This document shows, one piece after another, positions 1 to 32,903 of a DNA stretch of 32,903 nucleotides. A program made the translations under genes and the position numbers. Position 1 is the stretch's first letter; each line of letters opens with the position of its first letter. The notes under the pieces are model-generated. The model saw nothing but the letters and a program-made list of their open reading frames with translations, did no database searches and was not told where the DNA came from. The stretch is from a virus, in the IMG/VR virus record IMGVR_UViG_3300001346_000002; one strand, given 5' to 3'.

Positions 1-97
1 GTAAAAGAGAAACAAAAAGCAGAAGCAGCACAGCGTAGAATGGAGGAACTAAAAAGAAGATGAGCGAAGGACTAGTAACAAAGCATAGCACAATAAC
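1..97. repeat. 97-bp terminal direct repeat. An identical copy lies at 32807..32903, so this is either a circular-assembly overlap or true terminal redundancy.
   Basis: Read directly: gtaaaagagaaacaaaaagcagaagcagcacagcgtagaatggaggaactaaaaagaagatgagcgaaggactagtaacaaagcatagcacaataac occurs at both ends of the window. Confidence 0.95.
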
Positions 98-623
98 CCA
101 AGTACTAGAGGACTTTGGGAATGAGATGCAGACAGACTTAAAAGCTGAGCTGGTTAAGGATGGTGCTTATGTTTCTGGAGACTTAGCCGAACAAATAGAG
201 TTTACCTCTGTAATCAATGGCGAAGGCTTTGTATTCTCGCTTAGGTTAAAAGACTATTACGATTATGTGAATAAGGGAGTAAACGGAACTAAGACAGTTA
301 AGAATAACACACCCTACTCTTATATGTCTAGCTCTAAAATACCTTTTTACTTTGCTAAGCAATGGATGAATAACAAAGGATTGTTTAAAACTAAAGGAAG
401 CACTATAACAAGTTTAGCAGGCAAGCAGTACAAGGTAGGCTCTAAAGATTCTCAAGCGTTTGCAATGGCTAGAAGTTGGAAAGAGAAAGGAACTAAGGGT
501 AACCACTTTTATGACAATGTAGTAACAGAGGCAAGGCTCGACAAACTTAAAAAGGACTTAGCAAGTGCAGCAGCAGGAGACTTAAAAACAGTAATAACGG
601 ACACATTCAAAAGACTTAAATAA
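60..623 (+). CDS. Hypothetical virion-module protein, 187 aa
   Basis: Long ORF. Its ATG overlaps the upstream TGA (agaagATGAgc) and its stop abuts the next ATG at 624. It lies in the structural block after the terminase. I recognise no motif. Confidence 0.55.
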   Translation: MSEGLVTKHSTITQVLEDFGNEMQTDLKAELVKDGAYVSGDLAEQIEFTSVINGEGFVFSLRLKDYYDYVNKGVNGTKTVKNNTPYSYMSSSKIPFYFAKQWMNNKGLFKTKGSTITSLAGKQYKVGSKDSQAFAMARSWKEKGTKGNHFYDNVVTEARLDKLKKDLASAAAGDLKTVITDTFKRLK

Positions 624-1826
624 ATGGCAATAACTATAAATGCAACTCCTAAAGACTTTGCTCCTGTTTACAATAAAATGGAGTATCTTATAGAATCCAC
701 TAATGTAGCACAACCAAACTTTGCTTATTTAGTAGATATCTATATTAATTTTGCAGTAACAAAGACAGTACGTTTAAGAATACCTGCAAGACCTTCTGAC
801 AATAAGGGAAAGGTAGATATCCATAGAGTTCTAGAATCTGCTCTTACATCAGACATAGGTAACCCACTAGGAACTGACTCAGTATATGATGCTACTAATA
901 GTTTTCTAACTTATGTTATTAAATTCGGAGAGGAATACGGTACAACAATAGTACAATATCCAGACCTTACTATAGATACTATTAGAAAGACCTTTAACGG
1001 TAGCTTAGAAAAAAGACCTTTTGTTAATTGGGATGACACAGAATACGAGCTAGACGGAGCTACCAAAAAGTTTATGACTAATATGCCTAATGATAATAAA
1101 GTATCTTTAGACTCTCATGGATGGCTTTACTACAGAGGTTTTCCTTTTATTACTGATTTTGTTATTGTAAGGTTTTTAACAGGTGGAGCTGTGCAGAGCG
1201 TACAGATAGATGCTGCTGCTTCTGCTGCAAATATAAGATTTGTGCCATCTGCTCCTGCCACTTTAAACAATATAGATAATTCTAATTTTACAGCAGGCGC
1301 ACAGCCTATAATTACATCCGACACAGAGCGATATTACATGATAGCTTTAGATAGTGGTGGCAATGTTGTTTCTGAACAAAAACACTTTACACTACAGGAG
1401 GCTTGCAAGTACAATACTAATACCTTAATATTTCAGAACAATCTAGGAGGGTTCGATAACTTTACATTCTATTTAGGCGATATGTCTATGACAGATATTG
1501 AGAGAAAGGACATGAAGGTAAACGTAGACAATGTAGTAGGAAACGATATAGTGTACTCAATGAATGAGCGCGAAAAGGTAACATACTACACTAAAAAAAG
1601 CGAGACTATAAAATTAATGTCAGATTGGATAACAGAAGCAGAAAGCAACTGGCTACTAGAATTAATTTCAAGTCCTGAGATATACCTACAGAATGGAGAT
1701 GAACTTACAGCAGTAGCTAAGATTAAAGCAACCAACTACACTAAGAAAAAAGTAGTAAGGGATAAGCTATTCAAAATAGATGTAGAGCTTGAGCTAGGTT
1801 ATGACGATTACAGACAACGTATATAA
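624..1826 (+). CDS. Virion structural protein (tail or baseplate type, unassigned), 400 aa
   Basis: The 400-aa ORF directly abuts both neighbours. Its composition is beta-rich and Asn/Thr/Ser-rich, typical of tail proteins, and it sits upstream of a very large tail-type gene. Confidence 0.5.
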   Translation: MAITINATPKDFAPVYNKMEYLIESTNVAQPNFAYLVDIYINFAVTKTVRLRIPARPSDNKGKVDIHRVLESALTSDIGNPLGTDSVYDATNSFLTYVIKFGEEYGTTIVQYPDLTIDTIRKTFNGSLEKRPFVNWDDTEYELDGATKKFMTNMPNDNKVSLDSHGWLYYRGFPFITDFVIVRFLTGGAVQSVQIDAAASAANIRFVPSAPATLNNIDNSNFTAGAQPIITSDTERYYMIALDSGGNVVSEQKHFTLQEACKYNTNTLIFQNNLGGFDNFTFYLGDMSMTDIERKDMKVNVDNVVGNDIVYSMNEREKVTYYTKKSETIKLMSDWITEAESNWLLELISSPEIYLQNGDELTAVAKIKATNYTKKKVVRDKLFKIDVELELGYDDYRQRI

Positions 1827-3458
1827 ATGGTTACAGAGAAACTTATAATAGAGGGAGTTACTATACCGATAGACAAGGGTATTTCTACTGTGCTAACTTT
1901 TAGCATCAAAGATATTCAACAACCCGATAAGGTAAAGTCTAGTTTTAGTAAGACAATTAAGCTACCGGGAAGTAAGGCAATAAATGATAAGCTAAATTTT
2001 ATCTTTGAGGTAAATAGCGATTCTACATTTAATCCTAACTTGAAACTAGATGCGGTTTACTATCAAAATGACATAGCAGTATTTAGTGGTTTTATACAGT
2101 TAAAAGACATTCACAAAAAAGACTATAACCAAGTTGAATATAGCGTAGTGCTATTTGGAGAAACTGCTAATATCTTTAGAGAGCTAGGTAACAAGTTTCT
2201 GAATGACTCAGGTATGTTATGGAATGAGTTAGACCATGACTATACAAGAGTAATACAAGAAAATAGTTGGCAGACCTCATACATAGAAAATGGAGTAGTT
2301 ACACCGTTTCAACTTGGAAGCGGATATGTTTATCCAATGATTAATTACGGAAATGATACAGACATAAGCGTATACAATGTAGATGAGATGTTTCCTGCTG
2401 TTTATGCTAAGGAATACATAGATAGAATGTTTGCGGATTCAGGCTATACCTATACATCGACATTTTTAAACAGTCTACTATTTAAGCGTTTAATCATCCC
2501 TTTTAATGGCAAAGAATTTAAAAGTACTCAAACAGATTTAAGTCCTAGAAGGGTAGAGGCAAATACACCTTTATTTGTATCTAGTGGAAGTAATAACTTT
2601 ACTTTAGATTCATCTATTTACTCAAGCAATAGCTTCGTAGAAAATACAGTAAGACTTTCTAATGAGGTTGTAGACGCAAATAACCAATACAACTCAACTA
2701 CAGGGGAGCTAACAATAGGAGCAACTGGTTTGTATAGAATTTCATTTGATGCAATTATACAAATGGAAACAACTCCACAAGCAGGCGCAGCAGCAGCAGG
2801 GGATTTAATAGCAAATGGAAACGCTAATTTTTTGAATAATTTTGGAGTTTATGTGAATGGGGTATTTCAAAACGCTGTAACCTCTTACACTTTTGCAAAT
2901 AATTTAACTCCTGCTGTAACTTATCAAACAGCTAACCCTACATTATACCCAGATAACAACTTTTTAAATCCTCCAGGAAATGGACTTGTTTCCAGAAACT
3001 ACAACCCGCCAAACCAATATCAAGTAAATACAGACATACAATTAAATTCTGGAGATGTAGTAACTATTAAAATAGCTAGTGCTTGGAATCTTAGGGTGTT
3101 CAATTCTTCTGTAAATGGATATCCATTTCTACCTCTTTCTCAATTTAAACCTTACTATGATGTTAATAGTACACCTTCGCCACCTGTACAAATTAAAGAC
3201 GAGTACGATGCAGATTTTAAAATAATATTGTCTAGCGCGAATCTTTCTTTAAACATATTAGACTCTCCTTATTTAGAGGGCGACACAGTAGACATGGCTA
3301 GCGCTATCCCTGACAAGGTAAAACAAAGAGATTTTCTAACGTCTATTATAAAGATGTTTAACCTCTATATGATACCCGACGAGAATAACCCTAAGAATAT
3401 TATAATAGAACCTAGAGAGGATTTTTATACTACAGATGTAATAGACTGGAGTCAATAA
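1827..3458 (+). CDS. Large tail/host-recognition protein, N-terminal segment (543 aa). The gene continues in the +1 frame from 3445.
   Basis: The ORF ends ..IDWSQ-TAA at 3456..3458. The adjacent frame is open from 3445 and reads straight into the 3601..4800 ORF. The Asn/Ser/Thr/Gly-rich composition is tail-fibre-like. Confidence 0.55.
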   Translation: MVTEKLIIEGVTIPIDKGISTVLTFSIKDIQQPDKVKSSFSKTIKLPGSKAINDKLNFIFEVNSDSTFNPNLKLDAVYYQNDIAVFSGFIQLKDIHKKDYNQVEYSVVLFGETANIFRELGNKFLNDSGMLWNELDHDYTRVIQENSWQTSYIENGVVTPFQLGSGYVYPMINYGNDTDISVYNVDEMFPAVYAKEYIDRMFADSGYTYTSTFLNSLLFKRLIIPFNGKEFKSTQTDLSPRRVEANTPLFVSSGSNNFTLDSSIYSSNSFVENTVRLSNEVVDANNQYNSTTGELTIGATGLYRISFDAIIQMETTPQAGAAAAGDLIANGNANFLNNFGVYVNGVFQNAVTSYTFANNLTPAVTYQTANPTLYPDNNFLNPPGNGLVSRNYNPPNQYQVNTDIQLNSGDVVTIKIASAWNLRVFNSSVNGYPFLPLSQFKPYYDVNSTPSPPVQIKDEYDADFKIILSSANLSLNILDSPYLEGDTVDMASAIPDKVKQRDFLTSIIKMFNLYMIPDENNPKNIIIEPREDFYTTDVIDWSQ

Positions 3459-3600
3459 GCTAGACTATTCTAAAGAGCATAATCTTACACCAACTGCTGT
3501 AACTAATAAGCAAAAATACATATACACTTACAAGCAAGATGCTGACTATTACAATAAGAAATATGAATCTAGTTGGCTAGATATATACGGAAGTAGAAAC

Positions 3601-4800
3601 GTGTATCTCGAAAATGACTTTAATAAAACAGACCACAAAACAGAGCTTATCTTTTCGCCTACTCCAATGGTAGGGCAGCTAACAAATGATAGAGTAGTAA
3701 GCACAATAATAGATGTGGATGAGACGCTACAGCAAAAGACTATTAAGTCAAATATTAGAATACTTTACTATTCAGGTTTAAAAGATAGTATAATTAACTG
3801 GACTCATGAAGCTATATCTGGAGATGTTATACAGACTCGCTATCCTTATGCTGCACATTTCGATGACCCATATACTCCGACTATAGATATTAATTTCGGA
3901 CTACCAAGAGAAATATACTGGGATAATACTTGGTCGAGTATTACGATAACTAATGCAAACCTTTATGAAACATATCACAGAAAAGAATTTGAGCAGCTTA
4001 CAAATAAAGACAGTAAGATATTTAAAGGTTACTTTTTGTTAAACCCTACAGATATTGCTAACCTATCATTTAGACCTAGTTACTTTTTTGATAATGAATA
4101 CTGGACACTACATAAGGTTATGTACAGTAGCTCGATTTATCAACCTAGTAAATGCGAGTTCTTAAAATTAAAGTCAGTTCCTATACCAACATCAACATCG
4201 GCATTGGTATCGGCAGGTAGAGCTTTTATAGGCGACGAGGAAGCACCAAACATTTATAAAAATACTCTATCAGGAAACAATGTATTAAATACTAAGTCTA
4301 ACCATGTAGATGGCTTAAACAACTTTATAGACAGAACTGCAATGTTTGTAGATATAAAAGGAGATTCAAATAAGGTATCTACTAATGCTAAAAACATAAC
4401 TATATCAGGAGACAATAATATTATCTATCCAGATTTAGAGAATGTAAGCCTAATTAATACAAGTGGAGTAACTATAACAGAGTCTAATGTAGCTTATGTA
4501 AATGGCGAGATTAAAGGAGCAGGAAGCGTATTAACAATAGATACTAGTACTACAGCGGACGAAAGTATTACTACTTATTTATGCGATACCTCAAGCAACA
4601 AAATTACTGTTACCCTGCCTGAGTTTCCAACAGTAGGAAAGGTTTGGAACTTTAAAAAGATAGCTGTAAATTTTGTAATGATAATAAGAACTCCTCTTGG
4701 TTCTGCAACCACTATAGACGGTTTAGCAGATATACGAGTTACTGGCTACAATAATTCATACTCTGTTCAATTTGACGGAATAAACTATAAAATAATATAA
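3601..4800 (+). CDS. C-terminal segment of the same tail protein. The GTG at 3601 is probably not the real start.
   Basis: The frame is open with protein-like sequence from 3445 (TGVNKLDYSKEHNLTPTAVTNKQKYIYTYKQDADYYNKKYESSWLDIYGSRN-VYLEND..). There is no in-frame ATG between 3445 and 3601. Confidence 0.55.
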   Translation: MYLENDFNKTDHKTELIFSPTPMVGQLTNDRVVSTIIDVDETLQQKTIKSNIRILYYSGLKDSIINWTHEAISGDVIQTRYPYAAHFDDPYTPTIDINFGLPREIYWDNTWSSITITNANLYETYHRKEFEQLTNKDSKIFKGYFLLNPTDIANLSFRPSYFFDNEYWTLHKVMYSSSIYQPSKCEFLKLKSVPIPTSTSALVSAGRAFIGDEEAPNIYKNTLSGNNVLNTKSNHVDGLNNFIDRTAMFVDIKGDSNKVSTNAKNITISGDNNIIYPDLENVSLINTSGVTITESNVAYVNGEIKGAGSVLTIDTSTTADESITTYLCDTSSNKITVTLPEFPTVGKVWNFKKIAVNFVMIIRTPLGSATTIDGLADIRVTGYNNSYSVQFDGINYKII

Positions 4801-4801
4801 C

Positions 4802-4951
4802 ATGACATACATTCCAGACATATACAGCGGAGTTATATCAGTACCTATAAATACTACATTAATGATTACATTTAATAGTCAAATGATTAACTACGGAGGT
4901 TTAAACATACAAGGGGTTTTAGTTATACAAGGAGATTTAATATTAAAATAA
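4802..4951 (+). CDS. Small hypothetical protein, 49 aa (MTYIPDIYSGVISVPINTT..QGDLILK)
   Basis: Hand-translated ORF that fills the 158-nt gap between two structural genes. It is below the ORF-track cutoff. Confidence 0.3.
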   Translation: MTYIPDIYSGVISVPINTTLMITFNSQMINYGGLNIQGVLVIQGDLILK

Positions 4952-4958
4952 AAATACA

Positions 4959-5612
4959 ATGGCAAATATACAAATAGGCGCAGCAGCAGGAACTACTTTA
5001 GGCAACCCACCAAGCGGAGACTTTTACATCTTTATAGATAGTGATAATGTGAACGCCTACACTTTAAGAGATAGCTCTGGAATGGACACTATACTAGGAA
5101 GCGCAAACCCTGCAACCTTATACGGTCTTTATTCGCAAACTGTACAAAGCGCAACTATTACAAATACAGTAACAGAAACAAGTATTGTGGGAACTGGAGT
5201 AGGTAGCTTGACTGTACCTGCTGACTTTTTTACCGTAGGCGATTCTTATCATGGAAAAATAGGAGGAGTTATTTCTGCTCAAAATGGAGACGATGTAACT
5301 TTAAGAATTAAAACAGGAACAACAGTATTAGCAAGTACAGGAGCAATATCTTTAAGTCCAGTAACTGGTTTAGGATGGGAGCTAGAGCTAGACTTTACAA
5401 TAGCAGCAATAGGAGCAACTGGAACTATTTGCACCAATGGAAACTTTGCATATAATAGAGACACAGGAAGTTTAGAGGGTTTTGTATTTCAGGACGTACA
5501 AGCAATAGACACTACTGCGAGTAATACACTAGACATAACCGTAGAATGGGGGCAAGCTAAAGCTCAAGACCAAATATACAGCGCAAACTTTGTACTATAT
5601 AAAACTTACTAA
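4959..5612 (+). CDS. Tail-fibre / receptor-binding-like structural protein, 217 aa
   Basis: Gly/Thr/Ala/Ser-rich, beta-type sequence with no charged helices. It lies between the large tail gene and the tape-measure-like gene. Confidence 0.4.
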   Translation: MANIQIGAAAGTTLGNPPSGDFYIFIDSDNVNAYTLRDSSGMDTILGSANPATLYGLYSQTVQSATITNTVTETSIVGTGVGSLTVPADFFTVGDSYHGKIGGVISAQNGDDVTLRIKTGTTVLASTGAISLSPVTGLGWELELDFTIAAIGATGTICTNGNFAYNRDTGSLEGFVFQDVQAIDTTASNTLDITVEWGQAKAQDQIYSANFVLYKTY

Positions 5613-5614
5613 GA

Positions 5615-7552
5615 ATGGCAGACGATAAGGTAGCATTAGAAATATTTATAGAAGCAGACAAAGCTCAAATGTCTTTAGGGGATTTAGAGGCAGGCTTTGA
5701 CTCTATGAAGGAAAGACTTAAAGAAGTCGGCAGAGGCAGCGAGGAGTTCAAAACCCTTTCTACGGCAATGGCTAACACCTCCAAAGAAATTAAGAATATA
5801 GAGCTAGGCTTTGAAGGTTTGGACAGAGAGCAGGTAGCTAGTGAACTCGGAAGTGTTGCAGGAGCTGTAGGAGATGTAACAGCTAGTCTAGTCTTAATGG
5901 GTGGAGAATCTGAAACAATGGAGCAGATAGGCGCAAGTATTGAAAAAGCTATGGCTATTTCTATGGGGTTCAAAGGAGCTATAGAAGGGTTAAGCTCTGC
6001 AAATAAACTTTATAATAACTTACTAAAACAAGGTAAAGTCGCGCTTATTGCTAAGACAGTAGTAGAGAAAGCAGCAGCAGCAGGAACATGGTTACTTAAT
6101 GCAGCTAACAAGGCATTGAACATTACTTTAAAAGCTAACCCTATCGGATTAATAGTTACTGCTCTAGGTTTAGTAGTAGCTGGGGTAGTATATTTTAAGG
6201 ATTCTATAATGAGCTTAATAGATACAGCTTTAAAACCATTTCAATGGATTATAGACATTCTCATTGATGGCTTACAAGCTATGGGTATTATGGCAAGTGA
6301 TGAAGCTATAGCTCAAGAGAAAGCAGCAGAAAAGAAAATAGAAAGCTATCGGAAGCAAGCAAAAGAACTAGAAAAACTAAGAGAGGCACATGAGAGATTA
6401 TCTGAAAAGGTATTAGGCGATTTGGAATATGAACTAGAATTACTAAAAGCTAAAGGAGAAGATACAGCAGAAGCAGAATGGGATATAGTAAACCAAAAAA
6501 AGAAAGCAGCAAAAGAAGCTAAAAAAATAGCACAGGACGAATATAACAACTCTAAGAAATTAATAGACCTAAGAAGGGCGCAAAATAAAGAGGTAACAGA
6601 CGAGGACATTCAAGCTCTTAATGCTTTAGTTGATAACGTACACGCTACTAGAGACGCTTACACAGATGCCACAAGAGACCAGACTATATTTTTTGCTAAC
6701 CGTAAAAGACAAAGAAAAGAGGACAGAGAAGCAGAAGCAGAAGCGGATAAAAAAGCAGCAGCAGAGGCAGAAGCAGCAAGACAAAAGGCATGGGAAGCAG
6801 GAGCAGCAGATAGAGCTATGGCTAGGTCTAAAGAACAGCAAGCTAAGAAGGATGCTTTAATGGAGGACATCGAAAGGGTAGAGATAGATAAGACCATGCA
6901 GACTGAGGAGCTAGATAGGCACTCAATACATATAGAGGGGTTAATATCTAACGAGCAAGCTCTAAGAGATGCAATGATTCAGTTTTCAGATGCGCAGTTA
7001 ATAAAGATAGAGGAGGAAAGACAGGCAAGACTAGCAGCTAACCAAGAAAGACTAGAAAGCGCATCTCAAGTAATCGGAGCAATAGGTAGCTTAAATAGTG
7101 CAGCATTAGCAAATGACCTAAAGAATGCAGGCAATAATGAAGCACTAAAAGAGAAGTTAAGAAAGGCTAGTTTTGAACGTGAAAAGAAACTAAACATAGC
7201 AATGGCTTTGGTAAATGGCGCACAGGCTCAAATGTCTATACTAGCGCAAACACCCAAAGCAGATTTTGGAATCGCCACAGCTATAGCAATGGCAGCAGCA
7301 GCAGTTACAACTATAGCACAGATAGCAGCAATTAAAGCCACATCTTATCAAGGTGGCGGTAGTCCTGCAAGCCCTGAAACAAGTACAGCACCAAGTGCAG
7401 GAGGAGCAGGAGCAGCAGGTGGAGGAGCAGCCATAAGTCCAGTAAGTAACACTAGCACTATACTAGGTAATCAACAAGTATATGTAACTGAAACAGACAT
7501 AACAGAAACACAAAATAATGTAAGCGTAATAGAAGAAAGCGCAACTTTTTAA
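5615..7552 (+). CDS. Tape-measure-like or internal virion protein, 645 aa
   Basis: Long Ala/Glu/Lys-rich coiled-coil segments. There is a hydrophobic membrane-like stretch (PIGLIVTALGLVVAGVVYF), a second hydrophobic Ala-rich segment near the C-terminus and a Gly/Ala-rich tail. Confidence 0.5.
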   Translation: MADDKVALEIFIEADKAQMSLGDLEAGFDSMKERLKEVGRGSEEFKTLSTAMANTSKEIKNIELGFEGLDREQVASELGSVAGAVGDVTASLVLMGGESETMEQIGASIEKAMAISMGFKGAIEGLSSANKLYNNLLKQGKVALIAKTVVEKAAAAGTWLLNAANKALNITLKANPIGLIVTALGLVVAGVVYFKDSIMSLIDTALKPFQWIIDILIDGLQAMGIMASDEAIAQEKAAEKKIESYRKQAKELEKLREAHERLSEKVLGDLEYELELLKAKGEDTAEAEWDIVNQKKKAAKEAKKIAQDEYNNSKKLIDLRRAQNKEVTDEDIQALNALVDNVHATRDAYTDATRDQTIFFANRKRQRKEDREAEAEADKKAAAEAEAARQKAWEAGAADRAMARSKEQQAKKDALMEDIERVEIDKTMQTEELDRHSIHIEGLISNEQALRDAMIQFSDAQLIKIEEERQARLAANQERLESASQVIGAIGSLNSAALANDLKNAGNNEALKEKLRKASFEREKKLNIAMALVNGAQAQMSILAQTPKADFGIATAIAMAAAAVTTIAQIAAIKATSYQGGGSPASPETSTAPSAGGAGAAGGGAAISPVSNTSTILGNQQVYVTETDITETQNNVSVIEESATF

Positions 7553-7562
7553 AATAATAGAT

Positions 7563-8792
7563 ATGGAAAAAATAGAAGTATTTGAACTGGTAATAGACAC
7601 CGACGATGAAAGCGGAGTAACAGCTATAGCTTTAGTAGACCAACCTGCAATAGACTCAAATTGGATGGCATTTAGTCAGCAGACAGAGTACAAGTTTAAC
7701 ATTAAAGACGAGGAGAAGCGAATAATAGAAGGCTACTTTATGGTTGCTGATTTACTTATCCCTAGAATAGGAGAGCAAGGCGAAAAGTTCTTTGTAAAGT
7801 TCTCAGCTAAGACAATAGAACAGATAAGAGAAAAACAAAGTAGGTTAGGTTTAAACAATAACTTTAATTTAATGCATGACCCTAGACAAATAGCAGAAGG
7901 GGTTTATATGTTAGATAACCTTATTATAGACAATGAAAGAGGTAAGGTAGCTCCAAAAGAATTTGAGAAAGTTCCTAACGGTAGTTTGTGGGGTTCTGCA
8001 AAAGTTGACAATGACGAAATATGGGAGCAAGTAAAGGCAGGGGAGTTCTCGGGATTTAGTGTAGAAGGTATGTTTAAACAACTTGAACCTGTAACAATGG
8101 ACGAGGAAACAATAAACAAAATAATCAAAACTATACAAGATTTTGAAAAAAGTATAGATGACAATGTACAACTAAGTAACAAACAAACAATAGATAATAT
8201 GAGTAAAGAAACTTTAGACAAAGTAAAGAGCTTAATTTTTGGCGAAGAAACAACAGAGGTAGCTGTAGAGGCAACTCCAGAAGTAACCGAAGTTAAGTTG
8301 ATGGCTGCTGAATTAGCAGATGGAACAATGGTTAACATCGACCCAGCTTTAGAAGTTGGTGCAGTAGTAACTGTTGAAGTAGAGGGCGAAGTAGCTCCAA
8401 TGCCAAACGGAGATTATCCACTAGCAGACGGAACAGTAGTAACTGTAATGGAGGGAGCAATTTCTGACATTAAAGAAGTAGAAGCAGAGGAGGAGGAAGC
8501 AATGGAAACAGAAGCAACTCCAAAAGCTGAAACAGTAACAGAAGCAAAGATTCGTAAAATTATTGAATCAACTGAAACTGTATTCAATGAGCAATTTGCA
8601 AAACTTACAGAGGAGTTAGAAACTGTTAAAGCAGAATTTGCTAAATACAAAGAAGAAGCAGATACAAAAGAGAAAGCTATGTTTTCAGCAGTAGAGGAAT
8701 TAGCTAACGAATCTAGCGTAGCACCAATTAAGAAAAAAAGAAGCGGTGTAATTTCACCAAAAAAGAAATCAATTTTTACAGTAAATAAATAA
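7563..8792 (+). CDS. Prohead protease (XkdF / S78-like N-terminal domain) fused to an acidic scaffold-like C-terminal half
   Basis: The N-terminus (SGVTAIALVDQPAIDSNWMAF .. NLMHD .. GSLWGSAKVDNDEIWEQVKAGEFSGFSVEG) matches my recollection of the XkdF-type phage protease domain. The C-terminal half is Glu/Ala/Thr/Val-rich, and the gene lies immediately upstream of the capsid gene. Confidence 0.65.
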   Translation: MEKIEVFELVIDTDDESGVTAIALVDQPAIDSNWMAFSQQTEYKFNIKDEEKRIIEGYFMVADLLIPRIGEQGEKFFVKFSAKTIEQIREKQSRLGLNNNFNLMHDPRQIAEGVYMLDNLIIDNERGKVAPKEFEKVPNGSLWGSAKVDNDEIWEQVKAGEFSGFSVEGMFKQLEPVTMDEETINKIIKTIQDFEKSIDDNVQLSNKQTIDNMSKETLDKVKSLIFGEETTEVAVEATPEVTEVKLMAAELADGTMVNIDPALEVGAVVTVEVEGEVAPMPNGDYPLADGTVVTVMEGAISDIKEVEAEEEEAMETEATPKAETVTEAKIRKIIESTETVFNEQFAKLTEELETVKAEFAKYKEEADTKEKAMFSAVEELANESSVAPIKKKRSGVISPKKKSIFTVNK

Positions 8793-8811
8793 ACATTAAA
8801 AAAAAATTATT

Positions 8812-9753
8812 ATGGGTTTTGAATTAGGAACATTATCAGCATACATAGAAGACCAAGACTTTCCATTGATTGCACAGATGCAAGCAACAGGAGGATTAGC
8901 AGCAGTAGCAGATATTCAAACAGGAATTAAAGGGAGTTCACATTTACAGTTTTTATCAACTGATGTTATTTTTGGAGCAGATGGCTGCACAAGAACAGGA
9001 AACGCAGATACGGACATCACACAAAAAACTTTAACTGTCGGAGCAATCGCTGTGTCAGAAGATTTATGCGTAAAAGACCTTAACGGATACTGGGCGCAAG
9101 TTCTAGTGAAGAAAGGAGCAGCAGGAGAGGAAGAAATGCCAGCAGAAATCGAAGCGGTTTACATGGAAAAGAAGATGAATGCAATGCAGAATCAACTTAC
9201 TATCTCTGACTTTCAAGGAGACACAGCAAGTGCAACAAATAACTTGTCTTACTATGACGGTCTTTTGAAAATTGTAGATGCAGGTGCGCCAGTAGATGGT
9301 AACACAGGAGCTGTAACAGTAGCAACTGGAATCTCAAGCTCTAACGTACTAGACATCTTAGATGGTATGTGGGAAAGCATCCCTGATAATATCTCTGAAG
9401 CAGACGACCTTTCATTATGGGTGCCGACATCAGTTTACAAAAAATATGTAGTAGCACTTAAAAACGCTAACTTATTCCACTATTCTGGAGATGGCGAGCA
9501 AGTAAACCTTTACGGAACTAACGTAGCTTTAAGAAGCACAGTAGGACTACCGGGAGCAGCAGGAGACGAGAGAATGATTTTAACAAGAGACTCTAACGTA
9601 GTTATCGGAATGGACGGAGACGCTGACGAGGACGCAATGAAAGTGCGTTTAGACCCAGTTACTGAAAAGAACATTTTCTTCGATGTTACCTTCAAACGTG
9701 GCGTACAAGTACGATTTGTAGACGAATGTGTACAGTTCACATTAATTCCTTAA
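8812..9753 (+). CDS. Major capsid protein, 313 aa
   Basis: It directly follows the protease/scaffold gene, has a long A-rich leader and is followed by a strong intrinsic terminator. Size and composition fit an HK97-fold coat protein. Confidence 0.75.
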   Translation: MGFELGTLSAYIEDQDFPLIAQMQATGGLAAVADIQTGIKGSSHLQFLSTDVIFGADGCTRTGNADTDITQKTLTVGAIAVSEDLCVKDLNGYWAQVLVKKGAAGEEEMPAEIEAVYMEKKMNAMQNQLTISDFQGDTASATNNLSYYDGLLKIVDAGAPVDGNTGAVTVATGISSSNVLDILDGMWESIPDNISEADDLSLWVPTSVYKKYVVALKNANLFHYSGDGEQVNLYGTNVALRSTVGLPGAAGDERMILTRDSNVVIGMDGDADEDAMKVRLDPVTEKNIFFDVTFKRGVQVRFVDECVQFTLIP

Positions 9754-9778
9754 TAGGACTTTAACAATTAACTAAGAG

Positions 9779-9810
9779 AGGGGTGGGTAAAATACCTTAC
9801 CCCTTTTTTT
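9779..9810 (+). terminator. Rho-independent terminator after the capsid gene
   Basis: GAGGGGTGGGTAAAATACCTTACCCC followed by T7. GGGTAA pairs with TTACCC, or alternatively AGGGGT with ACCCCT. Confidence 0.8.
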
Positions 9811-9836
9811 ATAAACATTAAAAAAAATATAAAATT

Positions 9837-10352
9837 ATGGCATGTGCATTAACACAAGGTAGAGCTATTGACTGCAGAAACTCCACAGGAGGAATCTCAG
9901 AAATTTTAATTGCTAACTTTGGAGATATAACAATAGACACAGTAGCATCAGGAGTAATTACAGCATTAACTCAAGCAGGAGCTACTAACTTTTACCGTTA
10001 CTCTTTAGAAAAGGAAAACGGTTCTTTAATAGAAACTCACACAGGTTCTTTAGAGAATGGAACTAATTTCTACGATTCTGTTTTAGACTTTAACACTAAG
10101 AATTTAACAGCATCAGAAAACGAGGAGTTAACACTTTTAGACCAAGCTCAGTTATTCGTAATTGTAAAAGACATGAACGATAAATACTGGACAGTAGGAG
10201 CTTATCATGCAGCAGATAAATTAAGCGGTACATCAGTTACAGGCGCAGCTATGGGCGACCATAATGGCTACACGTATAGCATAAGCTCTAAGGAAGCAAA
10301 GCGGATGCTAGAAGTTGATATTACAGTAATTGAAGGTTTAACAATAGCATAG
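9837..10352 (+). CDS. Abundant virion protein, 171 aa (tail-tube-like or head-decoration-like, unassigned)
   Basis: It shares the capsid gene's 17-nt A-rich leader and has its own terminator, which implies high expression. Small beta-rich protein. Confidence 0.35.
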   Translation: MACALTQGRAIDCRNSTGGISEILIANFGDITIDTVASGVITALTQAGATNFYRYSLEKENGSLIETHTGSLENGTNFYDSVLDFNTKNLTASENEELTLLDQAQLFVIVKDMNDKYWTVGAYHAADKLSGTSVTGAAMGDHNGYTYSISSKEAKRMLEVDITVIEGLTIA

Positions 10353-10374
10353 TTTTAAACAACTAATTAAGGAG

Positions 10375-10404
10375 AGGGTAGCATTAATTTGTTACCCTTT
10401 TTTT
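10375..10404 (+). terminator. Rho-independent terminator, paralogous to the one at 9779
   Basis: AGGGTAGC-attaattt-GTTACCCT followed by T7. The upstream context TTTAAACAACTAATTAAGGAGAGGGT resembles TTTAACAATTAACTAAGAGAGGGGT at 9760..9783. Confidence 0.75.
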
Positions 10405-10618
10405 ATGCTCAAAAATAAAATACTTACAAAAAAGTTTGGTTTTGTCAATAATTGCTTAGAGCCATTTTAAAGCGTTTTAAGACACTTTCGCCTTTCGCTA
10501 GTATGCTACTATTAAAAAAAATAGTTCGTTAAAAGCCCATTTTTATTGGGCTGTAGAGCTAAAAATAATTAGTTAAAAATTAGGTTTATTAAAATATTTT
10601 TATTAAAGGCATTTATTT

Positions 10619-10648
10619 TATACAACTATTAATTTTTTTTACAATAGA
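10619..10648 (+). promoter_or_regulatory. Conserved 30-nt motif TATACAACTA-N6-TTTTTTACAATAGA, copy A. Candidate late promoter or initiation element, 4 nt before the ATG at 10653.
   Basis: 25 of 30 positions are identical to 32059..32088. The 10-nt and 14-nt blocks are identical and have the same spacing. Confidence 0.5.
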
Positions 10649-10652
10649 TAAT

Positions 10653-10817
10653 ATGGAGTTAAAAGATGAATATAAAAGAGGCGGTTCTGTCTACCATAAA
10701 GTAGTCGGACACGTTACCATAGTAAACGATAAAAATGAGTTTGCTAAATACAAAAAACTAGGACTAGATGTTTTCAAAGTGGAGAAAAAAAAGAAGGAAA
10801 AGAAAGATTCTGAATAA
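10653..10817 (+). CDS. Small hypothetical protein, 54 aa, with a Lys-rich tail
   Basis: Hand-translated MELKDEYKRGGSVYHKVVGHVTIVNDKNEFAKYKKLGLDVFKVEKKKKEKKDSE. It has a TAATG overlap with the next gene and is preceded by the conserved motif. Confidence 0.4.
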   Translation: MELKDEYKRGGSVYHKVVGHVTIVNDKNEFAKYKKLGLDVFKVEKKKKEKKDSE

Positions 10818-11212
10818 TGCCAATTTTGATAAACGAAAATACTACAAGCAATCTAACTTTAACACTAAAGGAAAAGACTACATTATCTACTCCCGTTTAT
10901 TTATTTCAGTTTAGAAATGTAACCGAGAAAGTTAGCTACTATTGTATAATGTCAGACACTAGCTTATACAAAGACAGATACAACGAATTTGTATTTACAG
11001 AAGGAACAGACCTACCATTAGCAGGAGAGCTTATATTAGGAGCAGGCGGTCAATATGAGTATTTTGTTTATGAGCAAACCTCAACAACTAACCTAGACCC
11101 TACCTTAGCAACTGGCTTAGTGGAAAGTGGCTTAATGGACTTAGAACGTGCAAGTACTACCTATAATCAGCACGACATAGATGTAACCTACAAAACACAT
11201 CAAGTAACATGA
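10817..11212 (+). CDS. Hypothetical virion-module protein, 131 aa
   Basis: The ORF is coupled to both neighbours: TAATG upstream and a 4-nt ATGA overlap with the portal gene. Confidence 0.5.
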   Translation: MPILINENTTSNLTLTLKEKTTLSTPVYLFQFRNVTEKVSYYCIMSDTSLYKDRYNEFVFTEGTDLPLAGELILGAGGQYEYFVYEQTSTTNLDPTLATGLVESGLMDLERASTTYNQHDIDVTYKTHQVT

Positions 11213-13128
11213 TGAACAAAGAAAATATTTTAATCTTTAATTTTGAAGCTAATAAGCCTCCAGTATTTAAAGAGGAAAGAGGGAAAGACTATATCGTATA
11301 TGGTACAGAAGCACCTTACAAGAATTTATACCCAGACTATTTAGTAGAGCTTTACAATACCTCAGGAAAACATAATAGTATAGTAAACGGAAAGACTAAT
11401 TACATAAGTGGTCGAGGTTGGAAAGTAGACCAAACAGTTAGAACTTTAGAGGACAAAGTTAAACTAGAAAACTTTATTAATCACGTAGGTAATGACTCTT
11501 TATTTGAACTTACAAAAAAGATTGTAAAAGACAATGAGCTTTTTGGCGGTTATGCTTTAGAAGTAATAGTTACTAAAGATGGCAAAGGTTTAATTATTAA
11601 TCATATTGACTTTGGAGACATAAGAGTCGGAGTTGAGGAGGATACTTATTTCTATACAAGCGACTGGGCAAGTAGAAAACCAACAAGCAACGAGGACTTT
11701 GAAACATTAACATCATTTCCTTTTGATGGTTCTGCAATTAAAGGTGAAAGATACATTTGTTATTACAAGAGTTATAGACCAAATCTCAAAGAGTATCCCT
11801 TGCCAAATTACATAAGCGGGATAAATTACATAAAGAGTGATTATGAAGTATCTAATTATGTATTGAACTCAATATCAAATGGTTACAGTGGCGGTACGAT
11901 TTGGAACTTTCACAATGGGCAACCTACTCAAGAAGCTCAAGCATACATAAAAAAACAGATTAAAAATAAACATCATGGCTCTAATAATGCAGGCGAACCA
12001 GTTATTATTTTCGACGATGGAAAGGACAAAGGAGTAGAGATAATATCTACTAACCCTAACGGACAAGACGACAAGTTTATTAATCTTAACCAACAGATAC
12101 AAGACGAAATTTTTACAGCGCATGGAGTAGATGCTTCTGTATTTATTAAAACAATAGACACAGGCTTTAGCAATAACGCAGACGAGTTAAGAGTAGCTAT
12201 TGAGGCAATGAATAGCAGTTACATTGAGCCTAACCAAATCATGTACGAAAAGTTATTTAATGACTTTGTTGTTTTGTTAGGAATGCCTAGCGGTTTAAAG
12301 ATTGAAAAGATTGCACCAATATCTACACCACTTAGCGAAAATGCTTTGACTGCTGTAATGACTACAGCTGAAATAAGAGAAATGGCAGGACTACCTCCAT
12401 TAAAAGCAGAGGAGCAATCAGGAGGAGCAGCAGACGCACTAGCTACATTATCTCCATTGGTTGCTACTAAGGTACTAGATAATATGACTGCTGAGGAGAT
12501 AAGAGGCTTAGTAGGTTTGAAAGGCTCGCCAACTATAACTAGAACAGAATCTAAGTTTAGCGAGGATGAGGAGTTTAAATTTGATTTGTCAGAGTTTGGA
12601 TATGCAGAAGATGAGCTAGAAGTAATAAGCGAAAAGGAGTTAGACTATAACCCTTTCGATTTTGCAGACATAGGAAGTATAGACAGCCAAATAATAGACA
12701 TCGTTAAAGCTACTCCTAAAGTAACAGTAGAGGAGATAGGGCAGCAAGTAGGGGAAACACCTAGCGAAGTACAAGAAAGGATAGATAGACTAGTTAAGAA
12801 CGGTTTATTAGACTTGACGAAAACAAAGATAAAAGTAACAGACGAAGGGGAGCGAGAAACATCTGAGTTAATTACAGTTTACAAATACAAGTTAAGACAC
12901 GACGCACCATCTTTAAGAGGTGGCAGAAGTAGAGATTTTTGTAGAAAGCTAATGAAAGAGAATAGAAGCTATGAGCTTAAAGATATTTTAGCAATGAATA
13001 ATAAACAAGGCTCTAATGTATTCGCTCATCGTGGAGGTTGGTATAATAACCCAGTAACAAAAACTAGAACCAATTACTGTAGACACGTATGGTCTGCACG
13101 TACGGTAAGACTTAAGAAAGATGCTTAG
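11209..13128 (+). CDS. Portal protein with an unusual C-terminal extension (winged-helix-like segment plus a basic Cys/His tail)
   Basis: The first ~400 aa have the HK97-type portal pattern (..HHGSNNAGEPVIIFDDG..VEIISTNPNGQDDKFINLNQQIQDEIFTAHGVDASVF..). The C-terminus contains IVKATPKVTVEEIGQQVGETPSEVQERIDRLVKNGLL and ..DFCRKL..YCRHVW. Confidence 0.7.
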   Translation: MMNKENILIFNFEANKPPVFKEERGKDYIVYGTEAPYKNLYPDYLVELYNTSGKHNSIVNGKTNYISGRGWKVDQTVRTLEDKVKLENFINHVGNDSLFELTKKIVKDNELFGGYALEVIVTKDGKGLIINHIDFGDIRVGVEEDTYFYTSDWASRKPTSNEDFETLTSFPFDGSAIKGERYICYYKSYRPNLKEYPLPNYISGINYIKSDYEVSNYVLNSISNGYSGGTIWNFHNGQPTQEAQAYIKKQIKNKHHGSNNAGEPVIIFDDGKDKGVEIISTNPNGQDDKFINLNQQIQDEIFTAHGVDASVFIKTIDTGFSNNADELRVAIEAMNSSYIEPNQIMYEKLFNDFVVLLGMPSGLKIEKIAPISTPLSENALTAVMTTAEIREMAGLPPLKAEEQSGGAADALATLSPLVATKVLDNMTAEEIRGLVGLKGSPTITRTESKFSEDEEFKFDLSEFGYAEDELEVISEKELDYNPFDFADIGSIDSQIIDIVKATPKVTVEEIGQQVGETPSEVQERIDRLVKNGLLDLTKTKIKVTDEGERETSELITVYKYKLRHDAPSLRGGRSRDFCRKLMKENRSYELKDILAMNNKQGSNVFAHRGGWYNNPVTKTRTNYCRHVWSARTVRLKKDA

Positions 13129-13276
13129 TAGTTACCAAAGGTTAAAATTTAAAAAGGACTTAGCGGTTAAAGTAGCTGACGAATTAAAAGAAGATATAGA
13201 ATTTATTATAATGCGACCACACAGTAAAAGAGCAAAAGCAATAAGAAGGGAAGTAAAAGAGAAAAACAATGGCTAG
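13121..13276 (+). CDS. Small basic hypothetical protein, 51 aa
   Basis: Hand-translated MLSSYQRLKFKKDLAVKVADELKEDIEFIIMRPHSKRAKAIRREVKEKNNG. It overlaps the portal stop and the next ATG by 8 nt each and bridges an otherwise empty 140-nt gap. Confidence 0.3.
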   Translation: MLSSYQRLKFKKDLAVKVADELKEDIEFIIMRPHSKRAKAIRREVKEKNNG

Positions 13277-13823
13277 AACTTTATTAATAGACATGGACTA
13301 CATAAAGTCTAATAGTATCCTAGATGACAATGTAGACGAAAGGCTCATGGTGGATGCGCTCTGGACTGCTCAAAGAGAATACATTAAACCGATTCTAGGT
13401 ACTGATTTATTCGACGACATTGTAACTAAAGCAGCAGCAGGAACACTAGCAGGAAATGACTTAATATTAGTTAATACTTATATAGCACCTTGCTTATTAA
13501 AATACTTAGTATTTGAGATGACACCAATACTAGCATACAAGTACAGAAACAAGGGAGTAGTACAGCAGACCTCAGAGAATAGCCAAGCTACCTCTTTCGA
13601 TGACCTTAACCATTTATTGAATAGATGGAGAGATAAAGCGGAGATGTTTGCAGAGGACATAGTACGTTATCTTATTGCTAACCATACATTATTTCCTTTA
13701 TATACAAGTAACTCAGATAGCGATGACATATTTCCTAGTAACTCTGCTTTTACTGGTGGGTTGTTTTTAGGTAATGAAAAGAGCAGAGGAGGATTTGATT
13801 ATTTAAGAGACTGCTGCGATTAA
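13269..13823 (+). CDS. Head-tail connector/adaptor-like protein, 184 aa
   Basis: It lies downstream of the portal. The helical N-terminal pattern (..DERLMVDALWTAQREYIKPILGTDLFDDI..) resembles gp6-type head-tail connector families as I remember them. Confidence 0.35.
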   Translation: MARTLLIDMDYIKSNSILDDNVDERLMVDALWTAQREYIKPILGTDLFDDIVTKAAAGTLAGNDLILVNTYIAPCLLKYLVFEMTPILAYKYRNKGVVQQTSENSQATSFDDLNHLLNRWRDKAEMFAEDIVRYLIANHTLFPLYTSNSDSDDIFPSNSAFTGGLFLGNEKSRGGFDYLRDCCD

Positions 13824-13889
13824 GATATATGGCAAAGAATAAAGTAAAAAAGTTTAGTATAGTTGATAAGAAGCTAAGAAAGTTTAGAA

Positions 13890-14342
13890 ATGAAAATAAC
13901 CTACAACCAAATAATAAAACAATTCGAGGACTTCGCAACAGCTCACAGACAGATAAATGAATTCAAATCAGGAGACCTCTGGGAAATTGTCCAGAAAGAG
14001 TCTTTAGCAGAATTAAATTATCCAATGTTGTTTTTACAAGATAGTCCTGCAAGTATTGGAGATGGCTTTATTACAAACGGTTTTAACATACTAGTAATGG
14101 ACAAAGCTAACGAGGGAACGGTAGAAACAGAAGTTAAAAGCGATACACTATTAATCTTATTAGATACTATTGCATATTTTGAAAAGCTATATACAGATAA
14201 CTGGAAGTTTGTAAAGATAGAAAAGACTGGAAGTATAAGCAGTTTTACAGAACGATTCGACGATACCTTAACAGGTTGGACTATGAGTATGCAACTTAAA
14301 CAACCTTTAGAATATAACGAGTGCCAAATACCACAAAATTAA
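13890..14342 (+). CDS. Hypothetical virion-module protein, 150 aa
   Basis: ORF in the structural block, preceded by the promoter-like sequence AAAAGTTTAGTATAGTTG at 13848..13865. Confidence 0.5.
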   Translation: MKITYNQIIKQFEDFATAHRQINEFKSGDLWEIVQKESLAELNYPMLFLQDSPASIGDGFITNGFNILVMDKANEGTVETEVKSDTLLILLDTIAYFEKLYTDNWKFVKIEKTGSISSFTERFDDTLTGWTMSMQLKQPLEYNECQIPQN

Positions 14343-14354
14343 TAAATAAATAAA

Positions 14355-14627
14355 ATGACAAACTCAGGAGAACTAATCGCTATAAATGGCGTAGTAATTA
14401 TTAACGACACAGCAGAGAAAGTATTAAATGCAGACAGTTACTATATTTCAGAAGATACAGTAATATCAAGCATCAAAGTAAACGGAGCAGCTACAAATGT
14501 ACTAGCTGACTATTTTACTACACCTGCTACAGGAGTAAAGAATGGAGTATTAATAACACCACAGAAAGGCGATTACTTTAGCGCTATAACTTTAACTAGT
14601 GGCTCAGTAGTAGCTATCTTAAAGTAG
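14355..14627 (+). CDS. Hypothetical virion-module protein, 90 aa
   Basis: ORF closely packed between structural genes. Confidence 0.5.
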   Translation: MTNSGELIAINGVVIINDTAEKVLNADSYYISEDTVISSIKVNGAATNVLADYFTTPATGVKNGVLITPQKGDYFSAITLTSGSVVAILK

Positions 14628-14631
14628 TCGT

Positions 14632-16083
14632 ATGTACGGATACGGATATAGATATAACAGCGGTCTAGTATTAGGCGCAGGAGGAGGCGCACCTTTCGCT
14701 AATACTAAGAGCCTACTTTTTGATGGGATTGATGATTACATAGAGCTTGGTAGCATATCACATTTACAAAATGCAACAGAGTACTCTATTTCTAGTTGGT
14801 TCAAAACACCTTTCAACAATTTATATCAAGTGATATACTCTTGGGATGATGGAGCTGATGGTTACTTACAGTTGTTGTTAATTTCAGACGGTTCATTTAT
14901 TGTTTATAATAATAGAACCTCTACTGCTTATGGGTTAAGTGCTACTGGTCTTGTTTCTGCTGACACTTGGTACAATGCACTTGTGGTTTTTGATGGTAGC
15001 GGTGCAACTAATGCAGACAGATTAAAATTGTATATTAACGGTAATCCAATTAGTTTAACTTTTACGGGAACTGTTCCAACTCAAACGGGTACAATGCTTA
15101 TTCAAACAATGTGGTTAGGTGCAAGTACTGGTTTTAATTTTTGGGGGTTAGAAGGCAACATAGATGAAGTAAGTATTTTTGATAGGGTAGTAACTCCATC
15201 AGAAATAGTAACACTATCAACTGCACCAACTGAAAATCTTACAAGTCTTAATCCAATAGCTTGGTATAGAAACGGAGATAACGGTTCTTACAAGTCTCCA
15301 CAATGGCTTATACCTAATAATGAGAACAAAGACAAAGTTTCAAATTATAGTTTTGAGTTTGATGGGATGGATGATTATGTTGATTGCGGAAATAGTGCGG
15401 CATTAAAACCAAACATTATAACGGTGAGTTGTTGGATAAAAGGCTCTGCTAACTCTGCTTTCACTAGGATAATAAGTCAAGACGGACCAACGGGAGGAGC
15501 TGATGCATACGGTTTTTACGTAACTACTGCAACAAATAAAATAGTATTCGCAATAAAAACAAACACAACCGGAACAGTTACAAGTGCAACGAGTGGGGTG
15601 GTGTTAGATAATAACTGGCATCATTTAGTAGGTACTTATGATGGTAGTGAAGTTATCTTGTACGTTGACGGGATTGCGGTTGGTAGTCCTTCGGCTGGCA
15701 CATCTGTTTTAAGTTATGGGAGTGGCACTTTAACTATCGGATGTTTTTCAGAACCAACATCATTGCCGAGTTATTTATTCAATGGAAATATTGACGAAGT
15801 AGCAATTTTTGATTCTGTTATTCCTATTGGTGATTTATGGGATGGTAGCGGTCAACCAACAGACCTAAGCCTTTTACCAACTCCTCCAGTAGCTTGGTAT
15901 AAAATGGGCGAAGAAGCTACTTTTAGCGGAGGAGTTTGGACAGTACCAGATGCAGTAGGAACTAACGATGGTACATCTAATGCAATGACAATAGAAGATA
16001 GAGTAGGAACTGCACCAAGTTCAGAGAACAATGCGGTAAGTATTAATATGGACGAAGTAGATAGAGTAACAGACACACCTTAA
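14632..16083 (+). CDS. Structural protein with two LamG / concanavalin-A-like lectin domains
   Basis: There are two internal repeats of the LamG_3 pattern. The first is LLFDGIDDYIELG..WYNALVVFDG..LKLYINGN..GNIDEVSIFDRVVTPSEI. The second is FEFDGMDDYVDCG..WHHLVGTYDGSEVILYVDGIAVG..GNIDEVAIFDSVI. Confidence 0.6.
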   Translation: MYGYGYRYNSGLVLGAGGGAPFANTKSLLFDGIDDYIELGSISHLQNATEYSISSWFKTPFNNLYQVIYSWDDGADGYLQLLLISDGSFIVYNNRTSTAYGLSATGLVSADTWYNALVVFDGSGATNADRLKLYINGNPISLTFTGTVPTQTGTMLIQTMWLGASTGFNFWGLEGNIDEVSIFDRVVTPSEIVTLSTAPTENLTSLNPIAWYRNGDNGSYKSPQWLIPNNENKDKVSNYSFEFDGMDDYVDCGNSAALKPNIITVSCWIKGSANSAFTRIISQDGPTGGADAYGFYVTTATNKIVFAIKTNTTGTVTSATSGVVLDNNWHHLVGTYDGSEVILYVDGIAVGSPSAGTSVLSYGSGTLTIGCFSEPTSLPSYLFNGNIDEVAIFDSVIPIGDLWDGSGQPTDLSLLPTPPVAWYKMGEEATFSGGVWTVPDAVGTNDGTSNAMTIEDRVGTAPSSENNAVSINMDEVDRVTDTP

Positions 16084-16093
16084 AAATATAAAA

Positions 16094-16348
16094 ATGCACA
16101 ACAATAAAACATACGCTGTAATTAACTTAATAGATATTTCACTAATTGATTTTACACAAGTAGCGCAAAGTTCAGCATCTACTATTAGAAAGTCATTAGA
16201 TGACACGCAGTTTGTCATTAAATGGGAAGATGGATATACACCAACTTTTATAACTGATGGTTCGGTTGTTCCAATAGGAACATACGACCATCACGCAATT
16301 TTGGAATTAATGGCTACAGACAAATGGAGTGAACCAATAGAAATTTAA
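16094..16348 (+). CDS. Hypothetical protein, 84 aa
   Basis: ORF between the LamG protein and the lysis cassette. Confidence 0.5.
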   Translation: MHNNKTYAVINLIDISLIDFTQVAQSSASTIRKSLDDTQFVIKWEDGYTPTFITDGSVVPIGTYDHHAILELMATDKWSEPIEI

Positions 16349-16360
16349 ACAAGGCAGAGA

Positions 16361-16681
16361 ATGGAGGGAATGGAGGCGACTTTTATTTTAAAAGATGTTA
16401 TATACATTGTAGTTGGTGTAGGAAGTGCTTTAGGCTTTTACTGGAAGATGGTAATGTCAGACAGAAGCCAAGAGGATAAAATAAGACAGATGCAAAAAGA
16501 TATACAAAAAAACGAATCTATAATGTTTAAAAAGTTCTCAGGTATGCATACCCGAATGGAGAAAAGCGAGGAGAAAAACAAAACAGAGCTAGACACTATT
16601 AACAAAGAACTAAGCGAAGTTAAAATAGGTATCTCTACTATTAACGGAAAGTTAGACATTTTAATAAAAAACAATGTATAG
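16361..16681 (+). CDS. Membrane protein with one N-terminal TM helix plus a coiled coil; holin or lysis-regulator candidate
   Basis: TM segment VIYIVVGVGSALGFYW followed by a charged helical tail. It overlaps the endolysin start by 8 nt. Confidence 0.4.
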   Translation: MEGMEATFILKDVIYIVVGVGSALGFYWKMVMSDRSQEDKIRQMQKDIQKNESIMFKKFSGMHTRMEKSEEKNKTELDTINKELSEVKIGISTINGKLDILIKNNV

Positions 16682-17108
16682 ATTTAGCAATAGAAGTTTA
16701 GACAGGTTAGAATATGTTTCGCCTATTCTAATAAAGATATTAGAGGAGGGAATTAAGCACTCGCCTTATGATTTTGGTATACCTCGAGATGGAGGATTCA
16801 GAACCTTTCGCAGACAAGAGGAGCTTTATGCTAGAGGTCGTACAACTGAGCAACTAATCGAAAAGGGTATTGTAGGTATAGAGGGTAGACCTGACAAAAG
16901 CCGAATAACTTGGACTCTTAAAAGTATGCACATGACTGGCAACGCATTCGACATCTACGCTTATGTAGATAAACAAGCATCGTGGGATATGAAATACCTA
17001 GAGCCTATCGCTAGACATTTAATAAAAACAGCTTCCGACTATGGCATTATCCTTAACTGGGGTTATGACCTTTGGAAGAAAGACGGAGCGCATTTTCAAA
17101 TAGACTAA
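16674..17108 (+). CDS. Endolysin, peptidase M15 (L-alanyl-D-glutamate / VanY-like metallopeptidase)
   Basis: GGFRTFRRQEELYARGRT .. SMHMTGNAFDI .. WGYDLWKKDGAHFQ matches the Zn-ligand pattern H-x6-D ... H of M15 cell-wall peptidases. Confidence 0.8.
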   Translation: MYRFSNRSLDRLEYVSPILIKILEEGIKHSPYDFGIPRDGGFRTFRRQEELYARGRTTEQLIEKGIVGIEGRPDKSRITWTLKSMHMTGNAFDIYAYVDKQASWDMKYLEPIARHLIKTASDYGIILNWGYDLWKKDGAHFQID

Positions 17109-17117
17109 AACAAAATT

Positions 17118-17297
17118 ATGAAACGATTATTCAAAGATGGAATAGTAACAACTTTAATGGGTTTAACTATTCTAAGTATAGCAGTATCTCTATACATAAG
17201 TAAAAGCCATACAGAAACAGAAGCAGGAGCTGTAGCTGCTTTAGGAGTATTACTACTTAGAGCTAAAGATAGTTTAATAGGTCTTACTAAAAAGTGA
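17118..17297 (+). CDS. Small two-TM membrane protein, 59 aa; holin/antiholin candidate
   Basis: Hand-translated MKRLFKDGIVTTLMGLTILSIAVSLYISKSHTETEAGAVAALGVLLLRAKDSLIGLTKK. It has a GTGA overlap with the next gene. Confidence 0.45.
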   Translation: MKRLFKDGIVTTLMGLTILSIAVSLYISKSHTETEAGAVAALGVLLLRAKDSLIGLTKK

Positions 17298-17719
17298 AAG
17301 GCTTACTCCTTATACTTATATTTTTAACTTCCTGCAACCCTCAGAACAGACTTAATAGAAAAGTAAAGAGAGCAGAGAACTACGCCTATAAACATGGGCT
17401 AGTTATTAAAGACACTATAAAGGTAGTAGACACCGTAATAGTAGAGAACTACATACACGACACTACAAGCACGATAATAAGACACGATAGCACTATTGTA
17501 GTAAACAACGAGAAAGTCTTTCTAAGGTACTTTTATGACACTCTAAGACAAGAAATTTACCACGAGGTAGAATGTAAAGGAGACACTATAATTAGAGAGG
17601 TATTAGTTCCAGTAGATAAGATTAAAGTAATTGAAAAGGATAACCGATTCAACATTATTCTAATTGTACTACTAGCTGCTTTGTTCTTTGTGATTCTTAG
17701 AAGAAATTATGTAGCTTAA
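17294..17719 (+). CDS. Unimolecular spanin candidate: N-terminal lipoprotein signal plus C-terminal TM anchor. GTG start.
   Basis: MKGLLLILIFLTSC has a lipobox (LTSC). The C-terminal helix is FNIILIVLLAALFFVILRR. It is the last gene of the lysis cassette. This architecture matches T1 gp11-type u-spanins. Confidence 0.55.
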   Translation: MKGLLLILIFLTSCNPQNRLNRKVKRAENYAYKHGLVIKDTIKVVDTVIVENYIHDTTSTIIRHDSTIVVNNEKVFLRYFYDTLRQEIYHEVECKGDTIIREVLVPVDKIKVIEKDNRFNIILIVLLAALFFVILRRNYVA

Positions 17720-17734
17720 AATTTAGTATATTTA
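17717..17734 (+). promoter_or_regulatory. Early promoter candidate (TAAAATTTAGTATATTTA) with a TAnnTTTR -7 box
   Basis: The 17-mer TAAAATTTAGTATATTT is identical to 21698..21714. It lies 15 nt before the ATG at 17750, at the lysis/early boundary. Confidence 0.5.
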
Positions 17735-17749
17735 CGCAAATTTAAAACT

Positions 17750-18784
17750 ATGCAGCACAGAAATACTAAGCGACTAAGATTAAAACAAGACGAGTTCGAC
17801 CTTATCCAAAAATACAGAAGGATAAAAGAGGAAAGCATAGCAGCAGGAGTTAATCCCGATGACGTAAAACATGGATGGCTCAAGACTGACAACAGTAGTC
17901 TATTCTTTAAAAACCCAAACTTTAAGACTGAGGCAAAAAATAAGTTTGCAGAGGACTTAATTAAAGAGCTAGAACAATACTCGCCAAAGTATCCTACTAT
18001 AAAACGGAGCAAGTCAAAGGATGGGCATTTATTAGTAATAGACCCTGCAGACATTCATGTAGGTAAACTTTGTTCTATATTAGAAACTGGCAAAGAGTAT
18101 AATCAACAGATAGCAGTTAGACAAGTAAAGGAGGGCGTACAAGGCATCTTAGATAAGTCTAGCGGATTTAATATAGATAAGATAAACTTTATTGCAGGTA
18201 ATGACATACTACACACCGATACACCGAAAAGAAATACTACAAGTGGAACTCCGCAGGATACAGATGGAATGTGGTACGAGAATTTCTTAAATGCTAAGAG
18301 GTTATACGTTGAGGTTATAGAGCAGCTTATTCAGATTGCAGATGTACACTTTACTTTTAACCCTAGTAACCACGATTACATGACAGGGTTCTTTTTAGCT
18401 GATGTAATTAAAACACATTTCAGACATTGTAAAAATATAACTTTCGACTGTAGTATAGCACACCGTAAATACTTTAAATACCACAAGAACTTAATAGGCA
18501 CTACTCATGGCGATGGAGCAAAGAACCAAGACCTACCCTTATTAATGGCTACAGAAAGACCTATTCTCTGGAGTGAAACAGACTACAGATATGTATATAC
18601 ACATCATGTTCATCATAAAAACGCAAAGGACTACATAGGGGTTACTGTAGAAAGTTTGAGAAGTCCAAGTCCTGCGGATAGTTGGCACGATAGAAACGGT
18701 TATGTATCTAAACAAGCTATAGAAGGATTTATACATCACAAAGAGAATGGACAAATAGCACGACTAACACATTACTTTAAATGA
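17750..18784 (+). CDS. Calcineurin-like metallophosphoesterase, 344 aa
   Basis: The ordered metallophosphoesterase motifs are present: DPADIHVG (DxH), GNDILH (GD-type), PSNHDY (GNHD/E), TTHGDG (H) and THHVHH (GHxH). Confidence 0.65.
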   Translation: MQHRNTKRLRLKQDEFDLIQKYRRIKEESIAAGVNPDDVKHGWLKTDNSSLFFKNPNFKTEAKNKFAEDLIKELEQYSPKYPTIKRSKSKDGHLLVIDPADIHVGKLCSILETGKEYNQQIAVRQVKEGVQGILDKSSGFNIDKINFIAGNDILHTDTPKRNTTSGTPQDTDGMWYENFLNAKRLYVEVIEQLIQIADVHFTFNPSNHDYMTGFFLADVIKTHFRHCKNITFDCSIAHRKYFKYHKNLIGTTHGDGAKNQDLPLLMATERPILWSETDYRYVYTHHVHHKNAKDYIGVTVESLRSPSPADSWHDRNGYVSKQAIEGFIHHKENGQIARLTHYFK

Positions 18785-18963
18785 CAAGGATAGAACTTTC
18801 TGATAATGAAATAGAGTATAGTACTTACTTCCCTATTCCAGACCCACACGATATAATGTACAGCTTTGAGGAGATGGTTAGAATGTACACTAAAGCAGAC
18901 ATTGAAGTTGATAACTATATAATAGAACGTGCAAAAGAAATAAGTATAAAAAACAGTAACTAA
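18781..18963 (+). CDS. Hypothetical protein, 60 aa
   Basis: ORF with a 4-nt ATGA overlap with the upstream gene. Confidence 0.45.
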   Translation: MTRIELSDNEIEYSTYFPIPDPHDIMYSFEEMVRMYTKADIEVDNYIIERAKEISIKNSN

Positions 18964-18966
18964 AAT

Positions 18967-18982
18967 AAAAGTATTATATTTG
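18967..18982 (+). promoter_or_regulatory. Promoter-like box AAAAGTATTATATTTG (perfect TAnnTTTG)
   Basis: The 15-mer AAAAGTATTATATTT is identical to 27954..27968. It sits upstream of, not after, the terminator at 19013. Confidence 0.4.
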
Positions 18983-19012
18983 TCCTTTCGTGGTTTAGTT
19001 TAGTTTGGAAAG

Positions 19013-19045
19013 AGAGTTAACATTCATTTGTTAGCTCTTTTTTTT
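19013..19045 (+). terminator. Rho-independent terminator
   Basis: AGAGTTAAC-attcattt-GTTAGCTCT forms a 9-bp stem with one G-U pair, followed by a T run of 7. Confidence 0.75.
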
Positions 19046-19092
19046 GTGCCTAATTAAAAAAACTACCTGCAAAATTTTTTTATTCCAAAACT

Positions 19093-19100
19093 TATATTTA
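19093..19100 (+). promoter_or_regulatory. Promoter-like -7 box TATATTTA, 23 nt before the ATG at 19124
   Basis: AAAACTTATATTTA fits the recurring AAAA..TATATTT pattern and is located after the terminator. Confidence 0.35.
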
Positions 19101-19123
19101 ATATTGTTGAAAACTTTTAAACT

Positions 19124-19399
19124 ATGGAAATACAAAAAATTAATACACGATTCATGCAAGGCAACAAAACTGAGGGAGTATTTGACTTACTGGCTGATTA
19201 TTACGGAATGCCAGAAGTATGTAACAATGAAATAGATTTTTGCGATTGTATTTATTCAGATGGCTTTATTAGAGCTATTGAGCAAGATAACTTAATACCT
19301 GTTTTAGGCAGTCACCAATTAAATCAAGAAAGGAAAACAGAGCAAGAATATCATCATTTTATATATAACGAAGATTGCTATATTATTTACTTTAACTAA
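19124..19399 (+). CDS. Hypothetical protein, 91 aa
   Basis: ORF with the recurrent ACTATGGAAA start context. I prefer it over the overlapping 19044..19235 ORF. Confidence 0.5.
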   Translation: MEIQKINTRFMQGNKTEGVFDLLADYYGMPEVCNNEIDFCDCIYSDGFIRAIEQDNLIPVLGSHQLNQERKTEQEYHHFIYNEDCYIIYFN

Positions 19400-19412
19400 A
19401 AACTATAACACT

Positions 19413-19592
19413 ATGGAAACATCATTCAATAAAATCTGCAAAAGTATTGCAACGCTTAAAACAGAGTCTCAATGTGAATCTATTGAGGCAATGATTAAAA
19501 CCTTCAAAGAAAAGTATCAAAGAGAAGGACACGAGTATTCTTACATATTGGTAGGAGCTTTATTAATGGCTAAACAAATAAAATTTAACTAA
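19413..19592 (+). CDS. Small hypothetical protein, 59 aa
   Basis: Hand-translated METSFNKICKSIATLKTESQCESIEAMIKTFKEKYQREGHEYSYILVGALLMAKQIKFN. It has the same CTATGGAAAC start context and a TAATG overlap with the next gene. Confidence 0.45.
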   Translation: METSFNKICKSIATLKTESQCESIEAMIKTFKEKYQREGHEYSYILVGALLMAKQIKFN

Positions 19593-19777
19593 TGAAAAGA
19601 AAACTAACCCATTCACTTTGCGAGATGCAAAAAGTAAACAAAGACCTTTATGAAGTATTTACTACTGACTTTTGGGATAACGGAACTTATACAATTAAAG
19701 ACATCTCACACCACTCAACAGAGCAGGAAGCAATAGAACAGAAATTAATTAACAAACATAAAAACGAAAACAAATGA
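19592..19777 (+). CDS. Hypothetical protein, 61 aa
   Basis: The ORF is coupled on both sides (TAATG upstream, ATGA downstream). Confidence 0.45.
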   Translation: MKRKLTHSLCEMQKVNKDLYEVFTTDFWDNGTYTIKDISHHSTEQEAIEQKLINKHKNENK

Positions 19778-20310
19778 AAGAACTACTAAACATTCAAAGC
19801 GAATTAAAAGCGCCTAAGAGCCAATACAATAGTTTTGGTAAGTATAAATACAGAAACTGTGAAGATGTCTTAGAGGCTCTTAAACCACTCTTAAAAAAGA
19901 ACAAATGCACTTTGTATATCTCAGACAATATACTAGAGGTCGGAGGCTTAGTATTTGTAGAAGCAATAGCAACTATAAAGAATGAGAAAGACCAAGAGGT
20001 AGCAGTATCTGCACAGGCAGGAATAAACCCAAATAAGAAAGGAATGGATATAGCACAGTCTTTTGGAAGCTCCTCCAGTTATGCTAGAAAGTACGCCCTT
20101 AATGGTTTGTTTTTAATAGACGATACAAAGGATGCAGATACAGAAGCGCCACAGCCTAAGCAAAAAGAAAAGATAACAGATGGCAACCTCTCAGGAATGA
20201 TGTTAAAAGCTAGTATAGGAGATTTAAGAACTATAATAAAAGACTTTACCTTAACAAAAGAGCAGCACAATAAAGTAGCAGAAATGGGTAAAAAACTAAA
20301 AGCTAAATAA
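19774..20310 (+). CDS. erf: ERF-family single-strand annealing recombinase
   Basis: KSQYNSFGKYKYRNCEDVLEALKPLL .. SFGSSSSYARKYALNGLFLIDD matches the ERF superfamily pattern. An exonuclease gene follows downstream. Confidence 0.7.
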   Translation: MKELLNIQSELKAPKSQYNSFGKYKYRNCEDVLEALKPLLKKNKCTLYISDNILEVGGLVFVEAIATIKNEKDQEVAVSAQAGINPNKKGMDIAQSFGSSSSYARKYALNGLFLIDDTKDADTEAPQPKQKEKITDGNLSGMMLKASIGDLRTIIKDFTLTKEQHNKVAEMGKKLKAK

Positions 20311-20312
20311 CT

Positions 20313-20471
20313 ATGGAAACACTAGAAAGCATACCAGACGAAAGTAGAATAACTTTGTTGAAGTCAACTATTAAAGTACAAGAGAAAATTATACAAGCTC
20401 TTGAAGAACGAATAGAACTACTAAAACAAAACCATAAACTAGAAATTAAAAACTATTACATAAAAAAATAA
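20313..20471 (+). CDS. Small coiled-coil hypothetical protein, 52 aa
   Basis: Hand-translated METLESIPDESRITLLKSTIKVQEKIIQALEERIELLKQNHKLEIKNYYIKK. It has the CTATGGAAAC start context. Confidence 0.4.
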   Translation: METLESIPDESRITLLKSTIKVQEKIIQALEERIELLKQNHKLEIKNYYIKK

Positions 20472-20473
20472 CT

Positions 20474-21109
20474 ATGAAAATTAGAAGCAGCGCACTAGGA
20501 AAGATTATGACAAACCCACGTAAGAAAAGTGAAACATTGTCAGCAGGTTGTAAAACTTACATAAAGGAACTTGTAAAAGAGGACTTATTCGGTTATAAGT
20601 CTACAATAGATAGTAAATACCTAACCAAAGGAATAGACTTAGAAGATACGAGTATAGACCTTTATAATGAGGTACATGGTACTTTATACCTAAAGAATAC
20701 AGAACGCCTCTCTAATGAGTTTATAACTGGCGAATGCGACATTAACGCAGAGGATAAGATAATCGACATAAAAAGCTCATGGAGTTTAGAGACATTTCCT
20801 GCATCTCCTGACGATGTAAATAACAAAGATTATGAATGGCAACTTAGAGCTTATATGTGGCTTTACAATAAACCTAAAGCAGAACTAGCTTACTGCATGG
20901 TTTCAACTCCAGACTACTTACTTAAAGACTGGGATAATTGGGATATACACAAAGTAGATAAACACGACCCTTTTTTAAGAGTTACCTGTATTAGTTTTGA
21001 AAGAGACACAGATAAAGAGCAGGAGATAATGGAGCGAGTAATTGAATGCGGTAAGTTCTATATTGAGTATAGAGATTCGATACTAAACAAACAACTAATA
21101 CTAAGCTAA
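20474..21109 (+). CDS. PD-(D/E)XK recombination exonuclease (YqaJ / lambda-Exo-like)
   Basis: N-terminal SSALGKIM resembles the YqaJ signature. GECDINAEDKIIDIKS supplies the D..D/E-x-K nuclease core. It is partnered with ERF. Confidence 0.6.
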   Translation: MKIRSSALGKIMTNPRKKSETLSAGCKTYIKELVKEDLFGYKSTIDSKYLTKGIDLEDTSIDLYNEVHGTLYLKNTERLSNEFITGECDINAEDKIIDIKSSWSLETFPASPDDVNNKDYEWQLRAYMWLYNKPKAELAYCMVSTPDYLLKDWDNWDIHKVDKHDPFLRVTCISFERDTDKEQEIMERVIECGKFYIEYRDSILNKQLILS

Positions 21110-21339
21110 TGAGAAAGGAGGACAGAGATAAACCCTACATTTATAAAGTCTATAATAGTAGGGGAAACTTAGAGGAGTACAGTAGGTATTACAGAACTAA
21201 ACGAGAAGCTGTAGACTGGTACAATACTCATGGCAAATGGTTAGAGAAACACTTTAACAGAAAACTAATATTAATCGACACAGATATAAACTTATTTACT
21301 TATGTACCAAGCGCACTATTTAACAGACAAAGGAATTAA
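21109..21339 (+). CDS. Hypothetical protein, 76 aa
   Basis: ORF with a TAATG overlap with the upstream gene. Confidence 0.45.
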   Translation: MRKEDRDKPYIYKVYNSRGNLEEYSRYYRTKREAVDWYNTHGKWLEKHFNRKLILIDTDINLFTYVPSALFNRQRN

Positions 21340-21700
21340 AGCCTATTTAAGAACAGTAGACGAGGAGGTCTACAGAAAACATAAACAAATGTATTTGAAT
21401 CACGATAAACACATAGACAATATTTGCAGGATAATATTTGCATATTTTGATGTGCCACTAGAAAAGATAAAAGTAAAGAACAGACAAGCTCAGATCATAA
21501 GAGCTAAACAATTTACTGCTTATTTTCTTAGGCGAGAAGTTCGTAGAATAACCTTGACCGAGATAGGCCAAGTATTCGACCTAGACCATGCAACAGCTTT
21601 GCATTCTATTAGCAAAATAAAAGGACTAATAGAAATAGACAAAGAATATAGAGAGTATCACAATGAACTATGTACTAAACTAATGGACTTATATAGATAA
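21302..21700 (+). CDS. DnaA domain-IV-like DNA-binding protein. The start is uncertain; an alternative ATG lies at 21389.
   Basis: IIRAKQFTAYFLRREVRRITLTEIGQVFDLDHATALHSISKI closely follows the DnaA C-terminal HTH pattern (RQIAMYL..SL.EIG..FG.RDHTTV.HA..KI). Confidence 0.6.
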   Translation: MYQAHYLTDKGIKAYLRTVDEEVYRKHKQMYLNHDKHIDNICRIIFAYFDVPLEKIKVKNRQAQIIRAKQFTAYFLRREVRRITLTEIGQVFDLDHATALHSISKIKGLIEIDKEYREYHNELCTKLMDLYR

Positions 21701-21715
21701 AATTTAGTATATTTG
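21698..21715 (+). promoter_or_regulatory. Early promoter candidate TAAAATTTAGTATATTTG (perfect TAnnTTTG)
   Basis: The 17-mer is identical to 17717..17733. It lies 24 nt before the ATG at 21740. Confidence 0.5.
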
Positions 21716-21739
21716 TAACCAATTAAAAATTAATAAATT

Positions 21740-22081
21740 ATGGAACTAGAAGTAAAAGGAACTATTAAAACAATAGGAGAAACAGTAGAAGGAGTTAACA
21801 AGGCAGGACACGACTGGCAAAAGTTAACCTATACATTAACCACAGACGAACAGTATAATAATTTTTATGCGTTTGAAGTATTAGGAAAGGATGCTAGTAC
21901 AATGTTTAGAAAGTTTAACAAAGTAGGTGATAAGGTTAGCGTAAAATTTAATGTAAACACCAATGAGTGGAAAGGCAAATACTACACGACTCTACAGTCT
22001 TGGAGATGCACAAAAGACGATGTACAGACTACAGAGAAAGAAACTGTACAGGCTGAGACAGAGGATGATTTACCCTTTTAG
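21740..22081 (+). CDS. Small OB-fold single-stranded-DNA-binding protein (DUF3127-like) with a canonical acidic SSB tip
   Basis: The C-terminus ..AETEDDLPF mimics the bacterial SSB tail DDDIPF. The body resembles the Bacteroidota DUF3127 family as I recall it. It is a monocistronic unit with its own promoter box. Confidence 0.55.
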   Translation: MELEVKGTIKTIGETVEGVNKAGHDWQKLTYTLTTDEQYNNFYAFEVLGKDASTMFRKFNKVGDKVSVKFNVNTNEWKGKYYTTLQSWRCTKDDVQTTEKETVQAETEDDLPF

Positions 22082-22128
22082 GAAGGTAATACAATTATTT
22101 TTAAGCAACGGATATAAAATAAAATAGC

Positions 22129-22136
22129 TATATTTG
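22129..22136 (+). promoter_or_regulatory. Promoter-like -7 box TATATTTG (context AAAATAGCTATATTTGTACAAG)
   Basis: Perfect TAnnTTTG in the intergenic region. It lies upstream of the terminator at 22213. Confidence 0.4.
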
Positions 22137-22212
22137 TACAAGTTAAAAAAATAATTACAATAGATATATGTGGGCAGGTACAAAAGGTCTACAGTAATAT
22201 ATTAATAAATTG

Positions 22213-22267
22213 AACCCTTTAACGGTTAGTAGAGTTGTACCCTCGAACGCTGTTAAAGGGTTTTTTT
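22213..22267 (+). terminator. Long-loop intrinsic terminator or attenuator, 11 nt upstream of the replication module
   Basis: AACCCTTTAAC (22213..22223) pairs with GTTAAAGGGTT (22252..22262), followed by T7. Confidence 0.65.
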
Positions 22268-22277
22268 ATGCAAGCAC

Positions 22278-22895
22278 ATGAGTAACGGATGGATTAAAAT
22301 ACATAGAAAATTATTAGATTGGGAGTGGTACGATGAGCCAAATGTAATGAGGTTATTTTTACACTTGCTTTTAAAAGCTAATCACAAAGACAAAAGCTAT
22401 AGAGGTACAGTAATAAAAAAAGGTACGCTTTTAACTGGTAGAGATTTACTAGCTAAAGAGACAGGGTTAAGTATTCAGCAAATAAGGACAGCAATAAACA
22501 AGCTAAAATCAACCAACGAAATAACCATTAAAACCAACAAACAAGGCTCTGTTATTCAAATAGTTAAGTATGAAGAATACCAAATAGTAACCAACATAGT
22601 AACCAACAAGCAACCAGATAGCAACCAACAACTAACCACTAACAAGAATGTAAAGAAAGAAAAGAAGTTAGTGTATCGCAGTTTTAAACACCTAAGTATA
22701 ACTGTTGAGGACGTAAGAAAACTAGACAAGGAATACACAAAGAAACAAATAGATTATATTTTAGATGCTATAGAAAACTATGCTAAGAATAAAAGCTATA
22801 CATCTTTATATCTTACAGCTAAGAAATGGCTCGCTAAAGAATACCCTAAGCCAAAAGAAAAAATAGTTATTCACCCTAAAGACTACCTAGCATGA
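22278..22895 (+). CDS. Replication initiator / replisome-organiser-like protein (N-terminal winged helix)
   Basis: GWIKIHRKLLDWEWYDEPNVMRLFLHLLLKAN..GTLLTGRDLLAKETGLSIQQIRTAINKL fits the phage replisome-organiser N-terminal pattern. It is 4-nt coupled to the helicase gene and carries internal iteron-like repeats. Confidence 0.55.
   Translation: MSNGWIKIHRKLLDWEWYDEPNVMRLFLHLLLKANHKDKSYRGTVIKKGTLLTGRDLLAKETGLSIQQIRTAINKLKSTNEITIKTNKQGSVIQIVKYEEYQIVTNIVTNKQPDSNQQLTTNKNVKKEKKLVYRSFKHLSITVEDVRKLDKEYTKKQIDYILDAIENYAKNKSYTSLYLTAKKWLAKEYPKPKEKIVIHPKDYLA
22584..22629 (+). repeat. Iteron-like direct repeats ATAG(T/C)AACCAAC x3, at 22584, 22596 and 22618, within a wider cluster of AACCAAC heptamers (22511..22640)
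   Basis: Read directly: atagtaaccaac atagtaaccaac aagcaaccag atagcaaccaac. Further AACCAAC copies occur at 22511 and 22542, and variants at 22612 and 22634. Confidence 0.6.
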
Positions 22896-23953
22896 TATTA
22901 GAAAACAACTCAGGCAAAAAGTATTTAGATTCTATTAGGGATGGTAGCTTTAAACTAGGATTAGAAATTGGATGCCCTCTGGATTCACATCTGCGCTACA
23001 AGCAAGGTACATTTAATGTTATGGCTGGACACGCCAACGTAGGAAAGACTAAATTTATACTTTATTATTATCTTTGTTTAGCTGTAAAGCACTCTAAAAA
23101 GTTTTTAATCTTTAGTGCTGAGAATAGCACAGGAGGAATTAAAAGAGATTTAATACAACTCCATGCAGGTAAACAACTAAAAGAACTTGACGAGCAGCAG
23201 TATGAATATCATTTTAACTGGGTAGGCGAACACTTTAAATTTATAGACTTTGAACAGTTCTACAGAATTAACAAAAGGTTTATGAACTTTAGAGATGTGT
23301 TTAAAGCAGCTTTAGATGACTGCGAGTACTTTGATGCTTTGGTTATAGACCCTTACAATAGTTTAGCAACCTGCGAAGATATAAAAGGCAATAGCCACGA
23401 AAGAGATTATGCAGTAGCTAGTGAGTTTAGAATGTTCTGCAAACAAAATAATAAAAGTATTTACTTACTTGCTCATGGAAATACAGAAGCTCTACGTAAA
23501 ACTTTTACAAAAGGACATGATTTTTACGGACACCCTATTCCGTTAATGGCATCCGATATTGAGGGAGGCGGTAAGTGGGTAAACAGAGCAGATGACTTTA
23601 TCGTAATACATAGACTAACTCAGCACGAAAGTGAATGGATGAAAACAGAGGTACACATCCGCAAAATTAAAGAAGTAGAAACTGGAGGCACACCAACCTT
23701 TATGGAATCGCCAGTTATTTTTCACATGGACAAAGGAGGATTAAGTTTTAATTGTTACATTCGTCAAAAAGATTATAGTATATTGCCACCTAATGCAAAA
23801 AACCCATTAAGCGATATGCCAGTAGTAGAACCTAAACAAACGGAATTAAAACCAAATAAAGCATTTGATATAAACCATACCATAGAACCAAAGCCAACTA
23901 AAGACGAGGACTGGCTAAGTGGTTACATGGAAGAGGAAGAATTTAAGATATGA
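22892..23953 (+). CDS. DnaB-like (RecA-fold) replicative helicase
   Basis: Walker A is MAGHANVGKTKF and Walker B is ALVIDPYNSL. It follows the initiator gene with a 4-nt overlap. Confidence 0.65.
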   Translation: MILENNSGKKYLDSIRDGSFKLGLEIGCPLDSHLRYKQGTFNVMAGHANVGKTKFILYYYLCLAVKHSKKFLIFSAENSTGGIKRDLIQLHAGKQLKELDEQQYEYHFNWVGEHFKFIDFEQFYRINKRFMNFRDVFKAALDDCEYFDALVIDPYNSLATCEDIKGNSHERDYAVASEFRMFCKQNNKSIYLLAHGNTEALRKTFTKGHDFYGHPIPLMASDIEGGGKWVNRADDFIVIHRLTQHESEWMKTEVHIRKIKEVETGGTPTFMESPVIFHMDKGGLSFNCYIRQKDYSILPPNAKNPLSDMPVVEPKQTELKPNKAFDINHTIEPKPTKDEDWLSGYMEEEEFKI

Positions 23954-24591
23954 AAGTAACAGATAAAATAACAATAACGAATGAGGATAATATGCAGTTA
24001 ATGGCACGCTATCCAGACAACTATTTTGATTTAGCTATTGTAGACCCTCCTTATGGTATTGATGTTACTAAAATGACACTTGGGAATGGAAAGAAAAAAA
24101 TTAATAGGGGTTTATCAAATTGGGATAGTAGTATACCTACTTTAAAATATTGGAATGAATTGTTTAGAGTTTCTAAAAATCAAATAGTATGGGGAGCAAA
24201 TTATATGACAACATTTTTACCTCCAAGTATGGGTTGGGTGTTTTGGGATAAAGGAACAGGTGCAAATGATTTTTCAGATGGCGAACTTGCATATACAAGT
24301 TTTAATAGGGCATTACGAAAATATAAAGTTTCTTGGGTTGGTGCTAATGCTAATAATGGCACTCCAAGAATACACCCAACAGAAAAACCGATACAACTTT
24401 ACGAATGGTTATTAATGAACTACGCAAAAAAAAACGATAAAATACTTGATACACATTTAGGAAGTGGAAGTATAGCTATTGCTTGCCATAACAGAGGCTT
24501 TGAGTTAACAGCGTGCGAATTAGATAAAGAGTATTACGAAGCAAGTATTAAGAGATTTAAACAACAGACAGCACAACAAACAATGTTTTAA
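23950..24591 (+). CDS. Orphan beta-class DNA methyltransferase (N6-adenine or N4-cytosine family; the DPPY motif favours m6A)
   Basis: Motif IV (IVDPPYGI) is near the N-terminus and the AdoMet motif (ILDTHLGSGS) is near the C-terminus, which is the beta-class order. No restriction endonuclease partner is nearby. Confidence 0.75.
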   Translation: MKVTDKITITNEDNMQLMARYPDNYFDLAIVDPPYGIDVTKMTLGNGKKKINRGLSNWDSSIPTLKYWNELFRVSKNQIVWGANYMTTFLPPSMGWVFWDKGTGANDFSDGELAYTSFNRALRKYKVSWVGANANNGTPRIHPTEKPIQLYEWLLMNYAKKNDKILDTHLGSGSIAIACHNRGFELTACELDKEYYEASIKRFKQQTAQQTMF

Positions 24592-24593
24592 TT

Positions 24594-24944
24594 ATGACAC
24601 TAGAACAACTAACTACAAAACTAGAATTGAATATTCTTATTGAAAGGGTACTAGAAAAGAACGGAGCTTATAAACAGCCTCTAAGCAAAGAAGAAGCTCT
24701 AAAAGGTCTTACCCTATCAGAAGACGCTAAAAGTACCTTAAACACGCTTAAAAGTGCCTTAGAACAGATTAACAAACTGTATGACCTAAGCATCATGTAC
24801 AGTAAAGAATTGAAAAACAAAGATTCACAGATATACAAACTATCTGTAGAAAACAGTAAACTAAGGACTAGAGCTAATTTAGCAGACCAAAGAACAAACA
24901 ACATAACAGATTATATTGAACTACATAAAAACAAAACGACATGA
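24594..24944 (+). CDS. Coiled-coil hypothetical protein, 116 aa
   Basis: ORF with heptad-like Leu/Lys/Glu composition. Confidence 0.5.
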   Translation: MTLEQLTTKLELNILIERVLEKNGAYKQPLSKEEALKGLTLSEDAKSTLNTLKSALEQINKLYDLSIMYSKELKNKDSQIYKLSVENSKLRTRANLADQRTNNITDYIELHKNKTT

Positions 24945-25309
24945 AACTACTAAAACAATGCACACTCGATGGAGTGACAAGACGAAAAGACAAGAGCTTA
25001 AAAATTTCTTTTATTACAAACCTAGAGCAAAGCAGTACAGAATTAATGGAAGTCGACAAGCTACTAGACTCAAACGGAATACTATACTTTAAAGATAGTG
25101 AAGGACTTTCTACAGATGAAATAAACCAAATTGATAAGGTTGTACTTGACAAACCAAACGGAAAGACCCAGAGCGAAAGACTTAGAAATGTATTATATTT
25201 ATACTGTAAACAGAAGATGAGCAAAGAGCCAACTAAAGAGCAGTTTGCTGAGTTCTACCAAAAGTACACAGAGAAGTATATCCAATATATTAAAGACCAG
25301 TTAAACTAA
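24941..25309 (+). CDS. Hypothetical protein, 122 aa
   Basis: The ORF is 4-nt coupled upstream and abuts the NinG-like gene. Confidence 0.5.
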   Translation: MKLLKQCTLDGVTRRKDKSLKISFITNLEQSSTELMEVDKLLDSNGILYFKDSEGLSTDEINQIDKVVLDKPNGKTQSERLRNVLYLYCKQKMSKEPTKEQFAEFYQKYTEKYIQYIKDQLN

Positions 25310-25828
25310 ATGCCACGCTGTAAAGTTTGTAAAGATAAATTTGAGCCTAAGTACTTTCTCCAGAAAACTTGCTTTGAGCCTAGCTGTATTTTGGAATGGA
25401 AAAACAAAGTAAAAGCCAAAGAATGGAAAGCAGAAAAGAAAGTATTAAAGGATAAGCTAAAAACTTACAGCGACCATGTTAAAGAGCTGCAAGTAATAGT
25501 AAACAAATATGTAAGACTAAGAGATAAAGACAAAGGATGTATAAGCTGCGATGCTCCATTACTAGGAAAGTACGATGCAGGACATTACTACTCAGCAGGA
25601 GGTAACCCAGAATTAAGATTTAACATAGACAACATTCATGGGCAATGTGTTTACTGCAATCAACATCGACATGGAGCTTTATTAGATTATACTGAAAGGC
25701 TACCAAATAGAATAGGGTTGTGTAGATTTGCAGAACTAAAGAAACTAAGGGGAGTAGCAAAGAAGTATTCAATCCCTGACCTGGTAGAATTAAAAGTAAT
25801 TTATAAGGACAAAACAAAAAAGTTGTAA
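25310..25828 (+). CDS. ninG: NinG/Rap-like recombination endonuclease
   Basis: N-terminal Cys pairs (CKVCKDKF..CFEPSC) plus the C-terminal stretch GCISCD..AGHYYSAG..NIHGQCVYCNQHRHG match the lambda NinG family pattern. Confidence 0.6.
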   Translation: MPRCKVCKDKFEPKYFLQKTCFEPSCILEWKNKVKAKEWKAEKKVLKDKLKTYSDHVKELQVIVNKYVRLRDKDKGCISCDAPLLGKYDAGHYYSAGGNPELRFNIDNIHGQCVYCNQHRHGALLDYTERLPNRIGLCRFAELKKLRGVAKKYSIPDLVELKVIYKDKTKKL

Positions 25829-25894
25829 TAAAATTTTTTTATTCGGAATATCTTTTTTACTATTGTTTAAAATTAACTAAATAAACTAAACACT

Positions 25895-26080
25895 ATGGAA
25901 AAGAATCATAAAGCATTATTATTAAAAGTAACTATAATCACAAAACAGTTATTAAAAAGAGGTTTTTCTGTTAAAGAAGCGAAGGAATTAATAATGCTTA
26001 CAATAGTACCTCATAAAAAGTTAATTGATAAAGGTAATGTTTATCAATCACTTTGCGATTTAGATAGACTAATATTTTAA
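25895..26080 (+). CDS. Hypothetical protein, 61 aa
   Basis: ORF with the ACTATGGAAA start context after a 66-nt AT-rich gap. Confidence 0.45.
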   Translation: MEKNHKALLLKVTIITKQLLKRGFSVKEAKELIMLTIVPHKKLIDKGNVYQSLCDLDRLIF

Positions 26081-26090
26081 ACAAAAAAAT

Positions 26091-26351
26091 ATGAATATTT
26101 TAAAAGAAGCAGATAAAATAATAAACGAAAGAGCAGAAGAAAAAGAAAGAGCTTATGGACCATTTGAAGATTCAATGACAAAAGCCGCCTCTATTGCATC
26201 GGAATTATGTAATAAGCACATAACTACAGAAGACTTCTATAAGTGCATGATAGCTCTTAAGATGAGCCGTATGGCATATAATTTGAAAGAAGATACATTG
26301 CTAGATTGTGTAGCTTATGTTGGTGCGCTAAATAACTACAAAAATGATTAA
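26091..26351 (+). CDS. Small conserved phage protein (DUF6378-like by recollection), co-translated with the ThyA-fold gene
   Basis: The pattern ERAYGPFEDS..IAS..ITTEDFYKCMIALKMSRMAYN..EDTLLDCVAYVGAL resembles a widespread ~90-aa phage family that often sits beside nucleotide-metabolism genes. It overlaps the next gene by 8 nt. Confidence 0.4.
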   Translation: MNILKEADKIINERAEEKERAYGPFEDSMTKAASIASELCNKHITTEDFYKCMIALKMSRMAYNLKEDTLLDCVAYVGALNNYKND

Positions 26352-27105
26352 CAACAGATTTGAACGAGACTACAAGCATCTTTTAATGGAGTGCTTAATA
26401 AATGGAGAACTGACAAATAATAGGACAGGCGTAAAAACATACAAGCTTTTTAACAAGACATTTAATATAGACCTACAGAAAGGTTTTCCAATTGTAACAG
26501 CAAAAAAAATAAACTTTAGCTTTGGGTTACACGAGTTTTTATGGATATTCAATGGCAGAACAGACTTAGCTTATTTAAACGAGCATGGTATAAAATGGTG
26601 GAATGGGTTTGCCAAAAATGGAAAGCTAGGTAAAGTATACGGCTATCAGTTAAGAAAGTTTGGGGGCAGTTTTGACCAAGTAGACTATGTTATTAATGAA
26701 ATAAAAAACAACTCCAGAAGAGCTGTTATAAGTTTATGGAACCCAAACGATTTAAAAGAGCAAGCCTTGCCATGTTGTTATACTCATTTTAACTTTGTTA
26801 GAGCTGGGAATAACTTAAATATGTCAATGGACTTTAGAAGCTCAGATATGTTTTTAGGGTTGCCTTATGATATAATTGTAGGAGCTTTACTATTAACTAC
26901 TATAGCAAAAGAGTGTGAACTTACGCCGAGCAAGCTGGGTATAAATTTAAAAGATGCACATATTTATGAAAATCATAAAGAGCAAGTAATAGAATACAAT
27001 AGAACAGAAACACATGTACTACCCTCTTTGACAGGAGGCATTGAAAAATACGAGTTAGATAATTATACTCACGGCAAATATATTAAAGCAAAACTAAATA
27101 AATAA
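26344..27105 (+). CDS. Thymidylate-synthase-fold pyrimidine C5-(hydroxy)methylase with Asp at the ThyA Asn177 position; predicted to be dCMP-specific
   Basis: It aligns without gaps to E. coli ThyA blocks: NRTG (R21), HEFLW (E58), SRRAVISLWNP (R126/R127), ALPCCY (Cys146) and FRSSDMFLGLPYD against QRSCDVFLGLPFN. Residue 177 is therefore Asp, not Asn. Confidence 0.7.
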   Translation: MINNRFERDYKHLLMECLINGELTNNRTGVKTYKLFNKTFNIDLQKGFPIVTAKKINFSFGLHEFLWIFNGRTDLAYLNEHGIKWWNGFAKNGKLGKVYGYQLRKFGGSFDQVDYVINEIKNNSRRAVISLWNPNDLKEQALPCCYTHFNFVRAGNNLNMSMDFRSSDMFLGLPYDIIVGALLLTTIAKECELTPSKLGINLKDAHIYENHKEQVIEYNRTETHVLPSLTGGIEKYELDNYTHGKYIKAKLNK

Positions 27106-27114
27106 ACAAAAATT

Positions 27115-27444
27115 ATGAAAAACCAATTTGAATTAATTAGAGAATGGGCAGAGTCAAAAGGAATCTATGAGAAAGGAGATGTAAAGACTCAATATGTAAA
27201 ACTTCAAGAAGAAGCAGGGGAATTAGCAAAAGCTATAATGAAAGATAATTATGAAGAGTTTGTAGATGCTATAGGAGATTGTGTTGTTGTTTTAACAAGT
27301 ATAGCTGAGTTAGGAAATAAGCATTTTAATATTCAGCCTTTTGACAAGCAATTAACTATTGAAGAGTGTATTGATACAGCTTATAATGTTATAAATAAAA
27401 GAACAGGTAAAATGATTAATGGAACTTTTGTAAAAGATAATTGA
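27115..27444 (+). CDS. mazG: MazG-like all-alpha NTP pyrophosphohydrolase, 109 aa
   Basis: The metal-binding motifs are KLQEEAGELAKAI (EExxE) and FVDAIGDCVVVL (DxxD). The size is typical of phage MazG. Confidence 0.7.
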   Translation: MKNQFELIREWAESKGIYEKGDVKTQYVKLQEEAGELAKAIMKDNYEEFVDAIGDCVVVLTSIAELGNKHFNIQPFDKQLTIEECIDTAYNVINKRTGKMINGTFVKDN

Positions 27445-27445
27445 T

Positions 27446-27862
27446 ATGAGGAAATATATAGCAAAAATAAATATAACAGAAGCGCTTTTAAAAGAGAGCA
27501 CAGGGTATATAGGAGAGAAAGTATTTGAACAATGGTTTATGAACAACTTTCAAGGAGAACAACTATTTAAACAAAACGCTGATAGAGATTACCAGCAGAT
27601 TGATTTTGTAGATGACAAGGGCTATAAGTATCAAGTGAAAGCTACAAGAGAAAAGACTTATACGTTTAATTGTATATTAGAAGATATTGAGGAGCATTTA
27701 GCAAGTGACGTATATGTATTGATACAAATAAAAAATAAAGTTGCCTATATTGAAACCTTTTACAATAAAGAGTATATAAAACAAAATATAAATCAAAGCT
27801 TTAAATATAATAATAGTTTTATATGGGCGAAAGATCTACAGCAAAATGTATTAGATATATGA
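27446..27862 (+). CDS. PD-(D/E)XK nuclease-like protein, 138 aa
   Basis: GEKVFEQWF (E) .. QIDFVDDKGYKYQVKAT (D..QxK) is compatible with a restriction-endonuclease-like core. This is a weak, motif-only assignment. Confidence 0.35.
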   Translation: MRKYIAKINITEALLKESTGYIGEKVFEQWFMNNFQGEQLFKQNADRDYQQIDFVDDKGYKYQVKATREKTYTFNCILEDIEEHLASDVYVLIQIKNKVAYIETFYNKEYIKQNINQSFKYNNSFIWAKDLQQNVLDI

Positions 27863-27978
27863 AGCAATTAAATATGTTAACCCATATCGATAAAATAAAC
27901 CCACCTAAAAAGAAAAAACCAAGTAAATATATTCTTAAAAATATTGTATTAAAAAAAGTATTATATTTACAAACGTGA
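27859..27978 (+). CDS. Micro-ORF, 39 aa, basic
   Basis: Hand-translated MKQLNMLTHIDKINPPKKKKPSKYILKNIVLKKVLYLQT. It has an ATGA overlap upstream and a GTGA overlap with the sigma-like gene. It also contains the promoter-like box at 27954..27969, so its coding status is uncertain. Confidence 0.3.
   Translation: MKQLNMLTHIDKINPPKKKKPSKYILKNIVLKKVLYLQT
27954..27969 (+). promoter_or_regulatory. Promoter-like box AAAAGTATTATATTTA, 5 nt upstream of the GTG at 27975
   Basis: The 15-mer is identical to 18967..18981, and GTATTATATTTA also occurs at 25190..25201. Confidence 0.35.
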
Positions 27979-28451
27979 ACGAAGCATTTTTAAAAGAGAA
28001 ACAGCAAGTAATAGAAACTGCTTGTAAGAATATTTGCAAACATTCTGACATCTGGAAAGACTTAGCGCAGGAGGTAAACATATATTTTCTAACGAATGAG
28101 TTACCTAGCAACCTCAATAAGATAGATGGGTTTATATTTGTAGTAGCTTATAAAATGTTTCACTTGTCAGGTAGCGAGTTTAACCGTTTGCATTTTGATA
28201 ATGTTTTACAAGAATCTACAGAACTTGACTACTTAAAATTAAAAGATATTCCGTATATTAGTAACAATGTTTACAAGGAGTATTTAGAGCAAGTGAAACA
28301 GTTAGACGAAATGGAACGTATTTGGGTAGAGGAGATAGTTAAAAGAAACCTATCTATAAAACTATTCTCAGACCACACAGGGATACATAGAACCACAGCA
28401 AAGGAACGAATGGAAAGTATATACAACAAAATAAGAAATAATAACAAATGA
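27975..28451 (+). CDS. ECF-like sigma factor / late transcription regulator. GTG start.
   Basis: The region-2-like segment is DLAQEVNIYFL .. FIFVVAYKMF. The region-4-like HTH is LDEMERIWVEEIVKRNLSIKLFSDHTGIHRTTAKERMESIYNKIR. Confidence 0.5.
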   Translation: MNEAFLKEKQQVIETACKNICKHSDIWKDLAQEVNIYFLTNELPSNLNKIDGFIFVVAYKMFHLSGSEFNRLHFDNVLQESTELDYLKLKDIPYISNNVYKEYLEQVKQLDEMERIWVEEIVKRNLSIKLFSDHTGIHRTTAKERMESIYNKIRNNNK

Positions 28452-28693
28452 GCATAATAGTAATTTCAATACTGGCGATACTAGGATGGACTAGCATATT
28501 CAAACAAACCTTTACAACTAAAGAGGGGTTTAAATATGTTTATGAGCCGATAAGTAAGATACTTTATACATTAGACTTTAAGCCTGTGAGCTGTGCTTAT
28601 TGTTTGTCTTTCTGGATAGGTCTAGTTTTTACTATTGTTTCACTAGATTTAAGTTATATGGTTATATTTTTATACTTTGCAAAACAAGACTAA
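28448..28693 (+). CDS. Small membrane protein, 81 aa, about 3 hydrophobic segments
   Basis: Hydrophobic segments IIVISILAILGW and CAYCLSFWIGLVFTIVSL..MVIFLYF. It has a 4-nt overlap upstream. Confidence 0.5.
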   Translation: MSIIVISILAILGWTSIFKQTFTTKEGFKYVYEPISKILYTLDFKPVSCAYCLSFWIGLVFTIVSLDLSYMVIFLYFAKQD

Positions 28694-29106
28694 TGGATTA
28701 CAGAAAACTTAAATGGGGAGCTTTAAAGAGCTATGCAACTAAGCTAGGGATAAACACCAAAGGAATGACTAAAGTTATTCTATTAGAGTGGTTAGATGCT
28801 ATGCCAGACGTAGCACATGGAATAGAGGAGCTAACACCTTTTACAGGTATTAAGCAAGAGCATCCATTATTTGAGGAGATAAAAGACTACTTACCATATT
28901 TGAAAGCATATAAAAAGCTCCATGCAATTAGTCCAGTACCAGAAGTGAACAAAGCAATAGCTGCATTATTCTTAAAATACATAGAGGAGGATAAAAACAT
29001 TAGGTTAAATTTAGGCTGTGGAATATGCAAGCAGAGATATTATGAGAGAATGATAGCAGGATATAATAGGTTAGTAGATGAGTATGGAGGAGGAGAACGT
29101 ATATAG
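28693..29106 (+). CDS. Hypothetical protein with an N-terminal SAP/HeH-like motif, 137 aa. I prefer the start at 28693 over 28600.
   Basis: The TAATG junction with the upstream stop gives MDYRKLKWGALKSYATKLGINTKGMTKVILLEWL, a SAP-like helix-extended-helix. The 28600 start would overlap the membrane-protein gene by 94 nt. Confidence 0.45.
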   Translation: MDYRKLKWGALKSYATKLGINTKGMTKVILLEWLDAMPDVAHGIEELTPFTGIKQEHPLFEEIKDYLPYLKAYKKLHAISPVPEVNKAIAALFLKYIEEDKNIRLNLGCGICKQRYYERMIAGYNRLVDEYGGGERI

Positions 29107-29245
29107 CTACTGTTTAGAAGTCCACGAGGATGGAAACCTCTACATGGTAACTGAGTATATGAATGGATACATAACTATTTGGGCAGCGAATGCTACAATA
29201 GAAGCAGATGGAGAAGTATATTTTATTAACTTATATGAAGACTAA
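29078..29245 (+). CDS. Micro-ORF, 55 aa (MSMEEENVYSYCLEVHEDGNLYMVTEYMNGYITIWAANATIEADGEVYFINLYED)
   Basis: Hand-translated. It bridges the gap between 29106 and the lipoprotein gene and overlaps both neighbours. Confidence 0.35.
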   Translation: MSMEEENVYSYCLEVHEDGNLYMVTEYMNGYITIWAANATIEADGEVYFINLYED

Positions 29246-29567
29246 ACTAATAATATTACTTATTTTTATTTGTAGCTGTTCTACAAGCAAAGACCTAGAG
29301 AACGGTATTTTTAAAAATGGTTACTCTCTGAATAAGTTTAACACCAATTTATTCGATGTAACATTAAATGATGTGGTAATAGCTCATGTAACATCTATCG
29401 AATGGGAATATTTTAAGGGCAAGCTAGTAAGGGAGGTATCGGTAACAACTAAGAACCATATGAAAGACAAAGACATTATAGATATGATAAAATTCCTACA
29501 TTCTAAGTATCCTGACTTTAAAATAGAAGTGAATAACGATAATACAGATAAGTTTTATGAAGATTAA
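29235..29567 (+). CDS. Putative lipoprotein, 110 aa. The ORF track starts it at 29208.
   Basis: From the ATG at 29235 the sequence reads MKTKLIILLIFICSCSTSK, a signal peptide with a lipobox-like Cys. Confidence 0.5.
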   Translation: MKTKLIILLIFICSCSTSKDLENGIFKNGYSLNKFNTNLFDVTLNDVVIAHVTSIEWEYFKGKLVREVSVTTKNHMKDKDIIDMIKFLHSKYPDFKIEVNNDNTDKFYED

Positions 29568-29721
29568 ACGTAAACACTACAAAGCTCTACAGTACGCCTC
29601 TTTAATTCAGAGGTGGAAATACTTACCCAGAAACTTTATATTTGAAGTGGTAAACAATAGCGAGGTAAACGAACAGATGTTAAACAGAAATAGAATAGAG
29701 CAGAATGGTAAAAGAATTTGA
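29557..29721 (+). CDS. Micro-ORF, 54 aa, basic
   Basis: Hand-translated MKIKRKHYKALQYASLIQRWKYLPRNFIFEVVNNSEVNEQMLNRNRIEQNGKRI. It overlaps both neighbours. Confidence 0.35.
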   Translation: MKIKRKHYKALQYASLIQRWKYLPRNFIFEVVNNSEVNEQMLNRNRIEQNGKRI

Positions 29722-29863
29722 AGAAATGGATTGGAGTAAAGAATACACATATAAAGATAAAAAGATATACATAAGTCATGAGACTAAGAAGTATATTATC
29801 TGTTCTTTTAACGAGAACGGAGTAGGAAAGTTTAAGCTAGATAAAACAGAGTTCTATGGGTAA
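29705..29863 (+). CDS. Micro-ORF, 52 aa
   Basis: Hand-translated MVKEFEEMDWSKEYTYKDKKIYISHETKKYIICSFNENGVGKFKLDKTEFYG. It overlaps the next ATG by 8 nt. Confidence 0.35.
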   Translation: MVKEFEEMDWSKEYTYKDKKIYISHETKKYIICSFNENGVGKFKLDKTEFYG

Positions 29864-30152
29864 TGCCTTAGTGAATAAATGGCAAAGTAAACTAGGGTTA
29901 AAAGAGTGGAGCTTTACTACAGAGGAGATACAACCTGAGCAAGTTACTTATGGGGGTTATGTCCCCCAAAAAGATAGGTACTTTATAGGGATAGAAATAG
30001 ACAAAGAAAATAAAGCAGGCACTATCTACCACGACAGAGAATTAACAGAAGCGGATATAATACATGAGCTGCTCCATGTTAAGTACCCAAACAAAAGCGA
30101 GGACTGGATAAATACAACAGAAAAACTAATACTAGATGAAAACAATAATTGA
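29856..30152 (+). CDS. Small protein with an HExxH zinc-metallopeptidase motif, 98 aa
   Basis: ADIIHELLHVKYP contains HELLH. This is motif-level evidence only. Confidence 0.4.
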   Translation: MGNALVNKWQSKLGLKEWSFTTEEIQPEQVTYGGYVPQKDRYFIGIEIDKENKAGTIYHDRELTEADIIHELLHVKYPNKSEDWINTTEKLILDENNN

Positions 30153-30381
30153 GTACACAGATTCGGAAGATGACCAAATGGCATTGAAAAGAGCTATTAA
30201 GTCAACTGATATGGCATGTGTATTATTTGAGATACAAATCAACATGAAGAAGAAGATGGTTCACATGCTTGATGCATATAATGCAACGGATGCTGAATAC
30301 GACTTACTAGACAAAGTGTGGGAATGTATCAATGAGGAGTTTGATGCACATGAAATACATATTGATGACTTAATTTTTTAA
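30136..30381 (+). CDS. Acidic hypothetical protein, 81 aa
   Basis: The ORF overlaps the upstream gene by 17 nt and is rich in Asp/Glu. Confidence 0.45.
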   Translation: MKTIIEYTDSEDDQMALKRAIKSTDMACVLFEIQINMKKKMVHMLDAYNATDAEYDLLDKVWECINEEFDAHEIHIDDLIF

Positions 30382-30393
30382 ATAAACTAAACA

Positions 30394-30849
30394 ATGAATA
30401 AAGAGCTAACGCCTAAGGAGCAGAAATTTGCAGAGCTATGTGTAACACTAGGTAATCAAACAGAAGCGTACAGACAGGCTTATAACGTCTCTAATAAAGA
30501 TGCTGAATGGATAAAAGTAAAGGCATCACAGATAGCAAGTAAGGATAACGTAAGGTTAACTATCAACAAACTAAAGGGAGAGCTATCTGAAACACATGGA
30601 ATAGATAGAGCTTTTATCTTACAAGGTTACTTGCAAATCATTTCAGATGCAGACTACACATTCCAGTTAGGAGCAGACAATACGCTAACTAAGGAAGATA
30701 AGCAAGCCTTTTATAGGATCATGAATCAAACTAAGAACACCGACAAAATAAGAGCCTTAGAAGCAATATCTAAAATGATGGGATTGAATGAGCCAGAAGT
30801 AATAGAGCATAAGCATACAGTCAAAACTTATAAAACAAACTGGGGATAA
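30394..30849 (+). CDS. terS: Terminase small subunit (Terminase_2-like)
   Basis: LTPKEQKFAELCVTLGNQTEAYRQAYNVS..AEWIKVKASQIASKDNVRLTI matches the HTH-type small terminase pattern. It lies directly upstream of terL. Confidence 0.75.
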   Translation: MNKELTPKEQKFAELCVTLGNQTEAYRQAYNVSNKDAEWIKVKASQIASKDNVRLTINKLKGELSETHGIDRAFILQGYLQIISDADYTFQLGADNTLTKEDKQAFYRIMNQTKNTDKIRALEAISKMMGLNEPEVIEHKHTVKTYKTNWG

Positions 30850-32058
30850 TTGGAGGAGGTAGACTTATATAGACCACATCCTAAACAAAGGGAGATACAT
30901 AAGGCACTAGACACAGATATAAAGTATTGTATAGTTTCTATTGGTAGGCAGTTTGGGAAGTCTACACTAGGGGAGAATCAATCTATTAAATGGGCATTAG
31001 AAAATAGCCATTGGAAAATAGGATGGGTTAGTCCAATATACAAACAAGCTAAGAAAGTTTTTAAGGACATAGAGAAAGCTGTAATAGGCTGCCCATTTAT
31101 TACCAACGTAAACAAAGGAGACTTAATACTAGAATTTGCTACAGATAGCTCTATACAGTTCTACTCAGCAGATGCCTATGATAGTATTAGAGGGGAGACA
31201 TTTGACGCTTTAATATGTGATGAGTTCGCATTCTTTAAACCCGAAGCATGGAACGAAGTACTTAAAGCTACTGTATTAGTGCGAGGCAAAAAGGTACTTA
31301 TCTTATCCACTCCGAAAGGGAAAAACCAATTTTATAATTTGTTTAACCTAGCAGAACACAATAGCAACTATATTTCATTTAGAGGTAGCTCATACGATAA
31401 CCCATTTATAGACCCTGCTGAAATAAAGGAAGCAGAAAGGAACTTACCAGACCACGTATTTAAGCAGGAGTACCTAGCAGAGTTTTTAGATAATGGGAGT
31501 AGTGTATTCAGAAATATACAAGAGTGCATTAAAACGTCTGTAAACACGTCTAGCCTTTATGCAGGAATAGATTTAGGTAGGTCTGACGATTATACAGTTT
31601 TAACTATTGTAGATTCAAACAATATAGAAGTCTACTCTGAAAGGTGGAGGCACATGGAATGGAGTGCAATAATTAATAACATAGTAACCCAGTTAAATAA
31701 GTACAGACCTAATACCTTAGTAGAAAGTAACGGAGCGCAAGACGCTATCTTCGAACAGATAAGAAACAAGGTAAGCTACAATAAGAACTCAATACAACCA
31801 TTCGTTACCACATCCAAAAGCAAGCAGAATATAATAGAGGACTTAATCGTAAAGTTTGAATCTATGGAGATCGGAATAATTGGACACGATTGGCAGATTA
31901 ATGAGCTAGAAGTATTTACTTACGAATACAATGTAAAGACTAGAGCAATAAAATACAATGCTCCTGTAGGCTTACATGACGATTATGTAATGAGTAGAGC
32001 AATAACTAACCACGCTTTAAAAACTATGAAAAGCTCAGGAAAGTATTTTGTATATTAA
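30850..32058 (+). CDS. terL: Terminase large subunit. TTG start immediately after the terS stop.
   Basis: Walker A is GRQFGKST and Walker B is ALICDEF. The nuclease-domain acidic residues are GIDLGRSDDYTV and GLHDDYVMS. There is no in-frame ATG upstream of Walker A, so the TTG at 30850 is required. Confidence 0.85.
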   Translation: MEEVDLYRPHPKQREIHKALDTDIKYCIVSIGRQFGKSTLGENQSIKWALENSHWKIGWVSPIYKQAKKVFKDIEKAVIGCPFITNVNKGDLILEFATDSSIQFYSADAYDSIRGETFDALICDEFAFFKPEAWNEVLKATVLVRGKKVLILSTPKGKNQFYNLFNLAEHNSNYISFRGSSYDNPFIDPAEIKEAERNLPDHVFKQEYLAEFLDNGSSVFRNIQECIKTSVNTSSLYAGIDLGRSDDYTVLTIVDSNNIEVYSERWRHMEWSAIINNIVTQLNKYRPNTLVESNGAQDAIFEQIRNKVSYNKNSIQPFVTTSKSKQNIIEDLIVKFESMEIGIIGHDWQINELEVFTYEYNVKTRAIKYNAPVGLHDDYVMSRAITNHALKTMKSSGKYFVY

Positions 32059-32088
32059 TATACAACTAATTTAATTTTTTACAATAGA
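32059..32088 (+). promoter_or_regulatory. Conserved 30-nt motif TATACAACTA-N6-TTTTTTACAATAGA, copy B, 5 nt before the ATG at 32094
   Basis: 25 of 30 positions are identical to 10619..10648, with identical block spacing. Confidence 0.5.
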
Positions 32089-32093
32089 CTATT

Positions 32094-32774
32094 ATGAGAA
32101 TACCTAAAAGCCTTAAAGAAGTTTTAGTTAAGGACTACATACAGATAAACAAAATTCGTAGCGCAGAATACGATAACCCTTTTACTAGGACTATAGACCT
32201 ATTGTGTATTTTCAATGACAGAAAGGATGTTTTAAAGTGCAAACCATCTGAGTTAGCTATTGACCTTAACCACTTATTAGTAGAGCCTAGTAGAACTCTA
32301 AAACAGTATTTCACTATTAACGGTAAACGGTACGGAATAGTTAACCATATTAACGATTTGGAAGCAGGGCAATACATGAGCTTCACAACTTATTTAAAAG
32401 GGTTTGCAGATAACCCTAACGTACATATTGAGCAGATGCCTGACATTCTAGCTAGTGTTATCTTTCCAGTAGACAAGAATAATAAGGTAATGGCAATAGA
32501 ACCTAGTTACTTTCGTAACCTAGCAGATGACATACGTAACACAATGTCGATAGAAGATGCTTTCCCGATTTGTGTTTTTTTTTGTCTGCTGTCAGCGAAC
32601 TTACGTCAAACTACTCAGGACTTTTTGAACACGAAACTAGAGAGCATGACGGAGGAGAGCAGGGAAGCGATTTTGGAGGTAGCGAAGGATTTGGAGAAAG
32701 ATGGGGTTGGATTGCCACCCTCGATAACCTCTGCAATGGAGACTTTACAAAAAGACCATATTACGAAAAAATGA
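32094..32774 (+). CDS. Hypothetical virion-assembly protein, 226 aa. This is the 0-frame product of a candidate frameshifting gene (tail-assembly-chaperone-like logic).
   Basis: It is the first ORF of virion block 1 and contains the T9 run at 32575..32583 (codons GTT TTT TTT TGT). The -1 frame is open from 32540 to 32869. Confidence 0.6.
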   Translation: MRIPKSLKEVLVKDYIQINKIRSAEYDNPFTRTIDLLCIFNDRKDVLKCKPSELAIDLNHLLVEPSRTLKQYFTINGKRYGIVNHINDLEAGQYMSFTTYLKGFADNPNVHIEQMPDILASVIFPVDKNNKVMAIEPSYFRNLADDIRNTMSIEDAFPICVFFCLLSANLRQTTQDFLNTKLESMTEESREAILEVAKDLEKDGVGLPPSITSAMETLQKDHITKK

Positions 32775-32869
32775 ACGTGATAGAGTTTTTAAATATTTGC
32801 AGCTTTGTAAAAGAGAAACAAAAAGCAGAAGCAGCACAGCGTAGAATGGAGGAACTAAAAAGAAGATGA
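32540..32869 (+). other. -1 frame open window overlapping 32094..32774. It is either the C-terminal extension of a frameshift fusion or, minimally, a 32-aa micro-ORF from the ATG at 32771.
   Basis: The frame is open for 110 codons. It ends in a TGA that overlaps the ATG of the next gene (position 60 = 32866). The ATG at 32771 overlaps the 0-frame TGA. Confidence 0.45.
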
Positions 32870-32903
32870 GCGAAGGACTAGTAACAAAGCATAGCACAAT
32901 AAC
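32807..32903. repeat. Second copy of the 97-bp terminal repeat. It duplicates the end of the micro-ORF/frameshift product and the first 38 nt of the gene at 60.
   Basis: Identical to 1..97 by direct comparison. Confidence 0.95.

What the first reader, a model, noticed from the sequence alone, without database searches (positions are those of the whole stretch)
1..32903. Near-total avoidance of GATC across the whole genome
I read the whole window for the tetranucleotide GATC and found only four copies: 21493..21496, 27833..27836, 30717..30720 and 31869..31872. There are none in the first ~21 kb, which is the entire virion and lysis region.

For an AT-rich sequence of this length, a 2-GC/2-AT tetramer should occur on the order of a hundred times. 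That is a rough estimate, not a computed value. Other palindromes of similar composition (AGCT, CTAG, GTAC) are visibly common.

Depletion this strong is the classic footprint of selection by a host GATC-specific restriction system of MboI/DpnII/Sau3AI type, or a DpnI type if the DNA is methylated. T7 shows the same pattern.

It also implies that the phage methyltransferase at 23950 does not protect GATC, which fits its beta-class (non-Dam) architecture. The four surviving sites lie in the DnaA-like gene, the nuclease-like gene, terS and terL.
Basis: seen in the sequence. Interest (0 to 1): 0.7.

Follow-up and report, generated by a model that had tools for sequence, protein, structure and literature searches.

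The report
Restriction-driven GATC avoidance in flavobacterial phage
This uncultured phage of marine Flavobacteriales has removed almost every GATC (and many other palindromes) from its genome by synonymous codon choice, which is a real and very strong but well-known way for phages to evade host restriction enzymes.

Summary
The window is a circular 32,806-bp phage genome with a 97-bp assembly overlap, and it has four GATC at exactly the stated positions. Expected counts are 99.5 from base composition, 47 from a maximal-order Markov model and 51 ± 6 from a synonymous-codon shuffle. GATC is the most under-represented of all 256 tetramers.

Sites are removed synonymously in all three codon phases (Asp before a C-initial codon: GAT 1, GAC 50). 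The four survivors are not conserved in relatives.

GATC is the extreme case of class-wide palindrome avoidance. GGCC, CCGG, CGCG, CCWGG and GGWCC are also depleted, and hexamer palindromes have a median observed/expected of 0.43.

The trait is shared by a large family of uncultured relatives (23 of 62 loci have zero GATC) but varies by lineage. Some relatives avoid AGCT, CTAG or CATG instead.

In Flavobacteriaceae genomes the chromosome keeps GATC (observed/expected 0.81), while prophages and islands inserted at comM lack it (0.05).

The best explanation is selection by GATC-directed host restriction, most likely MboI/DpnII-type and possibly methyl-dependent. The enzyme and the exact host are not identified. 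The inference that the β-class methyltransferase cannot target GATC is not sound.

This is a known kind of phenomenon in a new lineage.

The parts
1..32903 (.). Whole phage genome, depleted about 12-fold in GATC. It is a circular assembly with 32,806 unique bp, 34.6% GC and all genes on the + strand. It also shows general avoidance of palindromes.
21493..21496 (.). Surviving GATC no. 1 (CAG|ATC, codon phase 2), in the ORF with a DnaA C-terminal HTH domain (21302-21700). It could be removed synonymously. All 3 aligned relatives have GATA here.
27833..27836 (.). Surviving GATC no. 2 (GAT|CTA, phase 0), in the unannotated 138-aa ORF 27446-27862. It is the only Asp-GAT before a C-initial codon in the genome (1 against 50 GAC).
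30717..30720 (.). Surviving GATC no. 3 (AGG|ATC, phase 2), in terS (30394-30849). Only 1 of 31 aligned relatives keeps it.
31869..31872 (.). Surviving GATC no. 4 (GAG|ATC, phase 2), in terL (30850-32058). None of 45 aligned relatives keeps it.
23950..24591 (+). Beta-class amino-methyltransferase (213 aa) with an N-terminal DPPY motif and a C-terminal AdoMet-binding region (PF01555). Its target sequence is unknown. It is a second anti-restriction device, separate from site avoidance.
   Evidence: It is 78% identical to the Cellulophaga phage Nekkels_1 methyltransferase, and 58-62% identical to those of Flavobacterium and Nonlabens phages.
26344..27105 (+). Thymidylate synthase (ThyA). It is relevant because it argues against base hypermodification as the main anti-restriction strategy.
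   Evidence: PF00303 at 222 bits. TIGR03284 at 182 bits, above its cut-off of 108.
32807..32903 (+). Exact 97-bp repeat of window bases 1-97. This is an assembly overlap marking a circular or circularly permuted genome.

Best explanation
The genome has been purged of GATC by natural selection, because host cells in the Flavobacteriales carry endonucleases that cut incoming DNA at GATC. The most probable culprits are classical methyl-sensitive Type IIP restriction-modification systems of the MboI/DpnII kind.

Each new GATC that arises by mutation lowers the chance that an infecting genome escapes cleavage. Lineages in which the site is removed, nearly always by a synonymous change, therefore win.

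The same process acts on other recognition sequences that circulate in this host group: GGCC, CCGG, CGCG, CCWGG, GGWCC and many hexamer palindromes. The phage complements avoidance with a methyltransferase of unknown specificity.

Shown here:
- the depletion, its codon-level mechanism and its specificity to the exact word;
- its breadth across the family and its variation between lineages;
- the contrast between mobile DNA and chromosome.

Inferred:
- that the selective agent is a restriction endonuclease;
- which type of enzyme it is.
For: (1) GATC is 4 against 46.7 (Markov) or 51.3 +/- 5.9 (codon shuffle), the lowest z-score of 256 tetramers.

(2) Removal is synonymous and occurs in all three phases. 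Asp before a C-initial codon is GAT 1 and GAC 50, against 50-66% GAT elsewhere. Ser after nGA is TCN 0 and AGY 24, against 287:282 elsewhere. Ile-ATC after a G-ending codon is 3 of 98.

(3) All single-substitution neighbours are close to or above expectation.

(4) Palindromes are avoided as a class. Hexamer palindromes have a median observed/expected of 0.43 against 1.01 for non-palindromes (p = 1e-15), and 20 of the 22 most depleted hexamers are palindromes.

(5) It is a family trait. Of 62 related viral loci of at least 8 kb, 32 have GATC observed/expected of 0.1 or less and 23 have none.

(6) It varies by lineage. Some relatives at about 80% nucleotide identity have relaxed to 9-15 sites, in homologous DNA. 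More distant relatives have normal GATC but lack AGCT (4/43, 1/28), CATG (0/39) or CTAG (0/24).

(7) The four surviving sites are young: 0/3, 0/1, 1/31 and 0/45 relatives share them.

(8) It is not a host signature. Across 110 kb of Flavobacteriaceae chromosome GATC is 269/331 (0.81). Across 68 kb of prophages and islands inserted at comM in the same genomes it is 9/190 (0.05), and the step falls at the junction.

(9) Cultured flavobacterial phages range from 80/87 to 2/67.

(10) Literature. Flavobacterium psychrophilum carries HpaII- (CCGG), FnuDII- (CGCG) and ScrFI-like (CCNGG) systems and a highly prevalent GATC methyltransferase (PMC11837570). An MboI-like GATC system is documented in the Bacteroidota member Prevotella intermedia (PMC5608340). 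Site avoidance is a general phage strategy (PMC6286503).
Against: No GATC-cutting enzyme was identified in any candidate host.

The host is known only as Flavobacteriales, from capsid and methyltransferase homology.

In the one flavobacterium with detailed data, the GATC methyltransferase is an orphan with no cognate endonuclease.

The chromosomal controls come from Flavobacteriaceae that are not shown to be hosts of this phage.

One of the six comM inserts is not depleted (8/14.8).
Confidence: 0.6

Rival explanations
1. The driver is methylation-dependent restriction (DpnI-like Type IIM, or Type IV enzymes). Many flavobacteria methylate GATC, so DNA replicated in them acquires the mark and is then cut in the next host by enzymes that recognise methylated GATC. 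Where methylating strains and methyl-dependent strains coexist, no methylation state is safe, and losing the site is the only escape.
For: The GATC methyltransferase M.FpsJIV is among the most prevalent in 17 F. psychrophilum genomes, and it is an orphan with no endonuclease.

GATC is under-represented in all 46 phages whose hosts encode Type IIM GATC enzymes (PMC6286503).

Resident prophages and islands, which would be methylated by the host, are also GATC-free.

The family carries many different methyltransferases, yet none is cleanly associated with tolerating GATC.
Against: The co-depleted sites (GGCC, CCGG, CGCG, CCWGG and hexamer palindromes) are classical Type IIP targets. A single common mechanism is therefore more parsimonious.

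No DpnI-like or Type IV gene was examined in any host.
Confidence: 0.25
2. This is T7-like counterselection through methyl-directed mismatch repair. Under-methylated GATC in rapidly replicating phage DNA would be nicked or cut by MutH in Dam-positive hosts.
For: T7 shows a comparable depletion of GATC (6/141).
Against: From general knowledge, MutH/Dam-directed repair is confined to some Gammaproteobacteria and is not known in Bacteroidota.

In T7 only GATC is depleted (GGCC 68/88, CCGG 58/82). Here palindromes are depleted as a class.

Non-replicating integrated islands are also GATC-free.
Confidence: 0.03
3. There is no selection on the site. The depletion is a by-product of base composition, codon usage, mutation bias, or mimicry of the host's oligonucleotide signature.
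For: Dinucleotide and trinucleotide composition does account for about half of the naive expectation (99.5 falls to about 47).
Against: Markov and codon-preserving nulls still expect 47-51. Neighbouring words are not depleted. The codon choice is context-dependent. Flavobacterial chromosomes are not depleted (0.81). Close relatives differ.
Confidence: 0.02
4. The cause is intrinsic to the phage. Either the phage encodes or recruits a GATC-specific nuclease to degrade host DNA and must spare itself, or the few GATC sites serve as functional signals.
For: Host chromosomes are GATC-rich and would be good targets. ORF 27446-27862 has no assigned function.
Against: No nuclease family is detected for the candidate ORF.

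The four sites are not conserved.

Unrelated elements are equally GATC-free: type I R-M islands, other prophages, and siphoviruses such as lillamy9-1. That argues for a host-side cause.
Confidence: 0.05

Closest known systems
Restriction-site (palindrome) avoidance in bacteriophage genomes, as surveyed by Rusinov et al. 2018 (PMC6286503)
   Same: There is strong, composition-corrected under-representation of short palindromic recognition sequences in a dsDNA phage. It varies with host and lineage and is concentrated on Type II sites.
   Different: The host and its restriction-modification repertoire are unknown here, so the site-to-enzyme link that defines the published cases could not be made.
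GATC scarcity in coliphage T7
   Same: Near-absence of GATC: 6 against 141 expected in T7, and 4 against 47 here.
   Different: T7's depletion is confined to GATC, with other tetramer palindromes near expectation. It is classically attributed to Dam/MutH rather than to restriction-modification (general knowledge). The present phage avoids palindromes as a class, and its host phylum is not known to have MutH.
Flavobacterium phage vB_FspS_lillamy9-1, and to a lesser degree Cellulophaga phage Nekkels_1
   Same: These are cultured flavobacterial phages with a homologous methyltransferase (58-78% identity). GATC is 2/67 and 34/115, and CGCG and GGCC are also avoided.
   Different: They have unrelated virion modules. 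Lillamy9-1 additionally avoids CTAG (6/75). Nonlabens phage P12024L, the only cultured phage with a related capsid, has normal GATC (80/87).
DpnI/DpnII complementary systems of Streptococcus pneumoniae, and Sau3AI-driven absence of GATC in staphylococcal phage K (recalled from general knowledge, not tested here)
   Same: These are GATC-directed barriers in which both methylated and unmethylated DNA can be targeted in a host population. That favours loss of the site over methylation.
   Different: There is no evidence here that such paired systems exist in Flavobacteriales.

Membership tests
Restriction-site avoidance (anti-restriction by loss of recognition sites) | Significant under-representation of the site against composition-, Markov- and codon-corrected nulls | tested here: met
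   4 against 46.7 (z = -7.3) and against 51.3 +/- 5.9 (z = -8.0; 0 of 1000 shuffles)..
Restriction-site avoidance (anti-restriction by loss of recognition sites) | Depletion acts at the DNA level (synonymous, in all reading phases) and is specific to the exact word | tested here: met
   Codon-context counts. Neighbouring words are not depleted.
Restriction-site avoidance (anti-restriction by loss of recognition sites) | The site is a known recognition sequence of restriction-modification systems in the host group | tested here: inconclusive
   A GATC methyltransferase of the MboI prototype is prevalent in F. psychrophilum, but no endonuclease was found there. An MboI-like system exists in Prevotella, in the same phylum. 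Nothing is known for the actual host.
Restriction-site avoidance (anti-restriction by loss of recognition sites) | The host of this phage encodes a cognate GATC-directed endonuclease | not testable with these tools
   The host is resolved only to Flavobacteriales, and no host genome is available to scan.
Restriction-site avoidance (anti-restriction by loss of recognition sites) | Depletion is stronger in mobile DNA than in the host chromosome, and varies between lineages and hosts | tested here: met
   Chromosome 0.81 against comM inserts 0.05. Variation among relatives and cultured phages.
Dam/MutH-type counterselection (T7 model) | The host has Dam methylation of GATC and a MutH endonuclease | not tested
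   No host genome is available. From general knowledge, MutH is not known in Bacteroidota. The pattern differs from T7 because palindromes are depleted as a class.
Dam-family (alpha-class, PF02086) GATC methyltransferase, for ORF 23950-24591 | Alpha-class motif order and a match to the Dam family model | tested here: not met
   PF01555 N6_N4_Mtase, with DPPY N-terminal and the AdoMet-binding motif C-terminal, which is beta class. This excludes membership of the Dam family but does not exclude GATC specificity.
Base hypermodification as the anti-restriction strategy (hmC/hmU-type phages) | A thymidylate-synthase-like hydroxymethylase in place of ThyA, plus transferases; no need for site avoidance | tested here: not met
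   The ThyA homologue passes the thymidylate synthase model TIGR03284 (182 bits against a cut-off of 108). No glycosyltransferase or dioxygenase was found. Site avoidance is pervasive.

The most novel reading that the evidence does not exclude
GATC is purged from essentially all horizontally moving DNA in Flavobacteriales (lytic phages, prophages and comM-inserted defence islands) while chromosomes keep it. Yet the best-studied flavobacterium has only an orphan, highly prevalent GATC cytosine methyltransferase and no GATC endonuclease. This could point to a widespread GATC-directed barrier in this order that has not yet been identified. One possibility is a nuclease that reads the methylation state of GATC imposed by M.FpsJIV-like enzymes. 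The partly relaxed sister lineages of this phage family would then be natural experiments for finding it.
Probability: 0.2. Interest if true: 0.6.

Novelty: new member of a known kind. Interest (0 to 1): 0.35.

Why it matters
The finding gives a sequence-only read-out of which restriction specificities an abundant, uncultured family of marine flavobacterial phages has faced. These are GATC, GGCC, CCGG, CGCG, CCWGG, GGWCC and many hexamer palindromes.

It also shows that in Flavobacteriaceae the GATC barrier separates mobile DNA from chromosomal DNA very sharply (observed/expected 0.05 against 0.81).

That has three practical uses:
- host prediction;
- finding prophage and island boundaries, since GATC-free tracts mark inserts;
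- designing vectors for flavobacteria, which are notoriously hard to transform (GATC-free and GGCC/CCGG/CGCG-free constructs).

It does not reveal a new biological principle.

Tried and rejected
- **Megablast of both halves of the window against deposited phages.** No match.
- **ThyA as bait for host chromosomes.** All 120 best hits were phage-lineage metagenomic proteins of 249-260 aa, so no host information was gained.
- **Endolysin tblastn for host clues.** It is a generic M15 peptidase from phages of many Gram-negative hosts and was uninformative.
- **Methyltransferase specificity.** Pfam, PHROGs, NCBIfam, PDB and plasmid homologues gave only generic beta-class or 'DNA methyltransferase' labels. 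Specificity remains unknown.
- **Does a particular methyltransferase explain the relaxed GATC lineages?** The 340-aa SPPF (probably N4-cytosine) enzyme occurs in relaxed contigs (11/24, 4/19.5). Copies 98-100% identical to it also occur in GATC-free contigs (0/11.4, 0/6.8). No C5 or Dam-type enzymes were found. The idea is rejected as a clean explanation and kept as a lead.
- **Are the surviving sites functional?** Rejected, because they are not conserved.
- **Is the empty first 21 kb a module-specific rule?** Not supported. Residual sites in relatives occur in all modules.
- **A promiscuous adenine methyltransferase protecting all A-containing sites.** Considered because the strongly depleted tetramers are GATC plus three of the four G/C-only palindromes (GGCC, CGCG and CCGG; GCGC is not depleted). 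Rejected because A-containing hexamer palindromes such as AAGCTT, TCTAGA, GAGCTC and CTGCAG are strongly avoided.
- **The 'nuclease-like' annotation of ORF 27446-27862.** No support in any library.
Full report
**What the window is**

The last 97 bases repeat the first 97, so the sequence is a circularly closed assembly of 32,806 unique bases. It has 34.6% GC and all recognisable genes are on the + strand.

The gene content is that of a tailed phage:
- virion: XkdF-like protease and scaffold region, major capsid protein at 8812-9753, portal at 11209-13128;
- lysis: M15 endolysin at 16674-17108;
- recombination: Erf and an exonuclease;
- replication: SSB, a protein with only the DnaA C-terminal domain, a DnaD-like loader and a DnaB-like helicase;
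- a beta-class DNA methyltransferase at 23950-24591, NinG, ThyA, MazG, terS and terL.

It has no close relative among deposited phages at the DNA level.

**The observation**

GATC occurs exactly four times, at 21493, 27833, 30717 and 31869. The expected counts are:
- 99.5 from base composition;
- 51.8 from a first-order Markov model;
- 46.7 from the maximal-order Markov model. Against that model GATC has the lowest z-score (-7.3) of all 256 tetramers.

Holding every protein sequence and each gene's codon usage fixed while shuffling synonymous codons gives 51.3 +/- 5.9 sites inside genes. Four are observed, z is -8.0, and none of 1000 shuffles is as low. The Poisson tail probability is about 1e-15. 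All twelve single-substitution neighbours of GATC are close to or above expectation, for example CATC 61/32, TATC 103/76 and GATA 251/224.

The finding is therefore real and specific, about 12-fold below a fair expectation.

**How the avoidance is achieved**

GATC can sit in a reading frame in three ways, and all three are suppressed by synonymous choice.
- Asp followed by a C-initial codon is GAT once and GAC 50 times (2% GAT, against 50-66% before A, G or T).
- Ser after a codon ending in GA is never TCN (0) and always AGY (24), whereas elsewhere the split is 287:282.
- Ile-ATC after a G-ending codon is 3 of 98.

This is direct evidence of selection on the DNA word rather than on proteins or on overall codon usage.

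**The four survivors**

Each could be removed by a synonymous change. At the orthologous positions, relatives carry single-base alternatives. The site is shared by 0 of 3, 0 of 1, 1 of 31 and 0 of 45 aligned relatives. They look like recent mutations that have not yet been purged, not like signals.

There are no sites in 1-21492 (33 expected) and four in the remaining third (13.6 expected). This is nominally unusual (post hoc p about 0.007). In relatives, however, residual sites are scattered over all modules, so I give it no weight.

**GATC is the extreme of a broader pattern**

Other depleted palindromes include:
- GGCC 1/16, CGCG 3/14 and CCGG 3/10;
- CCWGG 2/24, GGWCC 2/20 and CACTG/CAGTG 1/22.5;
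- many hexamer palindromes, for example AAGCTT 2/17.7, TCTAGA 1/11, GAGCTC 0/10, CTGCAG 2/9.5 and AACGTT 0/4.7.

As a class, hexamer palindromes have a median observed/expected of 0.43, against 1.01 for non-palindromes (Mann-Whitney p about 1e-15). Twenty of the 22 most depleted hexamers are palindromes.

**Relatives**

The terminase and capsid proteins retrieve a large family of uncultured viral contigs. Of 62 loci of at least 8 kb, 32 have GATC observed/expected of 0.1 or less and 23 have none at all. Several 20-kb loci have 0 against 28-38 expected.

Within the clade that is about 80% identical to the window, some lineages have relaxed to 9-15 sites within DNA homologous to the window. More distant relatives have normal GATC (70/65, 29/38) and instead avoid other tetramers: AGCT 4/43 and 1/28, CATG 0/39 and 1/31, CTAG 0/24.

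Avoidance spectra that shift between related lineages are what changing restriction repertoires predict. Mutation bias does not predict them.

**Host**

Several lines point to the same order:
- The only cultured phages with a detectable capsid relative infect Nonlabens/Persicivirga, at 24% identity.
- In genome assemblies, capsid relatives lie in a Vicingus MAG (65%), a Flavobacteriales MAG (46%) and prophage-like regions of several Flavobacterium species (31-33%).
- The methyltransferase is 78% identical to that of Cellulophaga phage Nekkels_1, and 58-62% identical to those of Flavobacterium and Nonlabens phages.

The host is therefore a member of the Flavobacteriales. The genus is unknown.

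**Not a host signature**

In Flavobacterium muglaense, a prophage-like element is inserted in comM/yifB. The 1.4-kb host flank has 8 GATC and the 19.5-kb insert has none against 56 expected.

I used ComM to fetch other Flavobacteriaceae chromosomes. Pooled, the chromosomal DNA (110 kb) has 269 GATC against 331 expected (0.81). The elements inserted at comM (68 kb; prophages and islands carrying type I R-M and recombinases) have 9 against 190 expected (0.05). The step falls exactly at the junction, and five of six inserts have 0-1 sites.

So GATC loss is a property of mobile DNA in this bacterial group.

**Cultured flavobacterial phages**

The cultured phages that carry a homologue of the same methyltransferase span the whole range of GATC:

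| Phage | GATC observed/expected |
|---|---|
| Nonlabens P12024L | 80/87 |
| Flavobacterium 11b | 43/66 |
| Cellulophaga Nekkels_1 | 34/115 |
| Flavobacterium lillamy9-1 | 2/67 |

All four avoid GGCC and CGCG. GATC avoidance therefore depends on host or lineage and is independent of carrying this methyltransferase family.

**The methyltransferase**

It is a PF01555 beta-class enzyme with an N-terminal DPPY motif. Its nearest solved relatives have diverse specificities (chains named DpnA, CcrM, MboIIA and RsrI). No library or annotated homologue gives a target.

The family as a whole carries at least six different methyltransferase architectures: 213-223 aa, 246 aa, 259 aa, a 340-aa SPPF type, ParB fusions and SNF2-helicase fusions. 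This is a rapidly exchanged anti-restriction cassette. None of them cleanly tracks the relaxation of GATC.

**Mechanism**

The most economical explanation is selection by host endonucleases acting at GATC, together with other Type II specificities.

Flavobacterium psychrophilum is documented to carry HpaII- (CCGG), FnuDII- (CGCG) and ScrFI-like (CCNGG) systems that block DNA entry. It also carries a very prevalent GATC methyltransferase, though with no cognate endonuclease (PMC11837570). An MboI-like GATC system is documented in Prevotella intermedia, another Bacteroidota member (PMC5608340).

I favour classical methyl-sensitive MboI/DpnII-type enzymes (0.6), because the co-avoided sites are classical Type IIP targets.

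The main rival (0.25) is methyl-dependent restriction of GATC marked by host methyltransferases. It would explain three things:
- the orphan methylase;
- the reported universal GATC avoidance in phages of hosts with Type IIM enzymes (PMC6286503);
- why losing the site, rather than acquiring a methylase, is the solution adopted.

Other explanations fit poorly:
- Dam/MutH counterselection, as proposed for T7. In T7 GATC is 6/141 while other palindromes are normal.
- Compositional explanations, which argue against.
- Phage-intrinsic explanations, which argue against.

**Verdict**

The core interpretation is supported indirectly, although the enzyme and the host remain unidentified. The phenomenon is a textbook anti-restriction strategy seen in a new, abundant, uncultured lineage.

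The sharp contrast in GATC between mobile DNA and chromosome in Flavobacteriaceae is the most useful by-product.

Noticed in passing
L145 1-1417 against 1418-20903; L149, L152, L158 and L159, 1-10000 against 10001-end: comM/yifB is a recurrent insertion hotspot in Flavobacteriaceae. Many database ComM proteins are truncated at exactly 283 or 305 aa. The inserts are prophages or islands with type I R-M, serine recombinases and ImuB-like polymerases, and they are almost GATC-free, while the adjoining chromosome is not. GATC-free tracts could serve as a marker of island boundaries.
   Followed up: partly
window 11209-13128: The portal protein carries a C-terminal winged-helix or AsnC-type HTH domain at residues 491-534. 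It scores just above the Pfam cut-offs. The portal of the distant relative L125 shows a weaker HTH_24 match in the same region, just below the Pfam cut-off. This is an unusual fusion for a portal.
   Followed up: no
window 21302-21700: A 132-aa protein consists only of the DnaA C-terminal DNA-binding domain (Bac_DnaA_C, 53 bits). It could bind host DnaA boxes.
   Followed up: no
L088; L121, L122 and L124; L135, L138 and L142: Relatives show different 'forbidden' tetramers. L088, which is about 80% identical to the window, has CATG 0/39. L121, L122 and L124 have AGCT 4/43, 3/34 and 1/28. L135, L138 and L142 lack ACGT, CATG, CTAG and TCGA almost entirely.
   Followed up: partly
L004 2971-3993, L018 5696-6718, L033 6401-7423: A 340-aa methyltransferase with an SPPF motif, typical of N4-cytosine enzymes, is present in the two partly GATC-relaxed contigs. 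It is also present in GATC-free ones. It could be a GATC cytosine methylase like M.FpsJIV. This was not tested.
   Followed up: partly
L153 (Nonlabens phage P12024L) 16409-18674: In P12024L the homologue of the window's methyltransferase lies next to a 2OG-Fe dioxygenase (TET/JBP-like) and a gene annotated as a glucosyl-HMC glucosyltransferase. That phage has normal GATC (80/87) but still avoids GGCC and CCGG. It may use DNA hypermodification as an alternative protection.
   Followed up: no
window 1-32903: There is a strong purine and A-over-T excess on the coding strand (A 12,876 against T 8,652; G 6,413 against C 4,962), with every gene on one strand. AATT is moderately low (168 against 265 in the codon shuffle, ratio 0.63). 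This looks like a codon-pair or context effect rather than site avoidance.
   Followed up: no
L142 and L143: The two loci come from one Gammaproteobacteria contig in which the capsid match and the GATC positions are mirror-symmetric. This suggests a palindromic mis-assembly, or an inverted duplication of a phage genome.
   Followed up: no

Follow-up and report, generated by a model that had tools for sequence, protein, structure and literature searches.

A minimal gene cassette of a small marine phage encodes a predicted 5-methyl-dCMP synthase

Background

The DNA of phages Xp12 and PaMx74 reportedly has all of its cytosine replaced by 5-methylcytosine (5mC). The ThyA-fold enzyme of these phages has Ser168, Asp169, Tyr176, Asp177 and a non-acidic residue at Cys-3, position 143 in the E. 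coli numbering used throughout, and its gene lies in the same operon as an adjacent all-alpha NTP pyrophosphatase of the PRA-PH/MazG superfamily. A comparable pairing is found in phage T4, where gp56, a MazG-superfamily pyrophosphatase, is coupled with gp42, the dCMP hydroxymethylase. The pyrophosphatase converts dCTP to dCMP and an Asp-bearing ThyA-fold enzyme then modifies C5 before replication.

Asn177 is the major determinant of pyrimidine specificity in thymidylate synthase (TS), and Asp at this position switches the enzyme to dCMP, according to work cited in PMC8670742; the same source cites TS mutants, N177D or N229D, that methylate dCMP. TS homologues with the N177D substitution mark cytosine-modified phage DNA and co-occur with PRA-PH/MazG domains (PMC8670742; bioRxiv 10.1101/2024.12.05.627091). 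The Xp12 enzyme and five of seven MetaGPA enzymes from seawater and sewage, which have Asp177 naturally, made 5mdC in vivo (bioRxiv 10.1101/2024.12.05.627091). The novelty of the present locus was consequently overestimated in the first-pass annotation, since the N177D markers, the PRA-PH/MazG pairing and the production of 5mdCMP had all been published (PMC8670742; bioRxiv 10.1101/2024.12.05.627091). The cassette described here is a further case of the principle established for Xp12, PaMx74 and the seawater MetaGPA contigs, in an unusually minimal setting; the mechanism is already in the literature and what is gained is scope, together with two uncharacterised partner genes.

Organization of the locus and comparison with described systems

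The window, that is, the whole stretch of 32,903 nucleotides that was analysed, comes from a small uncultured marine phage. The genome is 32.8 kb, is AT-rich (34.6% GC) and is complete, since its termini share a 97-bp overlap. No sequenced phage was matched by a DNA megablast search, and the protein relatives of its TerL all have less than 30% identity. The phage encodes a replication module consisting of ERF, SSB, a DnaD-like and a DnaB-like protein. The cassette consists of four open reading frames, whose coordinates, lengths and 8-nt overlap were reproduced exactly as first annotated:

26091..26351, plus strand: DUF6378 protein, 86 aa (PF19905, E 1e-13), overlapping the ThyA-fold ORF by 8 nt
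26344..27105, plus strand: ThyA-fold enzyme, 253 aa, predicted deoxycytidylate C5-methyltransferase (PF00303, E 7.7e-66)
27115..27444, plus strand: MazG-type all-alpha NTP pyrophosphohydrolase, 109 aa (PF03819, PF01503, PHROG 715/1992)
27446..27862, plus strand: PD-(D/E)XK restriction-endonuclease-like protein, 138 aa, as indicated by an AF2 model and Foldseek; an optional gene of the cassette

Pfam and PHROG scans, which covered almost every ORF of 70 aa or more and left several ORFs of the structural module without any match, found no DNA polymerase, dNMP kinase, deaminase, DHFR or glycosyltransferase in the complete genome. The absence of a kinase, a glycosyltransferase and a polymerase, remarked on in the first-pass annotation, was thus upheld. 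Similarly, 84 related loci showed no dCMP-deaminase-family gene, DHFR, dNMP kinase or polymerase at distances of up to 6 kb.

The ThyA-fold enzyme of the window shares with its Xp12 and PaMx74 counterparts all of the residues listed above, as well as the neighbouring pyrophosphatase gene in the same operon. The clade to which it belongs is nevertheless an independent lineage: the identity of the window enzyme to E. coli ThyA (35%) exceeds that to the proven Xp12 methylase (29%) and to the PaMx74 enzyme (27%), a point that counts against its assignment as a methylase. Moreover, the window enzyme has Tyr147 and Leu143 where the Xp12 type has Pro147 and Asn143, and the C-termini differ. The pyrophosphatase of Xp12 and PaMx74 is encoded upstream of the TS gene and has 245-257 residues, whereas the MazG protein of the window is encoded downstream and has 109. 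Xp12 and PaMx74 carry a 5mC-deaminase-type gene and DHFR, and PaMx74 has its own DNA polymerase, all of which are lacking in the window genome, while neither the DUF6378 nor the PD-(D/E)XK gene was annotated in the regions of Xp12 and PaMx74 examined.

The seawater and sewage contigs identified by MetaGPA resemble the locus in having Asp177, a residue other than His at position 147 and a co-occurring PRA-PH/MazG domain, and in their marine origin. The closest phage TS in GenBank, with 52% identity and the motifs LPCCY and FLGLPYD, is that of the T7-like uncultured phage MedDCM-OCT-S28-C10. Its TS gene is beside that of a P-loop protein annotated as dTMP kinase, for which the Pfam kinase and AAA matches were below threshold. 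In the MetaGPA and MedDCM contigs the TS is as a rule accompanied by a dCMP-deaminase-family gene, a P-loop kinase and DNA polymerase A, all of which are missing from the window group; DUF6378, with or without the nuclease, occurs there instead. The genome also differs from that of T4, since it encodes neither a dNMP kinase (gp1) nor glucosyltransferases nor a polymerase.

The ThyA-fold enzyme and its base-reading position

The protein encoded at 26344..27105 matched PF00303 (Thymidylat_synt) over residues 9-241 with a score of 222.4 bits (cut-off 24.3, E 7.7e-66), and about 120 solved TS chains matched it, the best with an E value of 6e-44 and E. coli TS with 1e-42. The 35% identity to E. coli ThyA extends over the full length. 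Arg21, Glu58, Trp80, Tyr94, Arg126/Arg127, Leu143, Cys146 in the motif ALPCCY, Arg166, Ser167, Asp169, His207, Tyr209 and the C-terminal Ile-Lys-Ala are conserved, so the block-for-block likeness to ThyA described in the first-pass annotation was borne out, as was the ThyA-like C-terminus, YIKAKLNK, which retains the IKAxL lid. The differences from the E. coli enzyme are N177D, H147Y, F176Y, Q165F, C168S and W83F, and the key residues of the window enzyme are Cys146, Tyr147, Phe165, Ser168, Asp169, Tyr176, Asp177, Leu143, Val93, Trp80 and the C-terminal IKAKL.

The assignment of Asp to the Asn177 position was checked by alignment with three TS structures (HMMER), in which the segment frssdmflglpydi was placed opposite qrscdvflglpfni with maximal posterior probability; the residue first read from the letters alone as the specificity switch is indeed Asp. 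Asn177, Gln165 and His147, which read the O4/N3 edge of uracil in canonical TS (EC 2.1.1.45), are replaced by Asp177, Phe165 and Tyr147. Position 147 ranks second among the modification-associated TS positions in MetaGPA (PMC8670742).

An alignment of the query with 120 database homologues having 58-94% identity (121 sequences) showed that Asp177 is constant in 121/121, accompanied by H147Y/F and F176Y, so that neither chance nor a sequencing error accounts for the residue. Cys146, Arg21, Arg126, Arg127, Arg166, Glu58, Tyr94 and Asp169 are present and invariant in every member, position 143 is Leu or Ile in all of them, and the C-terminal consensus is IKAxL, compared with IKAKLNK in the window enzyme. 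Phe165 (Q165F) and Ser168 were identical in the eight sequences of the window clade that were aligned for these positions. As judged from these alignments, Asp177 defines a clade of TS homologues. IMG/VR contains 403 relatives of the enzyme. A scan of 185,579 genomes revealed no close cellular relative, and the clade looks virus-only, because the best match was an ordinary ThyA with 39% identity. The position of Asp177 and its invariance throughout the clade lend computational support to the initial proposal that 5-methyl-dCMP or 5-hydroxymethyl-dCMP is a likelier product than dTMP.

The MazG-type pyrophosphatase

The 109-residue protein scored 26.8 bits against PF03819 (MazG, cut-off 22) and 22.4 bits against PF01503 (cut-off 21.3), and it matched the MazG-like PHROG families 715/1992 at 1e-30. 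Profile matches in the PDB were 1vmg (E 1.4e-9) and 2yxh, both MazG-related. The metal-binding motifs EExxE...DxxxD are intact, with Glu32, Glu33, Glu36, Asp51 and Asp55 invariant. The gene is directly downstream of the TS gene in 81/82 related loci, so that the neighbour originally recognized as MazG-type is a nearly obligate partner with intact catalytic motifs. By analogy with T4 gp56, the protein is proposed to be the enzyme that would convert dCTP to dCMP. The MazG of cyanophage S-PM2 prefers dGTP and dCTP (PMC6850273). Longer MazG forms of about 250 residues were considered as possible Xp12-like PRA-PH/'HAD' fusions and rejected, the extra N-terminal part being a GIY-YIG/T5orf172 domain.

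The predicted reaction and its alternatives

The interpretation that we favor, with a probability of roughly 0.6, is that the cassette serves to methylate cytosine in the nucleotide pool and is centred on a predicted 5-methyl-dCMP synthase. In the proposed pathway, the MazG-type pyrophosphatase would hydrolyse dCTP to dCMP and PPi, lowering the pool of canonical dCTP and feeding the ThyA-fold enzyme. The latter is expected from its signature residues to bind dCMP, because Asp177 would read the N3/N4 edge of cytosine. Cys146 would then attack C6, the one-carbon unit would come from 5,10-methylene-THF, and hydride transfer would complete the reaction, with 5-methyl-dCMP and dihydrofolate as products. 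This last step is anticipated because the active site appears to be sealed by Leu143, Val93, Trp80 and the retained C-terminal lid. Host kinases would convert 5mdCMP to 5mdCTP, and the host replisome, recruited by the ERF, SSB, DnaD-like and DnaB-like module, would incorporate it. The outcome would be phage DNA in which cytosine is partly or completely replaced by 5-methylcytosine, and on which many restriction enzymes would be blunted.

It is conceivable that 5mdCMP is made mainly for thymidylate, a host deaminase converting 5mdCMP or 5mdCTP to dTMP or dTTP, with little or no 5mC in the virion DNA; the cassette would then be a device for supplying dTTP to an AT-rich phage. Such a route has been proposed for the 5mC-selective deaminases encoded beside Asp177 TS homologues in Xp12-like and seawater phages (bioRxiv 10.1101/2024.12.05.627091), and a dCMP-deaminase gene is located directly 3' of the TS gene in MedDCM-OCT-S28-C10, the closest GenBank relative. 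The low GC content of the genome is in accord with this explanation. In addition, the genome is strongly depleted of GGCC, AAGCTT, GAGCTC, TCTAGA and CCGG; these C-containing palindromes are protected by 5mC in Xp12 DNA, and their loss suggests DNA that lacks general protection. The purging counts against full cytosine methylation, because it would be unexpected if every cytosine were methylated. Against the thymidylate route, a deaminase was found neither in the complete genome nor in the 6-kb surroundings in the 84 related loci, known 5mC-selective deaminases are phage-encoded, and the same end could be reached more simply with an ordinary TS. We regard thymidylate supply as unlikely, and methylation of dCMP for incorporation into DNA as the better account. 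The extent of the substitution is uncertain, both because C-containing palindromes are purged and because a kinase is missing. A dNMP kinase was co-expressed in the in vivo assays that have been published (bioRxiv 10.1101/2024.12.05.627091), and its lack in the window genome speaks against the favored account, as does the lack of the DHFR and the 5mC-deaminase of Xp12 and PaMx74.

The enzyme might instead be a dCMP hydroxymethylase of the T4 gp42 type that forms 5hm-dCMP and places 5hmC in the DNA. Asp177 is common to the window enzyme and gp42, where it is Asp179, and the association with a MazG-superfamily pyrophosphatase recalls gp56 and gp42. However, the two enzymes are just 21% identical and the pair of residues that activates water in gp42, Asp145 and Ser94, is absent. 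An Asp or Glu at Cys-3, Asp145 in T4 dCH, activates the substrate water, and the D145N replacement alone abolishes formation of 5hm-dCMP (PMC6400193). In the window enzyme this residue is Leu (A-L-P-C-C), neither Asp nor Glu, and Leu or Ile is found in 121/121 clade members; Val93 occupies the position of Ser94, where hydroxymethylases have Ser or Thr; and the C-terminal lid, which T4 dCH lacks, is kept. Neither a glycosyl- nor a carbamoyltransferase was found in the genome. The features of the Xp12 type, a non-acidic Cys-3, Asp169 and the C-terminal tail, are all present. We therefore favor methyl over hydroxymethyl, because of the Leu at Cys-3, Val93 and the retention of Asp169 and the lid, and predict from published signature residues (PMC6400193; PMC13326640) that dCMP would be converted to 5-methyl-dCMP and dihydrofolate. 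Hydroxymethylation is a decidedly improbable alternative.

The same low likelihood can be assigned to an ordinary TS that tolerates Asp and converts dUMP to dTMP, with a MazG protein that is either a house-cleaning enzyme or dUTPase-like and supplies dUMP. The databases name all proteins of the clade thymidylate synthase, the remaining catalytic and folate residues of TS are all conserved, and the TIGR03284 equivalog model was passed (182 bits, cut-off 108). In addition, DUF6378 adjoins ThyX in another phage. On the other hand, of the eight equivalog models for TS in NCBIfam, six (NF002497, NF002496, NF002499 and other NF models) scored far below their cut-offs, for example 204 versus 327 bits. 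The Asn that specifies the pyrimidine, whose replacement by Asp redirects TS to dCMP in the work cited in PMC8670742, is replaced throughout the clade, and D177 is coupled there to H147Y, F176Y and Q165F; by comparison, the nearest TSs of cultured phages (37-40% identity) all retain His147, Gln165, Phe176 and Asn177.

Finally, a flavin-dependent 5-hydroxy-dCMP synthase of the RB69 gp48 or DLP3 gp80 kind, likewise ThyA homologues with Asp177, is extremely improbable, given that the diagnostic D169N change (PMC13326640) is missing, with Asp169 in 121/121, that position 143 is Leu rather than Glu, and that arabinosyl- and glycosyltransferase genes are absent.

If the cassette does methylate dCMP for incorporation into DNA, a common group of small marine phages would need just two or three small genes, besides the replication machinery and kinases of the host, to swap cytosine for 5-methylcytosine. 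Cytosine methylation at the pool level would extend from large phages that encode a polymerase, such as Xp12 and the T7-like marine phages, to minimal genomes of the lambdoid style. The behaviour of marine viromes in restriction-based, bisulfite and nanopore workflows would be affected, and a systematic mis-annotation as thymidylate synthase would be corrected.

The DUF6378 and PD-(D/E)XK proteins

A more far-reaching version, which we advance as a doubtful possibility, is that DUF6378, the Asp177 dCMP methylase and MazG, with or without the PD-(D/E)XK nuclease, alone suffice for the host replisome to make 5mC-substituted DNA in a widespread group of marine phages of roughly 30 kb, and do so without a polymerase, dNMP kinase, deaminase or DHFR from the phage. 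Equally tentative are the roles that this version would give to the partner proteins: DUF6378, as a new accessory factor, might allow a host kinase to accept 5mdCMP or might regulate TS, and the nuclease might destroy unmodified (host) DNA. With the latter role, the cassette would act as a 'modification plus restriction' unit at the level of the nucleotide pool.

The 86-residue upstream protein, initially noted as conserved and overlapping the ThyA-fold gene by 8 nt, proved to belong to Pfam DUF6378 (PF19905, E 1e-13), and its gene is directly upstream of the TS gene in 65/80 related loci. The AF2 model has four helices (pLDDT 87). A Foldseek comparison with the PDB gave nothing under E 1.7 and a profile search of the PDB nothing under E 0.58, while the matches of the model in BFVD were almost exclusively viral proteins that are named DUF6378 or unnamed. 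Two candidate functions were rejected. A second, degenerate MazG-like pyrophosphatase is disfavored by an hhalign probability of 0.1% against the MazG alignment and by the empty PDB searches, and a kinase, implied by the PHROG label 'phosphofructokinase', is at odds with an 86-residue four-helix bundle that has no P-loop. Speculatively, DUF6378 could be an accessory factor.

The 138-residue protein had no Pfam or PHROG match. Its AF2 model (pLDDT 88, pTM 0.83) was most similar in a Foldseek search of the PDB to the N-domain of Eco15I and to NhoI (E 4.5e-5 to 1e-3, TM 0.48-0.55), followed by PvuII, DpnI and Hjc, the whole set having probabilities of 0.93-1.0 and TM scores of about 0.4-0.56. The protein thus models as a PD-(D/E)XK nuclease fold, with an alpha-beta-beta-beta-alpha-beta core and, putatively on adjacent strands, a conserved acidic position and a (D/E/Q)xK motif, in agreement with the resemblance first suggested by its sequence. 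By way of speculation, it may cut unmodified DNA. The presence of the nuclease showed no clean correlation with GATC avoidance across the related loci. The gene is found 3' of MazG in 27/80 of these loci, and Glu24, Asp53 and Gln63-x-Lys65 are invariant.

Organization of the cassette

The cassette consists of four tightly packed genes, the first two of which overlapped by 8 nt, as the first-pass annotation had stated:

26091..26351, + strand, DUF6378 protein, 86 aa (first open reading frame of the four)
26344..27105, + strand, ThyA-fold thymidylate synthase (TS) homologue, 253 aa (PF00303)
27115..27444, + strand, MazG protein, 109 aa (PF03819 and PF01503)
27446..27862, + strand, PD-(D/E)XK-like protein, 138 aa (predicted-structure matches)

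The favored interpretation, with a probability of about 0.6 for the predicted chemistry and the cassette logic jointly, is that the cassette comprises a dCMP methyltransferase and a MazG-type dCTPase.

The Asp177 thymidylate synthase homologue

The 253-aa protein had a full-length TS fold. It matched PF00303 (E 7.7e-66, Pfam), PHROG 160 (E 6e-72) and about 120 solved TS chains, with E. coli TS at E 1e-42, and every conserved block previously listed in support of its likeness to ThyA was found. HMMER alignments to three TS structures paired 'alpccythfnf' with 'alapchaffqf' and 'frssdmflglpydi' with 'qrscdvflglpfni', both with maximal posterior probability, so that the second Cys of ALPCCY corresponds to Cys146 and, as had been proposed, an Asp occupies the position of Asn177 (E. 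coli ThyA numbering).

Among 5.8 billion proteins searched, 542 relatives were found, of which the best 120 were 58-94% identical and came mostly from marine metagenomes. When the query and these 120 relatives (n=121) were aligned to E. coli ThyA, Asp169, Tyr176 and Asp177 were present in all 121, position 147 was Tyr in 101 and Phe in 20, and position 143 was Leu in 117 and Ile in 4. R21, E58, W80, Y94, R126, R127, C146, R166, S167 and Y209 were invariant, while H207 was found in 120/121. The nearest homologues from cultured phages (Bacteroides B40-8, Arthrobacter Correa and Rhizobium RHph_X3_15; 37-40% identity) retained the canonical H147, Q165, F176 and N177. No cellular relative above 39% identity was found among 185,579 prokaryotic species, one genome each, and from the data available the Asp177 lineage is confined to viruses.

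The window protein has S168, D169, Y176 and D177 in common with the TS homologues of Xp12 and PaMx74, phages in which cytosine is fully replaced by 5mC. However, it was only 27-29% identical to these proteins as compared to 35% for E. coli ThyA, so the window clade is a separate lineage of the Asn-to-Asp change. A second marine Asp177 sub-lineage (L099 6263-7036 and L101 6266-7042, two related loci) kept W83, Q165, A168 and the canonical C-terminus IKAxVAV, and H147Y, F176Y and N177D were essentially its only differences from true ThyA. This sub-lineage shows that the switch has arisen or spread more than once. L101, a 66-kb phage whose PolIII-alpha genes are split, has DUF6378 before the Asp177 TS and no MazG after it.

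Predicted substrate and chemistry

Position 177 is the major determinant of pyrimidine specificity, Asn-to-Asp TS mutants methylate dCMP, and in MetaGPA, a survey of viromes from sewage and seawater, the two TS positions most linked to cytosine-modified contigs were 177 and 147 (PMC8670742). The Xp12 TS homologue makes 5mdCMP, as did five of seven MetaGPA Asp177 homologues in E. coli with T4 gp1 co-expressed (bioRxiv 10.1101/2024.12.05.627091). The hydroxymethylase signature, taken from the T4 dCH ternary complex, is Asp or Glu at Cys-3, Ser or Thr at the Ser94 position and loss of the C-terminal tail; the D145N mutation of T4 dCH abolished 5hm-dCMP synthesis, and in TS the tail (I258, A260, V262, A263) closes the site for hydride transfer (PMC6400193). 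A 2026 study applied this L143 rule too, and added D169N to identify flavin-dependent 5-hydroxy-dCMP synthases (PMC13326640).

The window protein kept Leu at Cys-3, Val93, Asp169 and a C-terminal I-K-A-K-L (clade consensus IKAxL versus IKAPV in E. coli). By every published criterion, these residues predict a deoxycytidylate C5-methyltransferase, an enzyme that acts on dCMP, transfers a methyl group and produces DHF. The first-pass annotation had proposed deoxycytidine C5-modification, which Asp177 and the signature residues support, and had left the choice between methyl and hydroxymethyl transfer undecided; the same residues settle it, as a prediction, in favor of methyl.

This type of system is already known from Xp12, PaMx74 and the MetaGPA seawater contigs. 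New here are the separate lineage of the enzyme, a genomic setting more minimal than any before it and a pair of conserved, uncharacterised partner genes.

The MazG partner and the conserved neighborhood

The 109-aa protein was above both Pfam cut-offs (PF03819 and PF01503), its EExxE...DxxxD set was invariant and it matched MazG-related structures in profile searches, all of which sustain its assignment as a MazG-type pyrophosphatase. IMG/VR held 403 relatives of the TS homologue. Neighbors were counted at 84 related loci, drawn from IMG/VR and from assembled metagenomes, with loci having enough flanking DNA as the denominators. A MazG homologue was directly downstream of TS in 81/82 loci, a DUF6378 homologue directly upstream in 65/80, and the 138-aa protein directly after MazG in 27/80. 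Among the 81 MazG neighbors, 37 were short, as in the window, and 44 were ORFs of ~250 aa whose N-terminal part is a GIY-YIG/T5orf172 domain. In the latter (for example, L010 5524-6270, L014 3133-3894 and L082 6750-7517), the homing-endonuclease-like domain is joined in frame to MazG.

Several observations make it reasonable to propose, by analogy, that the MazG protein would convert dCTP to dCMP, 1) its profile and motifs are intact, 2) a PRA-PH-domain hydrolase immediately adjoins the TS homologue in both Xp12 and PaMx74, 3) published work already pairs TS with PRA-PH in modified contigs (PMC8670742; bioRxiv 10.1101/2024.12.05.627091) and 4) one phage MazG prefers dGTP and dCTP (PMC6850273).

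The closest phage relative in GenBank was the TS of the uncultured T7-like phage MedDCM-OCT-S28-C10 (S28-C10), which is 52% identical and has the same LPCCY and FLGLPYD motifs. In S28-C10 (L001 5179-7200), genes for a PRA-PH pyrophosphatase, a P-loop kinase, the Asp177 TS and a dCMP-deaminase-family protein lie in a row just ahead of the primase-helicase and DNA polymerase I, and each is annotated as an ordinary gene of the dTMP pathway. The row fits the published 5mC-plus-deaminase layout, and the annotation is probably wrong. No homologue of the S28-C10 deaminase, P-loop kinase or DNA polymerase A, or of the PaMx74 DHFR, was found within 6 kb at the 84 loci.

The DUF6378 and nuclease-like proteins

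The DUF6378 model was a four-helix bundle (pLDDT 87) with no structural neighbor in the PDB and no profile similarity to MazG. Almost all of its BFVD matches were named DUF6378 or unnamed; the few others were named N6-adenine methyltransferase, DnaE-like polymerase or nucleic-acid-binding protein. In a Faecalibacterium phage, DUF6378 is next to ThyX.

In the 138-aa protein, E24, D53 and Q63-x-K65 were invariant. Its confident model (pLDDT 88) best matched the small restriction endonucleases Eco15I-N and NhoI, followed by PvuII, DpnI and Hjc, structural matches that confirm the earlier PD-(D/E)XK call. NhoI and Eco15I are 5mC-dependent restriction enzymes, and a likeness that extended to specificity would conflict with a self-methylating phage. 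TM scores of ~0.5 are too low to carry specificity. A bolder and unlikely description of the cassette is a mini-module sufficient in itself, with DUF6378 as a new accessory factor and a nuclease that tells modified from unmodified DNA.

Extent of substitution

Pfam and PHROG searches covering nearly every ORF of 70 aa or more in the complete genome found no DNA polymerase, dNMP kinase, deaminase, DHFR or glycosyltransferase, so any pathway must draw on the kinases, DHFR and replisome of the host, in line with the reliance on host enzymes proposed in the initial reading. A promiscuous dNMP kinase had to be co-expressed in the published in vivo assays (bioRxiv 10.1101/2024.12.05.627091). In S28-C10, a P-loop protein annotated as dTMP kinase, with Pfam kinase/AAA matches all below cut-off, adjoins TS, whereas the window genome has no such gene.

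Several palindromes were strongly depleted relative to a maximal-order Markov model: GATC (4 versus 55.5 expected), GGCC (1 versus 18.3), AAGCTT (2 versus 17.7), GAGCTC (0 versus 10.3), TCTAGA (1 versus 11.1) and CCGG (3 versus 12.7). Related cassette-bearing contigs (L002, L021, L042, L079, L099) had 0-3 GATC, CATG or CTAG sites versus 25-40 expected, and PaMx74 showed only weak avoidance. The 5mC of Xp12 blocks Sau3AI, NlaIII, HindIII, SacI, XbaI and MspI, whereas MboI and TaqI are not blocked, so GATC avoidance can be reconciled with 5mC DNA. With every cytosine methylated, there would be no obvious need to purge GGCC, AAGCTT and GAGCTC. The avoidance points to heavy Type II restriction pressure and fits oddly with full 5mC protection. 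The absent kinase gene and the palindrome purging lower confidence in complete substitution; they have no bearing on the predicted chemistry of the enzyme.

Genome context

Bases 1-97 were repeated exactly at 32807-32903, an assembly overlap showing that the genome is complete at 32,806 bp and either circular or circularly permuted. It had no DNA-level relative among deposited phages. The genome encodes ERF, an exonuclease, SSB, a DnaD-like organiser, a DnaB-like helicase, NinG, terminase, portal, protease, endolysin and tail genes. A DPPY-motif DNA methyltransferase (23950-24591; PF01555 N6_N4_Mtase, E 2e-14) lies 1.5 kb upstream of the cassette, so the phage also has a conventional post-replicative N6-adenine or N4-cytosine methylase.

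In L100, a 120-kb metagenome contig, a phage with DUF6378-TS-MazG lies directly beside bacterial ilvC, ilvA and a Na/sulfate symporter (1-3600 against 3633-10625), with a GC content of 35.7% in the bacterial part versus 28.6% in the phage part. This may be a prophage junction, and hence a clue to the host, or a chimeric assembly. The portal protein of the window (11209-13128; PHROG 33693, Pfam Phage_portal) has an AsnC-type winged-helix HTH domain at its C-terminus (residues 491-534), an unusual portal fusion.

Follow-up and report, generated by a model that had tools for sequence, protein, structure and literature searches.

The 32,903-nucleotide stretch of viral DNA analysed here (the window; IMG/VR record IMGVR_UViG_3300001346_000002) raises the question of whether one start codon, in the gene that follows the terminase, gives rise to two proteins. 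The original prediction was that a run of nine T's in this gene is a site of programmed -1 frameshifting or transcriptional slippage into an overlapping open frame. This claim is supported by comparison with related loci, by selection acting on the -1 frame and by natural in-frame fusions of the two parts; the comparative evidence in particular strongly supports programmed recoding at the run. Standard decoding would give a 226-aa protein, and in a fraction of expression events a shift to the -1 frame at T9 would give a 258-aa protein, in which the common N-terminal domain of 163 residues is joined through a disordered linker to a small helical domain at the C-terminus that is strongly conserved. 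The features of the locus are collected in Table 1.

Direct reading of the sequence confirmed the arrangement from which the prediction was made. The nine T's have a G on either side, and the 0 frame reads GTT TTT TTT TGT (V F F C), which places an X XXY YYZ heptamer, T TTT TTT, in phase at 32576..32582. The -1 frame is free of stops from 32540 up to a TGA at 32867..32869 that overlaps the ATG of the next gene (32866), so that a -1 shift would exchange the last 63 residues of the short product for 95 others (163 + 95 = 258 aa). A 32-aa micro-ORF does begin at an ATG at 32771, overlapping the 0-frame TGA. The openness of the -1 frame had been described as unusual, and its 109-codon stretch ranks as the longest among 2024 off-frame stop-free stretches within window genes (median 6 codons, 99th percentile 48). 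T9 is also the sole T run of at least 7 within the genes of the window. The arrangement thus goes beyond what chance would give.

Table 1. Features of the candidate recoded gene and its neighbours, with positions in the window
Feature	Position	Strand	Basis
0-frame ORF, short product, 226 aa	32094..32774	+	ORF list; 120 homologues, nearly all 226 aa
N-terminal domain common to short and predicted long products	residues 1-163 of ORF 32094..32774	+	N-domain confident in AF2 model
T9 homopolymer, candidate recoding site	32575..32583	+	same in 29/29 close loci; T9/T10 in divergent lineages with DNA
-1-frame extension, 95 codons + TGA, C-terminal part of predicted 258-aa product	32582..32869	+	alignment, model, pN/pS
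dual-coding/linker zone	32586..32693	+	diversity by codon position, pN/pS, motifs in alignments
part of overlap with purifying selection on -1 frame only	32694..32771	+	codon-position diversity, pN/pS, low pLDDT
32-aa "micro-ORF" of gene callers, read as 3' end of -1 extension	32771..32869	+	ATG not conserved; -1 selection starts upstream
downstream gene, 187 aa	60..623 (also starts at 32866 in terminal repeat)	+	synteny in L031, L067, L073 and P12024S
terminase large subunit (TerL), upstream neighbour	30850..32058	+	Pfam Terminase_6N 3.3e-18; phrog_2 3.6e-50
tape-measure-like protein, 645 aa	5615..7552	+	PHROG tape-measure matches for N-terminal part

When homologues at related loci were checked for the T run and the open -1 frame, both were found to be kept. 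More than 40 related contigs, with protein identity down to 27-30%, carry at least nine T's in the run and, after it, a conserved -1 reading frame that stays open for about 90-95 codons. Among the close viral contigs, 29 of 29 show G-T9-G followed by the open 95-codon -1 frame. Farther out, an equally placed T9 followed by a conserved -1 peptide was found in lineages L032-L034, in L065-L071 (27-30% identity) and in gp38 of phage P12024S, while L030 and L031 have T10 and L073-75 have GC-T9-GAA, in codon phase 2. In one lineage, L076 (P0139), the two parts are fused in one uninterrupted 257-aa reading frame that has GAT TTT ATC TTA where the others have the T run, and BFVD contains full-length structural matches of 258-267 aa (TM 0.73-0.78). 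The family as a whole comprised 2342 representative clusters at E values up to 1e-3.

The cultured member is Nonlabens (Persicivirga) phage P12024S (NC_018271), in which gp38/gp39 lie directly after TerL and belong to the family as a true member. Its run is C-T9-A in the same codon phase as that of the window, and its -1 frame, with the motif F.LKWSW, runs without a stop as far as the end of gp39; its annotation differs in giving gp38 and gp39 as two unrelated hypothetical proteins with no frameshift. The sequence is too diverged for tblastn with the window protein, which misses it. With the window gene as query, neither DNA nor protein searches of the cultured-phage collection gave a match, and a divergent fusion gave none either; P12024S/L alone were recovered, and only with their own protein as query. 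The -1 peptide used alone as query returned short stand-alone ORF calls only, and a related-locus search with P0222 or P0185 as query found nothing. A scan of genome contigs yielded no prophage copy of the gene and hence no direct pointer to the host, and our literature searches turned up no account of the family, nor of recoding at T runs in the tail genes of flavophages.

Selection within the overlap followed the -1 frame. Over codons 1-160 the 0-frame pN/pS was 0.08, and values of 0.05 to 0.12 were obtained in the -1 frame for the extension. The dual-coding zone that begins just past the run had diversities of 0.148/0.207/0.229 by codon position, with all three positions varying in both frames (pN/pS 0.55 in the 0 frame and 0.72 in the -1 frame), and its first ~16 codons form a motif that distant lineages keep in both frames. 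In the following part of the overlap the diversities were 0.024/0.173/0.038, so the wobble there is that of the -1 frame, and pN/pS was 0.05 in the -1 frame versus 4.98 in the 0 frame. By both measures the switch to -1-frame constraint lies at ~32694, 78 nt ahead of the micro-ORF ATG. The earlier suggestion that both alternative C-termini look protein-like needs a refinement: the -1 tail is conserved, as is the first part of the 0-frame tail family-wide, but the last ~26 0-frame codons have no selection of their own. We read these 0-frame residues, DGVGLPPSITSAMETLQKDHITKK, as a shadow of the -1 frame. The 0-frame model has a pLDDT below 50 at residues 199-226, and in distant relatives the 0 frame ends around the equivalent point.

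To describe what is conserved at the site itself, we tabulated the T run permitted by the residues around the FF pair in 148 family representatives with at most 50% mutual identity. In this alignment-based table, mostly inferred from protein sequences and with DNA checked in about 12 lineages, the permitted run was exactly nine in 134 of 148 representatives, at least ten in 13 and only seven in one (P0279, N-FF-T). A run of at least nine is thus permitted in 147/148, by way of compensating flanking residues in three codon phases. V/L/I-FF is followed by C/Y/W/S in 122 cases and by L in 4, and A/D/S/T/R/C/G-FF is followed by L in 11 of 11; counting N-FF-T, L follows 11/12 non-V/L/I-FF pairs versus 4/126 V/L/I-FF pairs (Fisher p = 3e-12). 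Representatives with FFF have free flanking residues. At the DNA level, T9 is borne out for two of the codon phases, phase 1 at many loci and phase 2 in L073-75. Because compensating changes hold at least nine T's in all three phases, the constraint appears to act on run length and not on the heptamer. Part of this pattern could reflect protein selection: the T after FF is the second base of a conserved -1-frame Leu/Phe codon, and the T before FF is the second base of a hydrophobic codon.

Run length points to RNA polymerase. Transcriptional slippage appears the most likely mechanism because the conserved quantity is a run of at least nine, and we somewhat favour it over purely ribosomal -1 frameshifting. 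The homopolymer itself would be the signal, with its length as the conserved quantity; RNA polymerase would slip on it and leave one extra U in part of the transcripts, and tandem slippage by the ribosome on the T TTT TTT within it may contribute. Either mechanism would give the same junction peptide. We infer both the slipping machine and the ratio of short to long product. Productive transcriptional slippage at runs of nine T's is known from Shigella mxiE, and at 9A/9T runs from IS elements; such cases are reportedly treated by Baranov et al. (2005). The present case resembles these and the A9 of Thermus thermophilus dnaX in having a nine-nucleotide A/T homopolymer in a coding region, preserved in evolution, that would fuse ORFs through the insertion of one nucleotide into the mRNA with no need of RNA structure. 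It differs in lying in a probable virion-assembly gene of a phage, in a Bacteroidota system, and in that slippage is deduced here from sequence conservation. Many bacteria also show selection against slippage-prone A/T runs once these reach nine, and 9A/9T runs are put to productive use, for example in Thermus dnaX (PMC1088944).

One observation on the window runs counter to slippage: a run of nine A's lies within another gene at 24426..24434, where both off-frames are closed, and it would be costly if nine-nucleotide runs slip efficiently in the host. If transcriptional slippage does operate at T9, a length-conserved, phase-independent tract would be the entire signal, and this would be the first phage tail-chaperone-like pair to come from RNA polymerase and not from the ribosome, in hosts without Shine-Dalgarno-based translation signals. 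Tentatively, and with a little less confidence than the choice of mechanism, we propose that programmed transcriptional slippage at the T9 tract sets the ratio of short to long assembly protein across a very large phage gene family; that this family is typified by marine Flavobacteriia siphoviruses is proposed jointly with it and just as tentatively.

The strongest competitor, which we regard as rather unlikely, is that the transcript is faithful and the ribosome alone shifts, the P- and A-site tRNA-Phe pairs slipping back one base on T TTT TTT. The X XXY YYZ site is in phase in the window, as it is wherever DNA of a lineage was available, and a -1 shift by the ribosome alone could thus yield the long form. 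P2 E/E+E' and lambda G/GT use such sites, lambda without stimulators (PMC5009743), and 2 of 49 family members have a weak match to Pfam Phage_TAC_7 (PF10109, the P2 E/E+E' family; E about 4e-4). Yet this explanation leaves two further T's unaccounted for, as seven would suffice after A-FF and eight after V-FF, whereas at least nine are permitted in nearly every representative. Nor did we find at the site a stimulatory element, usual though not essential for such frameshifting, in the form of a downstream stem-loop or pseudoknot or an upstream Shine-Dalgarno-like sequence: a single-sequence fold downstream of it gave z = 0.27 with no conserved structure, and the consensus folds, one of 25 sequences downstream and one of 20 upstream, gave 0 pairs each. 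The genes of this phage are without Shine-Dalgarno leaders.

That the slippage happens in DNA is improbable. Here T9 would become T10 during replication, as at a contingency locus, and the share of genomes per burst that carry T10 would encode the long form. Homopolymers are hypermutable (PMC1088944), the dependence on run length fits as well, and in one contig, L077, a T10 does make the long form continuous in one frame, the short tail being still open in +1. However, L077 is the one such variant among more than 40 independent contigs, all others having the same frame arrangement, and its T10 could stem from a sequencing error in the homopolymer; moreover, the short product would be missing from a genome with T10 alone.

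Two independent overlapping genes, with the -1 ORF started at the TTG that ends the run (32582) or at the ATG at 32771, are very improbable. Gene callers do give 95-99-aa ORFs from that TTG, along with a 32-34-aa ORF. Against this, there is no in-frame start at the run in L030/L031 (T10), in L073-75 (GC-T9-GAA) or in P12024S (C-T9-A), and the Met of the micro-ORF is a Leu in several lineages (L065, L067 and L069), with selection on the -1 frame starting upstream of it. A gene with its own start would need no conserved T run, and the natural single-frame fusions also speak against separate genes. The micro-ORF is best read, from these comparisons, as the 3' end of the -1 extension. Least credible of all is a sequencing or assembly error in which the true run is T10 and a single 258-aa ORF exists, for although homopolymers are error-prone and at least one window indel (3444..3468) is absent from 12 relatives, dozens of assemblies made independently in different projects agree on T9, as does one cultured phage genome, and the 0-frame tail stays open for 40-63 codons, its first part conserved family-wide.

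An AF2 model of the long form, built from a mixed alignment, has a domain-linker-domain build. Together with the alignment, it shows the -1 extension to continue a helix, pass into an acidic/Gly linker that is disordered, and then form a conserved helical domain with the motif F..RWGW..TLD.L..GD..K....LNVIEFL...DK.K.E. For the window protein, Pfam gave no hit and no informative family came from PHROGs or NCBIfam; a Foldseek search against the PDB gave no match (best E 1.8), and a sequence profile searched against the PDB gave noise only. In BFVD, the best match annotated as a tail assembly chaperone (Kitkat) was weak, with an E value of 0.11.

The original prediction likened the locus to the G/GT frameshift of tailed phages, which Xu, Hendrix and Duda are said to have described in 2004 as a conserved tail-assembly-chaperone frameshift of long-tailed phages. 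The two-product -1 architecture and the presence of a tape-measure-like gene bear out this likeness, which is one of presumed function; the position of the gene differs. As in lambda gpG/gpGT and P2 E/E+E', one start would serve two products with a common N-terminal part, and as in gpG/gpGT the longer form would arise by a -1 change at a slippery run into an ORF without its own start. Also as in the long-tailed phages, the arrangement is kept despite sequence divergence, a tape-measure-like protein is encoded and the long form is built as domain-linker-domain. Unlike lambda G/GT, which lies between the tube and tape-measure genes, the recoded gene immediately follows TerL and precedes the tape-measure-like gene by five genes, so it is indeed not adjacent to the latter, as had been noted. 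The shift precedes the 0-frame stop by 63 codons (about 40 in relatives) and not by a few codons, the N-domain is larger (163 aa) and detectably matches none of the solved chaperones in fold or in sequence, and the conserved signal is at least nine T's in any codon phase and not a heptamer. By analogy with G/GT, and judging by architecture and genomic surroundings alone, the pair probably functions jointly in chaperoning tail assembly in a siphovirus whose hosts are Flavobacteriia.

Thousands of phage genomes and metagenomic contigs, RefSeq NC_018271 included, split this gene in their annotation into two or three unrelated "hypothetical" ORFs, where the real products would be a short protein and a fusion of roughly 255 aa. 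Nine T's kept in any codon phase would be unusually clean natural evidence for a length-dependent slippage signal, and the choice between ribosome and RNA polymerase is directly testable in the culturable Nonlabens phage P12024S. The two-product logic of G/GT appears to persist in phages with reordered tail genes and a chaperone not recognisably similar to known ones, which would make it a handle for spotting the assembly chaperone in poorly annotated Bacteroidota phages.

The surroundings of the gene recur in its relatives. The window contig is circular, bases 1..97 repeating 32807..32903, and the next gene is therefore the 187-aa ORF at the start of the window. Its counterpart in P12024S has a sub-threshold HK97-gp10-like Pfam match (E 0.03), and Pfam gave nothing beyond this for the conserved downstream neighbours. 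TerL lies upstream of the recoded gene in L030, L073 and P12024S as well, and the order of TerL and recoded gene, away from the tape-measure gene, is also found in L031, L073 and P12024S. The tape-measure-like protein has a helical sequence rich in A, E and K that includes a hydrophobic segment and has a C-terminus rich in Gly and Ala; as judged from its sequence, this gene marks the phage as long-tailed. Candidates for the tube protein are the 171-aa ORF 9837..10352 and the 187-aa ORF 60..623. Siphoviruses make up 7 of the 8 tailed flavophages counted, those of Nonlabens included (PMC8776804).

We confirmed by direct reading the predicted run of nine T's, with a G on either side, in the 226-aa ORF that follows TerL. 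Because the 0 frame reads GTT TTT TTT TGT, the heptamer T TTT TTT within it is an X XXY YYZ site in phase. The -1 frame is stop-free up to a TGA overlapping the ATG of the next gene, as originally predicted, and the product after a -1 shift is 258 aa (163 + 95). At 109 codons, this stretch exceeds every other off-frame stop-free stretch within window genes (2024 in all; median 6 codons, 99th percentile 48), and the T9 is the only run of at least seven T's in these genes. The two ends of the window are identical, which shows a contig closed into a circle of ~32,806 bp; the next gene continues at the other end of the window. A second nine-nucleotide homopolymer, an A9 encoding K-K-N, lies in a DNA-methyltransferase-like ORF; both off-frames there close within a few codons, and so there is no second product.

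Features of the window (TerL, the recoded gene and its parts, the next gene and the tape-measure-like gene lie on the plus strand)
Feature	Position	Remark
Terminal direct repeats	1..97, 32807..32903	97 bp
Next gene	60..623	start also at 32866
Tail ORFs	1827..3458, 3601..4800	543 and 399 aa
Extra base	3444..3468	GACTGGAGTCAATAAGCTAGACTAT
Tape-measure-like gene	5615..7552	645 aa; helical, A/E/K-rich, hydrophobic segment, Gly/Ala-rich end
A-rich leaders	8785..8811, 9812..9836	before ATGs at 8812 and 9837
Portal-like gene	11209..13128	639 aa
DNA-methyltransferase-like ORF	23950..24591	
A9	24426..24434	
TerS	30394..30849	upstream of TerL
TerL	30850..32058	directly before recoded gene
Recoded gene, 0 frame	32094..32774	226 aa
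Stop-free -1 frame	32540..32869	TGA at 32867..32869
T9	32575..32583	
Heptamer	32576..32582	
Micro-ORF	32771..32869	32 aa

The original prediction had allowed that homologous phages might lack the T run or the open -1 frame; both are kept in relatives down to 27-30% identity. The 226-aa protein has 120 homologues in a large protein collection, nearly all 226 aa long. In all 29 related viral contigs G-T9-G is exact and, as far as each contig extends, the -1 frame has exactly 95 open codons, with the last 60 residues of the -1 peptide almost invariant. Two loci at 63% identity (L030 and L031) have T10 with the same frame arrangement as the window, and L032 (30% identity), L033 and L034 have T9. 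Four further lineages (L065-L071, 27-30% identity) all carry GTT TTT TTT TGC, with a 0 frame that stops ~40 codons past the run and a -1 frame open for 90-93 codons, and share with the window the -1 motif F..(R/K)WGW..TLD.L..GD..K....L(N/P)V.EF.....DK.K.E. Foldseek against BFVD pointed to a cultured family member, Nonlabens phage P12024S, in which gp38 lies directly after TerL and reads CTT TTT TTT TAT, a T9 in the same codon phase as the window (23578..23586 of NC_018271; gp38/gp39 region 23136..23830). RefSeq lists gp38 and gp39 as separate hypothetical proteins with no frameshift annotated; the -1 frame passes through gp39, which is the 3' part of the gp38 -1 extension, reached via the T9.

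We calculated nucleotide diversity by 0-frame codon position across 23 distinct close sequences, and pN/pS by the Nei-Gojobori method.

Diversity and pN/pS by zone
Zone	Diversity, positions 1/2/3	pN/pS, 0 frame	pN/pS, -1 frame
A, upstream of run	0.081/0.025/0.345	0.08	not applicable
B1, 32586..32693	0.148/0.207/0.229	0.55	0.72
B2, 32694..32771	0.024/0.173/0.038	4.98	0.05
C, past 0-frame stop	0.043/0.325/0.089	1.11	0.12

At least 78 nt ahead of the micro-ORF ATG, wobble periodicity has thus already switched to the -1 frame, and pN/pS agrees. The C-terminus in the 0 frame, DGxGLPxSITSAMETLQKD, looks conserved but only shadows the -1 frame, because TGG GGN TGG (WGW in the -1 frame) reads D-G-x-G in the 0 frame. 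Distant relatives stop at this point in the 0 frame: G[DVAG]G occurs ~40 residues past the Phe-Phe (FF) encoded by the run in 84 of 147 representatives, with the stop a median of 2 residues later, and upstream of that position in none of the 147. When the short form is modelled with AF2, pLDDT is <50 over residues 199-226. Over the first ~16-25 codons past the run, lineages share a motif in each frame (0 frame, CNLS..L......Y...K; -1 frame, LQSL..LN..Y..LF), and therefore both products appear to be real.

A profile search with conceptual fusions found P0139, a 257-aa protein from a Tara contig present in two samples, in which the N-domain and the -1 domain share a single frame; its DNA reads GAT TTT ATC TTA where the T run would be, and both other frames are closed. 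Protein P0138 (379..1020 of locus L077) has T10, versus T9 in its relatives, so that the long form is in frame while the +1 frame stays open for the short tail. Two further proteins, P0117 and P0118 (~33-kb contigs), move from one frame to the other elsewhere along their length, probably owing to indel errors. BFVD contains full-length structural matches of 258-267 aa (TM 0.73-0.78). The AF2 model of the window fusion (pLDDT 79, pTM 0.72) has a helical/small-sheet N-domain (residues 1-173) whose last helix spans the junction, followed by a disordered linker (180-204) and, over 205-257, a C-domain of three helices.

An exhaustive profile search yielded 2342 cluster representatives at E ≤ 1 × 10−3 (583 at E ≤ 1 × 10−10), and we read the residues flanking the homologous FF in the best 148, aligned at ≤50% pairwise identity. 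A run of at least nine T's is possible in 147 of these 148, exactly nine in 134 and only seven in one. Most run lengths were deduced from protein sequences, and DNA agreed in every case where it was at hand (T9 in phase 1 in many lineages; T10 for V-FF-L; T9 in phase 2, GC-T9-GAA, for A-FF-L in loci L073-L075). The residues before and after FF are associated (Fisher p = 3 × 10−12).

Residues flanking FF and maximum T run
Before FF	After FF	Cases	Maximum run
V, L or I (xTT, 2 T's)	C, Y, W or S (T first)	122	9
V (xTT, 2 T's)	L	4	10
A, D, S, T, R, C or G (xxT, 1 T)	L (TTR)	11/11	9
Any, e.g. Q; FFF, 9 T's by itself	free (T, R, E, V)	several	at least 9

Seven T's in phase 2, or eight in phase 1, suffice for a tandem-tRNA heptamer. 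Because the surplus T's take different places around the heptamer from one phase to another, we argue from these comparisons that homopolymer length is the selected property. In many bacteria, selection against A/T runs prone to slippage also sets in at nine nucleotides, and 9A/9T runs are in productive use elsewhere (PMC1088944). Given the constrained run length, the precedent for slippage at nine nucleotides and the lack of conserved RNA structure on either side of the run, we lean slightly towards transcriptional slippage, alone or dominant: RNA polymerase would insert one U at the run, and the downstream sequence would be read in the -1 frame. Against this, part of the flanking-T pattern falls on codons for hydrophobic residues in either frame, and the A9 in the methyltransferase-like gene is tolerated. 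Ribosomal -1 frameshifting only would find the heptamer always accessible, but is rather unlikely with T's beyond the heptamer's need in differing phase positions. Replication slippage at the DNA level also depends on run length and is improbable. Translation of the -1 ORF from its own start codon is very unlikely: the TTG formed by T9-G is missing in L030/L031, L073-L075 and P12024S, several lineages have Leu in place of the ATG at 32771, and no T run would be needed. The assembly error considered in the original prediction is very unlikely as well, since dozens of independent assemblies and a cultured phage genome all show the T9, and the 0-frame tail is open everywhere.

By analogy with lambda G/GT (PMC5009743), the products may well be a tail assembly chaperone pair. 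The build fits that model: an N-domain is common to both forms, a minor long form carries an extra small domain, the phage is very probably long-tailed and the recoded gene is the first of a tail-gene block. The gene's position departs from the canonical chaperone position. The order TerS-TerL-recoded gene-~190 aa-~400 aa is conserved and found in distant relatives too. The suggested resemblance to G/GT held for architecture, and the gene indeed does not adjoin the tape-measure-like gene, but homology came down to weak matches: Pfam Phage_TAC_7 in 2 of 49 family members (E ~4 × 10−4), a PHROG "tail protein" family in two members and an annotated chaperone in BFVD (E 0.11), with no fold match found in the PDB. 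The gene appears to work like G/GT in architecture and is only a candidate member of the known chaperone families. A literature search found no publication on the family or its recoding. The G/GT principle and nine-nucleotide transcriptional slippage are each well known already; their likely combination is new, as are the size of this unannotated family and the phase-independent length constraint.

Downstream of the recoded gene are ORFs of 187, 400, 543, 399 and 217 aa, then the tape-measure-like gene, and beyond it a protease-like gene, a capsid-like gene and, further along, the portal. Given the tape-measure-like protein and the surrounding virion gene set, the phage very probably has a long tail; its gene order is unusual. 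Specifically, across 5615..13128 the protease-like and capsid-like genes lie directly 3' of the tape-measure-like gene, and the tail block separates the portal from TerL, ~12 kb away. We found no close cultured phage (TerL <30% identity to every cultured phage). The host is likely a member of the Bacteroidota, because no Shine-Dalgarno-like leader was found on any window gene examined, as expected for Bacteroidota, and the nearest cultured family member infects a flavobacterium.

Between two tail ORFs, one extra base relative to the in-frame 24-nt version of 12 relatives breaks a ~980-aa tail gene (977 aa in L031) in two; it lies outside any homopolymer and is either an assembly error or a genuine frameshift mutation. 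The portal-like protein has a C-terminal match (residues 491-534) to AsnC-type/winged helix-turn-helix domains (E 2 × 10−6), which is unusual in a portal. Finally, the capsid-like gene and a 171-aa gene share an A-rich leader, aaacattaaaaaaaa(t)...ATG.
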